Shown here piece after piece: positions 1 to 64,000 of a DNA stretch of 64,000 bases (positions are counted from its first letter, which is position 1; the number at the start of each line of letters is the position of its first letter). The notes below the pieces were generated by a model that saw nothing but the letters and a program-made list of their open reading frames with translations, made no database searches and was not told the DNA's origin. The stretch spans positions 3,296,001-3,360,000 of the forward strand of contig OZ242005.1 in the NCBI GenBank assembly GCA_965204725.1, read 5' to 3'. The translations under genes were made by a program, and so were the position numbers. This DNA is from Candidatus Latescibacterota bacterium (GTDB taxonomy: Bacteria > Latescibacterota > UBA2968 > UBA8231).

Positions 1-1829
1 CGGTGATCGTCATCTCCGTGCTCCTGCTGTCGCTGATTGAGAGCCTGTTCATTCTGCCGGCACACCTGTCTTCTGAGGGGCACGGGGCACTCAGCCGCCT
101 CTTTCGCCGGCTCTTCGCGCACCCGCTCGCTTGGCACGACCGGGTCGTCGTCCTCTTTGACCGCGGCCTCCAGTACGTTATCCACAACGCCTATCGGCCC
201 ACGCTGCGCTTGGCGCTGGCCCATCCCATCTCCAGCACCGCCTTGGCCCTATCCCTGATGCTGGGTACCGGCGGGCTGGTCGCTGGGGGCCACATCAAGT
301 TCGTGTTTATGCCCGAGATCAGCTCCGATTGGGTGACGATCTCGGTCAACATGCCCCAAGGCACCACGGCGGCCCAAACCGCCAACGTCGTGCAATACGT
401 TGAGCAACAGGCCCTCGCCTTGCGCGACCAGATCGACGCCGAGAGCGAGGGCGAGGATTCAATCTATCGCAATGTTTTTACCTACATCGGCGACCAACCC
501 ATGGCCCGGCGTGCCTCCCTCCCGTCAACGGCTTCGAGTGCCGGCGGCCGAGGACACCTCGCCGAAGTTACCATTGAGCTGCAACCTTCCGAGGAGCGCG
601 ATTTCGACAGCGCAGAGATTGAGTCGCGGCTGCGCGAGTTGGTCGGCGAAGTGCCCGGCCCCGAATCCGTGTTGTTCTCTTCGTCGCTGTTTTCCGCTGG
701 CAATCCCATTGAAGTTGAGCTCGCCGCAGACAACTTCAACCAGCTCTTGTTGGCCGTCGATCGGCTCAAGGGCAAAATCGCCGAGTACGCCGGCGTCGGC
801 GATATTCAAGACAGCTTTGAGGAAGGCAAGTTGGAGATGAAACTCCAGCTCAAGCCCCAAGCTCGCACCCTCGGCCTCACGCTCGCCGATCTCGCTCGTC
901 AAGTGCGCCAAGGCTTTTACGGCGACCAAGCGCTGCGCTTCCAGCGCGGCTCGGACGACGTGCGAGTGATGGTGCGCTACCCCAAAGGCGAGCGCCGGAA
1001 CATGGGCGACGTGCGCTCGATGCGCATCCGTACGCCCTCGGGTGCTGAGGTGCCCTTTGCCGAGGTCGCCACCGTCGCCATTGGCCACGCCTATGCCGCC
1101 ATCCAGCGCACCGATGGCCAGCGCGTCGTGCGGGTGAGTGCCTCGGTCGATGACCAAATTGCCAATGCCGACGAAATCAACCGCGATCTCGAATCGTCTT
1201 TGCTGCCCGCACTCTCCAGAGACTATCCCGGCCTGCGCTACCGATTCGGCGGCGAGCAAAAGGAGCAGCAGGACTCGCTGCAGAGCCTAATGTTCAACTT
1301 CACCATCGCCCTTTTTGCCATCTACATGTTGCTGGCCGTGCCATTCAAATCGTACACCCAGCCCCTCGTGGTTATGAGCGCGATTCCCTTTGGCGTTATT
1401 GGCGCGGTTTGGGGGCATCTGCTCATGGGCTTGGACTTGGCGCTGTTGAGCTTCTTTGGGATCGTCGCGCTCTCGGGCGTGGTGGTCAACGATTCGCTGG
1501 TGCTGCTGACCTTCTACAACCAGACGCTGCGCAAGGGGACGCCGCACGCCGAAGCCCTGATTACAGCAGGGGCGGCGCGCTTCCGCCCCATCCTCCTCAC
1601 CTCCCTGACGACCTTCTTTGGGCTTTTGCCGATGATCCTCGAAAAAAGCATCCAAGCGCAGTTCCTAATCCCCATGGCCGTCAGCTTGGGTTTTGGCATC
1701 CTCTTTGCCACCTTCATCATTTTACTGGGCGTCCCGGTGGGCATGCACCTGTTGGTGGGAGCGCAGGGGCTTTGGGAGCGGTTGGGCGAGGATGGAACCG
1801 CCGAGGTCGCGCCGGTTACTGAGTCTTGA
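1..1829 (+). CDS. RND efflux transporter permease (AcrB/AcrD/AcrF family), 5'-truncated by window edge
   Basis: C-terminal RND motifs: SLIESLFILPAHL, QPLVVMSAIPFG, GVVVNDSLVL, RFRPILLTSLTTFFGLLP, LIPMAVSLGFG; many TM segments. Confidence 0.95.
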   Translation, partial: VIVISVLLLSLIESLFILPAHLSSEGHGALSRLFRRLFAHPLAWHDRVVVLFDRGLQYVIHNAYRPTLRLALAHPISSTALALSLMLGTGGLVAGGHIKFVFMPEISSDWVTISVNMPQGTTAAQTANVVQYVEQQALALRDQIDAESEGEDSIYRNVFTYIGDQPMARRASLPSTASSAGGRGHLAEVTIELQPSEERDFDSAEIESRLRELVGEVPGPESVLFSSSLFSAGNPIEVELAADNFNQLLLAVDRLKGKIAEYAGVGDIQDSFEEGKLEMKLQLKPQARTLGLTLADLARQVRQGFYGDQALRFQRGSDDVRVMVRYPKGERRNMGDVRSMRIRTPSGAEVPFAEVATVAIGHAYAAIQRTDGQRVVRVSASVDDQIANADEINRDLESSLLPALSRDYPGLRYRFGGEQKEQQDSLQSLMFNFTIALFAIYMLLAVPFKSYTQPLVVMSAIPFGVIGAVWGHLLMGLDLALLSFFGIVALSGVVVNDSLVLLTFYNQTLRKGTPHAEALITAGAARFRPILLTSLTTFFGLLPMILEKSIQAQFLIPMAVSLGFGILFATFIILLGVPVGMHLLVGAQGLWERLGEDGTAEVAPVTES

Positions 1830-1835
1830 ACGATT

Positions 1836-3443
1836 GTGGCGCGATTGCAGTGGGGTGGTCTGTTGCCGTTGTGCCTGGCGGCTTGCGCGCCTGCGGACGG
1901 CCCTCCCTTCATCGACAAAGCCGGCGATTGGGGCTTGGAGCGGCCTCATGTCGGCGGCGGCGCACAAAAGCGCTATATCGTCGAAGCCAAAGGCGGCGGG
2001 GCCGCGCTCCTCGACGCGGACTTGGACAGCGACTTGGACATCTACTGGGTCAATGGAGAGGGCGGTGGCAATGCCCTCTACCGCAACGACCAAGGCCGGG
2101 GCTTTGTCGATAGAGCGGTCGCGGCCGGGGTCTCGGGTCGCGGCTGGGGCATGGGTGCGCTGAGCGCGGACTACGATGCCGACGGCGATGCCGATTTGTA
2201 CGTCACGTGCCTGCACGAAAATATCCTCTATCGCAACGACGGGTTCGAGCAATTTGCCGATGCAACGGCCCGCGCCGGGCTGGCGCTGCCGGTGTGGAGT
2301 ACGGGCGCGGCCATGGGCGACGCCGACTTGGACGGCGACTTGGATTTGTACGTGGCCAATTACGCGGATTTTGATTCGGCTGCGGTGCGGCCCTTGGGGA
2401 CGCAGTGGAAGGGCCGGGATGTGTTCGTCGGCCCGCTGGGCTTGCCCGCGCTGCCGGATGTGCTCTACCGCAACGATGGTGCGGGCGTCTTTACCGATGC
2501 GACGGCCGCCAGCGGCCTCGGTCGGCCCGACCCGGGCTATGGGTTTGCCGTACTCTTCATTGACAGCGACGACGACGGCGATTTGGACTTGTATGTCGCC
2601 AACGACTCCACACCCAATTTCCTCTATCGCAACGCCGGCGACGGCACCTTTGTCGAAGTGGGGCTACAGGCCCATGCCGCGCTGGGGGAAACGGGGTTGG
2701 CGCAGGCCGGCATGGGCGCGGCTTGGGGCGATTACGACAACGATGGCGACGGCGACTTGCTGGTCACCAACTTTGAGGACGACTACAACACGCTCTATCG
2801 CAATACCGGCGGCGGCGCTTTTGCGGACGTGAGCTTTGCCGCCGGCTTGGGCCGCATCAGCCTTCCCTACGTGGGGTTTGGCGCGGTCTTTCTCGATTTT
2901 GACAACGACGCCGACCAAGACTTGTTCGTGGCCAACGGGCACGTGTATCCCCAAATCGAACGCCCGGGCAGCGGCGCGACCTACGCGCAAGCCAATCACT
3001 TGTTTGCCAACGACGCCGGTCATTTCCGCCTCGTCGAGCTCGCCCCGAGCGAGCATTGGGCGGTCAGCCGCGGTGCGGTGGCCGGGGATTTTGACGATGA
3101 TGGCCGCTTAGACCTGTTCGTCACCAACCTCAACGGCCGGCCCTCCCTGCTACACAACCAGACGGCCGCGGGCCACCACTGGCTCGGCCTGCGCCTCGTG
3201 GGCGTGGGGAAAAACCGCGAGGCGGTCGGCGCGAAGGTCGTATTGTGGAGCGGCGGTCAAAAGCAGCGGCGGGACGTGCTCTGCGGCGAGAGCTTCTTGG
3301 GCAGCGGCGACCGGCGCGTGCATTTTGGCTTGGGCGCAGCGGGCCGAGCGGATTCGCTGCACATCTACTGGCCGAGTGGTGTGATGCAACGGCTGGTTGG
3401 CTTGCCGATTGATGGGTATGTGCGGGTTGAGGAGGGGGGGTAG
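1836..3443 (+). CDS. CRTAC1-family FG-GAP repeat / ASPIC-UnbV lipoprotein
   Basis: Repeated DxDxDGDxDLYV and LYRNxG motifs; C-terminal ASPIC/UnbV (AVGAKV...HFGLG...WPSG); lipobox LAAC. Confidence 0.92.
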   Translation: MARLQWGGLLPLCLAACAPADGPPFIDKAGDWGLERPHVGGGAQKRYIVEAKGGGAALLDADLDSDLDIYWVNGEGGGNALYRNDQGRGFVDRAVAAGVSGRGWGMGALSADYDADGDADLYVTCLHENILYRNDGFEQFADATARAGLALPVWSTGAAMGDADLDGDLDLYVANYADFDSAAVRPLGTQWKGRDVFVGPLGLPALPDVLYRNDGAGVFTDATAASGLGRPDPGYGFAVLFIDSDDDGDLDLYVANDSTPNFLYRNAGDGTFVEVGLQAHAALGETGLAQAGMGAAWGDYDNDGDGDLLVTNFEDDYNTLYRNTGGGAFADVSFAAGLGRISLPYVGFGAVFLDFDNDADQDLFVANGHVYPQIERPGSGATYAQANHLFANDAGHFRLVELAPSEHWAVSRGAVAGDFDDDGRLDLFVTNLNGRPSLLHNQTAAGHHWLGLRLVGVGKNREAVGAKVVLWSGGQKQRRDVLCGESFLGSGDRRVHFGLGAAGRADSLHIYWPSGVMQRLVGLPIDGYVRVEEGG

Positions 3444-3578
3444 GGGCGGTTGCTGTCTGGCGAGTGGCGGCTATATTTGAGGGCGCATCTATCCTTTTTG
3501 AGCCTTCAACCCCGAACCGTTTCTCGCTACCACTCGCGGTAGCGGGCTTGCCAACTACGTCCCCCTACTTGAGGAACT

Positions 3579-6500
3579 ATGAGCAAAGAAATGGATAAAA
3601 TTAGCCCTGATGAAACTAGGCGAGATCCTGATGAAACTAGACGTAAGGTGCTGACTGAGAATACAGCACAGGCGGTCTTCAAACACCTCAACTCTCTGAA
3701 GTCGAAGCGTATGAGTCTGCTCACGCGATGGATTTGGGAGCTCTTGCAGAACGCACGCGACACTTCGACTAACATCGATAGGAAGCTCGTAGCTTCTGTT
3801 GAATACAAGTGGAGAGAAGAGGACGAGTGCGGAGAGCTAATTTTTCAGCATAATGGCCCCAAGTTCAAGGAGGAACAGATAGCCCATCTCATTTACCACG
3901 GCACTACGAAACTCGAGAGCGAGGAGACAATCGGGCAATACGGGAGCGGTTTTCTCACGACTCACCTATTGTCTCCTATAATCAATGTATCTGGTCAACT
4001 CGAAGACGGTCAGTCTTTTCAGTTCTGTCTAAAGCGAGAAGCAGGCTCAGTTGAAGAACTCCGCGATTCAATGGACCAAGCATGGGAAGATTTTAACGAT
4101 TCTCTATCCAAAGAGTTGCCATCGGATGATCGCACTATTTTTCAATATCCTATCGAGGATGGGGCACCAGTTGAGGCCGTTAAAGAAGGACTCGCAACAT
4201 TGAGGACATGTGCTCCTTTCGTAGTAGCCTTTAATAAAAGAATTTTTGCGTATCGACATTCAATCAATTGATGGAAATATGAGTTTTGAGATGAACGAGC
4301 GTTCACCATTGTCTCCAAGTGGACTTTGGCAAGTCAAGGTCTCGGAGAAACAGGACGAAAAGAAACATCATAAAGTATATCTATTGGCAGAAGCAGAGAA
4401 CGAAAAGACGTCTGTTGCTATTCCATTAGAGCCAGTTGGAAATAGCCAAAGATGCTTGCCTATAAATGGTATCCCTAGGCTTTTCTTAGGTTTTCCTTTG
4501 GTAGGTACTGAGGATTTTAGTTTCCCCGCTATCATCAATAGTTTTGAATTTGGGCCGACTGAGGATCGTGATGGCGTGTTCCTAGGAATAGGCAATAACG
4601 AAGTGAATGATAAGAATCAGTCGATCATACAAGAGGCTTGTGAATTGCACATCCGCTTGCTTTTGTTCGCAGCATCGTCCGGCTGGCGTAATACATTCAC
4701 ATTGGCAAAAGTTCCTCGCGTCCGTGAACAGAAGTGGCTGGATGTAGGTTGGCTACAGGATACTCTCAAAGAACAACTCATCGAACAGTTCCGTCAGACT
4801 CCCTCAGTTGTGAGCGAGGTTGGTGACGCGATACCTACAAGCGAATCAATACTGCCAATGGCGGAAAAGGACGAGGGCGTTGAAGCTCTTTGGGATCTGT
4901 TGAATGACTGGAGAAAATTACGCGATATGTTGCCAAGACGGGATGAAGCCGCTGGTTGGTCGCACGCCATAAAGAGTTGGCCGATATACGGCGGAGACGA
5001 CCCTTCCTTGTTCGATGAGACAATGGATGGAGAAAAGTTGGCATCACACATCGATGGTGGTTATGGTAATATTGATACGCTTCAAGCGTTGTTTTATGAA
5101 GATATTTTCGCAGTCGACTGGCTGGATCAATTTCACCAGTTTCTCAACGAAAACAGCTTACAAGAAACAGTACGCGATCATCATATTGTTCTTGATCAAA
5201 AGCGTTATCTTAGCACATTGAGTGATCTGCATCGCGATCGAGGCATTTCTGAGAAACTGAAGGACATTGCGGAATTGCTCGAATGGGAGATCAGACAGAA
5301 ACTCCGTCATGTAGAGCTCTCTTCTTTGGCTGGTGAAAAGGGTGCTGGAGACATGCAAAATGAAGAAGTAGTTAAAAGACTAATAGAAGAGTTACAGGAA
5401 CGTGCTGAGCAGAACCCAGACGATGACTTCGCCAAAGCGAGTGTGGATCTTTTCTCGTGGATTGTTGTCGAAAAAGACTGGGATCGACTACGTAGATTTC
5501 CAGTGTTCGCAGAAAATGCTGACTCTGACAAGCGAAAAGTTATTTATCTGGAGCGTACAGAAGAGAAAGACGATCTTCCGCTTGCCCCTATTTTAGCATG
5601 GCCAAAAGACTTACAACAGTACTCCCAGCTTTTTCCGAAGAGTTATATATTGTCTGAACGTTTCTTCGAGGTCGCATCTGGTGAAGAAGTATGGCAGATT
5701 TTGGAAGAGAAATATTTTCTCAAAAAAGATGTGATAATTACTAAGAAATTAGAACTTGATTTTAAGACATTCCTCCCTGATGATCCCCTGACCGAGGAAG
5801 AGGATCACAAAACTGATGAGCGTGTTGATGTGACTAATATCGCTTTCCTGACTGAAGATAATATTGGGATCATGGATCGGGTGCGTCAAAGCCAGCATCT
5901 TGCCCGTCTATTTTGGCGTTTTCTTACTGAATGGATGGTAGTTCATGATACTAGCGGACTAGAAATTGCGGAAGCATCTTGCGACTGCGGAGAGAGTCAT
6001 GATTATTTCCCAGCAGAGTGGCTATTGCCCTTGGTACGGAGACGGTGGGTTCCTTTGGGAGAACGTAAACAAGACAGGGCGACAGCGAAATCTCTTGGCA
6101 GGCTGCTCCGTAATGTAGATGGGGAAACAAAGTCTTTTCATGAAAATCAAGCATTATTGAAGGCTATTGACGTGAGGCGTTCCGACTTGATGCTTGAGAC
6201 TTTTGCTAAGGATGCTGAAGCTCGGGAGGCTTTAGAAGATACAGTTACGGAGATATTGGCTACTACTGAAGGGGACTTGAGCCTAGTCCAAATATTTCTT
6301 GAACAGTACCGAGAAAAAAGACGTATGGGGCGTGAAAACCAACGCTTGGGGCAACGAGTAGAAGGCTTGGTGAGGAAAAATCTAGAAAGCAAAGGTTTTA
6401 CCGTCGATCTTACCGGCACTGGATCGGACTTTGAAATTTCGGCTGAAAATGGAGATGTGGCAAACTTGGATATATCTCTAGGAGATAGAGATTGGCTTAT

Positions 6501-6885
6501 TGAGATAAAAGCTACTCGGCACCAAGAAGTCCGAATGACTCATATTCAGGCGAAAACTTCCGTAAAAGAAGGAGACAGATTCTTACTCTGCGTCGTACCC
6601 GTAGAAGATGGGAACACTGAGCTAGAATTAGATGTCGTTCAAGATGCTATGCGATTCGTACAAGGTATTGGCTCCCGCGTAGCCTCACTGTGTAAAGACA
6701 TCGAAGATCTTGAGAGTTTACGAGACAATATCACAACTAGTCGATCTTCAGGTCTCCAGCTAGAGGTTGAAGCAGGGAAAGCACGGATCCGCGTTGCTAA
6801 TTCTGTGTGGGAAAACGACGGATTTCGACTCGAAGACCTCGCCGAGCGGTTGGCTCAGTCAGGTAACTCTCCCCAAAGTACGTAG
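3579..6885 (+). pseudogene. Sacsin/NOV-like GHKL ATPase fused to a C-terminal DUF3883-like PD-(D/E)XK nuclease, split by a +1 frameshift at about 4236-4239 (ORFs 3579-4271 and 4246-6885)
   Basis: GHKL motifs WELLQNARD, FQHNG, GQYGSGF in ORF1. ORF2 has PRLFLGFPLVGTEDF and ends GSDFEI..LIEIKAT..VRMT. Removing one A from taaaag gives the continuous reading AFNKEFLRIDI (about 1101 aa). Could be a real lesion or an assembly error. Confidence 0.8.
3606..3640 (+). repeat. 21-nt-period tandem duplication (cctgatgaaactag x2) encoding PDETRR-D-PDETRR
   Basis: Copies at 3606-3619 and 3627-3640. Confidence 0.85.
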
Positions 6886-7091
6886 GAGGCCTCTTATGCA
6901 GAGCTATCCAGAGTACGACGGAACAAGAAGTATTGTCTTGAAGTGGTCCCAAAACTCAGGATTCGGTCGGTTATGTGCAGAAAAAGCGTTGGATCAGAAG
7001 CGTCTCGCCCTATGAAAATGCCCAACGCGGCTGCGGCCCGACGCTAGTTATGAAGCCACTTCAAGGCAAAGTACGCGGATGAGATAGGTTC

Positions 7092-7781
7092 GTGAGCGAC
7101 GATTTCTTTAAGTTCCCTTCAACGCCATACTTGGCACTCCTCGGCGATGCCGATGTCAGGGATGATAAGGTCATGACGGCAGCCGAGCGGAATGAATTTC
7201 TGTGCCATGAGTTGGTAATCGAAGAAAAAGTCGATGGGGCAAATCTCGGCATTTCGTTTGATTCCGACGGAAATATACGCGCCCAAAATCGGGGCATGTA
7301 CTTGGAGCTTCCCCGGCCGGGACAATGGAAAAAGCTCTCGGAGTGGTTGACTCCGAGAACAGAGACTTTTTTTGAACATCTATTTGACCGTTACATCCTT
7401 TTTGGGGAATGGTGCTATGCTAGGCACACGGTCTTCTACGACCGGCTACCGGACTGGTTCCTCGGTTTCGATGTCTATGATAGGGAAACGGACCGATTTT
7501 TATCTTGCGACCGACGCAATGAGCTTTTTCGCACTATTCGCATTTGTCCCGTCCCGACCGTCAGACGCGGTTGCTTCACGTTCTCAGAACTGAGCGAATT
7601 TCTATTGCAATCAATGATCGGCGATCATCCCGCAGAAGGCATTTATCTCCGGTCTGATCGCAGTGGCTGGTTGGTTCAGAGAGCCAAGTTGGTTCGTCCC
7701 GCCTTTGTTCAGTCAATAGAGCAGCACTGGTCTCGTAAGGACATTGAGCCCAATCGGTTGAAGTGGGAGGTTTGGACATGA
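7092..7781 (+). CDS. ATP-dependent RNA ligase family protein (Rnl2-like nucleotidyltransferase domain)
   Basis: Motif I EEKVDGAN, RAQNRG, LFGEWC, FLGFDVYD, EGIYLR, RAKLVR. Confidence 0.88.
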   Translation: MSDDFFKFPSTPYLALLGDADVRDDKVMTAAERNEFLCHELVIEEKVDGANLGISFDSDGNIRAQNRGMYLELPRPGQWKKLSEWLTPRTETFFEHLFDRYILFGEWCYARHTVFYDRLPDWFLGFDVYDRETDRFLSCDRRNELFRTIRICPVPTVRRGCFTFSELSEFLLQSMIGDHPAEGIYLRSDRSGWLVQRAKLVRPAFVQSIEQHWSRKDIEPNRLKWEVWT

Positions 7782-7787
7782 GTACAT

Positions 7788-7862
7788 CCCGGCTAGCGGC
7801 TCAGTGCCCCGCGATGTTGTCGTCCATTTTGAGGGGGTGCCCTATTGAACCATCCAAGAAAT
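7788..7862 (+). repeat. 75-bp direct repeat Y, copy A; its first ~43 bp match the 3' end of the DUF4159 gene
   Basis: 66/75 identical, ungapped, to 8810-8884 by manual alignment. 7793-7835 matches 10731-10777 with a 4-nt gap and 2 mismatches. Confidence 0.9.
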
Positions 7863-7897
7863 ATGTCGGCATCGCAATAGACGTTCCGCATATAGAT

Positions 7898-8671
7898 TCA
7901 CTCAGTGAGAATACCCAGCACATCGCGCCAGGATGGCAATTCGTCTTTTGGGCGCAGTACTCTAAATTCTTCAACCGTGATATTGACCGGCGCACCATCG
8001 CGCCGATACAGAATAGGCCCTGAAACCGACACGCGCCGGTCCGTCTTAGGATCGAAGGACTGTAGCACGTCGTCCCACAATTCAATGGGAAAATAGCAGT
8101 TGATGTTGCGGCCCGATATATCGTCGTTAATGGAAAAGCGCGTCTTGCCTCGTCTGCTAAGTACTCGAATTCGTCCTTCGACCGTACCGTGATCAACATA
8201 CTGTCCTTGCAGTAACCGATCGACAGACGCAACAGATCGAGACGACATTTTAGTAGCCTGTCCATTGTATCGGATCTGTACCGTACTCAACTCCCCCTCG
8301 GACTTGGATAGCACTTCACCCATCGCCTTGGCAGCCGCCAACGCCTTTTCCGAAAAATGCTCAGGCCAGACATCATCCCTTACTTCGAGGGACCCGAGTC
8401 CGGCTTGAATCGCATGAATGGCCACAGGGATGTGTTCGGGGGGTATCTTGTTTGCTTCTGGAGCGATGTGCATGCACACGCTACCCGACTCAACGGAAAG
8501 AAGCCACTCTACAGCGTGCGGCTTTCCGGCCACGCTATTGGCGACCTCATCGGCCATCTGCAAGAACGCGTTAAAGCCTTTCCTAAAACGCTGGGCCGTA
8601 ATCCGCGGACCGTCAATCTCAAACGTGAGCGAATGTATTGGCGAGAATTTGGCCATGGTTGTAGGGTCCAA
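7898..8671 (-). CDS. Hypothetical protein (257 aa), probable C-terminal OB-like domain
   Basis: Open ORF with plausible composition. GTVEGRI..F.I.D..SG..I.C.F..RVSVSG.I.Y...G.P..I.VE pattern resembles a family I recall beside PIN toxins (unverified). Start may be the ATG at 8656. Confidence 0.7.
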   Translation of the reverse strand: MDPTTMAKFSPIHSLTFEIDGPRITAQRFRKGFNAFLQMADEVANSVAGKPHAVEWLLSVESGSVCMHIAPEANKIPPEHIPVAIHAIQAGLGSLEVRDDVWPEHFSEKALAAAKAMGEVLSKSEGELSTVQIRYNGQATKMSSRSVASVDRLLQGQYVDHGTVEGRIRVLSRRGKTRFSINDDISGRNINCYFPIELWDDVLQSFDPKTDRRVSVSGPILYRRDGAPVNITVEEFRVLRPKDELPSWRDVLGILTE

Positions 8672-8763
8672 GTTCTAGTTCCGGTTCACAAAGGGGATTG
8701 GCAAAGTAATATCCCTGTATCACAGAATCAAGCCCATTGGCCCTCGGCCTCGCTTGGCTCGAC

Positions 8764-8952
8764 CCTCCGCAAGGCCCTCGTGCTGGCGTTGTGGATGTAT
8801 CGCGTACTGCCCGGCTAGCCGCTCAGTACCCCGCGATGTTGGCACCCATTTTGAGGAGGTTCCCTGTCGAACCATCCAAGAAATCCTCCGCAAGAGCCTC
8901 GCTGGAGTGTGCTTGGTTCTCGTGCTAACGCTTTGGTTGTATCGCTTGCTGC
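8764..8952 (+). repeat. Second repeat pair X: 8764-8810 and 8885-8952
   Basis: cctccgcaag at 8764 and 8885; 34-bp blocks 8777-8810 and 8919-8952 are 27/34 identical; copy 2 has 21 extra nt between the blocks. Confidence 0.75.
8810..8884 (+). repeat. 75-bp direct repeat Y, copy B
   Basis: cccggctagc...ccatccaagaaat; partner of 7788-7862. Confidence 0.9.
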
Positions 8953-8965
8953 GTTGCGGGGGCTG

Positions 8966-8994
8966 TTGACGGCGGCAGGACCATCGGACATGTT
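8966..8994 (+). promoter_or_regulatory. Putative sigma70-type promoter, probably the original promoter of the MNT-like/HEPN pair, now separated from it by IS5
   Basis: TTGACG-N17-CATGTT immediately left of the IS; the -10 match is weak. Confidence 0.4.
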
Positions 8995-8995
8995 A

Positions 8996-9926
8996 AGAGG
9001 CTGTCTGAAAACCCATTATGTAGTCGTATTTGAATCGGCGTACTCATCAGGCCATATTCAGGTTTCACCACAAAATCTGAACAGAAAGGCTCGTATGATG
9101 AGTACGCCCAGTGGCCAATATGCAACCGATGTAACCGATGTGCAATGGCAGCAGATCGAACCGTTGCTGCCGGCTCCGCGGTGGCGCCCCAACGGTCCGG
9201 GTCGGCCGCCGCGGGATCGGCGTCCGATCGTCAACGGGCTTTTGTATCTGAACAAGACGGGGTGTCCTTGGGCGTTGTTACCGGCTTGTTTTGGCCCGTG
9301 GAAAACGGTGTATGATTACTTCCGTCGCTGGAGCCGGCACGGGGTCTGGCCGCGGGTGTTGGAACGGCTCACCCAGCAGGAACGCCGCCGCAACGGCCGG
9401 CCGGCCACGCCCTCGGCGGGCTGTATCGATAGTCAGACCATCAAAACGGCAACCCATGGTAAAACAACCGGTTACGACGCGGGCAAGAAGGTTCAAGGCC
9501 GAAAACGGCATCTGCTGGTCGACGCCTCAGGCTTGCTTCGACAGGTGGTGGTCACCGCCGCCGATGTATCCGATCGAGACGGCTTGCAGCAGGTGTTGAC
9601 CCGCTTGGGGACGTCCGGCGTAGCCCGGTTACGCAAACTGTGGGGCGATGGCGGCTATCGAGGCGAGGCGATCCGAACATGGGTGGCCAACCTAAAAAAG
9701 ACGCACAAGATTGACTTGGAAGTCGTCGCCAAACAAGGCCCCGGATTTACCGTACTCAAACGCCGTTGGGTCGTCGAGCGTACCTTGGCATGGGTGATGA
9801 ACTCGCGCCGTCATGCCCGAGATTATGAGGTGTTGACCCGCCATAGCGAAGCCTTGATCCAGATTGCTATGATCCACCTGTTACTCAAAAGAATCAAATA
9901 GAAAATGGAGTTTTCAGACAGCCTCT
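8996..9926 (+). mobile_element. Complete IS5-family insertion sequence (IS1031/IS427-like)
   Basis: 17-bp perfect terminal inverted repeats AGAGGCTGTCTGAAAAC (8996-9012) and GTTTTCAGACAGCCTCT (9910-9926); TA on both flanks. Confidence 0.95.
9095..9901 (+). CDS. IS5-family DDE transposase
   Basis: YATDVTDVQW, GCPWALLP, WKTVYDYFRRW, IDSQTIK, GYDAGKKVQGRKRH, DGGY, RWVVERTLAW. Confidence 0.96.
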   Translation: MMSTPSGQYATDVTDVQWQQIEPLLPAPRWRPNGPGRPPRDRRPIVNGLLYLNKTGCPWALLPACFGPWKTVYDYFRRWSRHGVWPRVLERLTQQERRRNGRPATPSAGCIDSQTIKTATHGKTTGYDAGKKVQGRKRHLLVDASGLLRQVVVTAADVSDRDGLQQVLTRLGTSGVARLRKLWGDGGYRGEAIRTWVANLKKTHKIDLEVVAKQGPGFTVLKRRWVVERTLAWVMNSRRHARDYEVLTRHSEALIQIAMIHLLLKRIK

Positions 9927-9957
9927 TAGTAACAGAACGCAGACGCGGAGGACGACA

Positions 9958-10275
9958 ATGCCGGAAGTCACTCAGCAGCAATTGAATGACGCGAAGCACG
10001 TGGTCGAAACCACGTTGGGCGAGCAATTCGACGACATTGACTTCGTGATGGTCTCCGTCCTGCCCGACGTAGAAGAGTGGGACGACGATGACGACGAATT
10101 TATTGAAGTCAAGGCGATCTACGACGGAGTTGCCGGGCAATTGCGCGGTGAGCGGATGGTCGGGGTGATTCCTCTGCTGCGGCGACGCCTACTGGAATCG
10201 GGCGTCACCGCGTTCCCTGTCATGCGCTACATCGCAAAATCCGACTGGGACGAGCGTCCCAGTGACGCCACATGA
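9958..10275 (+). CDS. Small acidic protein, putative degenerate MNT-like antitoxin partner of HEPN
   Basis: GGAGG RBS; overlaps the HEPN start; acidic beta-alpha-beta pattern, but no canonical GS-x-DxD motif. Confidence 0.6.
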   Translation: MPEVTQQQLNDAKHVVETTLGEQFDDIDFVMVSVLPDVEEWDDDDDEFIEVKAIYDGVAGQLRGERMVGVIPLLRRRLLESGVTAFPVMRYIAKSDWDERPSDAT

Positions 10276-10734
10276 CCTCGTTGCTGCCGCGCAAGACTTA
10301 GTCGGCGACGGCAAAGGTGCTCCACGGCAGGCGAATCTTCGCCGGGCGATCAGCACGGCTTACTACGCTCTATTCCATTGCTTGGCGGGATGTTGCGCCG
10401 ATGCCCTAGTAGGAACTGCCAGAGCCAATCGAAGCGAACCCGCATGGCGTCAAGCCTATCGCGCCCTAGAACACCGCGACGCCGCTAAGCGGTGCGAACA
10501 GAACCAAATTCAGCACTTTCCGTCAGAAATTCAGGAATTTGCCGGGTCGTTCGTGGATATGCAGCGAAAACGCCATCGAGCGGATTACGCATCTGAAGGG
10601 CATTGGCTGAAGTCCGAAGTAGCGGACGATATAGCCCAAGCGGCCGCGGCTATCGCGTACTTGAACGTGCGCCGCTAAAGGATCGTCGCGCATTTGCTGT
10701 TTATGTCTTGCTTAGGCTCAGACCGTCGCGCTAG
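10262..10734 (+). pseudogene. HEPN-domain toxin with a 1-nt frameshift near 10661 (current stop 10678; restored stop 10734)
   Basis: RRAISTAYYALFH and RHRADY HEPN motifs. The alternative frame continues ERAPLKDRRAFAVYVLLRLRPSR* to the TAG at 10732-10734. Confidence 0.75.
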
Positions 10735-11390
10735 CGGCTCAGTGCCCAGACCGCGATGTTGGCGCCCATTTTGAGGGCGTCGAGGCGCTTGCTCTCTGGG
10801 TCGTTGTGGACGCCGGGGTCCTCCCAGCCATCGCCTAAGTCCGCTTCATAAGTGTACAGCACGGCGAGGCGTTCGCCTGCGAAGAGCGCGAGGGCTTGTG
10901 GTCGTTTGCCGTCGTGCTCGTGGACTTTGGGCAGGCCCGCTGGCAACGCAAAGTGACAGCGGAACAGGGGATGTTCGGGCGGCAGCTCGACCCACTCGGC
11001 GTTGGGAAAAACTTGGCGCATGGCGCGGCGAAAGCTCTCGTCCATGCCGTAGTTGTCGTCGGCGTGGAGAAAGCCGCCGCTTTCCAAGTAGTGCCTGAGC
11101 CGCGCCACCTCCTCAGCAGAAAAAGCGACATTGCCGTGCCCGGTCATGTAGATGTACGGGTAGGAAAACAACTCCTCGTCCATGATTTGCACCCGCGCCT
11201 CGGCTTCGGCCGCGTCGATTTGGGTATGCTCCCGCAAGAAGCGAAGCAAGTTGGGCAGGGAAGAGGGATCGCTGTACCAGTCGCCGCCGCCGCCGTATTG
11301 CAGCCGCGCAATGGTAAATAGGGGCTGGGCCGAGCCATCCACCGCGAGGAGCGCGATGGCGAGCGCGGCGTACAGAACGAGGCCGCGCAT
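10731..11390 (-). CDS. DUF4159 domain protein
   Basis: ARLQYGGGGDWY, YMTGHG, GGFLHADDNYG, DLGDGWED, MGANI; signal peptide from the ATG at 11390. Confidence 0.92.
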   Translation of the reverse strand: MRGLVLYAALAIALLAVDGSAQPLFTIARLQYGGGGDWYSDPSSLPNLLRFLREHTQIDAAEAEARVQIMDEELFSYPYIYMTGHGNVAFSAEEVARLRHYLESGGFLHADDNYGMDESFRRAMRQVFPNAEWVELPPEHPLFRCHFALPAGLPKVHEHDGKRPQALALFAGERLAVLYTYEADLGDGWEDPGVHNDPESKRLDALKMGANIAVWALSR

Positions 11391-11391
11391 G

Positions 11392-13587
11392 TCAGGGGTT
11401 GTTGATGACGGCGAATTTGCCGCGCACGAGGTCGCCGGTTTCTGCCTGCGCGACGAAGTAGTAAATACCCGACCCCGCGAGAAAGCCGGCCGCGCTCTGG
11501 CCGTTCCAAGTGACCGCGCCCTCGCCAGCCGCGCCCTCGAGAACCCGGACGAGTTCGCCGGCCGCAGTGAAGATGCGGACGCTGGCCCCAAGCGGCAGGT
11601 CGGCAAAGGTTAGGGACGCGCCGCGGTCGCCGAGGTGGAAGGGGTTGGGATACGCATACGCCTGAGGCCCAACGGTCGTCCCCGAGCCCCCGAGTTGCAG
11701 GCGGCTCATGCCGGCGAGCGTACCAATCCACAGCGCGCCGTTTTCCCGGTCGAAGTAGAGCGAGTTGACGCGGTTGTTGACGAGGCCGTCGCTGGCGTCG
11801 AGCGCGAACTCGACTTGGCCCTCGGTGTCGATGCGGGCCAAGCCGCCTTCGGTGCCGACCCAGATCCGCCCCCAGTCGTCTTCGGCCAGCGCCGTAGTCG
11901 CGGTGGCGGGCAGGCCGTTGTCGGTGTTGTACACCTTCCAGCTCGCGACCTCAAAATCCGCGTTGGCGCGCGAGTACTCGCCGCGCACGGCATTGAGGCC
12001 GTTGTTCGTGGCGACCCACACCCGCCCCGAGCGATCGACGTGAATGTCGCTGATGGTATCGCTCGTCAGGTCTGGGTACGCGACCGTGTCGAAGACCAAG
12101 CCGGTCTCGTCGCCGATCGCAAAGGGAGTGCCGCCGTCGTCTAAGAGGAAGAAACCGTCGAGTGCCGTCCCGATCCACTTCAGGCCGTCGGGACCGATGG
12201 CGATCTTGGTCATGTCTTGGCCCGGGGACATGCCAAAGTCCAACTGGCTGTTGAGCGCGGCCTGTTGGGGCGGCCATCCATCCATGACGACGAGTCCGTT
12301 GCGGACGTTGGCGATCCACAGCAAGCCGTTGGCGTCGCGGTCCATGTCGCTGATGGCGACAAAGGAGTCGCCGTCGATGCCTTCGAGAGCCGAGTTGCTG
12401 GCGTTGAGGTTTTGCCACTGGCCGTCGGCGTCGCGCACGTCAATGCCCCAACCCCAACTTCCGACCCACAGCAGGCCCTCGGCGTCGGTCTCCACGGCCG
12501 AGACTTTCTCGGACGACAGGTTGGCCCGGCTGGTGTGGGTAGTCCAGCCCTCGCCATCGAACTCGTACAGGCCAAAAGCGGGCAGATTGTCCTTGGGCAC
12601 GGAGGCGACCCAGAGGTGACCGTCGGAGGTCTGAGTTATGTCGAAGAAGAAATTGCCGATCGGCTCGCGGGGCGGCGGCGGCGGGGTGGTGCCGAGGGCG
12701 CGCAGGCCGCGCTCGCTAGCCACCCACAGCGGGCCGTCGGTATCCGATAGGTCGGCGGCGGTGCTGATACCGCTGATCGGTTGCCAGCGGTTGTCTCTGC
12801 GCTGGAGGAGGCCCTCGGCCGTCGCACTGACGATGAGTCCCTCAAAGAGGCCGAGGGCAACGATGCTGGTCGTGGAGGGATCGAGCGCGGGCCGGTCGAG
12901 CGCGGGATGGACTTGCCAGAGCCCGTCCGTGGCTGAGACGAAGAGCGTGTCTTGATGGACGAGCACGTCGCGCACCTCGCCCCTTATGGGCTCGGCCTCC
13001 CAACTGCTGGGGTCTTGGAGGTTGGGCTGGTCCAAATCCGCCGACACGAGGCCATTGACGGTCCCGACCCACAGCCGATCGGCAAATATCTCAATGCTGG
13101 TCACCTCGGTGTCTCTCGCCAGATTCCCCAAGCGGCGATAGGTCTCCTTGACCTCCTCCTTGCTGATGACAAACGCACTGACGCCGCGCTCGCTGCCCAC
13201 GTAGAGGATGTCCCCATGGGGCTTGAGGGCGTTGATGCGGAGGTTTTGGAAGTCGAGAAAGGGCGGGTCGAAGCGGTTTTGCTCGGGCCGATAGCGGCTC
13301 AAGCCTTGGGAGTGCGTACCAAACCACAGGTGGTCGTTGGCATCTACGGATAGGCTCAAGATGAGGTTGCCCGGCAGGCCATCGCGGCGGGTGAAGCGCG
13401 TATAGGCTTGGGTCTGTTGGTCGTAGCGCAGGACGCCGCCGTGCGTACCGGCCCAGACGGCGTCTTGGTGGACGAGGACCCGGTTGATTTGGCGCATACT
13501 GGTATAGGCTTCCCATTGGGTGCCGGATAGCTGGGCGCGGGCGGGTAGAGCCAAAAGCAGCAGGGAAGCAAGGGGGAGCAAGAGCAT
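11392..13587 (-). CDS. PorZ-like beta-propeller (two-component regulator propeller repeats) with T9SS/FlgD-type C-terminal domain
   Basis: Signal peptide; repeated D..G.LWxGT..GL blades; C-terminal YPNPF..IFTAAGELVR..WNG..GSGIYYF..KFAVIN. Confidence 0.8.
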   Translation of the reverse strand: MLLLPLASLLLLALPARAQLSGTQWEAYTSMRQINRVLVHQDAVWAGTHGGVLRYDQQTQAYTRFTRRDGLPGNLILSLSVDANDHLWFGTHSQGLSRYRPEQNRFDPPFLDFQNLRINALKPHGDILYVGSERGVSAFVISKEEVKETYRRLGNLARDTEVTSIEIFADRLWVGTVNGLVSADLDQPNLQDPSSWEAEPIRGEVRDVLVHQDTLFVSATDGLWQVHPALDRPALDPSTTSIVALGLFEGLIVSATAEGLLQRRDNRWQPISGISTAADLSDTDGPLWVASERGLRALGTTPPPPPREPIGNFFFDITQTSDGHLWVASVPKDNLPAFGLYEFDGEGWTTHTSRANLSSEKVSAVETDAEGLLWVGSWGWGIDVRDADGQWQNLNASNSALEGIDGDSFVAISDMDRDANGLLWIANVRNGLVVMDGWPPQQAALNSQLDFGMSPGQDMTKIAIGPDGLKWIGTALDGFFLLDDGGTPFAIGDETGLVFDTVAYPDLTSDTISDIHVDRSGRVWVATNNGLNAVRGEYSRANADFEVASWKVYNTDNGLPATATTALAEDDWGRIWVGTEGGLARIDTEGQVEFALDASDGLVNNRVNSLYFDRENGALWIGTLAGMSRLQLGGSGTTVGPQAYAYPNPFHLGDRGASLTFADLPLGASVRIFTAAGELVRVLEGAAGEGAVTWNGQSAAGFLAGSGIYYFVAQAETGDLVRGKFAVINNP

Positions 13588-13596
13588 GGAAACGGC

Positions 13597-16047
13597 CTAC
13601 ATCATGGTTAGAGGGTCGATGTTGATGGAAAAGTGGAGGGCGTGTTCTTTGGCGGCCGCACGCATGGCCGGCAGGGCACTGAGAGTCGTAGTGCGCAAGC
13701 GGCGCACCGAGGGGCCGCGCAACAGGGCTTGCCAGCGGTAATGACCGCGCAGCCGCGCCAGCGGCGCCGGGGCTGGCCCGAGTACGAGCTCGGCCGCGTC
13801 GAGATCGCGCCGCAGGGCTTGGACGCCTCGTTGGGCGCCGGTCTCAACGGCCTGCTCGCAGGGGCCGCGCCAGCGGAAGACGATGAGGCGGCCAAACGGG
13901 GGAAATCCCGCTTGCTGCCGCTGGGCCAATTCGTTGCGGGCAAAGGTCGCGTAATTTTGGCTGGCGGCCGCGCGCAGGGCTGGGTCGTCGGGTAGCAGCG
14001 TCTGGATGACGACCTCGCCGGCCGTGTGGCCGCGCCCCGAGCGGCCGGCCACTTGAGTTAAAAGCTGGAAGCTCCGCTCGGCCGCACGGAAGTCGGGTAG
14101 GTGCAGGCCGGTGTCAGCGGAAATGACGCCGACGAGCGTAACTTCGGGCAGGTCGAGGCCCTTGGCGATCATTTGGGTGCCGAGCAGCACGTCGGCCTCG
14201 CCATTGCGAAAGCGCTCGACGAGCTCGTCGTGGGCACCCTTCCAAGCGGTGGTATCTACGTCCATGCGGATGACGCGGATGCCGGGGAATTGGGCCAACA
14301 GGGCCTCTTCGACTCGCTGAGTGCCCACCCCGTCGAAGCGCAACTCCGCGCTGCCGCAGGACGGGCACACCGGCGGCGGCGGGGTCGCAAAGTCGCAGTA
14401 ATGACAGCGGGTCTCAGAAGCTGCGGGGCGCTGGTGATAGGTCAGGGAGACGCGGCAACTAGGGCACTGGATCGGCTCGCCACAGGCGGCGCAGCTAACG
14501 AAGGGCGCGAAGCCCCGGCGGTTTTGCAACAGGATGATTTTCTCGCCGCGGTCGAGGCGGCCTTGCATCTTGCCCCGCAACTCGTGCGAGAAGATGGTCC
14601 GCTGCTGCCTTTGGAAAGGCTCCTGTTTCATATCGACGACCCCCACTCGGGGCAAGGGGCGGTCGTCGATGCGGCGGGGCAAGGTGTAGCGATGGTACTT
14701 GCCCGTGGTGGCATTCCAGTGCGACTCTAGGCTGGGCGTGGCCGAGCCGAGGACGACGACCGCGTCGCAGTGCTGCCCGCGGACCAAGGCGAGGTCGCGG
14801 GCGTTGTACGTGAGGGGATGGCTGCTGTCTAGGTCTTCTTGCTTGTACGAGGAATCGTGCTCTTCGTCTACGACAATCAGCCCCAAATCGTCCACCGGCG
14901 CGAGAATGGCCGAGCGCGCCCCGATGAGCAGGTGCTGCTCGCGCCGGCGCAAGCGACGCCAAGTGTCGTAGCGCTCGCCGGCCGAGAGCTGGCTGTGGAG
15001 GACGGCGACGGCCTCGCCGAAGTGCTCCTTGAAGCGCCGCACCATCTGCCAAGCGAGGGCAATTTCTGGAACCAAGACGATCGCGCCCCGCCCCGCAGCC
15101 AACGCTTGCGCCGCGAGTTGGACGTACACGAGGGTCTTGCCCGAGCCGGTGACGCCGTGCAGCAGAGCCGGATGGAACTGCCGGGCGGCGAGCGCGGCCG
15201 ACAGGGCGTTGAGCACCTGTTGCTGGTCGGAGGTCGGGACGAGGGCCGGGGGCACGCCGCTGACAATGTGGGCGAGGGGATCGCGGATGACTTCCTCGGC
15301 CGTTGGCTCAATCAAGCCGCGGTCTGCAAGGGCCTTGAGTATGGCCGAGGAAAAGCCGGCCGCCCTCAGCTCGCTGGACGCGGCCATGGGATGATCGAGC
15401 AAGTAGCGCAGACAGGCCGCTTGCCGCGGGGCGCGCTTTTCAATGGCGGCGATAGCGGCGGGCGCGGCCGATTCGTCGCGCAAGAGGAAGCGGCGTTGGC
15501 TCAGGGGGCGGGGCCGCCGGTCTTGGAGCACGGGCGCGATTTCAATGCGGCCGCTGCGGCGCAGGGAACGCATTCCCTTTTCCAAGCCTCGGCTGCCGAG
15601 TCGGCGCTTGAGGGTGCTGACCTTGAGCGAGCCGCTGCGCTGGAGTTCGCCGAGGATCTGCGCCTCGATACCCGTGTGGTGGCCCGTGGGCGCACCGCGC
15701 AGTTGCACGAGGCGGTTGGAACTGAGTTTGACGCCTGGGGGCAGAGCGGCCATCAGTGCGCTGCCGAGGGGGGCCATGTAGTAGGAAGCCATCCAGCGGC
15801 AGAGCGCGACGACCTCGGGGCTGAGGAGCGAGGTGTCGAGAATTTGTTCGATGGGGCGGATTTTGCTTGGGGGGATGTCGCCGAGTGCGGCTGGCCCCAA
15901 GACGATGCCGGTGAGCCGGCGCTGGAGAACCGGCACCAACACCAGAGCACCCGGCCGTGCTTCCGCGGCGAATTCAGCAGGTACGCCATAGGTCAACTCG
16001 CGCGCTACGGGGGGCGGCAGGGAGACCTCTACGTAGCCTTGGATCAT
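13597..16047 (-). CDS. priA: Primosomal protein N'
   Basis: LHGVTGSGKT, VDEEHD, SATPS, NRRG, four CxxC motifs, GTQMIAKG, QVAGRSGR. Confidence 0.98.
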   Translation of the reverse strand: MIQGYVEVSLPPPVARELTYGVPAEFAAEARPGALVLVPVLQRRLTGIVLGPAALGDIPPSKIRPIEQILDTSLLSPEVVALCRWMASYYMAPLGSALMAALPPGVKLSSNRLVQLRGAPTGHHTGIEAQILGELQRSGSLKVSTLKRRLGSRGLEKGMRSLRRSGRIEIAPVLQDRRPRPLSQRRFLLRDESAAPAAIAAIEKRAPRQAACLRYLLDHPMAASSELRAAGFSSAILKALADRGLIEPTAEEVIRDPLAHIVSGVPPALVPTSDQQQVLNALSAALAARQFHPALLHGVTGSGKTLVYVQLAAQALAAGRGAIVLVPEIALAWQMVRRFKEHFGEAVAVLHSQLSAGERYDTWRRLRRREQHLLIGARSAILAPVDDLGLIVVDEEHDSSYKQEDLDSSHPLTYNARDLALVRGQHCDAVVVLGSATPSLESHWNATTGKYHRYTLPRRIDDRPLPRVGVVDMKQEPFQRQQRTIFSHELRGKMQGRLDRGEKIILLQNRRGFAPFVSCAACGEPIQCPSCRVSLTYHQRPAASETRCHYCDFATPPPPVCPSCGSAELRFDGVGTQRVEEALLAQFPGIRVIRMDVDTTAWKGAHDELVERFRNGEADVLLGTQMIAKGLDLPEVTLVGVISADTGLHLPDFRAAERSFQLLTQVAGRSGRGHTAGEVVIQTLLPDDPALRAAASQNYATFARNELAQRQQAGFPPFGRLIVFRWRGPCEQAVETGAQRGVQALRRDLDAAELVLGPAPAPLARLRGHYRWQALLRGPSVRRLRTTTLSALPAMRAAAKEHALHFSINIDPLTMM

Positions 16048-16940
16048 GGTTGGGCGTCGGGGGCCTCGTCTGTGAGGGGCAGCAGCGTTATGCCGGCGGC
16101 GGTGGCGCGGAAGCGCAGCACTTTATTGGGATCGCCAAGCTGGCCATCGCCGAGGAGTTGGCCGTCCAACCAGTATTGCAGGCCGTGGGGGCGAGTCGAG
16201 AGCACGACGAAGTGCCCGCGGGCCTCAAAGCGGTGGCGCTGGCCGGGCGGGACGATGCCCTCAAAATTTTCCTCTGCGTCATCCCAGTGGATTTGCACCC
16301 AAGTAGAGTCGCGGGCCTCTAGTTCGAGGACGACCGGAGAGGATGCGGTGGCTTGAATAGCGGCCGCTGGTGGCGGGGCGGCTTCGGTGGCGAGGGTGTC
16401 GGTCGCCGGCGAGGAAGGAGCCGTCGGTGGCGGGGCGGCTTCGGTGGCGGCCTCTAACTCGGTGGGTGGCTGGACGAGCAGGGTGTCGTTTGGGGCCGCG
16501 GCGGGCGCGGGTTCGGGCGGCGCGGAGACCGTTTGGGTCGGGGCCGTTATCTTATCGCCTAAGAAGTAATACGCCCCAACGAGCAGGAAGCAGGCACCTA
16601 TTACCGAGCCAATGGCGATCAGCGGGGTCTGCGAGCGGTGCTTGGGCTTGGGCTGCGATAGCAAGACCACCGGGCGTTGGCGAGGTTGGAAGGCCCGGCC
16701 TTGCTGTTGGTCGAAGCGGGTCAGGAACGGCTCGGGGTTGAGGCCGAGGTATTCGGCATAGGCTTTCAGGGCTAAGCGAGCGAATACCGGCTCAACTACA
16801 TCAAACTGGCCGCTTTCTATGCCCCGTAAGACGGCCAAACTAATGCCGCTCTGTTGCTGGACTGTTTCGAGGTCGAGGCCGCGCTCTTGGCGGGCGGCCG
16901 ACAATTCTTCTGCGATGGTTCGTTGTTTTTCTTCGCTCAT
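16044..16940 (-). CDS. rodZ: RodZ-like protein (HTH, TM, DUF4115)
   Basis: N-terminal HTH (L..AR..RGLDL..IESG..YAEYLGL), single TM, Pro/Ala linker, ARDSTWVQI C-domain. Confidence 0.8.
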   Translation of the reverse strand: MSEEKQRTIAEELSAARQERGLDLETVQQQSGISLAVLRGIESGQFDVVEPVFARLALKAYAEYLGLNPEPFLTRFDQQQGRAFQPRQRPVVLLSQPKPKHRSQTPLIAIGSVIGACFLLVGAYYFLGDKITAPTQTVSAPPEPAPAAAPNDTLLVQPPTELEAATEAAPPPTAPSSPATDTLATEAAPPPAAAIQATASSPVVLELEARDSTWVQIHWDDAEENFEGIVPPGQRHRFEARGHFVVLSTRPHGLQYWLDGQLLGDGQLGDPNKVLRFRATAAGITLLPLTDEAPDAQP

Positions 16941-17524
16941 TTTGTGCCCTGATCGTTTAGGTTGTACCCCACCGCGCTCAAAAGGACGCAAAGACGAGCT
17001 AGGGGCAAACCAACTACATTATAATAACAACCTGCGATGCGTTCAATAAAGCGCGCCCCTAGCCCCTGTATGCCATAGCCACCGGCTTTGTCGAGCGGCT
17101 CGCCGCTGGCAACGTAAGCGGCAATGTCGGCCGCGGTCAAGGGCCGCATTGCTACTTGGGTGCAAGCGGCTTCCCGCAGGAGCTGCTCGCCGCTTTGGAT
17201 GGCTAGCCCGGTATAAACCTGATGGACTTGGCCCGACAGGCGACCGAGCATGGAGGCCGCATGGGCCGCGTCGGCCGGCTTGCCCAAGATCGCGCCGTTG
17301 CTCCAGACGATGGTGTCGGCCGCGATGACGATGGCGTCGGCCGTGACCGAGCGGGCAACAGCGCGGGCTTTGGCCTCGGCCGATTCGATAGCATAGTCGG
17401 CCGGAATGGACGTTGCCGGCACTGGCTCGGCCACCGGACTGGGGACCACCGTAAAGGGCAGCGCGAGTTGGCGCAACAGCGCGGCGCGTCGCGGCGAAGC
17501 CGACCCGAGGATGAGCGGCTTCAC
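16937..17524 (-). CDS. maf: Maf-family nucleotide pyrophosphatase
   Basis: LILGSASPRR, ADTIV, LGKP, DKAGGYGIQG, NVVGLP. Confidence 0.96.
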   Translation of the reverse strand: MKPLILGSASPRRAALLRQLALPFTVVPSPVAEPVPATSIPADYAIESAEAKARAVARSVTADAIVIAADTIVWSNGAILGKPADAAHAASMLGRLSGQVHQVYTGLAIQSGEQLLREAACTQVAMRPLTAADIAAYVASGEPLDKAGGYGIQGLGARFIERIAGCYYNVVGLPLARLCVLLSAVGYNLNDQGTK

Positions 17525-17964
17525 GCTGGCGACTCCACCATCAAAGTAACCGGGCCATCGTTGTGAATCTCAACCTGCATGTAAGCACCAAAGACGCCGC
17601 GTTGGGGCGGCAAGCCTTGTTCGGCGAGCAGGTCGAGAAAGCGCTCGTAGAGGCGCTGGGCAACCGGGGGGGGAGCGGCGTGGACGAAGCTGGGGCGGCG
17701 GCCTTTGCGACAGTCCCCGTACAGGGTAAACTGCGAGATGGCGAGCACACCGCCGCCCACATCGAGAACCGAGCGGTTCATCTTGCCTTGGTCGTCGGCG
17801 AAGATGCGCAGGTGAGCGCATTTTTCAGCGCAGAAGCGCAGGGCGTGGTCGTCGTCGTTGGGGCCGAAGCCGACGAGCAGGAGCAGACCTTGGCCGATTT
17901 GGCCGCGGAGCTCGCCTTCGACGTGGACGCTAGCGCGGCTGACGCGCTGGACGAGGACCTTCAT
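17521..17964 (-). CDS. dtd: D-aminoacyl-tRNA deacylase
   Basis: MKVLVQRV, SQFTL, GRRPSF, NDGPVT. Confidence 0.97.
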   Translation of the reverse strand: MKVLVQRVSRASVHVEGELRGQIGQGLLLLVGFGPNDDDHALRFCAEKCAHLRIFADDQGKMNRSVLDVGGGVLAISQFTLYGDCRKGRRPSFVHAAPPPVAQRLYERFLDLLAEQGLPPQRGVFGAYMQVEIHNDGPVTLMVESPA

Positions 17965-18019
17965 GGGAGGGGTCGATCCGTGGGTGGGTTGGGGAAATAG
18001 GCCATGAGAATTAGCTGTA

Positions 18020-18047
18020 AATGTATCCCCCGCCATACTACTGTCAA
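18020..18047 (-). promoter_or_regulatory. Sigma70-type promoter for dtd-maf-rodZ-priA
   Basis: Minus strand TTGACA-N16-TACATT. Confidence 0.65.
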
Positions 18048-18053
18048 CCAATC

Positions 18054-20447
18054 CTAAAAGTGCCGCTGGCCGCGCTCGAGTTTGAGCTGGGGAATGTCTT
18101 TTAACTGCATCTTAAAAAAGAACGCCCGGTTTTTGTGGAAGGTGCTCGGTTGCACGTTGAGGGTTGCGGTCCAGTCGTGGAACTCCTTTTGCAGGGACAA
18201 CAGCTCGGAAGTGATGCGCTCGGTGGCCAACAGCCGCGTCCCCGGAGCCCGCAGATTGTAGTTGAGCGAATAATTGCAATGCCAGCTCGCCCCCGAGCTA
18301 AAGCCGGCCGCCGCCCGCACCCAAGAGCGGCTGGTGCTGGCGCGGCGGTGCGAGAAGTAGTGGCTGAGCTGGAAGCGGCTGCCGCGCCGCCGGGTGTCGA
18401 TGTCGCGCATGAGTCCGCTTTCAAAGCCGAAGGATTCCCGGCCGTAGCGGCTGGAGGAGCCGAAGCTGTTCGGATCGGATCGGCTGGAGGAGCCAAAGCG
18501 GCTGTTCGGATCGGCGTCTATAGGCGACGCGGCCGACTGCCGCGACCAGCTAGCCGAGGTCCGCACTTCGAGCTGCTCGCGGCGCGGTGCCCACAGGTGT
18601 AGTCGGTTTTGCTCGTCGTAGAACTGGTGGCGCAAGGTCAGCCGCGAGTTTAGGTAGCGACCCGCTTCGACGCTTAGGGTCGTTCGCAGGTCGTCTAGCC
18701 GGTTTTCCTTTTTCTCAAAGTCATAGCCCGTAGAGAAATTGAGCTGGACTAGGCGCGTTTTGTGCTCTTGCTCGTCGCGCAGAATTTTGGCCCAGAAGGT
18801 GTTGTCGAGGCGGAAGTTCAGGCGTCGTCGGTGTTGGAGGCGGCTGCCGTCGCCGCCAAAGCCCAAGACGCCGCCGGTGTCGGCGCGGGCGGCTTGATAG
18901 TTGAACGCGATGCTCGGTTTGAACACGTGGCGCAGTGCTTGGAGCGGACCGATGGACGGGTTGAAGAGGCCGTAGAAGGTCTGGCTCAGGGCCGTGCGGG
19001 TCGAGAAGCGGTCGCGGCGCAGGCTGCGGACCGCACGCTCGCGCAGGTCTTGGTCTTGCCAGTCTTGGTTGAGGGACGGGCTGAGGTTGAGCCAAGGGAA
19101 GGGGTGGTACTGCGCGCTGACGCGCCAGCTTACTTGGGCCCTAGTTTGGCTGGTCGTATCCGTGCGAGTGCCGCGCCGAGTGTTGCGCAGGCTGGCGTTG
19201 CCATCGTAGTAAATGCGACTGTACCAAGGGAGGTTTTGGCGGCTTGAGCCCTTGGGGGCTTGGCCCCATATCGGCTTGCGGCTCTTGCGTAGGCTGAGTT
19301 CGGGCAGAATGGTGGAGAACGTCTCGGTGTCGAGGTTTTTGGTCTGGCTTGCTTTCAGGCCAAAGCTATTGCCCGAGCCGCGCCAACGCCGAGTGTAGCT
19401 GAGGTTGGAGCGCAAGAGGCGGTTGAGGCGGTCTTGCAGGCTCGCGCTGTTGTCGCGGGCAAAGCTGGTGTTGCTCTGGAAGGTGCCGTTGGCCCGCAGG
19501 CTCGCATCGCGGCCTAGCTCTTGGCTGTGCCTGAATTCGAGTCGCCAGTTGCGCGCCGCCGTGCGGCCTTCTTGGCGGTTTTCAAACTGGGTGCTAACCT
19601 GCCCTCTGAATCGGTAGCGTGCGGCGTAGTTTAGGCGGGCGCGCCCTAGCCAGCCCGAGCGCTGCCGCAGGTCGGCTGCGAGCGACAAGTCCCAATAGTC
19701 ATTGGGCGCGAGGTAGTAGCCCAAGTTGCGCACCTCCCACTCGCTTTGCCGCGCCCCAAACCGAAGGGAGCGTTGCCCAAAACTCGGCGTCAACAGCCCG
19801 GACTGGCGGCCTTCGCGCAGCGAAAATACGTAGAAGGGAATCCACAACAGCCGCCGCTCTTTGATGCGGAAATACACGGGGCGCGCCACGGCGAGGTCGC
19901 CGGCTAGGACCTTGATCCGCGGGCTGTAGAAGTCGAAGTGCGGGTGGTCGGCGTCGCACGTGGTGTACGAGCCTTGGTGGACGTGGAACTCGGTGCTGCT
20001 GCGGGTCTGGATCACGCGCCCGGCGTAAAATCCCTTGTCGCGGTGGATCTTGCCTTTGAGGATGGTTCCTTGCTCGGTGGATAGGTCGTAGAGGATGCGC
20101 TCGCCGCGCAGCGTTTGCTCGCCTTGGCGCAACACCGGGTGGCCGACGACGCGCCCGGTCGAATCGAGGGCCGCGCGCGCTTCAATTTGGTCGAGGGCGC
20201 GGCGGAAGACGATCTCGGCGGCCTCTAGCTGAGCGCCCTTGTGCAAGACGCGGGCCTGCCCCTGCAACAGGAGCGAGTCGCCGACCTCGTAGTAGCGCAT
20301 ATAGGTGGCTTGGTATGCAAAGCTGGCGTCTTGGTCTTGGCCTTGGGCTTGCGTCAGCAGGGCGCGGGCCTGTTGCAGGGGCGTCTCAGCCGCCTCGCTG
20401 CCGCGCAACTGGGCGAGGATTAGGCCGGCGACCAGCAGGGCGATCAT
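18054..20447 (-). CDS. lptD: Putative LPS-assembly protein LptD
   Basis: Signal peptide, OstA-like N-domain with YTTCD..HPHF, RQSGLLTPSFG, beta-barrel-like remainder; start taken at the ATG at 20447. Confidence 0.8.
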   Translation of the reverse strand: MIALLVAGLILAQLRGSEAAETPLQQARALLTQAQGQDQDASFAYQATYMRYYEVGDSLLLQGQARVLHKGAQLEAAEIVFRRALDQIEARAALDSTGRVVGHPVLRQGEQTLRGERILYDLSTEQGTILKGKIHRDKGFYAGRVIQTRSSTEFHVHQGSYTTCDADHPHFDFYSPRIKVLAGDLAVARPVYFRIKERRLLWIPFYVFSLREGRQSGLLTPSFGQRSLRFGARQSEWEVRNLGYYLAPNDYWDLSLAADLRQRSGWLGRARLNYAARYRFRGQVSTQFENRQEGRTAARNWRLEFRHSQELGRDASLRANGTFQSNTSFARDNSASLQDRLNRLLRSNLSYTRRWRGSGNSFGLKASQTKNLDTETFSTILPELSLRKSRKPIWGQAPKGSSRQNLPWYSRIYYDGNASLRNTRRGTRTDTTSQTRAQVSWRVSAQYHPFPWLNLSPSLNQDWQDQDLRERAVRSLRRDRFSTRTALSQTFYGLFNPSIGPLQALRHVFKPSIAFNYQAARADTGGVLGFGGDGSRLQHRRRLNFRLDNTFWAKILRDEQEHKTRLVQLNFSTGYDFEKKENRLDDLRTTLSVEAGRYLNSRLTLRHQFYDEQNRLHLWAPRREQLEVRTSASWSRQSAASPIDADPNSRFGSSSRSDPNSFGSSSRYGRESFGFESGLMRDIDTRRRGSRFQLSHYFSHRRASTSRSWVRAAAGFSSGASWHCNYSLNYNLRAPGTRLLATERITSELLSLQKEFHDWTATLNVQPSTFHKNRAFFFKMQLKDIPQLKLERGQRHF

Positions 20448-21187
20448 GGCTGGCGCTGACTCAGTACTTCGTACAGGGCAATGCCCGCGGCCACCGAGGC
20501 GTTGAGTGAGCCGATGGCAGTGCCCGGCATGGGGATGTGCAAGAGGGCGTCGCAGCGCTTTTGCACCATGCGCCGCAGCCCCTTGCCCTCGCTGCCAATG
20601 ACTAGGGCGCAAGGCTGAACAAAGTCTGCGGCCGGCAAGGGCTGCTCGCCTTGGGCGTCGAGTCCGGCGATGAAAAGCCCACAGTCCGCGGCTTTTTGCA
20701 GGGCCTTTTGCAAATTGTCAACCCGGCAGACGGGTACGTGCTGGGCCGCGCCGGCCGCGGCCTTGAGCGCAGCCGGGGAGAGTCCGGCGGCGGTGCGGGA
20801 CGGCACGACCACGCCTTGCGCGCCGAGCGCGTGGGCACTGCGGATTATGGCGCCGAGGTTGTGGGGGTCTTGGATTTGGTCGAGAAAGAGGATCAGGGCT
20901 GGCGTCGGCAGATGGGCGAGCACATGGTCAAAGTCGGCGTACGACGCGGCGGCCGCATAGGCGACGACGCTTTGGTGGTGGGGACCGGCGAGGCGGTCGA
21001 GCTGGGCGCGGTCGCGCAGATCGTAGGGAATGCGCGCCTGCCGAGCGCGGGCGAAAATTTCGTCGATGACCGGGCCGTGCGCCCCCTTGGCGACGAGTAG
21101 GCGGCGCAGGGGGCGTTTGGCGCGCAGGGCTTCGAGCACGGGGTGGCGGCCCCAAATCAGGTCGTCGGATGGCTGTTTATCAGACAT
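20444..21187 (-). CDS. rlmB: 23S rRNA (Gm2251) 2'-O-methyltransferase, SpoU family
   Basis: GRHPVLEAL, DPHNLGAIIRSA, IGSEGKG, SLNASVAAGI. Confidence 0.93.
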   Translation of the reverse strand: MSDKQPSDDLIWGRHPVLEALRAKRPLRRLLVAKGAHGPVIDEIFARARQARIPYDLRDRAQLDRLAGPHHQSVVAYAAAASYADFDHVLAHLPTPALILFLDQIQDPHNLGAIIRSAHALGAQGVVVPSRTAAGLSPAALKAAAGAAQHVPVCRVDNLQKALQKAADCGLFIAGLDAQGEQPLPAADFVQPCALVIGSEGKGLRRMVQKRCDALLHIPMPGTAIGSLNASVAAGIALYEVLSQRQP

Positions 21188-21237
21188 GCAGGAACGGAGC
21201 GCAGGTCAATCTGCGTTGGCACGTACGATAGTCCGCA

Positions 21238-23868
21238 TCAGTCTCGGCCGGCTCCGTTGATTTTCTCTTTCCATTCATTCAGCTTGAGCAAGGCTTGGAG
21301 CGGCGTCATCTGGCTGAGGTCCAAGTCCTGCAACTCCGCCACCCACGGCGCGTCGGCCGGCGCGGGGAAGAGGTCGAGTTGGGACCGGGGGGTCGGGGCG
21401 GGCGCGTCGGGGCGGTGAATGTCGTCGGTGTCGATCTGGTCCTTTTCGAGGCGGGCGAGAATTTCTTGGGCGCGGGCTACGACTGGGGCGGGCATCCCGG
21501 CCATCTGCGCGACGTTGATGCCGTAGCTTTGGTCGGCCGCCCCCGGAGCTAAGCGGTGGAGGAACACCACGCGGTCGCCTTCTTCGCGCACCTGCACATT
21601 GAAGTTGACGACGCGCTCTAGGTGGCTTTCGAGTTCGGTCATCTCGTGGTAGTGGGTGGCAAAGAGGGTGCGCGGGTGAACCTCGGGGTGCTGGTGCAAG
21701 TATTCGACGATGGCATAGGCAATGCTCAGGCCATCGAAGGTGCTCGTGCCGCGACCGAGCTCGTCGATGAGGAGCAGGCTGCGGCTGGTGGCGTTGTTGA
21801 GGATGTTGGCGGCCTCGTGCATTTCCACCATAAAGGTGCTCTCGCCCCCGGCGAGGTTGTCGGACGCGCCCACGCGGGTGAAGATGCGATCGACGACGCC
21901 GATGGTCGCTTGGCGCGCCGGGACGAAGCTGCCGATCTGTGCCATCAGCGCGATGAGACCCACTTGGCGGATGACGGTGCTCTTGCCGGCCATATTCGGG
22001 CCGGTGATGAGCATGATCTGCGCTCCGTTGGCGTCGAGGCGCACGTCGTTGGGCACGAAGCGGCCCGTGCGAAGCTGACGCTCGACGACTGGGTGGCGGC
22101 CGTCGCGGATATCGATGCGCTCGCTGTCGTTGACTTGGGGCCGAGTGTAGGATTCGCTCTCGGCGACTTCGGCGAGGGAATACAGCGCGTCGATGCGGGC
22201 GATGGCGCGGGCGATCTGCTGAACTCGGGGCGTCCAGCGGGCGGCGCGGTCGCGCAGGGCCAAGAATAACTCGTTCTCTAGCTCTTTGAGGCGATCCTCT
22301 GCCCCTAGGACCTTTTCCTCGTATTCCTTTAGCTCGGGCGTGATGAAGCGCTCGGCGTTGGTCAAGGTCTGTTTGCGATGGTACTCCGCGGGCGTTTTGT
22401 CGAGGTTGGCCTTGCTGATTTCAATGTAGTAGCCAAAGACTTGGGTGTAGCCGATCTTGAGCGAGGCAATGCCGGTGCGCTCGCGCTCGGTGGCCTGCAA
22501 GCGGGCGATGTAGGACTTGCCGCCGCGAGCGATCTGCCGCAGTTGATCGACGTCTGGGTGATGGCCATCGCGGATTAGGCCGCCTTCGGTCAGGGCCACC
22601 GGGGGCGCGTCCACCAAGGCATGGAGGATTTCGGCGACCAATTCGCTGACGTCGGGCAGGCCCTTAGAGCACAGCTCTTGCAGGAGTTCGCTCTGCGCCG
22701 AGGAGAGCGCGGCGCCAATGGCGGGCGCGACGTCGAGCGAGCGGGCGAGGGCCACCATGTCGCGGGCGTTGGCTCGCAGACAGCAAATCCGGGCGATCAG
22801 CCGCTCTAAGTCGCCGACCTGCTCTAGGCATTGGCCGAGGGTGCGGCGGTGGTCGCGCAGGCGCAACAGCCTGTCAACCGCCCCTAGGCGGGCCTCAATG
22901 GCGGCCGGTTTTTTCAGGGGTTGTGCAATCCACTGGCGCATCAGGCGAGCGCCCATCGGGGTGCGGGTGCGGTCGAGGATTTCGAGGAGGGTGTTGGTGC
23001 GGCCCCCGTCTTGGAGGTTGGCCAAAAGCTCTAGGTTGCGCTGGGCCGCGGCGTTGACCAGCACAAAGTCCTCGCGGCGTTTGCGTTGGAGGCGGTTGAC
23101 GTGCTCGACCGCGCCGCGCTGGTTGTCGCGCAAATAGGCGACGGCGGCCCCGCCGGCACAGATGGCGGCCTTCATGTCGTCGCAGCCAAAGCCTTTGAGG
23201 GTCTGCACCCGGAGCTGGTCGGTGAGGGTGTCGTACGCGGTGTCGACCGCAAAGTGCCAGTCTTCGACGTGGCTGATGGCCACGCGCGGCAAGGCGGTCT
23301 GAAGCGTCTGCACCCATTGGGCGTCCGCGCCCGCGGCGATGAGCAGCTCGGCCGGGGCGAGGCTTTCTAGCTCGTCGGCGAGGTCGCCGGCCGGAACCTC
23401 GTCGAGCGCGAAGTCGCCGGTGGATAAATCGACGCTGGCTAAGCCGACGCAGTCGGCGCGGGGACAGAGGCCGACGAGGAAGTTGTTGCGTTGTTGGTCG
23501 AGCAAGGCATCGGAAAGGGCCGTGCCCGGGGAGACGACTTGCACCACGTCGCGCTTGACGACGCCCTTGGCCTTTTTGGGGTCTTCGACCTGCTCGCAGA
23601 TGGCGACTTTGCGGCCGAGTTGGATGAGTTTGGCTAAATAGCCTTCCATGGCGTGATGCGGGACGCCTGCTAAGGGCACATCGCCGGAAGCCTTGCCGTG
23701 GTGGCGCGCCGTCAAGGTGAGGCCCAAAAGCCGGGCGGCCTCTTTGGCGTCGTCGAAGAACATCTCGTAGAAGTCGCCCATGCGAAAGAAGAGGATCGCG
23801 TCTGGGTGCTGGCGCTTAAAGTGCGCGTACTGCTCCATCGCCGGGGTGAGTTTGGTTCTCGGGGACAT
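21238..23868 (-). CDS. mutS: DNA mismatch repair protein MutS
   Basis: TPAMEQY, FRMGDFYEMF, TGPNMAGKST, STFMVEM, DELGRGTSTFDG, ATHYHE. Confidence 0.98.
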   Translation of the reverse strand: MSPRTKLTPAMEQYAHFKRQHPDAILFFRMGDFYEMFFDDAKEAARLLGLTLTARHHGKASGDVPLAGVPHHAMEGYLAKLIQLGRKVAICEQVEDPKKAKGVVKRDVVQVVSPGTALSDALLDQQRNNFLVGLCPRADCVGLASVDLSTGDFALDEVPAGDLADELESLAPAELLIAAGADAQWVQTLQTALPRVAISHVEDWHFAVDTAYDTLTDQLRVQTLKGFGCDDMKAAICAGGAAVAYLRDNQRGAVEHVNRLQRKRREDFVLVNAAAQRNLELLANLQDGGRTNTLLEILDRTRTPMGARLMRQWIAQPLKKPAAIEARLGAVDRLLRLRDHRRTLGQCLEQVGDLERLIARICCLRANARDMVALARSLDVAPAIGAALSSAQSELLQELCSKGLPDVSELVAEILHALVDAPPVALTEGGLIRDGHHPDVDQLRQIARGGKSYIARLQATERERTGIASLKIGYTQVFGYYIEISKANLDKTPAEYHRKQTLTNAERFITPELKEYEEKVLGAEDRLKELENELFLALRDRAARWTPRVQQIARAIARIDALYSLAEVAESESYTRPQVNDSERIDIRDGRHPVVERQLRTGRFVPNDVRLDANGAQIMLITGPNMAGKSTVIRQVGLIALMAQIGSFVPARQATIGVVDRIFTRVGASDNLAGGESTFMVEMHEAANILNNATSRSLLLIDELGRGTSTFDGLSIAYAIVEYLHQHPEVHPRTLFATHYHEMTELESHLERVVNFNVQVREEGDRVVFLHRLAPGAADQSYGINVAQMAGMPAPVVARAQEILARLEKDQIDTDDIHRPDAPAPTPRSQLDLFPAPADAPWVAELQDLDLSQMTPLQALLKLNEWKEKINGAGRD

Positions 23869-23897
23869 GGTTCGGGGGGGTCGCGGGTTGGGGTGGG

Positions 23898-23940
23898 AAA
23901 AATAAAAGCGCGGTGGAACACTCGTCCGTCCCACCGCGCT
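23898..23940 (-). terminator. Intrinsic terminator after rpsA
   Basis: 10-bp stem agcgcggtgg/ccaccgcgct followed by a U-rich tract on the minus strand. Confidence 0.85.
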
Positions 23941-23958
23941 GGGTTGTTGCTGCGGGGC

Positions 23959-25749
23959 TTACGACTCGCCCTGCTCGTCGTGGACATCGCCCCAGCTTTC
24001 CATCTCGTCGTCCTTGTCGGCCGCGCCCTCATCAGCGGCCTCTTGGACGGGATGAGCGGCCAAGTAGGCTTCGTACTCGGCTTGGTCTTTGTCCTTGAAG
24101 TGCTCGCGCACGCTGAGGACGATCTTTTTCTGGTTCTTGTCGAATTCGATGACCTCTAGCGGCAGCGTTTGCCCTTCGGCAAAGCACTGGCTCGGGGTTT
24201 GCAGCCCGTCGATAGCCAACTGCGACAGCGGCACGAACCCATCGACCTCGTCGGCGAGCGAGACGACGATGCCGCGCTTGAGGATCCGCGAGATCGCGCC
24301 CTGCACCTCGACGCCCACCGCGTACTGATCGGCGAAGCGAGGCCAAGGGTTTTCAAAGGTCTCCTTGTGGCTGAGCGAGATGCGGCGGCGCTTGACGTCG
24401 ATTTCGGAGACGACCACGGGGATCACGTCGCCCTTTTTGAACATTTCGCTGGCTTGGCGGATGCGCTTAGTCCAAGACATATCCGAAATGTGGACTAGGC
24501 CATCGATGTTGTCCTCGATCTCGACGAAGGCCCCGAAGTTGGTCAGGCTGCATACCGTGCCCTCGATCTGGGTGCCGGGGGGATACTTGGCGTCGAGCGT
24601 ATCCCACGGATCGTCCTCGGTTTGCTTCATGCCGAGTGAGATTTTCTGGTTCTCGCTGTCGATCTTGAGCACCTTGACCTCGACGATGTCGCCGATGGCG
24701 ACCAGCTTGGAAGGATGGCGCACGTGCTGAGTCCAAGACATCTCGGAGATGTGGACTAGGCCCTCAATGCCCTCCTCCAGCTCGACGAAGGCACCGTAGT
24801 CGGTGATGGAGACCACCTTGCCGCGCACTTGGCTTTCAAGCGGGTACTTCTTGTCGATGTTCTCCCACGGATGGGAGGTTAGCTGCTTGAGTCCCAAGGA
24901 GATGCGCTCGCGCTTGCGGTCGTAGCTGAGCACCTTGACCTTGATGCGGTCGCCGATGGAGACCAGCTCCGAGGGGTGGTTGACGCGCCCCCACGACATG
25001 TCGGTAATGTGGAGAAGGCCATCGACGCCGCCCAAGTCGATGAAGGCACCGAAGTCGGTGATGTTCTTGACGACGCCCTCGCGGATCTGGTCTTCCTCCA
25101 ACACCTTGACGATCTCCTCGCGCATCCGCGCCCGCTCTTCCTCTAAAACGGCGCGGCGCGAGACGACGATGTTGCGCCGCGTCTTGTTGAGCTTGATGAT
25201 CTTGAAGGGGAACTCGTGGCCGATGAACTGGTCGAAGTTCTTGACTTGGCGAATGTCGATCTGCGAGCCGGGCAGAAAGGCCTCAACGCCGAAGAGACTG
25301 ACGACGATGCCGCCCTTGATGCGCCGCATTAGCTGGCCCTCAACCGTGGTGCCGGCGTCGTAGGCGTCCTTGATGGAATCCCAGACGCGCATGAAATCGG
25401 CCTTTTGCTTGGAGAGCACGGCTTGGCCCTCTTGGTCTTCGATGTTCTCCAAGAAGACCTCGATTTCTTGGCCGGTCTCAATGGCCTCGGGGTCGGAAAA
25501 TTCCTTGACCGGCACCGCGCCTTCGGACTTAAAGCCAATATCGACCATCACCTCGCTGGGGCCGATTGAGACGACGATGCCCTTGACGATTTGGCCCTCC
25601 TCAATGCCGGAGATGCTCTCATCGTAGAGGGCCATGAGTTCGTCGTATTCGGCTGGGTCGTACTCGGGCTTTTCCAGCTCTTCGACGCTGATGTTGCCGT
25701 ACACGGGCTTTTCTAACGGCTCTTGTGTTGCTGTGGTTTCCTCAGTCAT
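23959..25749 (-). CDS. rpsA: 30S ribosomal protein S1
   Basis: Six S1 repeats (DIGFKSEG, FLPGSQID, ITDFGAFIDLGGVDGLLH, EGLVHISEMSW). Confidence 0.99.
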   Translation of the reverse strand: MTEETTATQEPLEKPVYGNISVEELEKPEYDPAEYDELMALYDESISGIEEGQIVKGIVVSIGPSEVMVDIGFKSEGAVPVKEFSDPEAIETGQEIEVFLENIEDQEGQAVLSKQKADFMRVWDSIKDAYDAGTTVEGQLMRRIKGGIVVSLFGVEAFLPGSQIDIRQVKNFDQFIGHEFPFKIIKLNKTRRNIVVSRRAVLEEERARMREEIVKVLEEDQIREGVVKNITDFGAFIDLGGVDGLLHITDMSWGRVNHPSELVSIGDRIKVKVLSYDRKRERISLGLKQLTSHPWENIDKKYPLESQVRGKVVSITDYGAFVELEEGIEGLVHISEMSWTQHVRHPSKLVAIGDIVEVKVLKIDSENQKISLGMKQTEDDPWDTLDAKYPPGTQIEGTVCSLTNFGAFVEIEDNIDGLVHISDMSWTKRIRQASEMFKKGDVIPVVVSEIDVKRRRISLSHKETFENPWPRFADQYAVGVEVQGAISRILKRGIVVSLADEVDGFVPLSQLAIDGLQTPSQCFAEGQTLPLEVIEFDKNQKKIVLSVREHFKDKDQAEYEAYLAAHPVQEAADEGAADKDDEMESWGDVHDEQGES

Positions 25750-25830
25750 GTTGCGCAGATCCTCAAAAAGGTTAAGGCGAAGCGCGCACTTCGCGTTGGG
25801 TGATACCGGCGCGGCCTCTCCGCGCCAGCG

Positions 25831-26502
25831 TTAGGCGCCGCGTTGGCGGGCCAAGGCGACGACGCAGTCCACTTGGTCTGGCAAAGTCATGCGCGTCGTG
25901 TCGATCTCGATGATCTCGGCCGCTGCGCTCGTACCTCCGTAGTCGCGGGCGGCGTCTTCCCGGTCGCGCGCTTGGACGTCGGACCGGACTTGGTCCAAGG
26001 TGATGCGTACTCCTTGGGCGGTCAATTCCCGGTGCCGCCGGCGAACGCGCTCGTCGAGGTCGGCCACCAAGGCGATTTTTAGCTCGGCGTCGGGAAAGAC
26101 TACCGCCGCCATGTCGCGCCCTTCGGCGACAACGCCGCCCTCTTGGCCCCACCGCTGCTGCTGGGCGATTAGGGCGCGTCGCACCAAAGGCACGTCTGCG
26201 TACGCACTCACTCGGCGGGTGATCTCGGGCTGGCGAATCGCTTCGCTTACGTCCTGCCCGTCGAGCAGGACGCGCCCCCGGTCGGAATCCAAATCTATGG
26301 TCGAGGTCGCCAATAGGTCCGCCAGCGCGGCTGAGTCCTCGGGTGATATCCCCCGGCGGGTGGCCGCTAAGGCCACGGCTCGGTACATGGCACCGGTGTC
26401 GAGGGCGCTATAGCCTAGCCGCCCGGCCACCTGCCGCGCTGTAATCGTCTTGCCGGTGCCGATGGTGCCGTCGATGGCGATGACGAGCCCGCGCCGCTTC
26501 AC
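25831..26502 (-). CDS. cmk: Cytidylate kinase
   Basis: IAIDG..GTGKT, LDTGAMYRA, AEGRDM..VVFPDA, RDREDAAR; GTG start overlapping the rluB stop. Confidence 0.95.
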   Translation of the reverse strand: MKRRGLVIAIDGTIGTGKTITARQVAGRLGYSALDTGAMYRAVALAATRRGISPEDSAALADLLATSTIDLDSDRGRVLLDGQDVSEAIRQPEITRRVSAYADVPLVRRALIAQQQRWGQEGGVVAEGRDMAAVVFPDAELKIALVADLDERVRRRHRELTAQGVRITLDQVRSDVQARDREDAARDYGGTSAAAEIIEIDTTRMTLPDQVDCVVALARQRGA

Positions 26503-27248
26503 AAGCCAACCTCGGCTTTGAGCCGGCCGACTTCCCCGGGGCTGAGGCAACGGTACTGACCGGCGGCGAGCGGGCCGAGGGTCAGCCCGGCAAATTCGAC
26601 CCGAGTGAGTTGCCGCACCGGATGGCCGATGGCGCGGAGCATGCGGCGGACTTGGCGCTTGCGCCCCTCGTGAATGCAAAGGCTCAGCTTGGCCCGCTGG
26701 TCCCAACCGCTCTTCCAGCGCTCCTCTACTTGGACCTGAGCCGGTGCCGTAGGCCCGTCGCCGAGCGCGATGCCGGCGCGCAGCCGCTCGAGCTGGTCCT
26801 CGTGCGGGTCGCCGCTGACAACGGCCTCGTAGCACTTGGCGACGACAAAGCGCGGGTGTAGCAGCCGATGGCCGAGGGCACCGTCGTCGGTCAGGAGCAA
26901 AAGCCCGGTGGTGTCGAGGTCGAGACGGCCCACGGGCACGGTCCCCGGATGGAGGTCGGGCAAGAGGTCGAAGACCGTGGGCCGGTCGCGGGGGTCGCTG
27001 CGGGTGACCAGATACCCGGCCGGCTTGTGCAAAAGCACGTATTCGTACTGGCTGGTCAGGGTGAGGACTTGGCCATGGCACTCGACTCGGTCGGCATGGA
27101 CTGCGACAACTCGGCCCGGCTCGGCGACGACCTCGCCGTTGATGCAAACCGCGCCGCTTTGTATTAGGGCATCGCTGTGGCGGCGCGAGGCCACACCGCA
27201 ACGGGCCAAGAAGCGGTTGAGGCGCATCTGCGGCTCAGGAGCGTTCAC
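26499..27248 (-). CDS. rluB: rRNA pseudouridine synthase (RluB/RsuA family)
   Basis: S4 domain RLNRFLA.CGVASRR, PVGRLDLDTTGLLLLT, EGRKRQVRRM; follows scpAB. Confidence 0.9.
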   Translation of the reverse strand: MNAPEPQMRLNRFLARCGVASRRHSDALIQSGAVCINGEVVAEPGRVVAVHADRVECHGQVLTLTSQYEYVLLHKPAGYLVTRSDPRDRPTVFDLLPDLHPGTVPVGRLDLDTTGLLLLTDDGALGHRLLHPRFVVAKCYEAVVSGDPHEDQLERLRAGIALGDGPTAPAQVQVEERWKSGWDQRAKLSLCIHEGRKRQVRRMLRAIGHPVRQLTRVEFAGLTLGPLAAGQYRCLSPGEVGRLKAEVGL

Positions 27249-27891
27249 CTGCGTCTCCTTCCTCGGCCTGCTTTTGCAGCTCGTCTAGCTCGGACGCGAG
27301 CTGGCGCGCGGCGGCCGGCGGCTGGCCCTCGGCGAGCAGCTCTTCTAATTCCTTGGGCTTGGGCAATTCGCCCAGTCCCCGCAGCCCAAAGTGGACTAAA
27401 AATTCTCGGGTCGTGCCAAAGAGCATGGGTTTGCCAATGCCCTCGGACCGGCCAGCGAGGCGGACCATGTTGAGTTCCATCAGGGTTTGCAACGCGCCGG
27501 CCGAGCTAACGCCGCGGATGTTGTCGATCTCAACGCGGGTGACCGGCTGCTTGAAGGCGACGATGGCGAGGACTTCGAGGCCGGCCGGCGAGAGGCGCAC
27601 TTGGCGCGAGGTCTTGTGGTACTTGCGCAGCCAAGGGCCGCATGCTTGGCGCGAGGCGAGTTGGTAGCCCCCGGCTAGCTCGACGATCTCGATCCCGTGC
27701 CCGGCCGCTTCGTACTGGGCGTTGAGCGCGTCGATAACCTCGCGAATATCGCGGCCGTTGTACCCGGCGAGCAAGTTGACGAGGCGGCCTGGGGTCGCCG
27801 GCTCGGTTGCCGTCAGCAGAATGGCCTCAATAATCGCCCGCGCCTGCTCAGGGGCGACGTCGCGCGCGGCGGCTGTGGATTCATGGCTCAC
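27235..27891 (-). CDS. scpB: SMC-Scp complex subunit ScpB
   Basis: IEAILL, AGGYQL, LEVLAIVAFKQPVTRVEIDNIRGV, FGTTREFLVHFGL. Confidence 0.96.
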   Translation of the reverse strand: MSHESTAAARDVAPEQARAIIEAILLTATEPATPGRLVNLLAGYNGRDIREVIDALNAQYEAAGHGIEIVELAGGYQLASRQACGPWLRKYHKTSRQVRLSPAGLEVLAIVAFKQPVTRVEIDNIRGVSSAGALQTLMELNMVRLAGRSEGIGKPMLFGTTREFLVHFGLRGLGELPKPKELEELLAEGQPPAAARQLASELDELQKQAEEGDAGERS

Positions 27892-28676
27892 GGCACTGCG
27901 GTCAGTTGAGGGGGTGATGGCTCGATCCAGATCTCGTCGAAGGGACGCGCCTGCTGGACGCGGACGCGCTGCGACTTGAGCAGCTCTAGGACGCCGACAA
28001 AGGTGGCGATTAGGGCGCGACGGTCGCGGCCTTGGAGCAGGTCCATGAAGCTGATGCGCGCACACTGCTCGAGGACTGCCAACAGATAGTCGATGCACTC
28101 GGCGACCGAGATCTCTTCTTCGGCGATCTGGTGTACTAGGTTTGCGGGTACTGTGTCGAGCACGTGCTTGTACACGACCAATAGGTCGAACAGCGATACG
28201 GGCTGCAACGGGGCCGCCTCTTCAACGCGATCCCCTAGTCCTTGGCGGCGCAGGTACACGTCGCGCCGCTCGTTTTTGCGCACGCCCAGCCAGTCGGCGA
28301 TGTCCTTAAACTGCTGGTACTCCAACAGGCGGCGAACCAACTCGGCCTTGAGATCTTCCTCGCCCTCGGGCTCGCCATCGAGCCCGAGCTCCTCGCGGGG
28401 CAGCATCATCTGCGACTTGATCCGCAGCAGGGTGGCCGCCATGAGGAGGAAGTCGCTGGCCTGTTCGATGTCGAGTTGGTGGATGTGTTGCAAGAAGCCC
28501 AAGTACTGGGCGGTGATGTGGGCGATGGGGATGTCGTAGATGTCTAGCTCGTCTTTGCGTATTAGGTAAAGCAACAGGTCCATCGGACCTTCAAAGACGT
28601 CGAGCTTGACTTCGTAGAGAGCCGATTCTTCTTGTTCGATCGCGTCGCGTTCCACGAGAGTTCCTGCCTCAGTCAA
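27888..28676 (-). CDS. scpA: Segregation/condensation protein A
   Basis: FEGPMDLLLYLI, DIPIAHITAQY, FLLMAATLLRIKS, TFVGVLEL. Confidence 0.96.
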   Translation of the reverse strand: MTEAGTLVERDAIEQEESALYEVKLDVFEGPMDLLLYLIRKDELDIYDIPIAHITAQYLGFLQHIHQLDIEQASDFLLMAATLLRIKSQMMLPREELGLDGEPEGEEDLKAELVRRLLEYQQFKDIADWLGVRKNERRDVYLRRQGLGDRVEEAAPLQPVSLFDLLVVYKHVLDTVPANLVHQIAEEEISVAECIDYLLAVLEQCARISFMDLLQGRDRRALIATFVGVLELLKSQRVRVQQARPFDEIWIEPSPPQLTAVP

Positions 28677-29184
28677 TGAAAAGATACGGTTTCCAGCGCT
28701 GATCGTCGATGCCGACGAAGTTGCGAATGAAGCTGACGTTGTTGGGGCGCTTGGGTTTGGTGCGCAGCACTAGGCCGACCTGCTCGGGCAAGAGTTCGCC
28801 TTTCTTGTTGTTGCACAGGGCGCAGGCGCAGACGAGGTTTTCCCAAGTCCCTTGGCCCCCCTTGGTGCGCGGCACGATGTGGTCAACCGTTAGCTTGCCG
28901 TCTTTGCGGCCGCAGTACTGGCACTGGTGCTTGTCGCGCTTGAGGATGTTGCGCTTGGAGAGCACGACCCGCCGGCGCGGGGCGCGGATGTAGCGCTCTA
29001 GGCGGACGACGCTGGGCACTGGATAGTCCTGGGAGACCGAATGGACCACCGCGTTCATTTTTTCGACCGCTTCGGCCTTTCCGCGCAAAACCAGTAGCAA
29101 GGCCCGGCGCACGCTGCATACGCTCAGGGGCTCGTAGTTTTGATTGAGGACGAGTACCGTTCTTTCGAGCAAAGGTCTATCCAC
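28669..29184 (-). CDS. HNH endonuclease (McrA-like)
   Basis: VLVLNQNYEPL, PSVVRL, RD...CQYCG, TVDHIVPR..GG..WENLV.AC..CNNKK. Confidence 0.93.
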   Translation of the reverse strand: MDRPLLERTVLVLNQNYEPLSVCSVRRALLLVLRGKAEAVEKMNAVVHSVSQDYPVPSVVRLERYIRAPRRRVVLSKRNILKRDKHQCQYCGRKDGKLTVDHIVPRTKGGQGTWENLVCACALCNNKKGELLPEQVGLVLRTKPKRPNNVSFIRNFVGIDDQRWKPYLFID

Positions 29185-29335
29185 GGTATAGGGCTAATTG
29201 ACGGCTGTTGCGCCCGGCTTTGTTGGGCGAGTAGCCAGCGCTGAATAAAGTTAAGCCTTTAAGCGGCTTTTGGCATGTTCCAACCTTTGGGATTGGATTT
29301 TATAAAGAGCGCACTTCCAATGAACAAAGGCAAGG

Positions 29336-29728
29336 TCAGTGGTTGGCGATCCGATCGGCGTAGTCTGGGGCGCTGAGCAAATGCTCCAAGTCCGCAGAGT
29401 CGGCGATGCGAATTTTGAGCAACCAACCGCCGCGGTACGGGTCTTCGTTGATCTGTTCGGCTTCTTCCGCGAGGCGGTCGTTGATTGCTAGGACCTCGCC
29501 GGAAACCGGGGCGATTAGGTCCGCGACCGTCTTAACCGCCTCAATCGTGCCAAAGGTTTCGCCCCTTTCGACGTGGTCGCCCACTCCGGGCAACTCGGCG
29601 AATACGATGTCTCCCAATTCGGTTTGCGCGAAATCCGTGATGCCGACGGTGGCGATGTCGCCTTCTAGCAGAAGCCATTCGTGGCTTTCCGAGTAGAGCA
29701 AGTGCTCGGGAATTTGGGTCTGGCTCAT
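29336..29728 (-). CDS. gcvH: Glycine cleavage system H protein
   Basis: SHEW, GITDFAQ.ELGD, IEAVKT lipoyl lysine, NEDPY..GW. Confidence 0.97.
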   Translation of the reverse strand: MSQTQIPEHLLYSESHEWLLLEGDIATVGITDFAQTELGDIVFAELPGVGDHVERGETFGTIEAVKTVADLIAPVSGEVLAINDRLAEEAEQINEDPYRGGWLLKIRIADSADLEHLLSAPDYADRIANH

Positions 29729-29753
29729 AATCGCCTCGTATTCTCGTATTTGC

Positions 29754-31100
29754 TTAAGACAACCGCTCCGCGTTGGCCACGTAGCTGGTGTCGAACTGCC
29801 CGGCGATAAAGTCGGGGTTGGTGAGTAGGGTTTGGTGAAAGGGTAGAGTGGTGGCCACGCCTTCTATTGTACATTCGTCCAAGACTCGACGCATCCGCGC
29901 CATGGCGCCTTGGCGGTTGGGGCCGTAGGCGATGATTTTGGCCAGTAGGGAGTCGTAGTACGGGGGAATCTCGTAGCCTTGGTAGATGTGGCTGTCGATG
30001 CGGACGCCGGGGCCGCCCGGCAGGTGGAGGACCTCGATGACGCCCGAAGAGGGGATGAAGTTGTGCGCGGGATCCTCGGCGTTGATCCGGCATTCAATGG
30101 CATGTCCTGAAAGTTGGACGCCCTCTTGGCTAAACCGAAGGGATTGGCCGGCCGCGATGCGGATCTGTTCCGCGACTAAGTCGAGGCCGGTGACCATTTC
30201 GGTGACCGGGTGTTCGACTTGGATGCGGGTATTCATCTCCATGAAATAGAAGTTGTGCTCTGAATCAACGAGGAACTCGATGGTGCCCGCGCTGTAGTAG
30301 CCAACGGCCGCAGCCCCAGCGAGTGCGGACTCCCCGAGCCGCTGGCGCAAGTCGGCATCGACGACGGGCGAGGGGCTTTCTTCTAAGAGCTTCTGGTTCC
30401 GCCGCTGAATGGAACACTCGCGCTCGCCGAGGTGGACGAGGTGCCCATGCTGGTCGCCGAGGACTTGGATTTCGATGTGGCGCGCCTGTTCGATGGAGCG
30501 CTCCATGTACACGGCGTCGCTGGTAAAGGCGGTGCGTGCTTCGCGGCGCGCCATCTGATAGGCTTCCTCTAATTCATCCATGGCGCGAACGACCCGCATC
30601 CCGCGCCCGCCGCCGCCCGCCGCGGCCTTGAGACGCAGGGGGAAGCCGACCTGTTCCGCCCATTGCCGGGCGTCGTCTAGCGACCCCAGTGCGCCCTCGC
30701 TGCCTGGGACTACGGGCACTCCGGCCTGCTGCATGGTGTGGCGCGCGACGGCCTTGTCGCCCATTTTGCGAATGGCCGCGGTCGGCGGGCCGATGAACTC
30801 GATGCCACAATCGGCGCAGATAGCGGAGAAGTCGGCGTCTTCGGCCAAGGGGCCGTAGCCGGGGTGGATCGCGTCGGCGTTGGTCAGTTCGGCCGCGCTG
30901 ATGATATTGACGATGTTGCGGTAACTGTCCTTGCCAGCGGCCGGCCCGATGCAGACATCCTCGTCGGCAAAAGACACGTGCAGGGAGCGGGCGTCGGCTT
31001 GGGAGTGGACGGCCACGGTCGCGATGCCTAGCTCTTGGCAAGCCCGGATGACGCGCAGCGCGATTTCGCCGCGGTCGGCAATGAGGATTTTCTCGAACAC
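29754..31100 (-). CDS. accC: Acetyl-CoA carboxylase biotin carboxylase subunit
   Basis: RGEIALRV, GGGGRGMR, ERECSIQRR.QK, EMNTRIQVEH, YYDSLLAK. Confidence 0.97.
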   Translation of the reverse strand: MFEKILIADRGEIALRVIRACQELGIATVAVHSQADARSLHVSFADEDVCIGPAAGKDSYRNIVNIISAAELTNADAIHPGYGPLAEDADFSAICADCGIEFIGPPTAAIRKMGDKAVARHTMQQAGVPVVPGSEGALGSLDDARQWAEQVGFPLRLKAAAGGGGRGMRVVRAMDELEEAYQMARREARTAFTSDAVYMERSIEQARHIEIQVLGDQHGHLVHLGERECSIQRRNQKLLEESPSPVVDADLRQRLGESALAGAAAVGYYSAGTIEFLVDSEHNFYFMEMNTRIQVEHPVTEMVTGLDLVAEQIRIAAGQSLRFSQEGVQLSGHAIECRINAEDPAHNFIPSSGVIEVLHLPGGPGVRIDSHIYQGYEIPPYYDSLLAKIIAYGPNRQGAMARMRRVLDECTIEGVATTLPFHQTLLTNPDFIAGQFDTSYVANAERLS

Positions 31101-31106
31101 AGCCTC

Positions 31107-31577
31107 TTAGCTAGGGCGAATTTTGAGCAGCGCTTGGTTGTATTCAACGGGCTGGCTGTCGCCGACGAGGATCTCGACCACTTCGCCTTGGACATCCGCT
31201 GGAATCTCGTTCAGTATCTTCATGGCTTCGATGATGCAGAGGGTCTGACCGCTTTCGATGCGATCACCCTCTCGCACAAAGGGATCGGCCTCGGGCGAGG
31301 GGGCCCGGTAAAACGTGCCAACCATGGGCGAGAGCACCTCGTGTAGGCCATCGTCGGCCTTTTCGGCGGGTGTTGCCGGTGTGGGCGCGGGCGCGGTGGG
31401 TGCGCTGGGCGCAGTGGGCATGGGTGCCGCGGGTGCGGCGGGTGCCACCAGTGGGGGCGCGTGATTGCGGGTCAGGCGGATGCGCGTACCATGCCAAAAG
31501 CTGTGTTGGATCTCTAGCTCTTCTATGTCGCTATCGCGAAAAAGCGCTAGCAGTTTGCGGAGCTTGCCTTCGTTCAC
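31107..31577 (-). CDS. accB: Acetyl-CoA carboxylase biotin carboxyl carrier protein
   Basis: SPMVGTFY, EAMK biotin motif, Pro/Ala linker. Confidence 0.97.
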   Translation of the reverse strand: MNEGKLRKLLALFRDSDIEELEIQHSFWHGTRIRLTRNHAPPLVAPAAPAAPMPTAPSAPTAPAPTPATPAEKADDGLHEVLSPMVGTFYRAPSPEADPFVREGDRIESGQTLCIIEAMKILNEIPADVQGEVVEILVGDSQPVEYNQALLKIRPS

Positions 31578-31595
31578 AGGAGGTGTCGTCCTTTC

Positions 31596-32153
31596 TCAAA
31601 CGCGCTCTACGTATTCGCCGGTGCGGGTATCGACCTTGAGCCGGTCGCCCTTATTGATAAAGAGCGGCACTTGGACCACGTAGCCGGTCTCTAGGGTCGC
31701 TGGCTTAACCGCGCCGGTGGCGGTGTCGCCCTTGACGCCCGGCTCGGTGTGAGTGACGGCGAGGGAGACGAAGTTGGGCAGGTCAACGGCGACGACCTCT
31801 TCGCCGGCAATGAGGAGGAAGGCGTTCTCGCTTTCTTTGAGGAGGTTGCTCGCCGCGCCGACGATCTCTGCGGACACGGGGATCTGATCGTAGGTGTCCA
31901 AGTTCATGAAGTAGTACAGCCCCTGATCGGAATACAGGTATTGCATCTGGTGCTTTTCGAGCCGGACTTGCTCAACTTTGTCGCCCGAGCGGAAAGTGCG
32001 GTCGAGCACGGCACCGGTCTTGGTATTTTTGAGCTTGGTGCGCACGAAGGCACTGCCCTTGCCCGGTTTGACGTGCTGAAACTCGACGATGGAGAAGATC
32101 TCGCCGTTGAGGTACATGGTAAAACCGTTTCTAAAATCCGTGGTATCTGCCAT
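31596..32153 (-). CDS. efp: Elongation factor P
   Basis: HVKPGKG, PGVKGDTA, LETG, DTRTGEYVER. Confidence 0.98.
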   Translation of the reverse strand: MADTTDFRNGFTMYLNGEIFSIVEFQHVKPGKGSAFVRTKLKNTKTGAVLDRTFRSGDKVEQVRLEKHQMQYLYSDQGLYYFMNLDTYDQIPVSAEIVGAASNLLKESENAFLLIAGEEVVAVDLPNFVSLAVTHTEPGVKGDTATGAVKPATLETGYVVQVPLFINKGDRLKVDTRTGEYVERV

Positions 32154-32163
32154 ATCGCTCCCG

Positions 32164-32955
32164 TTAGTGTGCGTTGCTGCTTTGCTCTAGCGAAGCTAGC
32201 TTGCTGCGAATGATGGTGTTCGTCGGCTCCTGTTCGAGGAGCTCGCGGTACGTTTCGATCGCCTTCTGGGTCAGGCCCTGAGTGGTGTAGATCTCGGCCA
32301 GCGTCATGGTGGCGATGCGCTTGCTTTTCGGTGCGCTCGGCTCGCGGACAGCCGGGGTGGGTGGCTTGCTAGGGGCGGGCCTCGGCTCGGCGGCTTTGTC
32401 CTCTTCGATCTCCTGCAAGATGCGGAGCAATTCGCTGTCGTCGCTATTGCCGTACAGGTCGTCGCGGTCTTTTGGCGGCGGCGCTGGGGTATCGGGGGCC
32501 TTGGGCTCGGCGCGGGCGGTGCTCTCTTCGGGTTTGGGCGCGGGCGCGTCTTGGTCGGTTTGGCTAGCGAAGCGATCGATTTGCTCGGCTAGGGAGGCGT
32601 CGAAAGGGTCGAGGTCCGCGGCTTGGCGCAGGCTTTGCAAGACGAGGGGTGTGAGGCCGAGCTGCTCAGAGAGGTGGGCGAGGCGTTTGTACCCGCTGGG
32701 GTTTTGCGGGTCGAGCCGCAGGGCCTGCCCCATGGCCTCGTGCGCTTGTTTTAAGTCCCCCTGTTTTTCATAGCACTTGCTGAGGACAATAAAGCCGGTG
32801 GCGTAATCGGGAAAACTCTCGCAGCCCTTTTGGCAGAGCGCGAGGGCGCGCTCGATGCGCCCGCGTTTGAGGTAGAGATCGGCGAGGCGAGCGAAGTGCG
32901 GGAAGTGCGGGTCGCGCCGGAATGCCTTTTCTAATTTGGTTATGGGATCGGCCAT
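32164..32955 (-). CDS. Tetratricopeptide repeat protein
   Basis: N-terminal TPRs (FARLADLY...), acidic/Pro linker, C-terminal TMTLAEIY..QG...KAI helix pair. Confidence 0.85.
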   Translation of the reverse strand: MADPITKLEKAFRRDPHFPHFARLADLYLKRGRIERALALCQKGCESFPDYATGFIVLSKCYEKQGDLKQAHEAMGQALRLDPQNPSGYKRLAHLSEQLGLTPLVLQSLRQAADLDPFDASLAEQIDRFASQTDQDAPAPKPEESTARAEPKAPDTPAPPPKDRDDLYGNSDDSELLRILQEIEEDKAAEPRPAPSKPPTPAVREPSAPKSKRIATMTLAEIYTTQGLTQKAIETYRELLEQEPTNTIIRSKLASLEQSSNAH

Positions 32956-32999
32956 GGCGATAGGAATGGGAGGGGCTAAAGCGGCTGAAAAGAGAGGCT

Positions 33000-33028
33000 A
33001 TTTTATGGTTTGAACTGGGAAATGTCAA
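33000..33028 (-). promoter_or_regulatory. Sigma70-type promoter for TPR-efp-accBC-gcvH
   Basis: Minus strand TTGACA-N17-TAAAAT. Confidence 0.8.
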
Positions 33029-33065
33029 GGATGAGGCCGGGCGATGGACAGGGGCTAATTCGCAG

Positions 33066-33098
33066 ACAAAGGGGCGCGGAAACCGCGTCCGCACCCCC
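33066..33098 (-). terminator. Intrinsic terminator after tRNA-Lys
   Basis: Minus-strand stem ggggtgcgga/tccgcgcccc (one G-U pair) followed by tttgt. Confidence 0.7.
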
Positions 33099-33108
33099 TC
33101 GGCAAAGA

Positions 33109-33184
<76 letters not shown>

Positions 33185-33215
33185 GTAGAAAATATCTGCA
33201 CGAGTGGGCTGGCCG

Positions 33216-34028
33216 TCAATGCCGCGCCAATGCTGGGAAGAGCTCGTCGTGGACTTCGGCGCATTGGCGCAAGTGTACCATGCGCTCCGGGCTGGCGGTA
33301 TCGAGCATGGTGGGATAGAACATGCCGCCGCCGGTGACGACTTGGTAGCCGCCGGGCGAGTGCCGGCGGAGATAGTCCTTGAGGGTGGCCCGGTCTGCAT
33401 CGTTGGTGCAGGGGCGGGTGAGGTTCATGGTGAACATGCGCCGCCGCTGGTCGCCGCCAAAGGAGGCGTGATAGAGGTCGTGGTTGAAGATGACGAGGTC
33501 GCCAGGGGTCGTCTCGAGCGCGAGGTGGCCGGGAAAATCGCGTGGCTCGACGCCGAACCGTTCCATGGACCTATTGAGGTCAATGCCCTCGGCGCGGACG
33601 AAGTGGTTGGGGTGGTGGCTGCCGGGGAGTATGCGCAGACAGCCCGTGTCGCGGGTCAGCTCATCCAAATAGAAGGCGATTTTGACCGAGAAAAGCTGGC
33701 CCCAGTTGCCATCGGGGTGCCAGCCGGTGTCGCCGCTGTAGTAGTTGCCGTCGCCGCTGGCGTAGTTGAAGTGCGCGCCGAGGACGCCGTTGCAGATCCC
33801 GATGATGCGCTCGTCGTCTATGAGGGTGCAAAGCCGCTCGCGGTGCTCAATGGGGCCGCCGAACATGGTGCGCTTGGTACCGTCGTGTTGGGCACCGCGG
33901 CCGTGCGCTTGGATGGAGTGCTCAAACTCAGCGGTGATCCAAGCGATCTCGCTGGGGGCAAAAAGCCGCGGGAAGTAGAGATAACCAAAGGTCTTGAAGA
34001 AGCGAATCTGCTCGGGCGAAAGCTCCAT
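33216..34028 (-). CDS. Phytanoyl-CoA dioxygenase (PhyH) family Fe(II)/2OG oxygenase
   Basis: FFKTFGYL, WHPD, GCLRILPGSH, PGDLVIF..LYHAS..RR. Confidence 0.92.
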   Translation of the reverse strand: MELSPEQIRFFKTFGYLYFPRLFAPSEIAWITAEFEHSIQAHGRGAQHDGTKRTMFGGPIEHRERLCTLIDDERIIGICNGVLGAHFNYASGDGNYYSGDTGWHPDGNWGQLFSVKIAFYLDELTRDTGCLRILPGSHHPNHFVRAEGIDLNRSMERFGVEPRDFPGHLALETTPGDLVIFNHDLYHASFGGDQRRRMFTMNLTRPCTNDADRATLKDYLRRHSPGGYQVVTGGGMFYPTMLDTASPERMVHLRQCAEVHDELFPALARH

Positions 34029-34054
34029 GGGATAGTCTCCGGTTCTGCCGCTGG

Positions 34055-34300
34055 TCAGCGGATTTCGGTGGGGGCGATTTCCATGGCGCACAGGTACTCG
34101 CAGAGGGCGCGGCCGTCTAAAGGCAGGTCGAGCACATCGGAAAAGGGCCACATGTCCCCCTTGAGGAAGTCGATGGCCATCTGCCGTTCCTGATTGCAAT
34201 CCGCGGTCTGCACGTCTTTGACGGCTTGGATGATGACGGCCGCGGCGAGCCGCCGGTGGCCGTCAAAGCGGGCGCGATAGGTCGTCTTTTTTTTGCTCAT
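34055..34300 (-). CDS. Hypothetical protein (81 aa)
   Basis: ATG start, typical codon usage, RRLAAAVIIQAVKD..A..FL helical pattern. Confidence 0.65.
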   Translation of the reverse strand: MSKKKTTYRARFDGHRRLAAAVIIQAVKDVQTADCNQERQMAIDFLKGDMWPFSDVLDLPLDGRALCEYLCAMEIAPTEIR

Positions 34301-34355
34301 CTGCTTTCACTTCATTCGCTAGATAGTATATGACGCCCGAAGTGCCACTTAAGTT

Positions 34356-35612
34356 TCATAGGTATAGCCCAATCACGCAGCCGGTCGCCATGGTCGCGAG
34401 CGTACCGCCCACGAGCGAGCGCAGCCCCAAGCGCGCCAAGTCGCCGCGCCGCTCGGGCGCGATGCCGCCGATGCCGCCGATCATAATGGCCACGGAACCA
34501 AAGTTGGCAAAGCCGCAGAGGGCGTACGAGGCTATGATGAACGAGCGCGTGCTCAAGGCGGCGTTGCCTTCCATCTGCTGAGCCAGCGCTAGGTACGCGA
34601 CAAATTCGTTGAGAATGGTCTTTAGGCCCATGATTTCGCCGACGAGCCGCGCTTCTCCCCAAGGAATCCCCATCAACCACGTCAGGGGGTGAAAGAGGAC
34701 CCCCGCTATGGTTTGTAAGCTCCAGCCGCTTGGGGTGCTATTGAACAGAGCGTCGAGATAGCTCAGACCATAGTTGACTAAGGCGACTAGACCGAGAAAG
34801 GCGATGAGCATGGCGAGGACGTTGAGCACCAAGTGCATGCCTTCGGCCGCGCCACGGGCGGCCGCGTCGAGGCCATTGAGGGTGTCCTTGGGGGGCAGTT
34901 TTACCTTCGCTTGTGCTGTTTCTGCCGGTTCCGTTTCTGGAATCATGAGCTTGGATACGGCAATGGCGGCCGGGGCACTAATCAGCGAAGCGACGAAGAG
35001 GTGACCGGCAATATCCGGGTGGACCGCCCCGAGCATGGTCGCATAGATGGTCATCACGGTGCCGGCGATGGTGGCCATGCCGCCGATCATCAGGCACAAC
35101 AGCTCGCTTTCGGTGAGGCGGGCCACGTAGGGGCGGATCAGGAGCGGGGCTTCGGTCATGCCGAGAAAAATGTTGGCGGTCATGCCGACGCTCTCGGCCG
35201 AGCTGATGCCCATGGACCTCTGCATGAAGCGGCTGAGCCGGGCGATGATCCAAGGCAGGAGCCGGTAGTGGTAGAGCACTCTCGAAAGCGCGGCCACAAA
35301 AATGAGGATCGCCGCGATTTCAAGGGCGACGACCGGCCCGTGCTCGCGGGCAAACGACTCCGCGCTCACGCCACTAAACAGCAGCGACTCATTGGCGGTG
35401 AGCGCGGTTTTTTTGAGTAGGGTCGTCAAGTCGCTGGCGAGGCCAAACACCAGCGGACGGATGGCTGGTTGCAGCAGAATGGCAGCCAACAGGAGCTGGA
35501 GCACCGTGGCCACGCCGAGGGTTTTCCAAGAAATGGAGCGGGTGCGGCGGCCGCTGAGATAGGCAATGGCAAGGAGAACGCAGTAGCCTAAGGCACTGTG
35601 GACAATTAACAT
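34356..35612 (-). CDS. nupC: CNT-family Na+/H+:nucleoside transporter (NupC-like)
   Basis: ANIFLGMTEAPLLIRPY, GGMATIAG, LNEFVAY, YALCGFANFGS. Confidence 0.92.
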   Translation of the reverse strand: MLIVHSALGYCVLLAIAYLSGRRTRSISWKTLGVATVLQLLLAAILLQPAIRPLVFGLASDLTTLLKKTALTANESLLFSGVSAESFAREHGPVVALEIAAILIFVAALSRVLYHYRLLPWIIARLSRFMQRSMGISSAESVGMTANIFLGMTEAPLLIRPYVARLTESELLCLMIGGMATIAGTVMTIYATMLGAVHPDIAGHLFVASLISAPAAIAVSKLMIPETEPAETAQAKVKLPPKDTLNGLDAAARGAAEGMHLVLNVLAMLIAFLGLVALVNYGLSYLDALFNSTPSGWSLQTIAGVLFHPLTWLMGIPWGEARLVGEIMGLKTILNEFVAYLALAQQMEGNAALSTRSFIIASYALCGFANFGSVAIMIGGIGGIAPERRGDLARLGLRSLVGGTLATMATGCVIGLYL

Positions 35613-35821
35613 AACATCCTAAAAAATAAAGGGTAAAACCGAGAAAAGTCAATCGCAGCGCACCCGGTGCCACGCCTTTAGCTGAGGGCGTTAAGGGCGC
35701 GTTGGACGACCGAGTGCAGGGGGCCGTTGGTCGAGGTGCGCCCGGCGCTGGAGGGCTGCTATGGTGGGGCCGGGATCGGGTGCGGACTCTGCGTAGCCGC
35801 CGCCCAAACGGGCCGCATTGG

Positions 35822-36556
35822 TCACGGCGAGGGGGCGCCGCGGTCTTGGGGCTCCCAGCCGACGAGGTCTTTGGCGTTGGCGAGGTCCCACTTTTTGTCC
35901 GCGCCGAGTGAAACGCCGTAGAAAATGCCGAATTGGGGTCGAGGGGCCTCGATGCAGCAAGCGGTCAGCTCGGAGACATCGCGGGCGCTGAGCCAGCGGT
36001 TTTCGCCGGGGGGATAGGTGCTGTTGACTTCTTCGGTGTCGGGATAGTTGGCGATGCGGAGGCAATACGTGGCGATGCCGTATTGGTCGTAGTAGAAGCG
36101 GCCGAGGGCTTCGCCGAAGGCCTTGCTGACGCCGTACATGCTGTCGGGGCGAATCGGCATGTCCGGGGTGGTGTAGATACCTTCTTGCTCGTAGAAGCCC
36201 GTTACGTGGTTGGTGCTGGCAAAGACGACGACCGGGACCTTGTTGATGCGGGCGGCCTCAAAGAGGTTGTAGGTCCCTTGGATGTTGGTCTCCATGATCA
36301 TCTGGTTGTAGCGCGTACGCGGATAGCCCCGCTGGGTAATGGCGATGCCGAGGTGGACGATGGTGTCAATGCCTTCGCAAGCCTCGACCATGTTCTCGAA
36401 GTTGGCGAGGTCGGAGACCACGATCTCGTCGTTTGGTTCGACTGGGGGAATGTTACGGTGGAAGAGCAGGCGAAAGTCGTAGCGGTCTTTGAGGTGGCGG
36501 CGCAGGCCGGACCCAACTTTGCCGGCGGCGCCGGTGATGAAAAGTTTCTTTTTCAT
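35822..36556 (-). CDS. NAD(P)-dependent epimerase/dehydratase (uronate dehydrogenase-like)
   Basis: TGAAGKVG, NIQGTYNLFEAA, FASTNH, YGVSKAFGE, WLSARD. Confidence 0.9.
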   Translation of the reverse strand: MKKKLFITGAAGKVGSGLRRHLKDRYDFRLLFHRNIPPVEPNDEIVVSDLANFENMVEACEGIDTIVHLGIAITQRGYPRTRYNQMIMETNIQGTYNLFEAARINKVPVVVFASTNHVTGFYEQEGIYTTPDMPIRPDSMYGVSKAFGEALGRFYYDQYGIATYCLRIANYPDTEEVNSTYPPGENRWLSARDVSELTACCIEAPRPQFGIFYGVSLGADKKWDLANAKDLVGWEPQDRGAPSP

Positions 36557-36667
36557 GGCTCTTTCCTATGTTTTGCTTCGTCTGCTGAGGCGCGGTTTAT
36601 ACTATTCGTTTGGGTCACGGGGCGCAAGTCATTAGGCGGCCGGGTCGTCCCATCTCCCACCCGGCTT

Positions 36668-37174
36668 CTACGGTTCCATGCGGTTAAGACGCGATGAGAA
36701 CCGTGCGAGGATTTTCTCGGAGATGTGATGAGGGTTGTTGGCGTGGATGCGCCGTGCCGTTTCAAGAGCGCGGGAAGGGGAGAGAGCCTCTGCCGAAACC
36801 AGATCGAGCATGAGCTCGAGTCCCCACTTTGTCCTCACACTGTGCTCGCCGCAGACCCGACGAAGCAGTCTGTCGTTGGTCGCGCAGATCCAGTCGTTCT
36901 CCCGGCACACTTGAAGCGAAAGACGATCATAACGTGAGAGTCTTGGTGGAAGCGTCGCGAGTTGGAGAAGAACTTGAGGTTCAACTTCGATTACGGTCAG
37001 CCCGAGTTCCCTACAGCGCACGAGACTCAGGTCGTCCACTTCGTCGACAACCTCTCGGACGACGTGAATCGGCGTCAGGTGCTGAACGATGAGGGCGAGA
37101 ATCGATAGATCCGAATCTCGGTAGTCGATCAGTACGTCCGCGTCCAACAGAAGGACCGTCGGGCGATTGGGCAT
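36668..37174 (-). CDS. PIN-domain protein (putative RNase toxin)
   Basis: LLLDADVLIDY, V.DEV, LS..D, ATNDRLLR acidic quartet. Confidence 0.85.
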   Translation of the reverse strand: MPNRPTVLLLDADVLIDYRDSDLSILALIVQHLTPIHVVREVVDEVDDLSLVRCRELGLTVIEVEPQVLLQLATLPPRLSRYDRLSLQVCRENDWICATNDRLLRRVCGEHSVRTKWGLELMLDLVSAEALSPSRALETARRIHANNPHHISEKILARFSSRLNRMEP

Positions 37175-37175
37175 C

Positions 37176-38303
37176 TCATGTGGCCCATTCGGCGGCCAAT
37201 AGGCGCATATCCATCAAGGACATGCGGAGGATCTCGGCCCCTCGGCTAAGCGAGATCTCGTCGTTCTCGACCGCTCGGCGGACCAGCCGCCGAAGCCGAT
37301 CGTCTAAGCAGTCGGCGTCGGAGAGGCGATCCGGCTCTAGGCCCCGTTTTTCGTTGAACTCGTTTTCGGTGAGGGGCTGAGGCTCGTCAACCTTTTTTAG
37401 GGTCTTTCCGAAACGCCTTTGGTGCTGAATTTGGAAGATCTGGAACACGTTCTTTGGGGCCTCTTCCATCTGTACCAAACGGATCAGCACGGTCTTGTAG
37501 CTTACGTGGAAGATCCGCTTGACCTTGAGGATGCGCTCGTAAAGCGGGTGTCCTCTCGAGTCATGCCACTCCTGCTTGAAGGAGTCGTGCGGCATGAGGA
37601 AGTAGCTTGCGAATTCATCGGCTTGCCCTTCCTCCATTAAAGACTCCTCCTGTTCCCTGTAGTCGTAGGCACCCGGGTGCAGCAGCAAATGCCCGAGCTC
37701 GTGCGCGGCTGAGAAAATCCAGCGCTCCACCGAAATTCGCTCCCAAGTATTGATGACGACCGCCGGTCCGCCATCGTCTTCTTTAACCGAAAGCCCGAAG
37801 AAGGCATCGGTTGCACGGGGGAGGCGGAGGACCTTGATGCCGCATCTTTCGAGGATCCCGCAGATGTCGTGAATGGGCTGATCATCGAGCTTGAGAGTTT
37901 TTCGCGCCTTCTCGGCGACAGCCCGTGGACCGAGTTGCTGACTAGTTAGGAGGCTTCGCAGTTGAAAGGAGGGGGAATCTTCAAGCAACTGCTCGAGGAA
38001 GCTGTAGTCGTCGAGCCAATTGGAAACCTCGGCAAGCAACTGCTCGCGCTCCCGGACGCGCTTTCGAGCCCGAAAGCGCACGGTGTGCAGCGGGCGCACC
38101 GGGGTAGCGAGCTCGACGGTCGAGACCCCCAACGCGTGCGCCAACACGTGCATGGTAGCAGCGCGAGGCAGCGTTTGTCCTCGCTCTATCTTGGCCAAAC
38201 CAAGGCGCGATAGCTGCGCCCGATCCGCAAGGGCCTTCTGGCTTATCCCCTTTGAGGTACGCAGCCGCATCACGTTGGCACCGATCACACTCTTAGTGGA
38301 CAT
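37176..38303 (-). CDS. XRE-HTH / ImmA-IrrE (COG2856) zinc metallopeptidase fusion
   Basis: HTH_3 (ISQKALA..IERG..LAHALGV), FSAAHELGHLLLH, E.QADEFASYFLMP, C-terminal ISLSRGAEIL. Confidence 0.92.
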   Translation of the reverse strand: MSTKSVIGANVMRLRTSKGISQKALADRAQLSRLGLAKIERGQTLPRAATMHVLAHALGVSTVELATPVRPLHTVRFRARKRVREREQLLAEVSNWLDDYSFLEQLLEDSPSFQLRSLLTSQQLGPRAVAEKARKTLKLDDQPIHDICGILERCGIKVLRLPRATDAFFGLSVKEDDGGPAVVINTWERISVERWIFSAAHELGHLLLHPGAYDYREQEESLMEEGQADEFASYFLMPHDSFKQEWHDSRGHPLYERILKVKRIFHVSYKTVLIRLVQMEEAPKNVFQIFQIQHQRRFGKTLKKVDEPQPLTENEFNEKRGLEPDRLSDADCLDDRLRRLVRRAVENDEISLSRGAEILRMSLMDMRLLAAEWAT

Positions 38304-38462
38304 AGTAGCCTCTCCCTAATCTGGAAGGTTATTAAAAAACGGTTGTGTGAGACTCTCAACGCACCCGCGATCCTTAAATAAAACGCACAATTGCTAAGTA
38401 CGTAAAAAATAAACCTAAATCAATGCCGTACCACAACTTAGATGATAGAAAGCGCAGGTCTC

Positions 38463-39722
38463 TCATTTGGCCGAGTGCTGGGCCGTCAGCGACGAGAGGC
38501 GGCCCAAGTTTCTCAGCGCGGGGAAAAGGCCCGTCCACGCGGCGACGACCAGCAATGTGCCAATGCCGCCGCTGACGACCGAGAAGACCGGGTTGAACAA
38601 CTGGGCCACCAGCCCGGACTCAAAACCGCCGATCTCGTTGGAAGCCCCGACGAAGATGGCGGAGACGGCTTGGACCCGACCCCGCATCTCGTTGGGAGTG
38701 CCCATCTGCGAGATGACGCGGCGGATGACCATGCTGACGTTGTCAAAGGCGCCGGTCAGGGCCAGCATCAGCAGCGAGAACCAGAAATTTTGCGAGAGGC
38801 CAAAGAGAATGGTTGCCGCGCCAAAGCCGGCCACGCACCACAGCAGGGTTTGGCCGGCGCGGCGAATCGGCGGCCGGTGGGCGATGGCCAAGGCGGTGAT
38901 GCTGGCGCCAATGGCCGGGGCCGCGCGCAGCCAGCCGAGCGCGGCCTCGGGGGCGAGTCCGGTGGGGCCGAGGTCGATGATTTCGCGGGCGAAGATGGGC
39001 AAGAGATACACTGCGCCGCCCAAGAGTACGGCGAAGAGATCGAGGGAGATCGCGCCGAGCAGGAGCGGCTGGCTGCGGACGAAGTGTAGCCCGACGGCGA
39101 TCTGAGCGAACATGTTGCCCCCGCGAATGCGCGGAGCGGGAGGCAAGGCCATGGCGCTGAGGAAGAGGATAAAGGCCGCCGAGGAAACCGCGCTGAGGAG
39201 ATAGGCGGCTTGGAGATTGAAGGCGATGACAAAACCGCCGATGGCCGGTCCGGCAATGCCGGTGATTTGCATCAGACTGGTCGACCACTTGGCGGCGTTT
39301 TCAAAGAGCGCGTCCGGCACCAGCAAGGGCGCGATGGCCCGTTGGGCGGGCCAGCCTAGGCGGAGGAAGGACGAATCCAAAAAGAGCAGCCAGTACATTG
39401 AGTGGACCGGCATTTGGTACCAGCTAAAGGCGGCCAAGGCCAGCGAGCAGAGGGTCGCGCCGGCTAGACTGAGCATCATTAGCTTGCGGCGGTCGAAGAC
39501 GTCGGCTAGATACCCGGCGGGCAGCGTCAAGAGCAGCATGGGGATGGCTTGGACGAGGCCGACCATGCCGAGGGAGAGGGCTTGGCCGGTGCGGTCGTAC
39601 ACCTCCCAGCCGATGGCCAAACCTTGGGCGGCCGTACCCATCCGCACTAGCGAGGAGGCGATGAGATAACGCCGGAAGAGCGGGACGCGCAGGCTGGAAT
39701 AGGGGTCGTGTGTTTTGCGCAA
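38463..39722 (-). CDS. MFS transporter (EntS/MFS_3-like)
   Basis: About 12 TMs; G.LAD.FDRRK, LDLFAVLLGGA, MRGRV, GASNEIGGFESG. Confidence 0.92.
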   Translation of the reverse strand: MRKTHDPYSSLRVPLFRRYLIASSLVRMGTAAQGLAIGWEVYDRTGQALSLGMVGLVQAIPMLLLTLPAGYLADVFDRRKLMMLSLAGATLCSLALAAFSWYQMPVHSMYWLLFLDSSFLRLGWPAQRAIAPLLVPDALFENAAKWSTSLMQITGIAGPAIGGFVIAFNLQAAYLLSAVSSAAFILFLSAMALPPAPRIRGGNMFAQIAVGLHFVRSQPLLLGAISLDLFAVLLGGAVYLLPIFAREIIDLGPTGLAPEAALGWLRAAPAIGASITALAIAHRPPIRRAGQTLLWCVAGFGAATILFGLSQNFWFSLLMLALTGAFDNVSMVIRRVISQMGTPNEMRGRVQAVSAIFVGASNEIGGFESGLVAQLFNPVFSVVSGGIGTLLVVAAWTGLFPALRNLGRLSSLTAQHSAK

Positions 39723-39830
39723 ATCGGGAGCGGTGTGCTAGTTGTGAGCGGCGAGCGGTGCGGTCTCGCTAAATTACCGGTGTGCCGCTGACTCGCGCCA
39801 GTGGCATCCCGGGGAGAGTGTGGCCCATAA

Positions 39831-39980
39831 GGAGACTGCAATGCCCAGTTTACCTGTCCCAACGCCGTCGCCGCGGTTGAAAGCCACTTCATTCTGTCGA
39901 TTCACGAGAATTTTGCCGCGCAGGAGGTGGCCGATATTGCGGAGGCGTTTGCAAAGGTGGAGCGGGCGTATCTGCGGTAG
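39831..39980 (+). pseudogene. C-terminal remnant of a DegT/DnrJ-type aminotransferase
   Basis: Translates GDCNAQFTCPNAVAAVESHFILSIHENFAAQEVADIAEAFAKVERAYLR*; in-frame stop directly upstream, no 5' portion. Confidence 0.6.
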
Positions 39981-40125
39981 TATAGCCGTCTGGGTATGAG
40001 ATACTTCGCTGCGCTCAGTATGACAAGGGCTGGGGCACGAAGTATCCGTCTGTGTGTCATGCTGAGCGCAGCGCAGCGAAGTCGAAGCATCTCTCCATGC
40101 TTGCAAGTCATTTAGGACTGCTATA
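39981..40125. mobile_element. About 145-bp MITE/REPIN-like element, copy 1
   Basis: Ends TATAGCCGTC...GACTGCTATA; internal inverted REP-like doublet cttcgctgcgctcagtatgaca / tgtcatgctgagcgcagcg; near-identical inverted copy at 41229-41368. Confidence 0.8.
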
Positions 40126-40171
40126 AGAATATGTGTATAGTAGTTATGAGAAAGAGCAAAGTGAGACGATT

Positions 40172-41221
40172 ATGAAATTGCCCTCTGGACGCATTTGGTC
40201 GCATCGAGTATGCGATATGCTGGGGTTAAATCTAACCCATCCCCGTTTTGCGATTGACGACATTGACCTCGGCAAAAAAGACGCGAGTACTTGTCGCGGG
40301 GACTTTCCCAAGTTTGCCGAATGGGGAGTAGGGGTGGTGATGTGCAAGGGGGGCGCGGCTTACTACGACGACAACTACAAACCGCTGTGGCGTCAGGAGG
40401 CGGAATGGCGTCCGGGTCGCGGCGGCGAGGACATGTTCCTGAGTCTGGCGATCAAGAATCCGACTCAACTGGTGCTAGGGGTGCTCGACCGTTTTTTGCT
40501 AAACGTCGAAGCCCATCCCGAACAAGTGCTGCTGGTGCGGATGGCCCGGGACTTGGATGCTGCACAGGCGGCGGGCAAGGTCGCGGTATTGATGGGGGCC
40601 AATCGCAGCGACTGGTTCGGCGACAGCCCCGGCATCCTGCGGATGTTTGCCCGCCTCGGGCTGCGGATGATCACCTTGGGCCAAGCGACCCGCGAGTTGG
40701 GTTGGGACGCCTCTAATGAGACCCGTTCGGGTGGGCGGATGACCGAGTTGGGGGTGCGGATGATTGCGGAGATGAACGCGACCGGGATACTCATTGACTT
40801 GGCCCATAACAATGACCCCTGCGCCCTCGATATCATCGAAGTATCGACCAAGCCGGTGGTTGATTCGCACTCGAATCCGCGGGCATTGGTCGGCGATCTC
40901 AGGGCGGCCCCCGACGAGGTGATGCGGGCGTTGGCCGAGCGCGGAGGAGTGTTGGGGATCCCCCCGCCGATCGCCCGGCCGCCGGGGGACGCGCCCTATC
41001 GGGCGGTCGCGCCAGAACAGTTGGAGCAGACCTTGGTGCAAATTCGCTATGCTACGGATGTGATGGGTGTAGAAGGCGTGGGGATCGGCACCCACTTCAA
41101 CAGCGCGGTATTGCCTTGGGTAGTAGAGGGCTTGCTCGATGCGGGATTCACGCCAGAGGACACGAGCAAAATTTGCGGCGGGAATTACCTGCGGGTCTTG
41201 CGCGAGGTGCTGCCCGCGTAA
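40172..41221 (+). CDS. Membrane dipeptidase (peptidase M19)-like protein with divergent active site
   Basis: LGLRMITL, GRMTELG..MIAEMN.TGILIDLAH, SHSN.RAL, GVLGI, VGIGT, KICGGNYLRV. Confidence 0.85.
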   Translation: MKLPSGRIWSHRVCDMLGLNLTHPRFAIDDIDLGKKDASTCRGDFPKFAEWGVGVVMCKGGAAYYDDNYKPLWRQEAEWRPGRGGEDMFLSLAIKNPTQLVLGVLDRFLLNVEAHPEQVLLVRMARDLDAAQAAGKVAVLMGANRSDWFGDSPGILRMFARLGLRMITLGQATRELGWDASNETRSGGRMTELGVRMIAEMNATGILIDLAHNNDPCALDIIEVSTKPVVDSHSNPRALVGDLRAAPDEVMRALAERGGVLGIPPPIARPPGDAPYRAVAPEQLEQTLVQIRYATDVMGVEGVGIGTHFNSAVLPWVVEGLLDAGFTPEDTSKICGGNYLRVLREVLPA

Positions 41222-41228
41222 CGGGCGA

Positions 41229-41368
41229 TATAGCAATCCTACATGACTTGCAAACATGTAGAGATGCTTCGACTTCGCTGCGCTCAGCATGACACACAGA
41301 CGGAGGCTTCGTCCCCCAGACCTTGTCATACTGAGCAAAGCGAAGTATCTCATACCCAACACGCCATA
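41229..41368. mobile_element. MITE/REPIN-like element, copy 2 (inverted relative to copy 1)
   Basis: TATAGCAATCCTACATGACTTGCAA...gaagtatctcataccca; its reverse complement aligns along copy 1; outer end degenerate. Confidence 0.8.
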
Positions 41369-41408
41369 CACAACATCCCTTATAAGGATGTAGGTAGGAG
41401 GTTAGACG

Positions 41409-42689
41409 ATGAAGTGCTGGATTTTCGTTTTCAATCCGCTCGAACGCTACATGGCCAACTTCAAGCACATCTTCGACGCTTGGGAAGCGGGCGGAGTGCG
41501 CGGCATTGTGGTCGGGCGCATGTTCTTTGTGGAGGACGATGGCGGCCAAATCCCCGCCTTTCCCCAAGATCCCAAAGCCTACGCCGACTTGGGCCTAGAA
41601 GCACCGGCAGAGGGACCCCGCAATCTGGAAAAGGAGCGGGCACTCAGTGCTATGCTAGCGGACGCGGCCGGGCGCGGCTGGCATATCATGGTGTTCGACA
41701 GCGGCACCACCGCCCACGTGCAGAGCTTGATAAACCGCTATCCCCAAGTCAACGGAGTGATCATCGACGGCCCCGGCGAGAACCACTACGAGCTGGCTTG
41801 GCACCACGGCGGCGAACTCTTTGAATTGCGCGCTGGCGAGCGTCGCGAGTTCGCCAACTTGGGCTTTGCCATTGACCGGCTGGAGCGCGGCATTGCCCAC
41901 CTGCGCCAGCGTTTCCACAGCCTCACCCCCGACCTCGTGCGCTATTGGGCCCCGGGCGGGACTTTGGCCGGTCTGAATCTCTTTGACATCAACGAGGATG
42001 CCCTCTACTGGCTGCGAGCCCGGGGGGCAAGGTCGCGGCGTTCTTGGGAGCAGGCCCGCGCCGACTTGGACGGAGTGAACCGCTATGTCGAGCTGGGCGG
42101 CATTCCGCGCATCACCACCTTCTCTTCCCTGACCGGCCAAGATTACCAACAGATGCCGCCGTACTTCGACTATATCTTTCCCAAGCACTACTACTGGCAC
42201 CGCGGCTTTGACGGCATGTACGGCACCATTGCCCGCTGGGTGCAAAAGTTCGCCGAGTGGAATCCCTCCCTGACCGAGGCCGACTGCTTCCTGCTGGTCG
42301 AGTCGCTGTTCGGCCTGCGTCTGCCCAATGTCGAGTCGCTACTCGATATGGAGATGGGTTTTCCCGACGAGTTCTTCGCCGAAGTTGTGTACAGCGAAAC
42401 GCGGCGCGCCCTAGAGGCCATCAAAGACGTGGACAAAACCATCTTCTGGGTATCTACCGGCCGCGCCCCGCACGCCGGAGACGCCATGCCCGCCCGCGAC
42501 TTAGCCGGCATTCTCAAAGCCTCGGCGGCCGCCGGTGCCCAGCGTTTTCTCTTCCACCCAGACCCGGATCCCAGTCCGTCCGAGTGGAGCGTGATCAGCG
42601 GCCTGTGCGGCGCGCAATGGCGTCAATCGCGGGACGGGTACTGGCCGCCCAATGCGGCCAAACCAGACGAATACCTGCGCGGTCAATAG
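41409..42689 (+). CDS. Hypothetical protein (426 aa), possibly glycoside-hydrolase-like TIM barrel
   Basis: GGAGG RBS; long ORF with strong codon bias; GVIIDGP.E, YFDYIFPKHY. Fold assignment is a guess. Confidence 0.75.
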   Translation: MKCWIFVFNPLERYMANFKHIFDAWEAGGVRGIVVGRMFFVEDDGGQIPAFPQDPKAYADLGLEAPAEGPRNLEKERALSAMLADAAGRGWHIMVFDSGTTAHVQSLINRYPQVNGVIIDGPGENHYELAWHHGGELFELRAGERREFANLGFAIDRLERGIAHLRQRFHSLTPDLVRYWAPGGTLAGLNLFDINEDALYWLRARGARSRRSWEQARADLDGVNRYVELGGIPRITTFSSLTGQDYQQMPPYFDYIFPKHYYWHRGFDGMYGTIARWVQKFAEWNPSLTEADCFLLVESLFGLRLPNVESLLDMEMGFPDEFFAEVVYSETRRALEAIKDVDKTIFWVSTGRAPHAGDAMPARDLAGILKASAAAGAQRFLFHPDPDPSPSEWSVISGLCGAQWRQSRDGYWPPNAAKPDEYLRGQ

Positions 42690-42717
42690 GCCCCAAAGGG
42701 CTTTGCGGAGCGGGTGC

Positions 42718-42885
42718 TACCACGGCCCAGAATAGCCGGCGCTTGGAACCGGTGATAAGCTCACCCATCTTTAGCCCGTTGGCTACAGACGCCATGACAA
42801 AGGAACGCACTTCGGAGTGCCAGCCGTAGGAAAAGCCGAGGGCCACCAGACCCGAAGCACCCAAGGCCGAGCCGGCTGGCGTCTT
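42718..42885 (-). pseudogene. Internal fragment of a membrane-protein gene (recalled as DUF6785-like)
   Basis: GSALGASGLVALGFSYGWHSEVRSFVMASVANGLKMGE..KRRLFWAV; lacks credible start and end; sits at the GC boundary. Confidence 0.5.
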
Positions 42886-43001
42886 TTTAGCCAGGTGCAT
42901 TGTTGGAGCGGAATTCTCTTTTTCAACACTCGTCTCTATGGGCTATTATATGTCGTATTTTAACTAGTGAAGAAGTAGTTTGAACTATAAAAAGAGGCCG
43001 T

Positions 43002-43796
43002 TTATTTCTTCATCACTAGGCGTGCGCCAATAGCACAATAGCGGAGCGACGGATCAAAGCTGAAGCGTTTGGCCGACCGCACGTTGCGGGCATGATTGAC
43101 AAAGCCGCCTCCACGCATAACGCGGGTAGAGCCCGAAGCAGCTCCTGTAGAATCTATCTGTTTGGCGTTTGCATAGGAGCTGCTGTACCAGTCTTGCACC
43201 CACTCCCATACATTGCCGTGCATATCGTACAGACCCCATGGATTCGGCTGCTTTGAACCCACTGGCTGGGCAAATTTTCCCCTCGCGTTCCCCACGTTCT
43301 CTAGGTACCACGCATAGTCGCCCAACTGGCTTTCGTCGTCCCCAAAGGAACGGCTCGTCGTGGTCCCTGCCCGGCAGGCGTATTCCCACTCGGCTTCGGT
43401 AGGTAGGCGGTACAAATCCCTGTCGGCGGCTTCGTTCAAGCGGCGGAGAAATTCCTGCATATCGACCCATGAGATATAGACTGCCGGGTGATTTGGTTCG
43501 GCCTGGACATACTTGCGCCGGGTCCACGGTGCTGTCCCCATCACCGCGACCCATTGGGCTTGGGTAATCTCAAATTTACCCAAGTAGAATCCCTTGCTTA
43601 TCGAGACCTCGTGCTGTGGGCCTTCGTCTTCACCTCGTGTGGGGGATGAGGCTGGCGATCCCATCAGAAAAGTACCCGGTTCAATCCACACAAATTCCAT
43701 CGCGACTCCGTCGCGAAGTTCCACGACAATGTTCTCGGATCGCCCCACAGTCGCGCACGTGATGCCCATCATTAGGGCGGCAAAAATTTGCCTCAT
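43002..43796 (-). CDS. Secreted FGE-sulfatase (SUMF1/EgtB/PvdO) domain protein, lacking the FGE catalytic Cys pair
   Basis: GTFLMGS, EGPQHEV, RLPTEAEWEYACRAG, NPWGLYDMHGNVWEW, RVMRGG; hydrophobic N-terminus from the ATG at 43796. Confidence 0.92.
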   Translation of the reverse strand: MRQIFAALMMGITCATVGRSENIVVELRDGVAMEFVWIEPGTFLMGSPASSPTRGEDEGPQHEVSISKGFYLGKFEITQAQWVAVMGTAPWTRRKYVQAEPNHPAVYISWVDMQEFLRRLNEAADRDLYRLPTEAEWEYACRAGTTTSRSFGDDESQLGDYAWYLENVGNARGKFAQPVGSKQPNPWGLYDMHGNVWEWVQDWYSSSYANAKQIDSTGAASGSTRVMRGGGFVNHARNVRSAKRFSFDPSLRYCAIGARLVMKK

Positions 43797-43954
43797 TCCA
43801 CACCTCTGGTCCATGAATGGCGAGAATATATGATTTTTCAGCAAAAAAGCCGCAAAACCACCGCCCGCGTCCTATGATCCCCGTCCTTGCCGCAGCAAAG
43901 GGTAATTTCTATAATTGCGACCATGAGTTGCTTAATTCACCTCTACAGCGATGA

Positions 43955-45658
43955 GTGTATGAGTGTATGGACTTTTTTCACCAGCGTCGGCCCCTTGCCT
44001 CTGCCTTGGTGCTGGCCGTGCTGCTACCGAAATCTGTTCTACCCCAATTTACCGACCAGACGGAGGAGGCGCACATCGCCTTCCAATACGTGGCTGGCGG
44101 ACTTGAGAAAAAGCACATTGTCGAAACCTCCGGCGGCGGTGCTGCTTTTTTTGACTACGATAACGACGGCGATCTCGACCTATACACGGTCAATGGTGCT
44201 ACGGTCAATACCTATCGGCAAAAATCCGGCCCGGGCAATGTCCTCTATCGCAATCGAGGCAACGGAACCTTTGCCGATGTGGCTTTACCAGCCGGTGTCG
44301 GGGACCGCAGTTGGGGCATGGGCTGTACCGTGGGCGACATCGACGGCGACGGGCACCGCGATCTTTACGTGACTAATTATGGTCCCAATGTCCTCTACCG
44401 CAACCGAGGCAACGGAACCTTCGCGGACATTTCCACTGGGGTAGCAGGGAACGATTATAGCTCCAGCGCCGCTTTTTTTGATTACGATGGCGACGGCGAT
44501 CTCGACCTATACGTCGCCAATTATCTTGTTTACGATTTTGACTCTCCTCCAGATAAGGTCTGCACCTACGAGGGAATCGAGATCTTCTGCGGTCCCCAGG
44601 GCCTACCCGGAGCTGCCGACCTGTTCTATCGCAACAACGGAGACAATACCTTTACCGACGTCACTCGGCCCTCGGGTATCTCTTGGGCCAACCGCTATTA
44701 TGGGTTGGGTGTACTGCCCGAAGACTTCGACAACGATGGCGACATCGATATCTTCGTAGCCAATGACGCAACTCCCAATGTGCTCTTCGACAACAACCGC
44801 GATGGCACCTTTAGCGAAATTGGCCTAAAAGCAGGCATTGCGTATAACGAATACGGCGAAGAAGAGGCGGGGATGGGAGTCAGCGGCGGAGACTATGACG
44901 CCGACGGAGACCTCGACCTCTATATAACCCATTTTTTTCGCGAGAGTAATACCTTCTACCGCAACGACGGACCAGGCCATTTCAAAGATATAACGGCCCA
45001 GACTGGTCTAGAAGAACCCACGCTTGGAATGCTGGGGTGGGGCACCCAATTTTTCGATTATGACAGGGATGGCGACTTGGATCTATTCGTCGCTAATGGC
45101 CATGTCTATCCGCAGGTGGCTAGCGCTATTGCGAGCACTTTCTATCCCCAGCGCAATCAGTTAATCCGCAACGAAGGCAGCAATCGTCTAACCGATATAG
45201 GGGCTGCGGCTGGCCCGGGAATGGACCTTAAAAGAGTCAGCCGTGGTGCCAGTTTCGGCGACTACGACAACGACGGCGATATGGACATTTTCGTCGTCAA
45301 TTTGGATGAGGTGGCCACCCTGTTGCGCAACGATTTTGCCTCTGCCAACAACTGGCTCGTAGTACAACTTCTGGGGCGTGGCCCCAATCGCGATGCCGTC
45401 GGAGCCAAGATACGCTTGCTGGTCGACGGCCGACCCCAGTGGCGCACGGCTAATGGTGCTTCTAGCTATCTCTCCTATAACGATATGCGTATTTTCTTTG
45501 GCCTAGGTGAGGCGGAAGAGGCAGATGAAGTGGAGATCACTTGGCCCGATGGAACTCGTCAGACAGTGCCATCGGCACCGGCCAATAAGCTGTTGGTAGT
45601 TCGCCAGAACGGCTCCTACGCCTTCTTGGAGATGGGGGTCAACCTTTACGCAGAGTAG
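43955..45658 (+). CDS. CRTAC1-family FG-GAP / ASPIC-UnbV protein
   Basis: FDYDNDGDLDLY repeats, ANGHVYP, SRGASFGDYDNDGD, FFGLG..WPDG; signal peptide. Start may be the ATG at 43967. Confidence 0.93.
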   Translation: MYECMDFFHQRRPLASALVLAVLLPKSVLPQFTDQTEEAHIAFQYVAGGLEKKHIVETSGGGAAFFDYDNDGDLDLYTVNGATVNTYRQKSGPGNVLYRNRGNGTFADVALPAGVGDRSWGMGCTVGDIDGDGHRDLYVTNYGPNVLYRNRGNGTFADISTGVAGNDYSSSAAFFDYDGDGDLDLYVANYLVYDFDSPPDKVCTYEGIEIFCGPQGLPGAADLFYRNNGDNTFTDVTRPSGISWANRYYGLGVLPEDFDNDGDIDIFVANDATPNVLFDNNRDGTFSEIGLKAGIAYNEYGEEEAGMGVSGGDYDADGDLDLYITHFFRESNTFYRNDGPGHFKDITAQTGLEEPTLGMLGWGTQFFDYDRDGDLDLFVANGHVYPQVASAIASTFYPQRNQLIRNEGSNRLTDIGAAAGPGMDLKRVSRGASFGDYDNDGDMDIFVVNLDEVATLLRNDFASANNWLVVQLLGRGPNRDAVGAKIRLLVDGRPQWRTANGASSYLSYNDMRIFFGLGEAEEADEVEITWPDGTRQTVPSAPANKLLVVRQNGSYAFLEMGVNLYAE

Positions 45659-45661
45659 GAC

Positions 45662-47335
45662 CTATGGGCTCCTATTCTCTCCGAAAGCGGCGTTGAGGTT
45701 ATCCTCCCGAATAACCACTTTCGCTGCGTATTTATTGCGCACTTCTTCGGTAAACTGATTAAAGGCCTTTCTGTTTTTTTCTCTTTTAAGTTGGGACCGG
45801 ACTCTCCACTCGGCCTCCGCAAAAGTCTCTCGCTTGCGTTCCCTAGAAAGCACCTTAAATATAGAATAACCTTCATTGACCTTGGCCGGACCAGTGAGCA
45901 CTCCGATCTCGGCTTTTTCGGCGAGTTCTACAAAACCGCCGAAAAAGTTCTTTTCAAAAAGGTGGAAGTGGAATCGGCCTTCTTCATCCCGATCCTCTAG
46001 CGACCGGATAGAATACTTCTTGGCCAAGTCGCCTAATGGGGCTCCCTTTTGTATCTGCTCCATCAACCTCAGGGCCTCGGCCTCCGTCTGTACTAGAATC
46101 TCCTGTACTTCGATTTGCTCGGGTTGCAGATACCTTTCCGCATGGGCCTCATAAAACTGGCGCAACTCGTTTTCAGCGATGGTCACTTTAGCTCTTAGGA
46201 CTCGCGCCCTGAGGGCTCGTAGCAAAAATTGCTTTGCCTGATCTTCCAACCACTCGATCGTCTCTGCTTCCTCGTCTATGCCAGCACGCAGGGCCGCTTC
46301 CACGAGCATCGCATTGGGCACGACATGGCGCTCGGCAAAAGCGATCACTTGGCTGGAGTCGCTGAGTTGGGCTAGGGCATTGCCTTTCAGGGCGTGGCCA
46401 GCTTCTGCCAAGTCTTGAGCGGTTATTTCGCCGCCGTCGTACCGATAGAGAACTATATTGCGTTCAGTCTCCAGGGCAAAAGATGTACCGCCACGCACTT
46501 TTTCGACAATGAGCGCGAGACCTTCCCGATCCAATTCGAGGTGGTATTTTTCCTTGAGTTCAGCGACTAAAATCGATTGAGCCCGCTGCTTTTCCTCCTT
46601 TTTCAGTCCCATTTCGATCGCCAGTCTCCTCTGGGGACTGAGTTCGATGGTAGAATCGGCGATGACCGTGAAAATCGAATAGTGCCCGCCGATTTTTATG
46701 GGTTCGGAGATTTCGCCTAAGGCGAGGGAAAACAGTTTGTCCTGAAGGGGGGTGACCATGTTTTCTCGGGTGGTATAACGGCCTAAGTCCCCACCTTGGG
46801 CCGAGGTTTCTTTGTTTATGGACCATTTCTTGGCGACTTGCCCAAAAGGCACCCCATTTTTGAGTTCTCGGAGGACGACCAAGGCATTTTCTCGGCTGGG
46901 GACCATTATATCGGCCAATCTGATCGCTCTAGTAAGCCCCATCTGTTCAGCGTATTTCCGCACCTTGCTCTCCTCCACTTCCTCTTCTACCTCCAGTGCT
47001 CTATCTTGGAAAATGCTGACCAATTTTTTCCGCCGGACCCCTTCCAGTCGGGCGCGAAATTCAGGGCTTTCGTCGAGATCAGTCGTCTTCGCCTCCATGG
47101 TCAGCAGTTCGATATTGATCATGGTGTTCAAATGATTCTTCGCTTCTTCTACCCTAGTGGACTCCGCCTTGGCATATTCGGGGAGGTCATCTATAAATTT
47201 CCGCAACTGGTCAACCGTTATCTCCGCATCACCTATCTGAGCAACGACTCGTTCTCCTATTTCCACTGTGCAACCCATGAGCGCGGCAAAAAGTACGAGT
47301 GGTAAAAGACAAAATACAGTCATTTCTCTTGACAT
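45662..47335 (-). CDS. Lipoprotein peptidyl-prolyl cis-trans isomerase with two parvulin (PpiC) domains (PrsA/SurA-like)
   Basis: Lipobox LMGC; VAQIGDAEIT; FGQVAKKWS..GGDLG..GEISEPI; second domain EILV..LAKKYS..G.LTGP..GYSIFKV. Confidence 0.9.
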   Translation of the reverse strand: MSREMTVFCLLPLVLFAALMGCTVEIGERVVAQIGDAEITVDQLRKFIDDLPEYAKAESTRVEEAKNHLNTMINIELLTMEAKTTDLDESPEFRARLEGVRRKKLVSIFQDRALEVEEEVEESKVRKYAEQMGLTRAIRLADIMVPSRENALVVLRELKNGVPFGQVAKKWSINKETSAQGGDLGRYTTRENMVTPLQDKLFSLALGEISEPIKIGGHYSIFTVIADSTIELSPQRRLAIEMGLKKEEKQRAQSILVAELKEKYHLELDREGLALIVEKVRGGTSFALETERNIVLYRYDGGEITAQDLAEAGHALKGNALAQLSDSSQVIAFAERHVVPNAMLVEAALRAGIDEEAETIEWLEDQAKQFLLRALRARVLRAKVTIAENELRQFYEAHAERYLQPEQIEVQEILVQTEAEALRLMEQIQKGAPLGDLAKKYSIRSLEDRDEEGRFHFHLFEKNFFGGFVELAEKAEIGVLTGPAKVNEGYSIFKVLSRERKRETFAEAEWRVRSQLKREKNRKAFNQFTEEVRNKYAAKVVIREDNLNAAFGENRSP

Positions 47336-47374
47336 TTAGCTCAGATCTCCTCTGCATTCCTGCACACGGGTAGA

Positions 47375-50086
47375 TTAGTCCAAACCGGCAAATACCGTGG
47401 CAAAAGCCATTCTGCCTGTTTCGGTTTCGTTGTCGCTGGCTCTTCTGGTCAACCTGAGTCCCATCAGGGTCGTCAGACTATAGCCCAAGTAATTTGAATT
47501 ATTGGAGAACTGGGCCGCGCCGACAATTTCACTGAAGTCGTCCAGCAGTCCTTCCTTGACCGCTGTATCCGAATCCCTGAGTTGCTGGAAAACGGTATAT
47601 TCCACGCCTGCCTGCATAGTGGAGTTATTAAACAATGGCCACCGGGCCAGTAAGGAAAAAATCAGGGTGTCTTCCCTGCGTTTGGGATCTGATTTAAGTG
47701 CTGGCGACTCTATCCTCAGTTCATTTTTGATTTTGGGCTGGATATCGAGATTAACGAATTTGAGAGTATAGTCCACCTTATTTATCAGGCCGACAAAAAC
47801 GAAGTCCCGTTGCAAATCGGGCTGTCTTTCCCTTTGATGCCAGTGGTCGTATTTCAGCTTGTTGACGAGATTTAGATTCTTCAGCTTGGTATAGCTGAAG
47901 CTTATATAGGACGAGTTTATCCACGTATTCCGGGCCGCCAGAGGATCAATGGTAGGGACGTTGCGCCTCTCGAATTCGTCCCACTGGCGAAGGTCATTCT
48001 CTATATTGTCCTTAGCCAGCCTAAAATTCTCAAAAATCCTCACCCTTCCTAGGCCGGGGTAGTCCTTTTCTAGGGTGAAAAGCAAATAATGGGTGGTATT
48101 TTCTCCATCACCGGCAATGAGACTCTCGTCAGTGCGGCCGATAGTCAACCTCATCTCTGGAGTAATGTTGACGCCCGCATAAAAATTGTACCCGCTTAAA
48201 TCCCGACCATAGGGAAAGTCTGCTTCATCATCGTTTTCAAACCGGTCTATCCATATATTGTTGTTCATATCTATGCCGAACAGATACTCGGGGCGGTCCG
48301 TGGAATAGCGCAGAAAGGGCTCGTCGTAGTCAGGCACTAAGTTGGGCAGATCTTCACTGTCGTTTTGATTGAAATCGGAGATAAAATCGACGTTTTCATC
48401 CAAGCCGGGAAATACATTCAAGTCGATGCTTTCGTTTATCCTCTGCCAATCGGGGTACCGATCTTGATCATCGTTGTCGTCGACGAGTTCGTAGTAGAAT
48501 CTCGTCCGGTCCTCGTAATCTATGTTGATCTCGCCTCGGGCCAAGATGGCACTTGTATTGTAATTGTGGTCCATACTGTAAGCCTCGCCGAAAAAGAACC
48601 ACGGCTGAACGGTTCTCGACAGATTCAACATCCAGCCATCGCCTTGGTCAAAAGCCGACAGGTGTTTTGTATGCTGCCTGTTGGGGTATTTTCTATAACT
48701 CCTACTGCGGTCGAATTCGCCGTAGAAATCAAGTCCCCCAATGTTGTTCGCCTCCAGAGTGAAACCGAAAATTTCGGTGGCGGTCGGCAAACCGTACGGG
48801 ATTTTGAGGACTCTGAGATTAGAGCCATCTTTGACGTTTTCTTGGGCTCTGGCTGCCAGCAGAAACACGTTGCTGTTTTGACGGTTAGTCTGGCGGTTTG
48901 AAGACACCTCGATTCTGTAGTCGTTGGCAACCACCAGTTCAAAAGTCACTCTTCTTATCTCCGAAGGGTCGGGGCCGGTGTAGGTTCCCTCGGAAAAGTC
49001 GTATACTAGTTCGATCTGTTCAGAGCCGCTGGCTTCCCAGAAACCCAAGCGCTGAAAGCCGCCTTGAGGCGAGGGCTTGAGACCGGCCTCGCTGGCTCGG
49101 ACAACCTCTCGCCTAAACACCCGTTCCCCCTCTTCATCAATGCTTTCGACTTCGGCTTCTATGATCATATCCCAAGCGAAGAGGGTAGCGCCGCCTTCGT
49201 TATCTTCGGGCGAATCGTCGGTCAGACGGACGAAAAGCTGGGTGATATTTTCAGCGTTTTGACTAGAAGTGATCGAACCACTCCTAGGGGTTCCTTCAAA
49301 AGCGTCCAAGAGTTGGAAGGAGTTGTGGGCACTTACATAGTTGGCACCGATGCTGATGAAATCACCCACTTGGGCAACGGCCCGCCCGCCCATCAGCGTT
49401 GTCAAGCTGGTCGTTTGGTTGACTGCCGGATTGCGAGGACCGGCTCCGCCGGGAGAAGAGATCCGAGAGAGGATCGTCGTGATCTGGTATTTGTCGGCTT
49501 GGTAGTCCACTTGGATTCCGTCCAAGGCCGGCTTTGAGAAGGTCATTGGGGTAAGGGTCGAGCGGATCTCGTTGCCTATGGTGATGGCTAAGTTATGTTG
49601 CCCCTTCTGATCAGAGGCAATGACCAAATTGCTGAAAAAGTTTTGGAATCTCTCGGTTTTGAATAAGTTGCTGCCCCCTTGCTGGGGCTGCGTTTGGGAC
49701 CAGTCGTAGACCAACCATCCCCTAGTGATATAGGAACCGTAAATATCGTAAAAATAATCCCCGGCTAAATTGATATCCACATAGCGATTGTAGTGATCCC
49801 TGGCGTAGTTGGTGTATTCCCACTGTTTCCAGCGGTATTCTAGGAAAAGTTCTTGCGGTACGTACCACTTTTTGACCGCCGGGTCCAAGGCACCGAACAG
49901 CACACCGGACCCGGTTGGTTCAAAGGTGAGTTCGGCTCCTCGGCGCATACCTTTTATACGCATTGGATCGACATCTTGGGCTTGTGCGTCGGTGTCGAAA
50001 GCTAACATGAAAGAGAGAAGGGAACAAACTATGGTCGCTAGACTAATACCGCGCATTAAAGTGCTGCAAGTATGGTAGGTCAGCAT
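47375..50086 (-). CDS. Large secreted hypothetical protein (903 aa), putative outer-membrane beta-barrel with Asp-rich inserts
   Basis: Signal peptide (..AQA/Q); alternating aromatic strands; DDNDDQD, DENVDFISD, DMNNN..D motifs; terminal strand MAFATVFAGL. CDS is clear; function inferred. Confidence 0.8.
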   Translation of the reverse strand: MLTYHTCSTLMRGISLATIVCSLLSFMLAFDTDAQAQDVDPMRIKGMRRGAELTFEPTGSGVLFGALDPAVKKWYVPQELFLEYRWKQWEYTNYARDHYNRYVDINLAGDYFYDIYGSYITRGWLVYDWSQTQPQQGGSNLFKTERFQNFFSNLVIASDQKGQHNLAITIGNEIRSTLTPMTFSKPALDGIQVDYQADKYQITTILSRISSPGGAGPRNPAVNQTTSLTTLMGGRAVAQVGDFISIGANYVSAHNSFQLLDAFEGTPRSGSITSSQNAENITQLFVRLTDDSPEDNEGGATLFAWDMIIEAEVESIDEEGERVFRREVVRASEAGLKPSPQGGFQRLGFWEASGSEQIELVYDFSEGTYTGPDPSEIRRVTFELVVANDYRIEVSSNRQTNRQNSNVFLLAARAQENVKDGSNLRVLKIPYGLPTATEIFGFTLEANNIGGLDFYGEFDRSRSYRKYPNRQHTKHLSAFDQGDGWMLNLSRTVQPWFFFGEAYSMDHNYNTSAILARGEINIDYEDRTRFYYELVDDNDDQDRYPDWQRINESIDLNVFPGLDENVDFISDFNQNDSEDLPNLVPDYDEPFLRYSTDRPEYLFGIDMNNNIWIDRFENDDEADFPYGRDLSGYNFYAGVNITPEMRLTIGRTDESLIAGDGENTTHYLLFTLEKDYPGLGRVRIFENFRLAKDNIENDLRQWDEFERRNVPTIDPLAARNTWINSSYISFSYTKLKNLNLVNKLKYDHWHQRERQPDLQRDFVFVGLINKVDYTLKFVNLDIQPKIKNELRIESPALKSDPKRREDTLIFSLLARWPLFNNSTMQAGVEYTVFQQLRDSDTAVKEGLLDDFSEIVGAAQFSNNSNYLGYSLTTLMGLRLTRRASDNETETGRMAFATVFAGLD

Positions 50087-50124
50087 GAGAGTTCCACCCT
50101 AGCTTTCAGGTAAAATGGGAATAA

Positions 50125-51888
50125 TCAATAGACTATAGGGACAAGTTTCGTCTTGCTCTCAGATCCTGAATCTGCATCAATTTCCACTCGCACCAAATAG
50201 ATTCCGGGCAGCACTTTGGCACCGCTCCCGTCTGTTCCATCCCAAGCCCTTTGGTATCTCTTACTGGGATCCAACCCTGAATAGATCGCCTTTATACGCC
50301 TTCCAGAAAGATCGTATATATCCACCGAAACTAAGGCACCACCTGTCAGGTTGACGATGTCGTAGGTCACCAAGACTTCATCATTTAGGCCGTCGCCGTT
50401 GGGAGTAAAAGGGACGGGAGTCACTTTCATGGAATGAATGAGGTCTTTGCCCACCGAGATCTCGACCGAAAGGTCATCCCCCTGCGCCTCAAAATCAGAG
50501 GCTGCATCGCCCTCGGTGACTACTTGGGGCAGATGGTCCGGTTTTTGGCTATCGGAGACTCTGCCGGCAAAAAAAGTGTTGTACTGCAAAGCCACGTTCT
50601 CAAAGACTACTCGCAAGGTACGGTTCCCCACAATCCGGGGGAAGCTAATTTGGCCCCCGTCTTCTGTATCCACCTTTTCCCATCCGACATCGATCCCGTC
50701 TATTTGCACAGATCTCACTACGTCTACTGGTGCCATAGTCTTTAGTTCGAGACGGTTAAATCCTCGGCTGTTGACGGTTCTCACGGCATAGGTAAAGGGA
50801 GTATTCTGCCCAATCAGAGCACTTTGGGGCCATATCTCGCCCACCAGCGAGTCGGCTAGGGAAGGAGATACCTCAAAGGCGAGGGAATCAACGGTCGCCG
50901 CTGCTAGAATATCGCTGGTCTTGAGGAGTAAACGGAACTGAAAAAAACGACGCGGGGCTGGTGATTCAATAGCCGTATGCACTCCGGCAGGATAGGGGGA
51001 GGACCAAGTGCTCCAAGACAGCGAATCGCTGGGATCCGGTGTGTTGCCGCTCCGAGTCGATAGGATAGCATCTGTTTTCGTTGGTTCGCCAATGCTACTC
51101 CTAGCCCATGTTATATCGCCAAAGATAGCGGGCTGTTCTCGATCAAATACTCTTGAGGTATACGATGCTGTAGAGGCGAAACCTGCACCAAAGACTTGAA
51201 ATTCGTCAATCTCCCATTCCCCGCGTACCAGTTGTTTCACCTCTATGAAACGAACAAACTGTAGGGGGATGTCTAGGTCAATGGTCGGCTTGAGGTTGCG
51301 TTCCTCGGTTTTAAAAACCTTGAAATCCGGCGTCCCGGCTAGGGTTTTCTGCTCCTCGCTGCCGTCGTTCAGCAGCAATTCATAGCCTTTTAGGAAAAAC
51401 TCTTCAAATCCCTTGCGCGGGAAAAACTTGATCCGATTGACCCCGAAGCGCTCACCCAAATCTATCCTGAATATAACGCCTGTAGGAGAACCGCCCTTTA
51501 CTTCAAAGGCCTTGGTCGTGTCGCCGCTGACCATGTGCGCCAATTGTTTATTCAAAAGACTCTGAGATGTTTCAAGCACTATTCTCGCGTTGGGCGATGT
51601 TACGGCCCCTCCTCTTTCAAATATTTTTAGGACGATATTGTCTTCGGGACCTGTCTGAGCCGGCTGAATTTGGCCGGGATTGGCGTCAAAGTCGATAACC
51701 GATATCTCGGAATAATGGCCACCCCATGCTAGGGTCCCTGGACCGCCTCCAATGACGACCTTCACCCCATAGCCTTGGGTCGGTACAAGTCCCTGCAATA
51801 GACAAGAGAACGCTAATAGCGCGGTCTTGACTAGTGGTGGCTTGTTAAACCTGTTCCTCTCGGATCGTATAAGATTAATAGGAGACAT
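50125..51888 (-). CDS. Secreted protein with discoidin-like region and FlgD-Ig/T9SS-like C-terminal domain (paralogue 3)
   Basis: IDLGERFGVNRIKFFPR; WSTWS..Y..SPAPRRFFQ; P.PFTPNGDGLND..YDLSGR..WDGTD..G..V.PGIY. Confidence 0.85.
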   Translation of the reverse strand: MSPINLIRSERNRFNKPPLVKTALLAFSCLLQGLVPTQGYGVKVVIGGGPGTLAWGGHYSEISVIDFDANPGQIQPAQTGPEDNIVLKIFERGGAVTSPNARIVLETSQSLLNKQLAHMVSGDTTKAFEVKGGSPTGVIFRIDLGERFGVNRIKFFPRKGFEEFFLKGYELLLNDGSEEQKTLAGTPDFKVFKTEERNLKPTIDLDIPLQFVRFIEVKQLVRGEWEIDEFQVFGAGFASTASYTSRVFDREQPAIFGDITWARSSIGEPTKTDAILSTRSGNTPDPSDSLSWSTWSSPYPAGVHTAIESPAPRRFFQFRLLLKTSDILAAATVDSLAFEVSPSLADSLVGEIWPQSALIGQNTPFTYAVRTVNSRGFNRLELKTMAPVDVVRSVQIDGIDVGWEKVDTEDGGQISFPRIVGNRTLRVVFENVALQYNTFFAGRVSDSQKPDHLPQVVTEGDAASDFEAQGDDLSVEISVGKDLIHSMKVTPVPFTPNGDGLNDEVLVTYDIVNLTGGALVSVDIYDLSGRRIKAIYSGLDPSKRYQRAWDGTDGSGAKVLPGIYLVRVEIDADSGSESKTKLVPIVY

Positions 51889-54526
51889 GTACTAAGCGGT
51901 AGTCCGAGGTATTTCTACTCGATTTTGAATCGACCTTAATGTCGATCCTCAGCACATATATGCCAGGGGCCACCAAATCCCCGAATTTATCGACTCCGGT
52001 CCAGACCACGGAATGCCGCCCCGTGGTTATGTACTCATCGCGCAGTTCGTGAACAAGACGCCCACCTAGATCGTATATTTTCACCTGTAACGGCGTTGAT
52101 GCCTTCACCCGCATGAGTGAAAAACTCACAGTCATATCATCGTTGATGCCGTCGCCGTTGGGGGTGAAGATCTTATTTTTGACTTCGATATCCCCTAGTA
52201 CCACTCCTCTTTCAAGGGCTAAGATCACGGTTTTTTCGCTGTCCGTGGTCTCGTTCGCATCGCCTGGGTCCACTCTTTGCCACGAATTGGGAATGGAAGA
52301 ATGGCCGATAGACCCATTGAAGAAGGTGGTAAAATCGAATGTGGTCGCCGCAAACTGGATTTCGATCAACGCGGCCCCGCCGGTCGTCTTTATGGGAGTG
52401 GGCAGGCGCACCCAAAGCGAATCGGAACCACCGCCTACCACCTCAAAGCCCTCGCTCTGGGCGGTATAGGTTTGAGGCGGCTGCCCTGTGAGGTCCACGT
52501 GGGCTTGCTTGAATTTCATTTTGACGCCGGAGGGAGCTTCAATGAGAATTTCGTCAAATCCCTCGTTGGCCGCCTCAAAGGTCGTGCGGATGAAATAGGA
52601 AAACGATTGCTCAGCACCAATCACCTCGAGTTGGGCGGGCAGCACCTCGCCAATAACTGTTTTGGCGATTGGCGTTACAAAATTGAGTTTCACCCAACGC
52701 AGTGTAGCCGCTACAAGAGGATTTTCCGTGATAAAGGTCGCTTGGATAGCGACGAATTTCCGCGGACTAGGCGAGGTGATTTTGTCTCCCGAGTTGAAAT
52801 AGCGTTGACTCCAACTGCTCCAATCGCTGCCCGGGTTGGTTTGGGTAACGACGGGTCCAACAGAGGCATCCCCAAAGAATTTTTTGTCCGTAGCGTACGC
52901 TTCCGCTGCTTCTTCTTCGGTGCCCGGAAACAACTCACCGTTCTTTTTATAGTAGAGCGTAGTAGTTTTGACCGTATTGCCGGTGCGGGTCTGGAGAATA
53001 ATATCCGTACCCGGCGGTATATCCGCATCCCACTCAATAGACGCCAAATTTTGGGGAGTGGCCCCCAATTCTATGAACGCCGAAGGCCCGTCAAAGACCG
53101 ATTCGATCCGAGCCTCGGGCATGTACCCCTCGCCGAAAAACTGAATCTCTGACAAGCCGTGGCGTCCGGCCCTTACATGGAGCTTATAGGTAAAAGAAAA
53201 ATGCTTGACTTTGGTGAGTGGGAACTTAAAATCGTGGTACGATTCACCAGAGTTGATATGGTCGAGCGACCCTACTGTTTTCCAGGCCAGACTCCCGCCA
53301 GCATTGGTGGAGCCATCTGAGACTTCAATGCGGTAGGCGCGGAAAGGCCCAGGGGGGTTACTACTGGCTTGGAGTACGCGGATATTGTCCAGAAAGAAGG
53401 CCCCTCCCAGATCTGCCACTAACGCACGCTCGACATCGGGCGGCTGCGAAGGCAGCAGCCTATCGGGATTGTACCCCCCTTGAGCGGGCCAGTACAACGC
53501 CTTTTCTACACTATATATTACCCCGTCTACCACCACCCCTTCAGCCCCGTTGTTTTCCCAACTCGTCACTTTGCCACCCCGCTCCAGTACGCCAATGCCG
53601 ATATTGTCGCCGATCGACCAGACTTCCACTTCCGCCAATCGAGGCAACTCGCGGCGATAGTAAACGACAGGACCTTGACTGGCCGTGCCAGCCAAGGTCT
53701 CCCAATCTTCGCGTCCTTCCAGCAATCGCGTCCTTCCCGAGGCTTCCCGACGAAAGTATTCTATATCGCCCTGTTGCTCGGGATCAAGGGCCTCATAATT
53801 GGACTGGGAAACTTGTCTTGCCTTGCCAAAATCGCTGTCTGTGACGCCGACAGAGACGAATCTGATCACATCGCCGGTAAAATCTCCGCGCACCTGGGTC
53901 CATTTGGTGGGCAACTGGTTGGTCAAATCGACTTCAAAGACCCGTTCATTCTTGATGGGCTTGTTCGTTGAGAAGCGTTTCCTGTACACCAGCGGTCCGA
54001 TGATCGTCTCCCCTTGAGAGGTGAGGACCTTGAATTGGAGAAAGGGGTCTCCCAAATCCTCCCCGACAAACTTGAGAACGATTTTATTGGCCGATACGGC
54101 TCGCCCTAAATCGATTTGTACCCACCAATCCCTAAGAGGGACGGAAGTGTCCGGCTCCCAGTAGGTGTCCATCCTGCCGTCCATGAGGTTTGCTGCGCTC
54201 AAGCGATTGGAGCCGGCGTCCCATATCCCACCGCCGAACTCGGAGGCATTCAAAACCGCGTTAATGCCGGGGACTATCTTTTCGGCACCATCTATTTCGA
54301 GCCTAGTGTTCTTGCGTATAAAGGCCGGTTTCACACCATCCTCGGTGATCTGGATGGTCTTTGCCACCGCCTGCCAACGAGCCCAGTGATCCTTGGACTC
54401 AATGACAGCCACGCCGTCTTGGATAGAAAAACCCTCTTGCCCCCAAGCGACTTCACCTAAGATCATTCTACCCAAGATACAGGCCAAGCTAGTGCTCACC
54501 AGCTTGAATGTTCTCTGCCATGCCAT
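51875..54526 (-). CDS. Secreted protein with two discoidin-like regions and FlgD-Ig/T9SS-like C-terminal domain (paralogue 2)
   Basis: NLMDG..TYW..WVQIDLG; DLGGAFFLDNI; WSSWS..Y..SPSPRKF; FTPNGDGIND..YDLGGR..W.G.D..G..VAPGIY. Confidence 0.85.
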   Translation of the reverse strand: MAWQRTFKLVSTSLACILGRMILGEVAWGQEGFSIQDGVAVIESKDHWARWQAVAKTIQITEDGVKPAFIRKNTRLEIDGAEKIVPGINAVLNASEFGGGIWDAGSNRLSAANLMDGRMDTYWEPDTSVPLRDWWVQIDLGRAVSANKIVLKFVGEDLGDPFLQFKVLTSQGETIIGPLVYRKRFSTNKPIKNERVFEVDLTNQLPTKWTQVRGDFTGDVIRFVSVGVTDSDFGKARQVSQSNYEALDPEQQGDIEYFRREASGRTRLLEGREDWETLAGTASQGPVVYYRRELPRLAEVEVWSIGDNIGIGVLERGGKVTSWENNGAEGVVVDGVIYSVEKALYWPAQGGYNPDRLLPSQPPDVERALVADLGGAFFLDNIRVLQASSNPPGPFRAYRIEVSDGSTNAGGSLAWKTVGSLDHINSGESYHDFKFPLTKVKHFSFTYKLHVRAGRHGLSEIQFFGEGYMPEARIESVFDGPSAFIELGATPQNLASIEWDADIPPGTDIILQTRTGNTVKTTTLYYKKNGELFPGTEEEAAEAYATDKKFFGDASVGPVVTQTNPGSDWSSWSQRYFNSGDKITSPSPRKFVAIQATFITENPLVAATLRWVKLNFVTPIAKTVIGEVLPAQLEVIGAEQSFSYFIRTTFEAANEGFDEILIEAPSGVKMKFKQAHVDLTGQPPQTYTAQSEGFEVVGGGSDSLWVRLPTPIKTTGGAALIEIQFAATTFDFTTFFNGSIGHSSIPNSWQRVDPGDANETTDSEKTVILALERGVVLGDIEVKNKIFTPNGDGINDDMTVSFSLMRVKASTPLQVKIYDLGGRLVHELRDEYITTGRHSVVWTGVDKFGDLVAPGIYVLRIDIKVDSKSSRNTSDYRLVHVSY

Positions 54527-54572
54527 GGCATTGGGGCTCCCACGTATTTGCTCATCTGGGGGCGATTAAAAA

Positions 54573-56543
54573 TCAATAGACCACGGCGATAACGCCGCTC
54601 TTGATGCCCTCTTCCGATTGGATGTCTACCGCTATTTGATACAAATAGAGTCCTGGGGGTACCAGCCGATTGGAGTGGTCTGTTCCATCCCAAGGGTGGG
54701 AATACTCTCCGATGGAAATGTCCCCGGCGTATATTTGCTTAACTAGCCGGCCGGACAAGTCGAAGATTTCCACGGAGACGGGAACCTGAGCTGTCACCCG
54801 CAGGAGCTTGTAGGAAATATGCACCACGTCGTTGGTGGCATCGCCGTTGGGCGTAAAGGGATTGGGCTCAATTTGCGGTGTAGATACTAGTGAACTAATC
54901 AGCGATGTTTTCACCGAAATTCCGTCGCTCTCAATCTCGTCGTCGGCGTTGCCTGGGTTGATGCGTTGGCGCACTTCGTTTGGCTCGGCTCTGTTGAACA
55001 CCTTACCAGTAAACAGCGTACCTACTTCCCGCAGTACCGGAGCATTGAACACCACCTCGATCAAGGCCCCGCTGTCGGTCGGTTCCAGCTTGCGCGGAAA
55101 GTCGATCTCAAAGCCCAAGCCATCCGCCGTTTTCGTCCAGAGAAAATTGTCGTAATTGATCGCGTCTATGCGCAGCGAATCGACCGAAACCACCCCCGAG
55201 GGCGTGGAAATTTCCACACCGTCAAAACCTCGGTCGCTAGCCCGGATGGTCGGTCGAATAAAATAGGTGAATTGCGTCACCTGCCCCACTTGGGTGTCCA
55301 CCGGGAAAATTTCGCCCACCAAGCTATGCACGGCCGGTGGCACGGAGGCCTTGAACTCGACATAGTCAATTTTGCCTCCGTCCTCGACAGTAGAAAAAAA
55401 GTCCACTTTGAGCTGGAAGAATTGGCGAGGACTAGGGGAGACGATGCTGGTCCCCGAGTTTTTGAACAGATAGGGACTGGACCAGAAACTCCAGTTTTCC
55501 GTATCGGGGCTCACTCTATCCCGGGGTTCTACCGGCTTGAGAACGTCGAGCAACTTGCGGTATCGGCTCTTGTATTCGCTCAGGGTCAAGTCGCCACCGC
55601 CATCGAGGAATTGAACGCTGTCTCGCTGCTCGGGCCGCAACTGCCAGAAAATATCGGGATGTGGGTCCGTTCCCGTCCGGGTGCGGATATTGATCTGGGC
55701 GTCCGTATCTTGGCGGCCCGACCAGCGGATCTCGCCCCAACTGGCCAGATCGCCCAATTCGATTATTTCGGATTCATACGAGGCTCGCCCCAAGAAACCA
55801 CCTCCGTAGAGTTCAAAATCGGCAAGCCCTATCTCCTTGGGTGTTGCGCGAAAAATCAGCAGTTGGATCGTTTGGGTTGATATGGGAGGATCTAAAATCA
55901 CGCTAACTTCAGGTTCGGTGTTTTCCTTTACTTCTGCTATGGTGGGGAAATTGGGAATGTTTTGAGCGATGTTGACTAGTCTACCATCGAAGGCACCAAT
56001 GGATATCCGCTCCAGAAAGTGTTCTGGTTTTTCCGCCAGAGGGCGAAATCTCACCTCTCGGATGAGAAATCGACCGCCTAAATCGAAAGTCACTTGTTCA
56101 TTGATCAACCGCCGGCCCTGCGGGCCAGCAGTGCCCACATGGAAGCTCTCTGGAGCTATAGCTGGCCACGTAAGGGCCGTAGTCGGATCTGCATCGATCA
56201 TCGCCTGTCCGATCAGTTTATTTTGATTGGCAAAAAGCTTTACCCGCACCCAGCCGTCTCGGCTCAAGAGAGTTGCGGCGATGTCCTCGTCCTCAGTAAA
56301 AAAATTGGGTTGCAGTGAACCCGCCTGCAAAGAGTCCAACTCGAGGGCATCCTGCAGTTGAGAGGCTGTCCAGTCGATTTCCCTGAAATCGATGCCGCGG
56401 CTTTCAAGGCTGTCCTTTTCTGCTGTTGAAAAAGGTGCGCCAATCCTATAGATGATCACGCTGGCGGCATTTAGGGGCCAGAGGCCGACACCCAGTAAAG
56501 CGAGTAAGAGCAAGCCTGTGGACTTGGGAGGGAGCATGCTCAT
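54573..56543 (-). CDS. Secreted protein with FlgD-Ig/T9SS-like C-terminal domain (paralogue 1)
   Basis: Signal peptide from the ATG at 56543 or 56537; FDLGGRFLIREVRF; WSFWSSPY..SPSPRQFFQ; PNPFTPNGDATND..FDLSGR..WDGTD..VPPGLY. Confidence 0.85.
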   Translation of the reverse strand: MSMLPPKSTGLLLLALLGVGLWPLNAASVIIYRIGAPFSTAEKDSLESRGIDFREIDWTASQLQDALELDSLQAGSLQPNFFTEDEDIAATLLSRDGWVRVKLFANQNKLIGQAMIDADPTTALTWPAIAPESFHVGTAGPQGRRLINEQVTFDLGGRFLIREVRFRPLAEKPEHFLERISIGAFDGRLVNIAQNIPNFPTIAEVKENTEPEVSVILDPPISTQTIQLLIFRATPKEIGLADFELYGGGFLGRASYESEIIELGDLASWGEIRWSGRQDTDAQINIRTRTGTDPHPDIFWQLRPEQRDSVQFLDGGGDLTLSEYKSRYRKLLDVLKPVEPRDRVSPDTENWSFWSSPYLFKNSGTSIVSPSPRQFFQLKVDFFSTVEDGGKIDYVEFKASVPPAVHSLVGEIFPVDTQVGQVTQFTYFIRPTIRASDRGFDGVEISTPSGVVSVDSLRIDAINYDNFLWTKTADGLGFEIDFPRKLEPTDSGALIEVVFNAPVLREVGTLFTGKVFNRAEPNEVRQRINPGNADDEIESDGISVKTSLISSLVSTPQIEPNPFTPNGDATNDVVHISYKLLRVTAQVPVSVEIFDLSGRLVKQIYAGDISIGEYSHPWDGTDHSNRLVPPGLYLYQIAVDIQSEEGIKSGVIAVVY

Positions 56544-56552
56544 CCTTTGGCG

Positions 56553-56592
56553 AAAATAAAAATAAAAAGGGGGGCGATAACCTTGCCCCCCC
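56553..56592 (-). terminator. Intrinsic terminator between the WGxIK gene and the FlgD trio
   Basis: Minus-strand ggggggc/gcccccc stem followed by ttttta tttttatttt. Confidence 0.85.
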
Positions 56593-56621
56593 AATTACCA
56601 ATCTTTCCCTAATTGTTCTAC

Positions 56622-57551
56622 TTAGCGGGAGAAACTCGCCTTGATATTTCCCCAGCTATCCGCCTCGACGGAAGTGCCCATGTCCTCGCCCGGTACCCAG
56701 ATGCTCTCATCATAGGGGAGCAGGACATAGTCGACCATAGCGGTAGCTTTGAAGTAGAGTTCTGTATCGCCGCTGTTGGTCCAGTAGCCGTTGTAATTGC
56801 CTTCAGCACCGTCGTCGTCGTCCTGAACGGCAAAGCCAATACCCATGATTTCTCCTGCCACCATGGTATGGACGATCACATCTTCGTCTTCTATGCCCGT
56901 AGAGCTAGTAGGCAAATCGTCGAAGGGAGTGAACCACATTTCCATGGACAGAGTTCCGGCCCCGCCGTTGATGTCACCCTCAAAACTCCATTTGGCACCA
57001 GAATAAGGCTCGACTCCGGCCCACGGAGCTCCGCCCCAGAGCCACATGTGATTTTCTTGGTGCAGCGTGTAGCGGTAATTCTGGGACAAAGCCCCTTCCC
57101 ATCTCTCCGGGTCCAAATCCGCCGATTGTACATTCTGGAAAATAGCGTCGCCGCTATGGTCGAAGTCTAGGGTTACCTCGACCGTATCGAAATTGTTTTC
57201 GATAGTTCCATAAAAGAGGTCGTCGAACCGTTCCTCCATGAAATACAAGATGTTGGTCACTGGACTCCAACCGAAAATGATGCGCTCAGCTAGATTGGAG
57301 GGGTCGGGGTCTCCTTGGGTGCCGGTGACAGTCTCGATCAGATCCTCATGGGTCACCCAGAAAACCGAGGGTACGTTGTCCCATTCGCTTATGTCGCCGT
57401 CCATCTGGACATCTCTTATGCCATCGACTCCAATAGGCACCTGAACGGCGGCCCAGTTTCTGTCTGACCGCAGGTGAGCCGAACTGGACGCGACCGTGAA
57501 AAGGATAAGACCCAATGCCAAGAAGTTATAACTCGTTGCTTTGTTCATCAC
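56622..57551 (-). CDS. Secreted acidic CBM9/DOMON-like protein with C-terminal TSVEADSWGNIKASF motif
   Basis: Signal peptide; MDGDISEW, GWS....LYF....DD, DTVEVTLD.D, GFAVQDDD (CBM9-like); terminal WGxIK. Confidence 0.8.
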   Translation of the reverse strand: MMNKATSYNFLALGLILFTVASSSAHLRSDRNWAAVQVPIGVDGIRDVQMDGDISEWDNVPSVFWVTHEDLIETVTGTQGDPDPSNLAERIIFGWSPVTNILYFMEERFDDLFYGTIENNFDTVEVTLDFDHSGDAIFQNVQSADLDPERWEGALSQNYRYTLHQENHMWLWGGAPWAGVEPYSGAKWSFEGDINGGAGTLSMEMWFTPFDDLPTSSTGIEDEDVIVHTMVAGEIMGIGFAVQDDDDGAEGNYNGYWTNSGDTELYFKATAMVDYVLLPYDESIWVPGEDMGTSVEADSWGNIKASFSR

Positions 57552-57709
57552 CCAAGATCCTTTCTTAGGGAGAAAACTGCTGGTTGAGCGGTGGGCTGCT
57601 TAAGGGGTTTTTTATCTCCTCCTTTCAAACTTTCGGTAGCATGGCGAGCAAAGATACTCGATACTCGAAATTATATAAAAAGAAAGGACCAGAAGATCAA
57701 GCTAATTTT

Positions 57710-59416
57710 TCATTTGGACAGGGCGCGTCCCGCGCTGCTCTTTCCATCTATGTGGACAATGCCCTCGCCCTCTTGAAGTACCACGAGCCTATTGGCAGAG
57801 AGATTTTCAAATCGTTCCTCTAGGCCACTTGGCCAGCGCACTACCAACAAGTCGATGGACTCTCTCTGCCCCAAGCCGAAATGGGCCCTCAAGTCATTGT
57901 GCGAAAGATAGCTAGCACCACTCCGAATTTCGGCACTTTGCGTGAGTCCTCCACAGCGAACCTCAACCCAGGCCCCTATACCGTCTCTGTTGCTTTCAGT
58001 CCCTATAGTCTTGACCATTAACCAGTTGTTCTTATTGCCGCCATCGTTGTGCAACAAAGTGGGGCGATCGTTTAGGTTCAGGACAAATATGTCCAGATCC
58101 CCATCGTCGTCGTAATCCCCAAAGGAAGCCCCTCTGCTCACTTTTTTAATTCCCAAGCCCTCCCCTGATAGCTGCGATACCTCGACGAAGGTGCCGTCGC
58201 CCAAGTTTTCAAAGAGTTGATTGGTCTGGGCATAGCTAGTGCCTAGGTTGGCCCTGTCCAATTGTGGAAAGAGGTGGCCATTGGCGACGAAGAGATCTTT
58301 ATCGCCGTCGTTGTCATAGTCGAAAAACTCGGTGCCCCAAGCCAAAAACTGGAAACTCTCTTTGCCCACGCCCGCGTCAAAGCTGAGGTCGGAAAAGAAC
58401 GCGCCGCGGTCGTTGTGGTAAAGCGTATTGGTTTGCTCCCAAAAGTTGGTGACGAATATATCTTGGTATAGGTCATTGTCGTAATCCCCATAGGCAATGC
58501 CCATACAGCCTTGAGCCTCACCGCTTTCGCCATAGGCAGCACCGATCATCCAGCCGATGTCGGCAAAAGTGCCATCGCCTTGGTTTTGATAAAGGAAATT
58601 GGGGCCCGTGTCGTTGGCCACATAGATGTCCACATCGCCGTCCCGGTCGTAATCGCCGCCGATCACGCCCATACCGTAGAGCCTATCTTGGTCCACCACT
58701 CGCGCCTCCACGGTCACATCCGCAAAAGTTCCGTCGCCTTGGTTGCGATACAGGATATCCCCCCCCCCCTTCATGCCGCGGGGCCCAAAGTGAACCCTTA
58801 AGCCTTTCCACATATAGGACCTATTAGGAGTGGTCTGTAGAAAGTGCTTGAAATCGACGTAGTTGGCTACGTACAAATCTAGAGATCCGTCGCTGTCGTA
58901 ATCGAGGAAGGCACATCCTGTGCTGAACCGCTCGTCTCCTATTTGGGCGTACTCGGTTACATCGACAAAAGTCCCGTCGCCTTGATTATCGTACAGTACG
59001 TTCCTGCCGTAGTTGGTTATATAAATGTCCAAGTCGCCATCGTTGTCGTAATCGCCGACGGCGCATCCCATCCCCCAGCCAGTGTCGCCCAAGTTCGCTT
59101 CGTCGGTAGCATCGACGAATTTACCGTGCTCGTTTCTATAAAAGGTATTGCGTGGATGCTCTTGGCCTGAAAAGCCAACCACTTTCGACCCGTTCAAGAT
59201 GTACAAATCCAAATCACCGTCTTGGTCGTAGTCGAAGAAAGCCGATCCTCCCATCATGCTATCGACCAAGTACGTCTGCTCTCTATCCCCGGAGACGTTC
59301 TGCGCCACAACCCCTACTTCCTCCGCTACATCCACGAACTGGACTCGCCTCTCTACTGCCCGTCCTTCGACGGCTAAAAGCCGTGAGGAAATAAGGATTA
59401 AAAAAAAGAAGTGCAT
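57710..59416 (-). CDS. CRTAC1-family FG-GAP / ASPIC-UnbV protein
   Basis: FDYDQDGDLDLY repeats, ANGH, SRGASFGDYDDDGD, HFGLG..WPSG. Confidence 0.93.
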   Translation of the reverse strand: MHFFFLILISSRLLAVEGRAVERRVQFVDVAEEVGVVAQNVSGDREQTYLVDSMMGGSAFFDYDQDGDLDLYILNGSKVVGFSGQEHPRNTFYRNEHGKFVDATDEANLGDTGWGMGCAVGDYDNDGDLDIYITNYGRNVLYDNQGDGTFVDVTEYAQIGDERFSTGCAFLDYDSDGSLDLYVANYVDFKHFLQTTPNRSYMWKGLRVHFGPRGMKGGGDILYRNQGDGTFADVTVEARVVDQDRLYGMGVIGGDYDRDGDVDIYVANDTGPNFLYQNQGDGTFADIGWMIGAAYGESGEAQGCMGIAYGDYDNDLYQDIFVTNFWEQTNTLYHNDRGAFFSDLSFDAGVGKESFQFLAWGTEFFDYDNDGDKDLFVANGHLFPQLDRANLGTSYAQTNQLFENLGDGTFVEVSQLSGEGLGIKKVSRGASFGDYDDDGDLDIFVLNLNDRPTLLHNDGGNKNNWLMVKTIGTESNRDGIGAWVEVRCGGLTQSAEIRSGASYLSHNDLRAHFGLGQRESIDLLVVRWPSGLEERFENLSANRLVVLQEGEGIVHIDGKSSAGRALSK

Positions 59417-59431
59417 ATAAACCAGCGACCC

Positions 59432-60967
59432 CTATGGGGTGTGCGCCTGCTTTCGTTTGGCGTCCAAGCTCTGGATGATCTCCTGTTGCTCTTCCGCTTC
59501 CCGATAGCGCCCTGCTTTGATATAGGCATCTTTGAGCAATCGGCGGTACTCGAGATTATGCGGATCGAGACCGACGGCCAGCTTGTACTCGTTGATCGCC
59601 TTTATATATCTGCCCTGTTGGGTATAATGAGCGGCCAATTCGCCGCGGTATTTTGGATTATCAGGCACTAAGATGACCCGTTGTTCCATGTCTGCTATAT
59701 TGCCTGCGCGCAGTTTTTTGAAGATCTCCATTTCCTTGGCACCCTCCTCGCCTCTTCCCTGTTTCAGATAGGCGTTGGCCAGACCGAAATGTGCTTCGGC
59801 ATTGTAGTAGTCGAGTTCGATGGCTTTTTTGAATTTGCCAGTCGCCTCTGCCCCTCTGCCGATCTTGGCGTACACAGACCCCAAGGCATAGTGAAAAATC
59901 GACCGGTCGGGCTCGAGCCGGATGGCCTGCTGGTATTCCTCAATAGCTTCTTGGTATTTTTTGTCTCTCGAGTGGATCATGCCGAGGCGGTAACGAGTGT
60001 AGGCCATATCGGGATTGACGGCGAGTGCCTTGACGAACTGTTCCGCCGCTTGGTCGTACTGTCGTTGGCGTTCATAGGCCATACCCAGATTGTGCTGGAA
60101 CCAACCGTTTTCAGGGGCCAATTCCACGGCCTTGCGATGTTCCTCGACAGCGGCGGCTAGCTTGTCTTGGTCCGCCATGACAGCCCCCAGCAGGGCCAAG
60201 GACTGATCGGTATAGACCAAGCCCAGTTTATCATGCACATCGGCCCAACTCGGCTCGAGTTGCAATGTTCTATGGAATGCTTCTGCGGCCTCTGACAGCT
60301 TACCTATTGCCATATAGGCGTTCCCCAAGACAAAGTGGATAGACGGTTCGTTGGCGACGGCCTTGGCCGCCTGCCGCAATTCCTCTATGGCTTGAGAATA
60401 GTCCCCTTCTTCTAGATATATCGTCCCGAGCCGGTAGCGAGAGGGGCCGTAGTTGGGGTTGACTTCGATAGCTGCTTTGAAATGCTCTGCTGCTTGAGTT
60501 CGCTCTTGGGTCTGCACGTAGATGACCCCTAGTCCGTGGTGGGCGGGAAAGTACTTGGGGTCAGCCTCAATGGCCTTTTGGTAAGAATCGAAAGCCTCGT
60601 CGTACTCTTGGCGAATGAAAAAAATTTTACCCAACTTGTAGTGTGCTGGCGCGTAGCCCGGATCAATCTGGAGTACCTTGGCAAATTCCTCTTCCGCCTC
60701 GCTCAATCGGCTTTGTAGGGCGTAAATGAAACCGAGGCCGTCGTGCGGATAGATATTATTGGCATCTAGTTCTATCGCCTTCCGGTACTCTCTCTCCGCG
60801 CTTTCATAGTCGCCCTTTTGGGCATGGCTTATCCCGAGTCTATAATGCTCTTGGCTCCTTGAGGAAGCACCCACATCCTGTCCATGCACGGCTCCAATGT
60901 GGTACAGGGTACATACCAATGAAATTACATGGCTGATCGATGCCTTGTGCAGACTTGGAAAATACAT
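59432..60967 (-). CDS. Multi-TPR protein, probably secreted
   Basis: About 12 TPR units (H..LG..Y......A...Y.KAI..DP); start taken at the ATG at 60967. Confidence 0.92.
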   Translation of the reverse strand: MYFPSLHKASISHVISLVCTLYHIGAVHGQDVGASSRSQEHYRLGISHAQKGDYESAEREYRKAIELDANNIYPHDGLGFIYALQSRLSEAEEEFAKVLQIDPGYAPAHYKLGKIFFIRQEYDEAFDSYQKAIEADPKYFPAHHGLGVIYVQTQERTQAAEHFKAAIEVNPNYGPSRYRLGTIYLEEGDYSQAIEELRQAAKAVANEPSIHFVLGNAYMAIGKLSEAAEAFHRTLQLEPSWADVHDKLGLVYTDQSLALLGAVMADQDKLAAAVEEHRKAVELAPENGWFQHNLGMAYERQRQYDQAAEQFVKALAVNPDMAYTRYRLGMIHSRDKKYQEAIEEYQQAIRLEPDRSIFHYALGSVYAKIGRGAEATGKFKKAIELDYYNAEAHFGLANAYLKQGRGEEGAKEMEIFKKLRAGNIADMEQRVILVPDNPKYRGELAAHYTQQGRYIKAINEYKLAVGLDPHNLEYRRLLKDAYIKAGRYREAEEQQEIIQSLDAKRKQAHTP

Positions 60968-61025
60968 GGAGCAATTGTCCTCTCTTAGAGACCACCGTGC
61001 GTCTTGCCGAACGGGTCGGGGGAGA

Positions 61026-63284
61026 CTAGTGGGTGTGTGCCATCCCGTCCGACCCGTTGCCCGGGGCCAGGGCGAAAGATTTGAACTGCCAGCGAGTCGG
61101 ACGCGAATCACCTTCGCGGATGTATATGCTTTGGTCCATTTCTATATCGTTGAAATGCTGCACTTCCCCGCTGGTGGGCCAGATGATTTCAATAGCTTGG
61201 ATAGACTCAGCCTGTCCCAAGCCTATTTCGCATTGTAGGCTGGAGGCACCAAAACTGCCTCCGCTGGTCACTGTGGAATAAATGTCGCGGCTGCCATGTG
61301 GGGTATTCACGCTTACTTTTATGCGTGCTCCAATGGCGGCCCGATTGGTGCGCTTGCCTTCGAGCCGGAGCTTGATCCAATGATTGCCGTGGCCCGGATT
61401 GGCAAAGAGGACGTTCTGATAGGTGTCGCCGGTAAAAGCCCCGCCAATGACCGCAAAAATATCTTGGTCGCCATCGTGGTCAATATCGCCAAAAGCCACA
61501 CCGTGGCCCTTTTGCAAATGCCCAAAGCCGCCCGAGGTGGTGACATCTTGGAAGAAATTGCCGTCGGCATTGCGGAACATGCGGTTGGGGACTAGCGTAG
61601 CCATATACGGGTCGCCGGTGCCGATATAACAATCTTGGTACCCGTCGTTGTCTAGGTCGCCAAAATTGCTGCCCATGGCGAGGAGGGGCTCGTCGAGCCC
61701 TACTTGGCGTGTGACATCGGTAAAAGTACCGTCGCCGTTGTTGCGGTATAGACGAGGCTCTTCGGCGCGGTGCGGCAAGCCCAAATAAGCGGCCGCCACA
61801 TCCGCTACCTCGCCCTTGAAACCGGCGACGAATAGGTCCTGCCACCCGTCGTTGTCGTAGTCCCAGAACCAAGTCGGAAAACTGTAGGGCGGTCCAGCTA
61901 CACCTGCCGTGGCGGTCACATCGGCGAAACGCCCACTCCCCTGATTGCGAAAGAGCAGATTGGACTCTTTGGGTGCCAGACGCGAGATGTACAGATCCAG
62001 TTGTCCATCGTTGTTGTAGTCGCCCCAGACGACGCCTTTGGTCCATCCGACCACATCGAGTCCCATTGCCTCGGCCACGTCAACGAATTGTACCGCCGAC
62101 ACGCCGCGCCCAGAGTCTGCGCCTTTGTTGCGGAACAATTCGCACGGATGAGTAGCCCGCCCCTGCGATTCGTTGCCGACAAATAGGTCGATCCACCCGT
62201 CGTTGTCAAAGTCGCCCCAAGCTGCTGTCTGCGTTGGGTGGAAAGTGAGCAAGCCGGCTGCCTCGGTCGCATCGAAAAATCGCCCGTTTCCGCGATTGGC
62301 CAACAGCGAGTTAGGGTAGCGTCCCTCGTCGAGCCAAGCACCGCGCAGCACCAGCACATCCGCATAGCCGTTGTTGTCGTAGTCGGCTTGACAGATATTC
62401 AAACCACCCACAATACCTTCCAAGCCTGCCGCTTGGGTGCGATCGGCGAAGGTGCCGTCCCCTTGGTTGCGGAAGTAGCGGAGTGGGTCGCGCAGTCCCC
62501 AAGATGAAGCCACGATGTCGAGATAGCCATCGCCGTCAAAGTCTTCCATGATGGCCCCCCCCGAAAGTCCCACCACATCCAGCCCTAGCTGAGGAGCGAC
62601 GTCGCGAAACCCCCCAATATCGTAGTCAGAGGTGAATGCTGCGGGTGGTATCAGTAAGTTCTGAGGGACCTCTTCTGGATACTGCCCCAGCGTCATATAG
62701 GCGATATTGAGCAGCCAACGAGCCGACAAATCGCTTGGATTTCTGCTCAGAACTCTCAAAAATTCCTCGACAGCGGCACTTGATCCGCGCTTGATTTGAT
62801 GCACTCCAGTGCCGCGGATCGGCATTAGACAAGAGTCGATATTGTGTTGCACAATGCAGTTTTCTTGTTCGCCCAAACGGAGATAAGCCAAGCCCACTAG
62901 CAGTTGGAGAGAATGCCGAAGCCGAGGATGGTGAACCACAGTCTGTAGTTGCCGGTACTCCTGCACTGCTTGCTCGGATTGCCCGGCTTGCAGCAATTCG
63001 TTGGCAAGGGAAAAGCGAGCTTGCAGGATCTGCTCTCGTCCTTGAGGATTGACAGCCGCACCGGATTGGCGTAGGTGGTCCAACCGAGCGCGGAAATATG
63101 CAACTCGGTCCAAATTCACATACGGATGCGTGGCGGGATCGACATTGACGGCTATGTCTTCTAGGAGGCCGGCCATGCGCTGGGTGCTGGCTGTCTGTTC
63201 TCGCTCAGCGCAGGCTACCAAAACAAAAAACCATCCTGCAACAACTTGGACCCCGTATAGAGTGCTCTGCCTTATTATTGTCAT
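61026..63284 (-). CDS. Long-form CRTAC1-family lipoprotein (helical N-domain, FG-GAP, ASPIC-UnbV)
   Basis: Lipobox LVAC; LRLGEQENC..SC; WLLNIAYMTLG; FG-GAP repeats; FGHLQKGHG; EIGLG..WP. Confidence 0.93.
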   Translation of the reverse strand: MTIIRQSTLYGVQVVAGWFFVLVACAEREQTASTQRMAGLLEDIAVNVDPATHPYVNLDRVAYFRARLDHLRQSGAAVNPQGREQILQARFSLANELLQAGQSEQAVQEYRQLQTVVHHPRLRHSLQLLVGLAYLRLGEQENCIVQHNIDSCLMPIRGTGVHQIKRGSSAAVEEFLRVLSRNPSDLSARWLLNIAYMTLGQYPEEVPQNLLIPPAAFTSDYDIGGFRDVAPQLGLDVVGLSGGAIMEDFDGDGYLDIVASSWGLRDPLRYFRNQGDGTFADRTQAAGLEGIVGGLNICQADYDNNGYADVLVLRGAWLDEGRYPNSLLANRGNGRFFDATEAAGLLTFHPTQTAAWGDFDNDGWIDLFVGNESQGRATHPCELFRNKGADSGRGVSAVQFVDVAEAMGLDVVGWTKGVVWGDYNNDGQLDLYISRLAPKESNLLFRNQGSGRFADVTATAGVAGPPYSFPTWFWDYDNDGWQDLFVAGFKGEVADVAAAYLGLPHRAEEPRLYRNNGDGTFTDVTRQVGLDEPLLAMGSNFGDLDNDGYQDCYIGTGDPYMATLVPNRMFRNADGNFFQDVTTSGGFGHLQKGHGVAFGDIDHDGDQDIFAVIGGAFTGDTYQNVLFANPGHGNHWIKLRLEGKRTNRAAIGARIKVSVNTPHGSRDIYSTVTSGGSFGASSLQCEIGLGQAESIQAIEIIWPTSGEVQHFNDIEMDQSIYIREGDSRPTRWQFKSFALAPGNGSDGMAHTH

Positions 63285-63558
63285 TATGATTATGGCCCAT
63301 TGCCGCGCCGTTTATGTTTGCACTGGCAACCGCCGAAAATTACAGCTATAAAGCACTGTGCGGCAACTCCTTTAATTTTCGCTATACCTTCGACCCTGAG
63401 ACCTCGGTGGGAATAAAGGGGACTTGGGGCCAGCACCGAAAACCAGCCATGCAGATTAGGATAGGTGACGCACGGTCGCCGCCGTTGCAAAACTGGTGAA
63501 TCGGTGCGTTATTGAGTGCATAGTTCCCGTGGAAGATCAAACGAGTAAGGAGGTGTCA

Positions 63559-64000
63559 ATGCCCGTTATAGACGCTCATGTTCACGTGCTTCCCAACTTT
63601 GCTCCAATGACCCCTTGGGAAGACCTAGGGCGGGTCGATCGGCTCCTCCACCAGATGGACGGATGCGGCGTTGACAAAGCCGTCGTGCTGCCGGTGGTGG
63701 CGGAGTACTCGCCGGGCAACAATCAGGAGTGCGCCCAGTGGGGAAGAGAGCATCCCGATCGGTTGGCCGTATTGACGGATGTGCAGATGCACCAGAAAGA
63801 CGCCGCGGAGCGGGTCTTGCGGGCGGGCGAGGAATTCGGTGCCGTGGGCACCAGTTACTACCCGCCCAAGCTCGATGAGAGGATGCAGTGGCTGGTGGAA
63901 GAACCTTGTGATGCGCTCTGGCAGGCGTACAAAGACACTGGCTTAGTCTGCAATTTGCAAATCGGGCCGTCCAATTACGGAATTTTGCTGGAGTTGGCCC
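63559..64000 (+). CDS. Amidohydrolase family protein, 3'-truncated by window edge
   Basis: AAGGAGGT RBS; MPVIDAHVHV..LLHQMDGCGVDKAVVL..HPDRL. Confidence 0.9.
   Translation, partial: MPVIDAHVHVLPNFAPMTPWEDLGRVDRLLHQMDGCGVDKAVVLPVVAEYSPGNNQECAQWGREHPDRLAVLTDVQMHQKDAAERVLRAGEEFGAVGTSYYPPKLDERMQWLVEEPCDALWQAYKDTGLVCNLQIGPSNYGILLELA

Follow-up and report, generated by a model that had tools for sequence, protein, structure and literature searches.

Gene content of the locus and its counterparts in related genomes

The window analysed here, a stretch of 64,000 nucleotides of the genome designated G000, holds an island of variable genes between two conserved flanks. The left flank is an ASPIC/UnbV FG-GAP gene (1836..3443, plus strand; PF13517, PF07593) and the right flank a live DUF4159 gene (10731..11606, minus strand; PF13709, 3.6e-69). 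Next to the left flank lies a homologue of the Tiamat defence protein TmtA (3579..6885, plus strand; PADLOC PDLC03967), which is divided into two frames, 3579-4271 and 4246-6885, matching model positions 4-211 (1.1e-58) and 214-1057 (3.5e-121), and which occurs in one frame in the relative G010. It is followed by the trace of a DUF4234 gene start (6885..6940, plus strand; MQSYPEYDG...), aligned by blastn at 76-78% with the DUF4234 starts of G023 and G012, the gene of G023 having a DUF4234 Pfam match, and by an RNA ligase gene (7092..7781, plus strand; PF09414, 1.7e-30). Further right, P257, a gene of 257 amino acids (7898..8671, minus strand), is preceded by its conserved upstream region (8672..8733, minus strand). 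Then come an IS5-family insertion sequence (8996..9927, plus strand) with a DDE transposase and 19-nt perfect terminal inverted repeats, of which the genome holds seven identical copies, and P105 and P138 (9958..10678, plus strand), an overlapping two-gene module that adjoins DUF4159 in G010, G021, G027 and G028. The G+C content is 42-56% in the island vs 61-69% in the flanks.

Gene order in G000 was compared with the module maps of 20 relatives and two metagenome contigs, L080 and L081. The ASPIC/UnbV gene adjoins the hotspot in 18 of the 20 relatives mapped, in which the content takes at least 10 different states, TmtA and PIN toxins being among the modules. In G006, the ASPIC/UnbV and DUF4159 genes stand stop to stop. 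The hotspot contains PIN-P257-DUF4234-DUF2752 in G009 and G023, TmtA-DUF4234-DUF2752-P105-P138 in G010 and DUF4234-DUF2752-P105...RNA ligase in G012, while other relatives carry DUF4234-DUF2752 alone, PIN-P257 alone or fragments of modules. Both metagenome contigs have PIN stub-P257-DUF4234-DUF2752-P105...RNA ligase in line. The usual order of the modules, PIN, P257, DUF4234, DUF2752, P105-P138, DUF4159, is constant. Besides, duplicated ASPIC 3' ends stand on both sides of a vapBC pair in G001, L080 and L081, which shows that the other flank is also duplicated. As a hotspot for genes of defence and toxin-antitoxin systems, the region is hypervariable.

The order in the window is TmtA, DUF4234 trace, RNA ligase, Y1, PIN stub, P257, X1, Y2, PIN stub, X2, insertion sequence, P105-P138 and DUF4159, where Y and X denote the repeated pieces described below. 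This order deviates from the common one if the region is read as a single copy, and holds within each copy if it is read as three tandem copies. Indeed, the sequence from 7061 to 12000 splits into blocks, each of which is contiguous in some relative. The block 7061-7838 is contiguous with the RNA ligase and the DUF4159 3' end of G012 (86.6% over 782 nt), and 7843-8733 with G023, G009, G019 and L080 (86-88%), this contiguity setting the boundaries of the P257 block at 7843 and 8733. The block 8773-8856 is found in G023, and 8885-8998 together with 9932-12000 in G021, G010 and G027.

Geometry of the repeats

Two copies of Y, Y1 at 7782-7862 and Y2 at 8804-8884, share 86% identity over 81 nt at a spacing of 1022 nt, a match far above chance (E 3.7e-21 in a search over the whole 5.4-Mb genome). 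The match between the X copies is weaker, with a 17-nt seed (8764-8780 in X1, 8885-8901 in X2; 88% identity), beyond which gaps are needed to align X, since X2 is longer by about 21-24 nucleotides (alignment A3). The whole-genome search returned three Y and two X and no more, the third Y being a shorter copy at 10730-10776 that was absent from the original prediction. At 7862/7863, the sequence reads ...ccatccaagaaat followed by atgtcgg; at 8763/8764, ...ctcgac followed by cctccgcaag; and at 8884/8885, ...ccatccaagaaat followed by cctccgcaag, both Y copies thus ending in ccatccaagaaat. The original prediction had described Y and X as contiguous in unit 2 and split by 901 bp in unit 1, and this geometry was reproduced with the same words at the same places; the searches also agreed with it in finding no terminal repeats, target duplication or recombinase. 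Its statement that the 901 bp carry the 257-aa gene alone had to be corrected. The interval also includes the PIN gene start (7863-7891), the P257 upstream region (8672-8733) and 30 nt of a DUF2752 remnant (8734-8763).

Identity of the repeated pieces

Each Y combines two gene ends, the last ~47-57 nt of DUF4159 and, joined to them, the opening ~17 codons of a PIN toxin gene. The Y1 core (7792..7838, minus strand) is an orphaned copy of the last ~15 codons and stop of DUF4159, the Y2 core (8811..8856, minus strand) is a second orphaned 3' end, recognized from the repeat and from the alignments of relatives, and Y3 is the 3' end of the live gene itself (10730-10780). The sequence common to the three sites, GCTAGCGGCTCAGTGCC(CAGA)CCGCGATGTTGGCGCCCATTTTGAGG, corresponds to the last ~15 codons and stop of DUF4159, and a 4-nt deletion inside this tail is present in both Y1 and Y2. 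Without exception, tblastn on 28 loci of relatives placed the match to the Y core at the 3' end of the DUF4159 orthologue. The island holds three direct repeats of the 3' end of its flanking gene.

The remainder of Y belongs to the PIN gene. The first stub (7843..7891, minus strand) covers codons 1-16/17 (tblastn of PIN residues 1-16, 88%), the intact gene of G023 matching PF01850 at 1.9e-15, and the second, shorter stub (8857..8884, minus strand) covers approximately codons 10-18 (...FLGWFDRE), as judged from its translation and from the repeat with Y1. Y1 and its PIN stub can be read as a 32-aa fusion ORF, MRNVYCDADIFLGWFN joined to RAPPQNGRQHRGALSR and a stop. Six relatives (G004, G009, G019, G023, G027 and G029; blastn-short) have the Y arm and 7863-7897 as one uninterrupted stretch, which is the start of the PIN-domain gene lying directly downstream of P257 on the minus strand. 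Hence, the junction 7862/7863 is internal to a stretch that is unbroken in these six, and the "filled" unit is the native arrangement. Y1 and Y2 lie downstream of the live DUF4159 gene, which is on the minus strand, with P257 kept and PIN cut to 16-18 codons: the PIN gene is destroyed here and P257 is orphaned. G000 has two instances of the joint from the DUF4159 tail to PIN, and the other genomes of the genus, 30 in number, have none, which indicates that the joint was formed once and then copied. Likewise, the 4-nt deletion common to Y1 and Y2, taken with their identical joint, indicates that one of them was copied from the other.

As for X, the gene that bears it in relatives is DUF2752 (PF10825, 3.3e-19), ahead of which lies the DUF4234 gene. 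X1 (8734..8809, plus strand) is what remains of a DUF2752 3' end after internal deletions. It begins at about 8734, 30 nt to the left of the limit of 8764 in the original prediction, and ends at a TAG that it shares with Y2. The segment 8773-8856 matches the DUF2752 end plus the DUF4159 end of G023 at 81.8%. X2 (8885..8951, plus strand) is a DUF2752 3' end as well (aa 106-127; tblastn 77%) and runs on into the leader of the P105 module, with 82-90% identity between 8885-8998 and G021, G010, G012 and G027 (blastn). A query of 8744-8960 matched 26 of the 30 other genomes of the genus, and 11 of these 30 relatives have X1 and the Y core (query 30/37-113) as an unbroken stretch, in which the stop of the plus-strand DUF2752 gene meets the stop of the convergent DUF4159. 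Judged from these sequence comparisons, Y-X is no dedicated repeat unit; it reads as a mosaic of a DUF4159 tail, a PIN start and a DUF2752 end.

P257 and its association with a PIN gene

P257, P105 and P138 belong to no family in Pfam, PADLOC or NCBIfam. Close relatives of P257 are few (20), and a profile search recovered 1792 cluster representatives of ~245-255 aa. In six of eight further loci tested, other genera included, a PIN gene directly follows the P257-family gene, mostly with a 4-nt overlap, which suggests a two-gene module of toxin and partner. In VapBC pairs, the PIN toxin lies directly downstream of a small DNA-binding antitoxin; P257, by comparison, has 257 aa, no match to an antitoxin family and only weak OB-fold matches. 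Those came from Foldseek with the structure model (mean pLDDT 77) and involve its C-terminal half, the best being to ExoVII (E 6.4e-4, TM 0.23). Pfam matches of 12 distant relatives were all sub-threshold, one of them being to an OB-fold domain (E 0.016), and the ESM Atlas returned unnamed clusters only. The modelled resemblance to an OB fold may serve as a lead and is not an assignment. The metagenome scan for P257 gave two loci, L080 and L081, at 85% identity and both without the Y duplicates. A widespread, unnamed family of ~250 aa was thus found travelling with a PIN nuclease.

Sequencing runs and near-identical strains

Run X10, made from the source organism, contains all sampled words of this sequence, and one of its Logan contigs (26,062 nt) spans 6800-9020, showing 0 differences there and a depth that is even, at 116. 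From the sponge-metagenome run X1, a 214-nt contig covers 8759-8972, also with 0 differences. Near-identical strains were observed in a sponge metagenome, a marine metagenome and "organism B"; they are without the insertion sequence and without most of P138 (10296 to 10710). The insertion sequence is absent with an exact empty site (8995 to 9928) in runs X1, X5 and X12. Other joints in these strains are 7785 to 7913, 8786 to 8943 and 8801 to 10733, and runs X1 and X12 have a joint from 7813 to 7845 with 536 other letters between, a variant that may hold a full PIN gene. The small deletions measure 127, 156, 413 and 521 bp. In run X5, one contig of 1995 nt has the 127- and 156-bp deletions together, with both internal Y copies gone. 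Since the 127-bp deletion takes away the four final codons of P257, and these are conserved across the family, it is secondary. Joints expected from excision of the 901 bp (7862 to 8764) or from recombination of Y1 with Y2 (1022 bp) were found in no contig of X10, X1, X12 or X5, contigs being a form of data that can miss rare forms. The 1022-bp circle that the original prediction had envisaged as looping out through Y was, with the same reservation, not seen.

Tandem copies in G027 and proposed origin of the structure

In the relative G027, the whole locus is present in three tandem copies. Its DUF4159 gene and part of the neighbouring gene, 1423 nt, are present twice at 95.9%, and the first copy ends in a joint from the 731-aa gene (window-equivalent 12744) to ASPIC (2925). 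A 52-nt ASPIC fragment (2960-3010) lies between the internal shortened Y and the PIN stub of G027. The junction of the DUF2752 end with Y in G027 has allele-specific bases in common with X1-Y2 of G000. In the third copy of G027, traces of P257 remain between the PIN stub and X2, which indicates that a deletion between other endpoints removed P257 from this copy. The duplication joint from the 731-aa gene to ASPIC is present in G027 and was not retained in G000, so that an origin from tandem copies rests, for G000, on the comparison with G027 and on the module order.

Probably, the structure is a decayed tandem repetition of the defence hotspot, that is, an ordinary rearrangement scar with no gene-capture device. 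Its starting points, established by the comparisons above, are the identities of the pieces, the unbroken state of these pieces in relatives, the restriction of the joints to G000 and the three-copy tandem of G027 with its duplication joint. A tandem repetition of the hotspot, which took in at least the DUF4159 3' end, would have given three copies by recombination anchored on DUF4159: a segmental duplication, then unequal crossing-over. Different deletions would then have eroded each copy. Copy 1 would retain TmtA, the DUF4234 trace, the RNA ligase and a DUF4159 tail (Y1); copy 2, a PIN stub, P257, the DUF2752 remnant (X1) and a DUF4159 tail (Y2); and copy 3, the shorter PIN stub, the DUF2752 3' end (X2), P105-P138 and the live DUF4159. 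According to this scenario, the "empty" unit 2 would be a unit-1-like copy after a deletion that starts at PIN codon ~10 and reaches to within 75 nt of the DUF2752 stop, the loss amounting to about 1.95 kb relative to the intact arrangement of G023. For this order of events in G000 we infer a sequence of steps, and the choice between extra copies made in place and copies received from another strain is of the same kind. Y1 and Y2 differ at ~13% of positions, and G000 and G027 at 6-12% in neighbouring sequence, the Y pieces being too short for a tree. Such a distance, as large as that between G000 and G027, sits uneasily with a recent duplication inside G000 and agrees with an origin of the copies in different strains. 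Two further observations count against repetition followed by decay: the occurrence of the joint from Y to PIN twice needs an extra duplication step, and the vapBC pair between duplicated ASPIC 3' ends (G001, L080/L081) also resembles an insertion with duplication of the target end.

Alternative explanations

The original prediction had favoured site-specific, cassette-like capture into an expandable repeat. A dedicated Y-X site for the capture and excision of single genes, resembling integron cassettes, would account for the two units matching up to the same words on either side of the 901 bp and for the different genes in the hotspot of different genomes. However, Y and X are what is left of three ordinary genes, the left junction is internal to native sequence in six relatives, X1 extends 30 nt beyond the right junction and the joint from Y to PIN is unique to G000 among the 31 genomes of the genus. 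A Pfam scan of the six large ORFs revealed no recombinase in the island, and there was none among the modules mapped in the loci of the 20 relatives. Genome-wide, PF00589 had three matches, the nearest at C1:3165752, ~130 kb from the locus, with no IntI beside the array, and PF00239 had no match. No attC-type fold of single-stranded DNA better than that of shuffled sequences was obtained for Y1 (z -0.16, -1.08) or for Y2 with X2 (z -0.62, -0.71). Only the plus-strand fold of X1 with Y2 went beyond shuffles (z -3.18), the sole one of six, and the words of that hairpin are, by eye, absent from G023. An Rfam scan of 6500-10500 at E<=1 gave no match, and neither the 8744-8960 query nor the joint search of the genus genomes found other cargo at the Y/X junctions, the live DUF4159 tail (Y3) being the only other place in the genome with Y or X. 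The contigs of four runs, which can miss rare forms, contained no 901- or 1022-bp joint. On all these grounds, cassette-like capture is extremely improbable. The other proposal of the original prediction, a precise deletion of cargo from unit 2, stands as to the deletion and falls as to its site-specific precision, since the endpoints lie inside a PIN codon and inside DUF2752; no bases shared between these endpoints (microhomology) were seen by eye. The probability that reads were misjoined is close to nil, because the separate X10 short-read assembly (0 differences and even depth over 6800-9020) and the X1 contig of 214 nt agree; the misassembly against which the original prediction had advised a check on reads is not supported. 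Integrative islands are classically recognized by directly repeated 3' ends of their target gene. The three copies of the DUF4159 tail and the low G+C of the island (42-56% vs 61-69%) could accordingly be read as the work of integrase-bearing elements that entered the DUF4159 3' end repeatedly, each bringing a replacement 3' end and later losing its integrase, with Y1 and Y2 as old attachment-site scars. This reading is very improbable, given that neither the island nor the modules mapped in the 20 relatives contain a tyrosine or serine recombinase, that the sequence beside the Y core is the inside of the PIN reading frame instead of the end of an element, and that G027 retains joints of duplicated core genes.

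A sequential displacement by foreign alleles would produce the same anatomy as tandem repetition with decay, the two differing in the source of the copies. DNA from other strains would enter by homology in DUF4159 on one side and an illegitimate joint on the other (homology-facilitated illegitimate recombination), or at a later stage by the short homology of Y, and each event would push the old DUF4159 tail and its neighbours outward. The copies being ~13% apart, similar to distances between species, is in line with this explanation, as are the orphaned tails downstream of the live gene, the truncation of the toxin gene with its upstream partner P257 retained, and the duplicated ASPIC 3' ends around vapBC in G001 and L080/L081. 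Such a mechanism has been proposed for the T6SS arrays of V. cholerae and for Rhs loci (PMC5361080). Nevertheless, it is unlikely here: the joints of G027 include ASPIC sequence twice with starts no more than 35 nt apart, for which the re-amplification of a single unit is simpler, the identical illegitimate joint found twice in G000 cannot represent two independent events, and recombination of this type is described as orders of magnitude rarer than ordinary homologous recombination (PMC5361080). A further idea, quite unlikely in our estimation, is that the fusion of the DUF4159 tail with the PIN stub acts as a portable homology arm, letting any allele of the hotspot that carries it insert before any DUF4159 tail by homologous recombination. 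If it were true, modules from different strains would be stacked in tandem instead of being swapped, defence islands would grow without a recombinase, and vapBC between the duplicated ASPIC tails would provide another case at the opposite flank.

Comparison with known systems

The locus resembles integron cassettes (attC/IntI) in that single genes apparently lie between short repeats. In contrast with them, it has no IntI, no attC-type hairpin and no common recombination point, and its repeats are coding remnants. The appearance of filled and empty cassette sites can thus come from the ordinary duplication and deletion of gene ends, a case that relatives resolve. Tandem segmental duplication or amplification followed by reductive deletion is part of general bacterial genetics. 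The decayed tandem repetition proposed here is in line with it through the end-to-start joint in G027, the further copies of the unit, the deletion of redundant parts and the gene order preserved in each copy. Unlike in usual tandem duplications, the copies are divergent (~13% in G000, 4% in G027) and carry different defence modules, which makes for a net longer island and not for simple redundancy.

Arrays of orphan immunity genes and Rhs 3' tips have been proposed to form by displacement anchored in a conserved gene (PMC5361080). As in those Rhs tips and the effector-immunity arrays of the V. cholerae T6SS (PMC5361080), orphaned 3' copies trail a conserved gene with no integrase, the toxin is truncated while its partner is kept, and recombination is anchored in the conserved gene. 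They differ from the present locus in that DUF4159 is no toxin with a variable tip, the orphan pieces here are only ~50 nt long, and G027 has tandem copies of the whole locus, opposite flank included. Defence hotspots flanked by core genes (for example PMC10250203, PMC10121019) share with this locus a fixed site occupied by different defence or toxin-antitoxin modules in each genome, which are here TmtA, RNA ligase, PIN-P257, vapBC and P105-P138. In comparison with those hotspots, the one described here belongs to another bacterial group, a sponge- and marine-associated genus, and has visible scars of module stacking. The locus is a clear defence and toxin-antitoxin hotspot of that genus, and the stacking of its modules can be traced in its scars. 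The feature is real, with an ordinary explanation: rather than a new capture system, it is a new example of the known turnover of hotspots by duplication, deletion and displacement.

Right edge of the hotspot and its stop-codon junction

In many relatives (loci L022-L035), the convergent genes DUF2752 and DUF4159 meet with their stop codons back to back and zero spacer, and in the relative G006 the stop of ASPIC likewise lies back to back with that of DUF4159. Because these stops abut that of DUF4159, the hotspot, the variable defence and toxin-antitoxin region between ASPIC and DUF4159, ends on its right exactly at the DUF4159 stop in all its variants. As single-stranded DNA, the DUF2752 3'-end remnant together with the 81-nt repeat Y2 (window 8764-8884, plus strand) folded better than 200 of 200 shuffles (z -3.18), this fold resting on a hairpin built around the GGCTAGCC palindrome at the meeting point of the two stop codons. 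The words of this hairpin were not present at the same junction of G023, compared by eye.

Tail and unit duplications in relatives

G001 (L050 14101-15300, window orientation) and the metagenome contigs L080 and L081 have a gene pair made up of vapC (140 aa) and a vapB-like gene (86 aa). This pair is flanked on one side by the intact ASPIC 3' end and on the other by a duplicated, diverged ASPIC tail, which repeats the final ~95-138 nt of the gene. This is the same kind of duplication as that of the DUF4159-side tail, at the hotspot's opposite flank. In G027 (L064 11500-17500), the hotspot unit occurs in three tandem copies, with a joint from a 731-aa gene to ASPIC, and a P138 fragment abuts a second full DUF4159 copy, which matches the first at 95.9% over 1423 nt.

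Gene content of the hotspot

The TmtA (Tiamat) homologue of the window (3579-6885) is made up of two overlapping frames, 3579-4271 and 4246-6885; its orthologue in G010 is a single reading frame. The split gene is either a frameshifted pseudogene or the product of a sequencing error.

P257 (window 7898-8671; family loci L090, L092-L095 and L085), for which Pfam holds no family, belongs to an unnamed family of 1792 cluster representatives of ~250 aa, and its C-terminal half bears a weak OB-fold likeness. A PIN gene directly follows the P257-family gene in six of the eight loci tested, and a PIN toxin may have P257 as its partner or antidote. The contigs of run X12 carry a 521-bp deletion in P257 (8269 to 8791).

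Upstream of P105 lies an IS5-family element (window 8996-9927) whose 19-nt inverted repeats are perfect; the genome has seven identical copies of it, plus five relatives at 68%. Since it is absent from three related runs, which have an exact empty site there, the element is a recent insertion. Contigs of the related runs X1, X5 and X12 show a 413-bp deletion (window 10296-10710) that takes away most of P138. P105 and P138 (window 9958-10678), which overlap by 14 nt, have no match in Pfam, PADLOC or NCBIfam. Found together beside DUF4159 in four relatives, they possibly constitute another two-gene toxin-antitoxin or defence module.

Follow-up and report, generated by a model that had tools for sequence, protein, structure and literature searches.

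An unusually complete, low-GC copy of a multi-locus cell-surface cassette in a Latescibacterota genome

Introduction

What does an uncultured bacterium of the phylum Latescibacterota, represented by a metagenome-assembled genome (MAG), build from a row of nine minus-strand genes in which a large unannotated barrel, a parvulin and several surface-type proteins are encoded side by side? The row lies in a stretch of 64,000 nucleotides (hereafter the window), and the original prediction had seen in it a dedicated cassette of barrel, parvulin and surface proteins. The stretch is best explained as a copy, low in GC and unusually complete, of a cell-surface cassette that is specific to Latescibacterota and present in about 30 loci per genome. 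Conservation and multiple copies of such a cassette are supported, no described system matched it in the libraries and papers searched, and no description of it was found in the literature searched.

Genes and base composition of the locus

All nine minus-strand ORFs were found where they had been predicted, co-oriented and closely spaced, and the tight packing, the low GC content and the domain assignments of the original prediction were borne out by coordinates, gaps and domain search. The latter recognised FG-GAP/ASPIC domains in three proteins, a TPR protein, two parvulin domains and an FGE-sulfatase domain, and signal peptides and lipoboxes were assigned by eye from the N-termini. The row begins with three accessory genes: a long CRTAC1-type protein (752 aa, 61026-63284, minus strand; FG-GAP/ASPIC, N-terminal TPR, lipobox-like LVAC), a TPR protein (ORF of 559 aa, 59432-61111, minus; likely start Met49, nt 60967) and a CRTAC1-type FG-GAP/ASPIC protein identified by domain search (568 aa, 57710-59416, minus). 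The core that follows comprises W, the three paralogues F1, F2 and F3, the barrel O and the parvulin P, separated by 27, 46, -14, 38 and 39 nt, the negative value being the 14-nt overlap of the F2 and F3 genes. A convergent CRTAC1-type FG-GAP/ASPIC protein (567 aa, 43955-45658, plus), also within the low-GC block, ends three bases from the end of the P gene, and an FGE-sulfatase-domain protein recognised by domain search (280 aa, 43002-43844, minus) lies beyond it.

The low GC content is sharply bounded, with values of 0.50-0.56 at 43-63.3 kb of the window versus 0.60 for the genome, and the O gene, at 0.498, is the lowest among 38 paralogues (family mean 0.596, sd 0.025). Four RNA libraries from two studies yielded contigs, 90-95% identical to the locus, that cover 24-30 of its 30 bins and span the F3/F2, F2/F1 and CRTAC1/TPR gene boundaries; they are a weak sign of expression, DNA carry-over being possible.

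The barrel and its partner proteins

O (903 aa, 47375-50086, minus), whose family counts 38 genes in about 30 loci of the source genome, is confidently modelled as a large outer-membrane beta-barrel, as had been proposed: the AlphaFold2 model (pLDDT 82.2, pTM 0.79) has a signal peptide, a low-confidence N-terminal part of ~105 residues and then roughly 26-30 strands, counted as DSSP elements. O has no Pfam or NCBIfam match and no sequence relative in the PDB, and its family profile found no credible match among PDB sequences. Only generic large barrels (SlpA, MtrB, LptD, FimD) were returned as fold matches, with Foldseek E-values of 1e-7 to 1e-4, VIA Z of about 10 over 336-427 residues and low TM-scores (0.14-0.26), and SlpA_C was weakly matched by 8 of 51 family members (best E 7.6e-5). 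LptD/LptE, MtrB/MtrA, the FimD/PapC ushers and Deinococcus SlpA are the best structural likenesses, all of them barrels with another protein inside or in passage, but O lacks their family domains. Identities as a TonB-dependent receptor, an usher, LptD or a Spr/Por component were rejected by domain, profile and fold searches; the first and last of these had been named beforehand as outcomes that would speak against a new system. Similarity of O to PorP/SprF was seen neither in sequence nor in profile. The part of O best conserved across its family is an Asp/Asn-rich segment (residues 535-630, 48197-48484, minus), in which the D/N/P columns D537-D629 are invariant or nearly so among 51 aligned members; it is modelled at pLDDT 54-88 without regular secondary structure and is a candidate Ca2+-binding loop or plug.

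P (557 aa, 45662-47335, minus) is a SurA/PrsA-like lipoprotein (lipobox LMGC) with two foldase and parvulin modules, each carrying a Rotamase domain, and its PDB sequence matches are HP0175, Cbf2/PEB4 and PrsA over residues 110-250 and 315-545. LptD depends on SurA, a reliance that is paralleled by the position of the P gene beside O.

W (309 aa, 56622-57551, minus), a secreted protein, itself has no Pfam match, and its proposed CBM9-like nature is supported indirectly: two divergent paralogues match CBM9_1 (E 1.4e-9 and 5.5e-6), and the nearest Atlas clusters (scores 0.97, 0.96 and 0.93) carry CBM9_1 on 13%, 37% and 100% of their members. Its conserved C-terminal motif TSVExxSWGxIK (56625-56675, minus) recurs in the family, the WGxIK part being conserved to the letter in 15 of 21 paralogues, or in 19 when conservative variants are counted. 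A CBM9-like module together with a large predicted barrel recalls the CBM9_1 + DUF5916 outer-membrane proteins, and three true DUF5916 genes are present in the source genome as well; in the cassette, however, the CBM9-like module has a gene of its own, and no profile similarity of O to DUF5916 was detected (hhalign probability 0.05%).

F1 (673 aa, 54573-56594, minus; likely start Met17, nt 56546; C-terminal domain, CTD, about 54576-54866), F2 (883 aa, 51875-54526, minus; F5/8 type C or discoidin domain; CTD about 51878-52186) and F3 (587 aa, 50125-51888, minus), a secreted protein directly upstream of O, consist of a CBM32/discoidin domain, Ig/Fn3-like sandwiches and a private T9SS-type CTD. 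For F3 (AlphaFold2 pLDDT 77.8) the fold and profile matches were the galactose-oxidase N-domain, CBM32 modules, ScpA Fn3, FlgD and the PorU CTD; its own CTD (residues ~480-587, 50128-50451, minus) bears the motif FTPNGDGLND and ends in PIVY.

Occurrence in the genome and the phylum

The conserved core order is W, one to four F, one or two O of ~900 aa belonging to a new family, and P close by. Among the 4209 ORFs of the source genome 102 are F genes; of the 38 O genes, 24 have an F and 6 a further O as their upstream neighbour on the same strand. Genes at most 10 kb from an O gene include 76/102 F, 17/21 W and 21/25 P genes, versus 430/4160 of all ORFs. The loss of gene order around homologues of O had been set beforehand as a refuting observation; of the 67 related loci of other genomes, 66 show F immediately ahead of O (the exception is truncated by a contig end), and W is present in 61 and P in 57 of the 67, although many of these loci are orthologous to each other and the counts therefore overstate independent support. 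The F-O arrangement is far beyond chance.

Within the phylum, O and the F body were both found in 75/75 genomes of family f1 and neither in families f2 (0/3) and f3 (0/22); in f4, 0/31 genomes had O, and 16/31 gave one weak match each to the F body (E 1e-9 to 1e-11).

The CRTAC1 and TPR genes had been counted as parts of the module, a claim which did not hold: only 18/44 CRTAC1/ASPIC and 19/43 TPR genes have an O gene within 10 kb. A TPR gene is the immediate neighbour of 20/44 CRTAC1-type genes, and these pairs are loosely linked to the cassette, outside its core. The convergent CRTAC1 gene is kept in all 20 orthologous loci that extend that far. The FGE gene does adjoin the row as predicted, but it does not belong to the general module; it is peculiar to this orthologous locus, being present in 21/67 related loci (essentially the orthologous set), and only 1 of the 6 FGE-type copies of the source genome is near O.

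Tails of the F proteins and their export

The tail of the F proteins is a class of its own. Of all ORFs in the genome, 65 have a PNGDGxND-like motif within their last 125 residues, every one an F, and [VLI][AVS]Y forms the terminal residues of 102/102 F proteins, whereas ordinary CTD proteins of the genome end in KMLLLK or TTKLP, and just 3/17 CTD-only proteins are near O. CHU_C and FlgD_ig match the C-termini of F1, F2 and F3 at 28-37 bits (cut-off 27; 28.5 and 32.1 bits for F3), so that all three tails pass the Pfam cut-off for CHU_C, a type-B signal domain, but with 29.9, 20.6 and 17.9 bits they remain under the cut-off of 35 of the NCBIfam type-B model. They fit the FlgD Ig domain at least as well as the type-B model, and the best PDB sequence match of an F tail is that domain (E 6.8e-8), not a T9SS CTD. 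The terminal aromatic residue also resembles barrel-assembly signals, and the tail could therefore act in another way.

The source genome encodes SprA (485 + 116 bits), PorU (623 bits) and an adjacent PorV-like gene. The original prediction had recognised no chaperone-usher or SusCD/PUL component, and usher and SusD parts were not found; the T9SS-type tails and genes do, however, give the cassette one recognisable link to a known system. Just two genes match the PorP/SprF family, and only weakly (44 and 43 bits, against a cut-off of 90.55), which would leave a niche for a substitute partner such as O. SprA was found in 163/168 genomes of the phylum, and among them are all 56 from families f2-f4, where O was not found; a dependence of the cassette on T9SS can therefore not be read from co-occurrence. 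No genome with the cassette and without T9SS was found: O-type genes without SprA occur in one genome only (G031, 96% complete), which has PorU (603 bits) and many CTD proteins.

The closest comparison is offered by type-B T9SS cargo. Passages of PMC9143113 and PMC12618676 describe SprF-SprB and PorP-PG1035 complexes (the latter with PorE), with cognate shuttle genes beside type-B substrates; multi-domain surface proteins, a distinct CTD class, genes beside a dedicated barrel, several cargo/barrel pairs per genome and a T9SS core are shared with the cassette. Unlike these systems, the cassette has a barrel of about 900 aa with an acidic conserved loop, dissimilar to PorP/SprF (292-position model), one to four cargo genes per barrel in about 30 loci versus about 12, a parvulin lipoprotein and a CBM9-like protein, as well as tails scoring under the NCBIfam type-B threshold. 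With its roughly 26-30 strands O is also much bigger than an anchor requires, which runs against docking.

A secretion route independent of T9SS, in the style of chaperone-usher or two-partner systems, is improbable. P would keep F unfolded or assembly-competent in the periplasm, and O would translocate F and perhaps W to the surface, retaining the FlgD-Ig-like tail as a docking domain. The fixed order of a dedicated foldase gene beside barrel and cargo genes, the size class of O, which is that of ushers, LptD and MtrB that hold or pass proteins, the top match of the tail to FlgD Ig, its aromatic end and its unlikeness to all ordinary T9SS tails of the genome would all suit such a route. Usher, PapD-like, POTRA and TpsB domains were, however, not found, the Pfam type-B signal is recognised in the F tails, and no cassette-bearing genome was seen to lack T9SS.

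Gene neighbourhood and possible uptake

DUF6785/DUF6784 proteins (33 copies in the source genome, about 12 predicted membrane segments) are enriched within 15 kb of O (18/33 vs 5.8 expected; observed number in 0/5000 shuffles), and GDSL esterases mildly so within 12 kb (5/11 vs 1.6 expected; shuffle fraction 0.014), which points to uptake rather than mere display. A domain scan of 140 of the 145 collected neighbour ORFs recovered sugar-type ABC importer parts, GFO/IDH/MocA oxidoreductases, a xylose-isomerase-like TIM barrel, an enolase-superfamily protein, a DHDPS-type aldolase, GDSL esterases and a sulfatase. Import in the manner of polysaccharide utilisation loci (PULs), with O as a wide uptake channel and SusC counterpart, F and W as glycan binders attached by ordinary T9SS, P as a biogenesis factor and captured oligomers traversing O toward nearby inner-membrane transporters, would be in keeping with these neighbours and with the carbohydrate-binding-module folds of F and W; it is nevertheless rather unlikely. 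As in the SusC/SusD PULs of Bacteroidota, there are many paralogous loci, an outer-membrane barrel with surface carbohydrate-binding proteins, and transport and sugar-metabolism genes often nearby. Also in favour of import, the most divergent O paralogues share a gene row with ExbB-ExbD-ExbD. Unlike in PULs, O has no plug or TonB-dependent-receptor domain, a SusD-like gene is absent, a CTD, not a lipid, attaches the binding proteins, and among the 140 neighbours neither glycoside hydrolase or polysaccharide lyase families (E<=1e-5) nor a PUL-type regulator were seen. Moreover, the enrichment of SBP_bac_1 near O is not significant (4/12 within 10 kb vs 1.5 expected; shuffle fraction 0.056), and the private tail class of F, carried by no other protein of the genome, is left unexplained. 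PUL-like import and T9SS docking are compatible and not mutually exclusive.

The row with ExbB and ExbD lies outside the window and consists of 13 genes on one strand, coding for W', two O' barrels, F', small lipoproteins, a 1090-aa TPR/YfiO-like protein, ExbB, two ExbD and P'. Among ten such loci of other genomes eight keep this order, and another family of the phylum contributes one of them. The cassettes might accordingly be pictured as interchangeable adhesin-barrel units for this single master locus, a motor-driven envelope machine for gliding or surface transport after the model of the SprB/SprF gliding track or Agl-Glt; a passage of PMC9143113 presents SprB as a type-B CTD adhesin held by SprF. 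Such a role of the cassettes is very improbable: the two genomes of family f9 (96% and 98% complete) carry close O cassettes, yet a search of them for the master-locus barrel was negative at E<=1e-40, and lectin-type domains and metabolic neighbours suit nutrient capture equally or better.

Conclusions

The reading preferred here, tentative and a little short of an even chance, is that lectin-like F proteins exported by T9SS dock on their cognate O and form a capture device with a putative role in binding and transport. Sec would carry F, W, O and P over the inner membrane, and P would escort O, perhaps the multi-domain F too, through the periplasm, as SurA does with LptD. F would then exit via the T9SS translocon encoded in the genome and, rather than pass to PorV/PorU as ordinary type-A cargo does, would be caught and retained by the cognate O through its special tail, following the pattern of type-B CTD cargo and the PorP/SprF shuttle and anchor barrels of Bacteroidota. 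CRTAC1/TPR pairs would be optional accessories. The product would be an O barrel crowned by one to three lectin-like F proteins, plus W, capturing glycans or other host or particle polymers, and captured material may also pass through the wide barrel, which has a conserved acidic loop, toward nearby DUF6785-type membrane proteins.

Organisation and composition of the locus

The nine minus-strand reading frames of the proposed module, the convergent FG-GAP/ASPIC gene and the FGE-sulfatase-domain gene (FGE, 43002-43844, minus strand) all lie where the original prediction had placed them, and its description of the locus was confirmed as a whole. Pfam profiles locate FG-GAP with ASPIC/UnbV domains in three window proteins (here called CRTAC1-type) and TPR in another. 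The same profiles find CHU_C and FlgD_ig at the C-termini of the 673-, 883- and 587-aa proteins (the FlgD-CTD family F, where CTD is C-terminal domain: F1, 54573-56594; F2, 51875-54526; F3, 50125-51888) and two parvulin domains in the 557-aa lipoprotein P (45662-47335). The 309-aa protein W (56622-57551) and the 903-aa protein O (47375-50086), on the minus strand like F and P, match nothing in Pfam or NCBIfam. Signal peptides and lipoboxes, judged by eye from the N-termini, are apparent as predicted; the LMGC of the parvulin and the LVAC of the long CRTAC1 protein are examples. The tight packing of the core was borne out by spacings of 27, 46, -14, 38 and 39 nt, and so was the low GC of the block, which is 0.50-0.56 at window 43-63.3 kb versus 0.60 for the genome, with a sharp end of the trough at the last gene. 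Scanning of 44000-63900 for sigma-70 promoters (16 sites against 13.9 expected, sd 3.6) and for intrinsic terminators (30 sites against 21.7 expected, sd 4.5) gave no usable operon boundary.

The window O gene has the lowest GC among 38 paralogues (0.498, the next lowest being 0.555). Similar values, 0.484-0.505, are found for O in 18 full-length orthologous loci of the genus (L020-L038 minus the short contig L031), with far flanks at 0.56-0.61. Low GC is thus kept in the orthologous loci, and therefore the whole 20-kb block, accessory genes included, acts as one unit, which the genus may have gained by lateral transfer. Barrels 61-63% identical were noticed in a lower-GC Latescibacterota genome (L052, L053). 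A separate low-GC stretch of the window, 3579-9901 (GC 0.43-0.47 at 4-7 kb), looks like a mobile or defence islet; it codes for a 230-aa protein with a weak HATPase_c match, an 879-aa frame of no family, an RNA ligase (PF09414) and an IS4/5 transposase.

The giant barrel protein

The AlphaFold2 model of O, based on an alignment of 51 family members, is confident (pLDDT 82.2, pTM 0.79) and nearly all beta, with roughly 26-30 long strands by our own count of its DSSP elements, and residues 512-630 form a non-regular segment which bears the invariant Asp/Asn/Pro columns of the family. Fold searches returned large barrels only (SlpA, MtrB, LptD and FimD; TM 0.14-0.26, VIA Z about 10). SlpA was the top Foldseek match (TM 0.18-0.23), and SlpA_C (PF21620) matches weakly 8 of the 51 family members, at best with E 7.6e-5, and window O not at all. 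LptD matched at TM 0.14-0.19 and no LptD/OstA domain was found in O by Pfam or NCBIfam. The match to FimD is a generic one (VIA Z 10.7, 336 aligned residues, rmsd 7.4), and the cassette differs from the chaperone-usher pathway in that usher, PapD-like chaperone and pilin domains have no Pfam or NCBIfam match among the window proteins.

The original prediction was to fall if the 903-aa protein resolved as a known TonB-dependent receptor or a Spr/Por component of T9SS; neither a TonB-dependent receptor nor a PorP/SprF match was found for it in Pfam and NCBIfam. Plug, TonB_dep_Rec and SusD are absent from the 12 window proteins and the 51 family members (E<=1); O has no NCBIfam match at E<=0.1, the PorP/SprF family included. 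The family profile met nothing credible among PDB sequences, the best being a spurious restriction-enzyme match (E 0.019), and the 30 nearest clusters of the Atlas protein-cluster resource are all unannotated. With generic barrel folds only, no family match and unannotated neighbours, O is therefore, as modelled, an outer-membrane barrel of an undescribed family. Relationship to DUF5916 was considered and rejected, since alignment of O by hhalign to two DUF5916 proteins of the same genome was negative (probability 0.05%). Among proteins of 1582-4515 aa no fused form of O was found at E<=1e-10, a negative of little weight.

Proteins accompanying the barrel

F3 is modelled as a string of beta-sandwiches (pLDDT 77.8), and its fold and profile matches comprise the N-domain of galactose oxidase, CBM32 modules of clostridial glycosidases, Fn3 domains of ScpA, the FlgD Ig domain and the PorU CTD; fold and profile searches found no catalytic domain in F. 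The tail of F is a private class. A PNGDGxND-like motif within the last 125 residues occurs in 65 reading frames of the genome, every one of them F, and the C-terminus reads [VLI][AVS]Y in 102/102; other CTD proteins of the genome end in ...KMLLLK or ...TTKLP. On the three window tails CHU_C (PF13585) scores 36.6, 32.4 and 28.5 bits with a cut-off of 27, and TIGR04131 scores 29.9, 20.6 and 17.9 bits with a cut-off of 35. A third class of CTD, ending in ...AKKTTKLP, is carried by tandem arrays of paralogues of about 720-810 aa at 2170938-2193734, 998128-1004735 and 2247550-2252053 of contig OZ242005.1 (C1 of genome G000), one array standing just upstream of a divergent barrel gene at 2164624.

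W is regarded as CBM9-like from the matches of its paralogues and its Atlas neighbours: CBM9_1 (PF06452) does not match W of the window, it matches two divergent paralogues (E 1.4e-9 and 5.5e-6), and it is found on 13%, 37% and 100% of the members of the Atlas clusters of W at 0.97, 0.96 and 0.93. The C-terminal TSVExxSWGxIK of W (window 56625-56675), found unchanged in 15 of 21 paralogues, or in 19 when conservative variants are counted, is possibly a sorting or docking signal. P has two rotamase stretches, and PDB sequences of HP0175, Cbf2 and PrsA match over both halves; the prediction of a two-domain parvulin chaperone is upheld by its rotamase domains with a flanking chaperone module, as in the SurA/PrsA type.

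Distribution and conserved gene order

A search of 1.84 billion representatives places relatives of O in 734 clusters at E<=1e-3. The gene is present in 107/168 genomes of the phylum, in all 75 genomes of its own family and in 0/56 of three sister families of the same class. The window genome itself gives 45 tblastn matches to O, and a census of its 4209 reading frames labelled by family counts 38 O, 102 F (homologous over the body), 21 W, 25 P, 44 CRTAC1-type and 43 TPR genes. Of the 38 O genes, 24 have F and 6 have another O as their upstream neighbour on the same strand; ahead of the other eight stand six unlabelled frames, two of which run on the opposite strand, besides a P gene and a W gene. 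The genes found less than 10 kb from O comprise 76/102 F, 17/21 W and 21/25 P, along with 18/44 CRTAC1-type, 19/43 TPR, 1/6 FGE and 3/17 CTD-only genes, the figure for all reading frames being 430/4160.

Conservation of gene order around homologues of the 903-aa protein, on which the original prediction depended, is evident in other genomes, where F stands immediately before O in 66/67 loci and the lone exception is truncated by a contig end. These loci are non-independent, about 20 being orthologues of the window locus; 61 of them have W, 57 have P, 32 CRTAC1, 34 TPR and 21 FGE, each counted over the 67. The approximately 20 orthologous loci keep the full order TPR, CRTAC1, W, F, F, F, O, P, convergent CRTAC1, FGE. 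A single fixed order of F subtypes was rejected by best-match typing of the 102 F genes, which gave several layouts (W-F1-F2-F3-O, F-F-F2-O, P-F2long-O, F3-O-O); immediately ahead of the 38 O genes, an F3-like gene stands in 14 cases, an F2-like gene in 11 and an F1-like gene in 1. Linkage counts and varied layouts thus define the core as W, one to four F, one or two O, and P. CRTAC1 and TPR genes form a two-gene unit of their own (20 of the 44 CRTAC1 genes have a TPR neighbour), about fourfold enriched near O. Of the assembly module originally proposed, the cassette is real and undescribed, and CRTAC1, TPR and FGE fall outside its core by their linkage counts near O; the interpretation as a whole is partly supported. 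In the flanks of other cassettes (L090, L093, L109, L113) a TdeIII endonuclease with its methylase, a C5 methylase, a type I/Eco57I-like methylase and an IS4/5 transposase were observed.

Relation to the type IX secretion system

A link to T9SS exists: SprA and PorU score above their cut-offs in the genome and a PorV-like gene adjoins PorU, and of the two type-B profiles run on the F tails CHU_C passes its cut-off and TIGR04131 stays below. SprA was detected in 163/168 genomes of the phylum, and all 56 genomes from the sister families where O was not found have it; O is therefore a lineage-specific addition and not a core part of T9SS. Across families the F body is distributed as O is, the sole departure being single weak matches in one sister family (f4). 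It could be proposed that the cassette is an autonomous secretion device, since it brings its own barrel and chaperone; a cassette independent of T9SS was not borne out. O-type genes without SprA occur in one genome (G031), and since PorU and many CTD proteins are encoded there, it offers no case of such independence.

According to two reports (PMC9143113, PMC12618676), type-B CTD proteins of Bacteroidota bind PorP-like barrels, as in PG1035-PorP and SprB-SprF, and need cognate shuttle genes which are often adjacent. Of known systems, this is the one whose logic comes closest to the cassette: a cargo gene is linked to a barrel gene, and the T9SS core is present in the O-bearing genome. The difference is that O does not belong to the PorP/SprF family, TIGR03519 being matched in the genome by two other frames only (44 and 43 bits, cut-off 90.55). 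As the barrel family that defines such pairs is missing, the cassette may be said to work like PorP/SprF, and membership is not claimed. The likeliest of the mechanisms considered is that lectin-like F proteins would be exported by T9SS and would dock on a cognate giant barrel O, with the SurA/PrsA-like P as a dedicated helper; the purpose would be capture of polymers and possibly their import too.

A locus with ExbB and ExbD

Outside the window, at about 91.9-110.3 kb of the same contig (L087, 1045-19434), thirteen genes on one strand include the two most divergent paralogues of O (O', about 1030 aa). Their order is a CBM9-like gene, O', two small proteins, an F-type CTD protein (F'), a small protein, O', a 1090-aa TPR/YfiO-like protein, ExbB, ExbD, ExbD, a lipoprotein and a double parvulin. 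The three small proteins and the lipoprotein are of no known family, the lipoprotein and one small protein being paralogues. Of 10 loci taken from other genomes 8 share this order; one of them belongs to a different family of the phylum. The row links the cassette's protein families with a proton-driven motor, and use of the motor by the window cassette itself is not implied. The rival explanation that the cassettes are adhesin units of a motor-driven machine would draw on this row; docking of exported F on O for polymer capture is preferred.

Genomic neighbourhood and uptake

Around 29 O loci 145 unlabelled reading frames were present, and 140 of them were scanned. Recurrent near O were DUF6785+DUF6784 (5 frames), GDSL esterases (6), GFO/IDH/MocA oxidoreductases (5) and parts of ABC importers; sugar-acid-type enzymes and one sulfatase were also met. 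The cassette differs from a SusC/SusD polysaccharide utilisation locus (PUL) in having neither a plug-bearing TonB-dependent transporter nor a SusD-like lipoprotein, and no glycoside hydrolase or lyase family was found among the 140 frames (E<=1e-5). Of 33 copies of DUF6785, 18 lie within 15 kb of O against 5.8 expected, a value reached in 0/5000 shuffles, and 5 of 11 GDSL genes lie within 12 kb (1.6 expected, shuffle fraction 0.014). Enrichment of SBP_bac_1 (4 of 12 within 10 kb, 1.5 expected) was rejected as not significant, with a shuffle fraction of 0.056. The DUF6785+DUF6784 proteins have about 650 aa and about 12 predicted membrane segments (for example 2754684-2756672 of the contig); no mention of DUF6785 was found in the literature searched. 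The genomic context points to uptake. This would also suit the rival view of O as a pure import channel; that view leaves aside the F genes with their private T9SS-type tails, for which docking on the barrel is the favoured role.

Expression

In two studies, four metatranscriptomic libraries yielded contigs that match the window at 90-95% identity and cover 28, 29, 30 and 24 of 30 bins; some of them bridge the F3/F2, F2/F1 and CRTAC1/TPR boundaries. They derive from relatives, are unstranded and possibly include DNA, and they give a weak hint that the locus is expressed. Some bins are uncovered in some RNA runs, and with assembled contigs such a gap is uninformative.

Significance

The cassette is undescribed. 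No description of it was found in the literature searched, and the main text of the Latescibacterota/PAUC34f genome papers searched by passage mentions neither type IX/T9SS, outer membrane, FlgD nor FG-GAP. The four core families make up 186 genes of the genome by our labels (38 barrels, 102 lectin-like, 21 CBM9-like and 25 parvulins), none accounted for by current annotation. A broader reading, which we hold to be rather improbable, is that Latescibacterota possess an outer-membrane system of their own in which dozens of interchangeable cassettes of giant barrel and CTD-docked lectin, served by dedicated parvulins and possibly powered through the single ExbB/ExbD-TPR locus, form the counterpart of Sus-type PULs in this phylum. 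If true, it would add a further general architecture for polymer capture and import across the outer membrane, and T9SS-type tails would be newly used as barrel-docking modules. If O is a receptor or anchor for private T9SS tails, the cargo-shuttle principle reaches beyond Bacteroidota and PorP/SprF; if it is also a channel, a new route of polymer uptake is added. Latescibacterota are widespread, and judging from isolate names of related records they include abundant sponge symbionts that have no cultured member. In either case, how such symbionts may grip and feed on glycans of host or particles can be approached through testable handles, namely the acidic loop, the tail motif and the cognate pairs.

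Follow-up and report, generated by a model that had tools for sequence, protein, structure and literature searches.

LptD and MtrB are outer-membrane barrels of 26 strands and, like the ushers FimD and PapC (24–26 strands for the group), belong to the large barrels that need lumen filling; barrels of this group enclose a plug or a second protein. In the T9SS of Bacteroidota, PorP/SprF-like barrels act as shuttles and anchors; PorP/SprF measure roughly 300–400 aa. SusC/RagA TonB-dependent transporters of polysaccharide utilisation loci are multi-copy outer-membrane barrels co-encoded with surface binding proteins, the SusD-like lipoproteins, close to transport and catabolic genes. A very large single-chain barrel is the 30-strand SlpA of Deinococcus radiodurans (PDB 8ae1, 7zgx); excerpts of its published description report pore insertions stabilised by Asp metal sites, see in the protein a scaffold and not a pore, and mention an accessory beta-sandwich protein that it carries. 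Two further papers (PMC9143113, PMC12618676) describe a binding of type B CTD proteins to cognate PorP/SprF barrels, on which these proteins depend and which are often genetically linked to them.

The window analysed here, a stretch of 64,000 nucleotides from a Latescibacterota contig, encodes an uninterrupted open reading frame of 903 aa on the minus strand, named P0001 below (Table 1). An SD-like AGGGTGGA lies 7–8 nt ahead of its ATG; a promoter/terminator scan gave counts not above those of shuffled sequences (15 vs 13.4 and 28 vs 21.2). Every motif quoted in the initial annotation, which left the strand unstated, was located in this frame, and the signal peptide that it described was recovered. 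The hydrophobic helix is followed by A34-Q35-A36 and by Q37, which is invariant in the family alignment A1, and cleavage probably takes place at A36|Q37. The Trp/Tyr-rich N-terminal block, which holds WYVPQELFLEYRWKQWEYTNY as residues 74–94, contains many invariant W/Y/P residues in alignment A1 and is presumably periplasmic or lumenal. Model confidence there is low, with pLDDT values of 36–57 up to residue 120 and of about 70–78 over residues 121–150. A Pfam search with this N-terminal part alone (114 aa, E ≤ 10) gave no match, SLH included. At the other end of the protein, MAFATVFAGL occupies residues 892–901, and the C-terminus FATVFAGLD agrees with the family consensus F-A-T-[VM]-[YF]-A-G-L-[DE] from an alignment of 271 sequences.

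Table 1 Features of P0001 and of other genes in the window (positions within the 64,000-nucleotide stretch)
Feature	Position	Strand	Basis and remarks
P0001, whole ORF	47375..50086	minus	903 aa + stop; predicted large outer-membrane beta-barrel protein; ORF and translation, model, Foldseek
P0001 signal peptide, residues 1–36	49979..50086	minus	hydrophobic helix 14–30, A-Q-A then Q37
P0001 Trp/Tyr-rich N-terminal block, residues 57–150	49637..49918	minus	conserved; low model confidence
P0001 predicted barrel strands 1–15, residues 154–505	48572..49627	minus	DSSP, amphipathic alternation, adjacent-strand covariation
P0001 non-regular insertion, 124 residues, 506–629	48200..48571	minus	coil, pLDDT 55–89; three near-invariant acidic loops
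Acidic-loop core of the insertion, residues 533–626	48209..48490	minus	
P0001 predicted barrel strands 16–28, residues 630–902	47381..48199	minus	pLDDT mostly 80–97; hairpin covariation
557-aa PPIase	45662..47335	minus	directly downstream; two parvulin (rotamase) domains, SurA/PrsA-like, lipobox-like L-M-G-C
587-aa protein	50125..51888	minus	directly upstream; discoidin-like region and CHU_C/FlgD_ig C-terminal domain, ends ...VPIVY
883-aa paralogue	51875..54526	minus	F5/8 type C (discoidin) domain and same CHU_C/FlgD_ig C-terminal domain as 587-aa protein
673-aa paralogue	54573..56594	minus	same CHU_C/FlgD_ig C-terminal domain as 587-aa protein
309-aa secreted protein	56622..57551	minus	distantly CBM9-like; invariant His directly after signal peptide
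PorZ-like protein	11392..13587		NF052228, E 1e-52, 179.6 bits vs cutoff 260
LptD_2	18054..20612		E 3e-61; separate from P0001

The AlphaFold2 (AF2) model of P0001, built from 92 sequences (pLDDT 81.8, pTM 0.76), places about 750 residues (154–902) in long antiparallel strands. Their number, about 28, is our own count from the DSSP string of the model, and 26–30 is plausible. The strands comprise 12–17 residues each, with turns of 2–5 residues on one side, and the first fifteen include a variable excursion at residues ~291–376. Dyad hydrophobic alternation exceeds 1 KD unit in 20 of the 28 strands; the other eight show no clear alternation, and lipid-facing hydrophobicity is modest. Covariation z values are positive for 25 of the 27 sequence-adjacent strand pairs. 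The same analysis gave no signal for barrel closure (strand 1 with strand 28: z −0.82, rank 316 of 378), and the test is noisy because several non-adjacent pairs, such as 23/25, 1/3 and 2/10, outscore true neighbours. The lack of a closure signal, the modest hydrophobicity with its eight non-alternating strands, and a C-terminus that lacks a terminal aromatic residue would fit a soluble or surface beta-rich protein mislabelled by AF2 and Foldseek. We regard this as highly improbable, since the Foldseek matches listed are exclusively outer-membrane barrels (probability 0.85–1.00), the strands are long and tightly connected on one side, and the protein combines a signal peptide with a neighbouring SurA-like chaperone. 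The barrel reading of the initial annotation is supported, and P0001 is probably a Sec-exported, BAM-type outer-membrane barrel of about 28 strands, presumably closed.

A Foldseek comparison with the PDB yielded 69 matches at E ≤ 1e-3. The best were the Deinococcus SlpA chains 8ae1_A (E 7e-8) and 7zgx_A, and SlpA again ranked first for a weaker model built from 31 sequences. TM values reached at most 0.25 for the 92-sequence model, with only 0.24 for SlpA, and 0.27 for the weaker one. LptD, MtrB and FimD/PapC were matched at E 1e-6 to 1e-5; SprA (8gl6_A) ranked 36th with a TMq of 0.18, and TM values to the ushers and SprA were only 0.17–0.20. SusC-like chains appeared among the weaker matches of the 31-sequence model.

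At the sequence level P0001 has no match in Pfam, NCBIfam or the PDB, and no family HMM of LptD, MtrB or FimD/PapC recognises it. Searches of PDB sequences with profiles from alignments A1, A2 and A5 returned nothing, or a chance match of 30–40 residues to a restriction-enzyme subunit, and did not find SlpA. Several identities were rejected: an usher, with its N- and C-terminal periplasmic domains (no Pfam match, and a barrel strand as the last element of P0001), Omp85/BamA/TamA (no match to POTRA or the 16-strand Bac_surface_Ag), LptD (no LptD, LptD_2 or OstA match), a TonB-dependent transporter or SusC (no Plug or TonB_dep_Rec match) and SprA/Sov (no match; 903 aa compared with more than 2000 aa and 36 strands). 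Pfam and NCBIfam thus agree with the earlier reading that TonB plug, POTRA and usher signatures are lacking.

A link to SlpA is suggested by a remote subfamily, 38 of whose 39 members match PF21620 (SlpA_C) at E ≤ 1e-3, with a best score of 33.5 bits against a gathering threshold of 35 and over only ~70–130 of the 656 profile positions. P0182, chosen to represent this subfamily, and P0001 match each other at E 4e-59, and the region matched by SlpA_C corresponds to P0001 residues ~418–526. P0001 itself does not match SlpA_C at E ≤ 0.01, and we treat these matches as a lead for remote homology, not as membership. The earlier suggestion of a new barrel class is therefore upheld in part: databases hold no sequence match and TM values stay low, but a remote subfamily lies near SlpA_C and SlpA is the best structural match.

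P0001 could be a structural protein of the SlpA/OmpM type. As an abundant scaffold of the envelope it would stabilise the outer membrane or hold an S-layer in place, and its gene neighbours would be incidental. SlpA as best Foldseek match, the sub-threshold SlpA_C matches of the remote relatives and the metal-stabilised lumen insertions described in the SlpA excerpts are in keeping with this reading. We nevertheless consider it very unlikely. SlpA/OmpM-type proteins possess an N-terminal SLH domain and a long trimeric coiled-coil stalk, whereas P0001 has no SLH domain according to Pfam and its model contains no long helix besides that of the signal peptide. About 28 strands were counted as opposed to 30 in SlpA. 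Unlike SlpA, P0001 belongs to a multi-copy family whose genes are linked to those for CTD proteins; many divergent paralogues per genome are not expected of a single abundant structural protein, and the synteny described below is too constant to be incidental.

P0001 had been called an orphan, which is incorrect. Of 7999 candidates that were scored, at least 1119 are homologues at E ≤ 1e-3; clustering at 50% gave 734 representatives, and 624 genomic loci were confirmed by searching genome contigs. The hosts are mostly metagenome-assembled genomes of Latescibacterota and Gemmatimonadota, often with 4–6 loci per genome among the matches kept. The closest copies reside on closed Latescibacterota chromosomes, for example OY282352.1 and OZ241362.1, and two MAG records with homologous loci (L061, L080) bear the label Gemmatimonas phototrophica. 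No paralogue was found within the window. Longer fused forms of 1582–4515 aa were not found either, which is weak evidence. The ESM Atlas returned unnamed clusters only; the nearest named entry, DUF6029 at 0.88, is no more than a lead. Searches of the literature other than bioRxiv supplements and subscription journals brought up no account of the family, and the genome paper on sponge Latescibacterota (PMC12993501) makes no mention of a secretion system, outer membrane, T9SS, FG-GAP, sulfatase or TonB.

The long central insertion of the initial annotation corresponds to the 124-residue segment between strands 496–505 and 630–642, which are mutual best covarying partners. By strand parity it would occupy an extracellular-loop position. 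Its acidic motifs are DDNDDQDRYPD (537–547), DENVDFISD (563–571) and DMNNNIWID (606–614). In the 271-sequence alignment, which extends down to ~25% identity, 22 acidic or amide positions are conserved at 0.95–1.00 each (D537, N538, D539, D540, D542, D546, D563, D567, D571, N573, N575, N582, D586, E589, D606, N608, N609, N610, D614, E617, D619 and D623). As judged from the alignment, such motifs are far beyond chance. In the 12-residue Ca2+ loop of the EF-hand or DxDxDG type, positions 1, 3, 5, 9 and 12 supply the oxygen ligands, the last being Glu. Loop III of the insertion, D606-x-N-x-N-x-x-x-D614-x-x-E617, fits this pattern, with D606, N608, N610, D614 and E617 in the five ligand positions and each conserved at 0.99–1.00 (271 sequences). 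At position 6, Gly occurs most often (0.38), and 95 of the 271 sequences show the strict pattern. Pfam, searched with the loop region of the insertion alone at E ≤ 10, gave no match, EF-hand and TSP_3 included. The description as Ca2+-binding-like loops is thus justified as far as sequence goes.

The gene neighbourhood was compared for 93 barrel ORFs in 80 loci. The same-strand gene upstream of the barrel encodes a CTD protein in 76 of the 93 cases and another barrel in 14. The 587-aa gene type stands directly upstream of 61 of the 93 barrels, and within ±5 genes of the barrel lie the types of the 883-aa paralogue (82/93), the 673-aa paralogue (75/93), the 309-aa CBM9-like protein (71/93) and the PPIase (55/93). 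The true start of the 673-aa paralogue is probably M18 or M20, and the 309-aa CBM9-like product has an apparent N-terminal His. Two-barrel modules still contain three CTD proteins, so the stoichiometry of barrel and CTD proteins is not simple. The CTD proteins that the initial annotation placed upstream are indeed encoded there by three consecutive genes. All 47 CTDs examined are recognised at E ≤ 0.01 by TIGR04131 (type B) as well as by CHU_C and FlgD_ig of Pfam; the whole proteins score 17.9–29.9 with the NCBIfam type B model, below the cutoff of 35. Since FlgD Ig-like models match too, the CTD may be a plain Ig-like domain and no secretion signal. Conservation is far higher in the CTD (mean column identity 51%) than in the whole proteins (25–30% identity), and the last residue of the upstream proteins is Tyr in 72 and Phe in one of 73 cases.

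PorP/SprF barrels share with P0001 a gene position beside genes for type-B-like CTD proteins, the occurrence of several cognate paralogous pairs per genome and, by analogy, the proposed role of holding a CTD protein at the surface. They differ in sequence (P0001 has no PF11751 or TIGR03519 match), in size (P0001, at ~900 aa, is about three times as large), in lacking the Ca-loop and N-terminal blocks, in the number of CTD proteins per barrel, which is three for P0001, and in host range, as P0001 occurs in phyla outside Bacteroidota.

P0001 is encoded beside genes for CTD proteins and is therefore probably their membrane dock. As a whole, we tentatively favour, at somewhat less than an even chance, an SlpA-like, Ca-stabilised scaffold barrel that docks the co-encoded CTD proteins in a PorP/SprF-like role within PUL-like loci. 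P0001 would then supply the membrane core for a conserved surface module that Latescibacterota and Gemmatimonadota have in multiple copies. The PorZ-like gene of the window, although below cutoff, is in keeping with a T9SS context. A barrel so wide cannot stay open, for which reason we infer a filled lumen. One filler would be the protein's own conserved Trp/Tyr-rich N-terminal block, the other the 124-residue loop, made rigid by perhaps two or three Ca2+ ions; the solved SlpA barrel is of this construction, its lumen packed with insertions that Asp metal sites stabilise, and acts as scaffold instead of pore. The barrel may be the place in the outer membrane where the three surface proteins encoded alongside dock, which are paralogues with discoidin domains, each ending in a type-B-like T9SS CTD with a free terminal Tyr, and so take the part played in Bacteroidota by the small PorP/SprF barrels for type B CTD proteins. 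The SurA-like PPIase lipoprotein might chaperone module assembly, and the module as a whole would serve to capture its substrates, which are probably glycans, on the cell surface. The earlier proposal of a scaffold or translocon for the CTD proteins finds its only support in the very strong synteny and in the PorP/SprF analogy. A complex prediction for barrel residues 36–903 (A2) with the upstream CTD (A3) scored 0.00 in two runs without controls, which speaks neither for nor against binding.

Many module copies adjoin inner-membrane transporters and sugar-acid enzymes; the sampled flanks contain ABC sugar-transport parts, MR_MLE, UxuA, GFO_IDH_MocA and Amidohydro_2, and a DUF6785/DUF6784 membrane protein is present in 38 of the 80 loci. 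We found no literature on either DUF. Such surroundings would also suit a substrate import channel, in which P0001 would serve a PUL-like uptake system as its passage through the outer membrane: the discoidin CTD and CBM9-like proteins would capture a polymer, its fragments would pass into the periplasm and on to DUF6785 or ABC transporters, and the Ca-loop would act as gate. The size of the barrel, the binding domains of its partners and the several paralogous loci per genome, as with SusC/D loci, agree with import. We see it as possible but rather unlikely. P0001 lacks the plug, TonB box and TonB_dep_Rec match of SusC/RagA proteins and differs in strand count, its partners carry CTDs instead of being SusD-like lipoproteins, and the module includes no energising partner. 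A passive pore of 26–30 strands has no known precedent and, if not plugged, would leak. The catabolic genes of the flanks differ between loci and the window has none of them, with no more than a 39-aa remnant of DUF6785 left there, and import leaves unexplained why a CTD gene lies almost always directly upstream.

The strict order of CTD genes and barrel gene could alternatively reflect a dedicated translocon, through which P0001 exports its three CTD proteins independently of the T9SS with the PPIase as periplasmic chaperone, loosely resembling an usher or SprA, which reportedly co-purifies with a PPIase. The frequent PPIase neighbour, the presence of FimD, PapC and SprA among the Foldseek matches and the free C-terminal Tyr conserved in all cargo proteins, which resembles a barrel-targeting signal, are compatible with export. 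The module, however, has no energy source or motor genes, P0001 shows no similarity to SprA or usher families, the TM values to these barrels are low, and the PorZ-like gene, observed for the window only, suggests a conventional T9SS; we judge a translocon of this kind improbable. No literature was found that joins Latescibacter and type IX secretion. A bolder version, to which we assign an equally small chance, regards the barrel, its three Tyr-terminated CTD proteins, the PPIase and the CBM9-like protein that begins with His as an unrecognised, self-contained outer-membrane machine of Latescibacterota and Gemmatimonadota. Here the barrel would both export its cargo and keep it docked permanently, with the C-terminal strand of the cargo inserting at the barrel or into it without SprA. 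This would constitute a new outer-membrane class of secretion and assembly, present in many duplicates per genome for different substrates.

If the favoured scaffold-and-dock reading is true, it offers a first functional hypothesis for a family of hundreds of sequence clusters with several copies per genome in two widespread, barely cultured phyla. Type-B-like CTD proteins outside Bacteroidota would then use a different cognate barrel about three times larger, which bears on the sorting and anchoring of T9SS cargo and on the sealing of giant barrels. A single-chain barrel of about 28 strands would extend the known size classes by one that falls between LptD/MtrB (26) and SlpA (30). The module would resemble a non-Sus counterpart of polysaccharide utilisation loci and would matter for carbon turnover by both phyla. 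Neither cytochromes nor N- or C-terminal domains of ushers occur in the window's module; of the ten paralogous loci whose flanking genes were sampled, one, L074, is flanked by a gene for a cytochrome c domain protein.

P0001, the 903-aa barrel protein, is encoded by a single uninterrupted minus-strand ORF (47375-50086), with an SD-like AGGGTGGA just 5' of the ATG. A hydrophobic N-terminal helix followed by A-Q-A/Q37 agrees with the signal peptide proposed in the initial annotation, and the motifs quoted there were all recovered, namely WYVPQELFLEYRWKQWEYTNY at residues 74-94, DDNDDQDRYPD at 537-547, DENVDFISD at 563-571, DMNNNIWID at 606-614 and MAFATVFAGL at the C-terminus. P0001 has no match in Pfam or NCBIfam, and separate scans of its N-terminal block and of the region with the Ca loops, both at E ≤ 10, were likewise empty.

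The protein had been regarded as an orphan, which did not hold. It is matched by 1119 proteins at E ≤ 1e-3 (word-indexed search, 7999 candidates scored), by 734 representatives at 50% identity at the same threshold (495 at 1e-10 and 193 at 1e-30, exhaustive HMMER search) and by 640 stretches in one-genome-per-species contigs, 624 of which were confirmed as loci. Among the 120 matches listed, homologues are unnamed or termed 'hypothetical protein', and no description of the family was found in the literature searched, Pfam, NCBIfam or the PDB. The 80 loci kept from the 624 belong nearly all to MAGs of Latescibacterota or Gemmatimonadota, the others being one record each titled Handelsmanbacteria, Planctomycetota and 'uncultured bacterium'. 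The closest of the 80 (97%) is located on an uncultured Latescibacteria chromosome. Individual chromosomes account for 4-6 of the 80 loci (at least six on OZ244561.1 and on OZ220690.1, at least five on OZ220721.1), and the 64-kb window holds a single copy, with no second P0001-type barrel.

An AF2 model based on 31 close homologues reached a pLDDT of 64; with 92 sequences (down to ~25% identity) the values were 81.8 for pLDDT and 0.76 for pTM. Residues 154-902 of the model consist of long strands, in which turns of 2-5 residues alternate with longer loops. Counted back from the C-terminus by parity, from the DSSP string alone, there are 28 membrane strands, quoted as 26-30, and the same parity would place the termini and short turns in the periplasm and the long loops outside. 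Hydrophobic alternation exceeds 1 KD unit in 20 of the 28 strands (family profile). Positive antiparallel covariation was observed for 25 of 27 sequence-adjacent strand pairs (271-sequence alignment, Neff ~120), in a noisy test that also put three non-adjacent pairs within its top four. Between the first strand and the last, this noisy test gave no covariation signal (z -0.82, rank 316 of 378); closure of the barrel is presumed.

Comparison of the model with the PDB by Foldseek, as proposed initially, yielded 69 matches at E ≤ 1e-3. Those listed are all outer-membrane barrels, none exceeding a TMq of 0.25, with Deinococcus radiodurans SlpA at the top (8ae1_A, E 7e-8, TMq 0.24; 7zgx_A) and FimD, LptD and MtrB ranking below it; the earlier 31-sequence model gave much the same picture. 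Profile searches of PDB sequences with the family returned nothing real. The strand-rich model and the listed matches, all of them barrels, support the predicted outer-membrane barrel, for which a role of a known kind is plausible; that P0001 is not a barrel at all is hardly credible. P0001 is also not the LptD of the organism, since the window contains a separate LptD_2-type homologue (18054-20612, minus strand, E 3e-61), which is embedded among housekeeping genes (MutS, S1, PriA and Maf).

The long central insertion seen initially comprises residues 506-629, between strands 496-505 and 630-642. It has no regular secondary structure in the AF2 model (pLDDT 55-89) and, since the flanking strands are mutual top covarying partners, represents a true loop insertion, predicted by parity to occupy an external-loop position. 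This insertion is the best-conserved stretch of the whole protein. Conservation is 0.95-1.00 in 271 sequences for each of D537, N538, D539, D540, D542, D546, D563, D567, D571, N573, N575, N582, D586, E589, D606, N608, N609, N610, D614, E617, D619 and D623. In classical EF-hand loops, ligands are found at positions 1, 3, 5, 9 and 12; D606-x-N608-x-N610-x-x-x-D614-x-x-E617 fits this spacing, with Gly as the commonest residue at position 6. As sequence patterns, with conserved acidic positions and EF-hand spacing, the suspected Ca2+-binding-like loops are supported, and they may bind metal. Weak covariation of the first strand segment (154-161) with residues 599-619 would fit a packing of the N-terminal block against the loop, without being strong evidence for it.

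Remote family members share ~30% identity with P0001 (E 1e-40 to 1e-77), and 7 of the 24 scanned gave sub-threshold matches to Pfam SlpA_C. In the remote subfamily represented by P0182, 41 of the 120 proteins listed for it bear a precomputed PF21620 label. On rescanning, 38 of 39 labelled proteins matched SlpA_C at E ≤ 1e-3, all below the gathering score (best 33.5 vs 35) and only over profile positions ~177-330 of 656. The matching piece corresponds to P0001 residues ~418-526, the four barrel strands preceding the loop. Passages of the SlpA study (PMC9388160) describe a 30-strand barrel, probably a scaffold and not a pore, which bears an accessory beta-sandwich protein and within whose pore Asp metal sites stabilise several insertions. 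SlpA has an SLH domain and a coiled coil, whereas P0001 has neither. Based on the sub-threshold matches, the SlpA study and these missing parts, we regard SlpA as the nearest analogue of P0001 in structure and mechanism and possibly a remote relative; P0001 is not a member of the SlpA family. That P0001 is a purely structural SlpA-like protein is very improbable.

The gene for P0001 is number eight in a run of nine closely spaced genes that share one direction; the run also encodes three CTD proteins, discoidin-domain proteins with a type-B-like T9SS C-terminal domain. These three are mutually paralogous (25-30% identity over 430-680 alignment columns).

Genes of the barrel cluster in the window, in order of transcription
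Feature	Position	Strand	Basis
FG-GAP/ASPIC	61026-63284	-	domain scans
TPR protein	59432-61111	-	domain scans
FG-GAP/ASPIC	57710-59416	-	domain scans
309-aa protein	56622-57551	-	ORF call
CTD protein (673 aa)	54573-56594	-	domain scans
F5/8C + CTD protein	51875-54526	-	domain scans
CTD protein (587 aa)	50125-51888	-	domain scans
Barrel P0001	47375-50086	-	ORF call
PPIase, two rotamase domains, L-M-G-C lipobox-like signal	45662-47335	-	domain scans

ORF calling and BLAST labelling of the 80 loci gave 93 barrel ORFs (≥ 800 aa); L021, L022, L027 and L056, whose barrel ORF was not listed by the picker, were left out of the count. The same-strand gene upstream encodes a CTD protein in 76 cases and another barrel in 14, with a contig edge in two and an unlabelled ORF in one. 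Within five genes on either side, the F5/8C-CTD type was found for 82 barrels, the 673-type for 75, the 309-aa type for 71, the 587-type for 69 and the PPIase for 55, the CTD classes being best BLAST matches that can swap among paralogues.

Some modules at L064-L077 carry two tandem barrel genes (909 + 910 aa; 932 + 925 aa), for example L064 (10001-12703 and the next ORF), and L079 carries three. Modules with two or three barrels still hold three CTD proteins, and tandem barrels may act as hetero-oligomers. Two FG-GAP/ASPIC (UnbV) genes and the TPR gene head the barrel operon of the window, which has two further FG-GAP/ASPIC paralogues (1836-3443 and 43955-45658, both plus strand); such genes lie within five genes of ~20 of the 93 barrels. 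The mechanical TTG/GTG starts of the 673-aa and TPR proteins are probably too far upstream: the former has a signal peptide after M18/M20, the latter a signal-like segment starting near residue 49 and an 86-nt overlap with the preceding gene.

For the CTDs, 47 sequences (~108 aa) were aligned, 45 from genes directly upstream of barrels, including that of the window, plus the two other CTD proteins of the window. Mean column identity is 51%, with the consensus P-x-x-F-T-P-N-G-D-G-x-N-D ... Y-D-L-x-G-R ... W-D-G-x-D ... P-P-G-x-Y ... V-x-V-V-Y-COOH; the C-terminal residue of the upstream proteins is Tyr in 72 of 73 and Phe in one. All 47 match TIGR04131 (T9SS type B), CHU_C and FlgD_ig (both Pfam) at E ≤ 0.01, and 37 match type A TIGR04183. 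Whole CTD proteins score below the NCBIfam cutoffs and just over the Pfam gathering thresholds. A full-length PorZ-like protein (731 aa, 11392-13587, minus strand) is encoded in the window as well. It combines Reg_prop repeats with a PorZ_N beta-propeller and, at its C-terminus, a FlgD_ig domain, and it covers nearly the full NF052228 (T9SS_PorZ) profile (E 1e-52, 179.6 bits vs cutoff 260). This gene suggests that T9SS-type machinery is present in the organism, a member of the Latescibacterota.

According to a passage in PMC11285876, T9SS may exist in other FCB phyla, Gemmatimonadetes among them. Excerpts from PMC9143113 and PMC12618676 report that type B CTD proteins of Bacteroidota are anchored at the surface by binding to PorP-like barrels, and that they depend on cognate PorP/SprF shuttles, to which they are often genetically linked. 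P0001 would likewise act at the outer membrane as a dock for the type-B-like CTD proteins encoded with it. Of the scaffold or translocon role suggested initially, a self-contained translocon is improbable.

In all 33 aligned homologues of the 309-aa protein, a typical signal peptide is directly followed by an invariant His, so the mature protein probably starts with His. A second invariant His lies within D-x-D-H-S-G-G, accompanied by invariant D/E residues, and two of the 33 homologues match Pfam CBM9_1. An N-terminal His combined with a second His is reminiscent of LPMOs and other copper proteins with a 'histidine brace'. The protein may serve the module as a partner with an oxidative or metal-binding role.

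Among 50 unlabelled ORFs of at least 200 aa sampled from the flanks of 10 loci, we found DUF6785 + DUF6784 membrane proteins, ABC sugar-transporter parts, MR_MLE enolase-superfamily enzymes, UxuA, GFO_IDH_MocA, Amidohydro_2, PhyH, GDSL esterases and LRR proteins. A DUF6785-like ORF occurs in 38 of the 80 loci. All that the window retains is a 39-aa remnant (42718-42834, minus strand), which shares 97% identity with residues 452-490 of a DUF6785/DUF6784 membrane protein (651 aa) encoded beside the orthologous module of L001; this genome has apparently lost the gene by deletion. The flanks resemble polysaccharide utilisation loci, yet are variable.

Taken together, the best-supported reading, which we put forward tentatively, is that P0001 is an SlpA-like giant barrel that docks CTD proteins within a substrate-capture module. 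The Ca-stabilised loop and the N-terminal block of P0001 itself would occupy the lumen. The ORF, the family and its motifs, the strand architecture of the model, the insertion between paired strands, the synteny and the family resemblance of the CTDs were established here, and from these we infer closure, lumen filling, Ca binding, docking and a substrate. An import channel is a less probable role for P0001. Both this and the translocon can be partly compatible with the docking barrel.

Elsewhere in the window, an IS4/IS5-family DDE transposase (8909-9901, plus strand) lies beside three plus-strand genes (3579-4271, 4246-6885 and 7092-7781). These encode a sacsin-like P-loop/ATP-binding protein, an 879-aa protein without family match and an RNA ligase domain protein, and together with the transposase they may form a mobile or defence-type islet.
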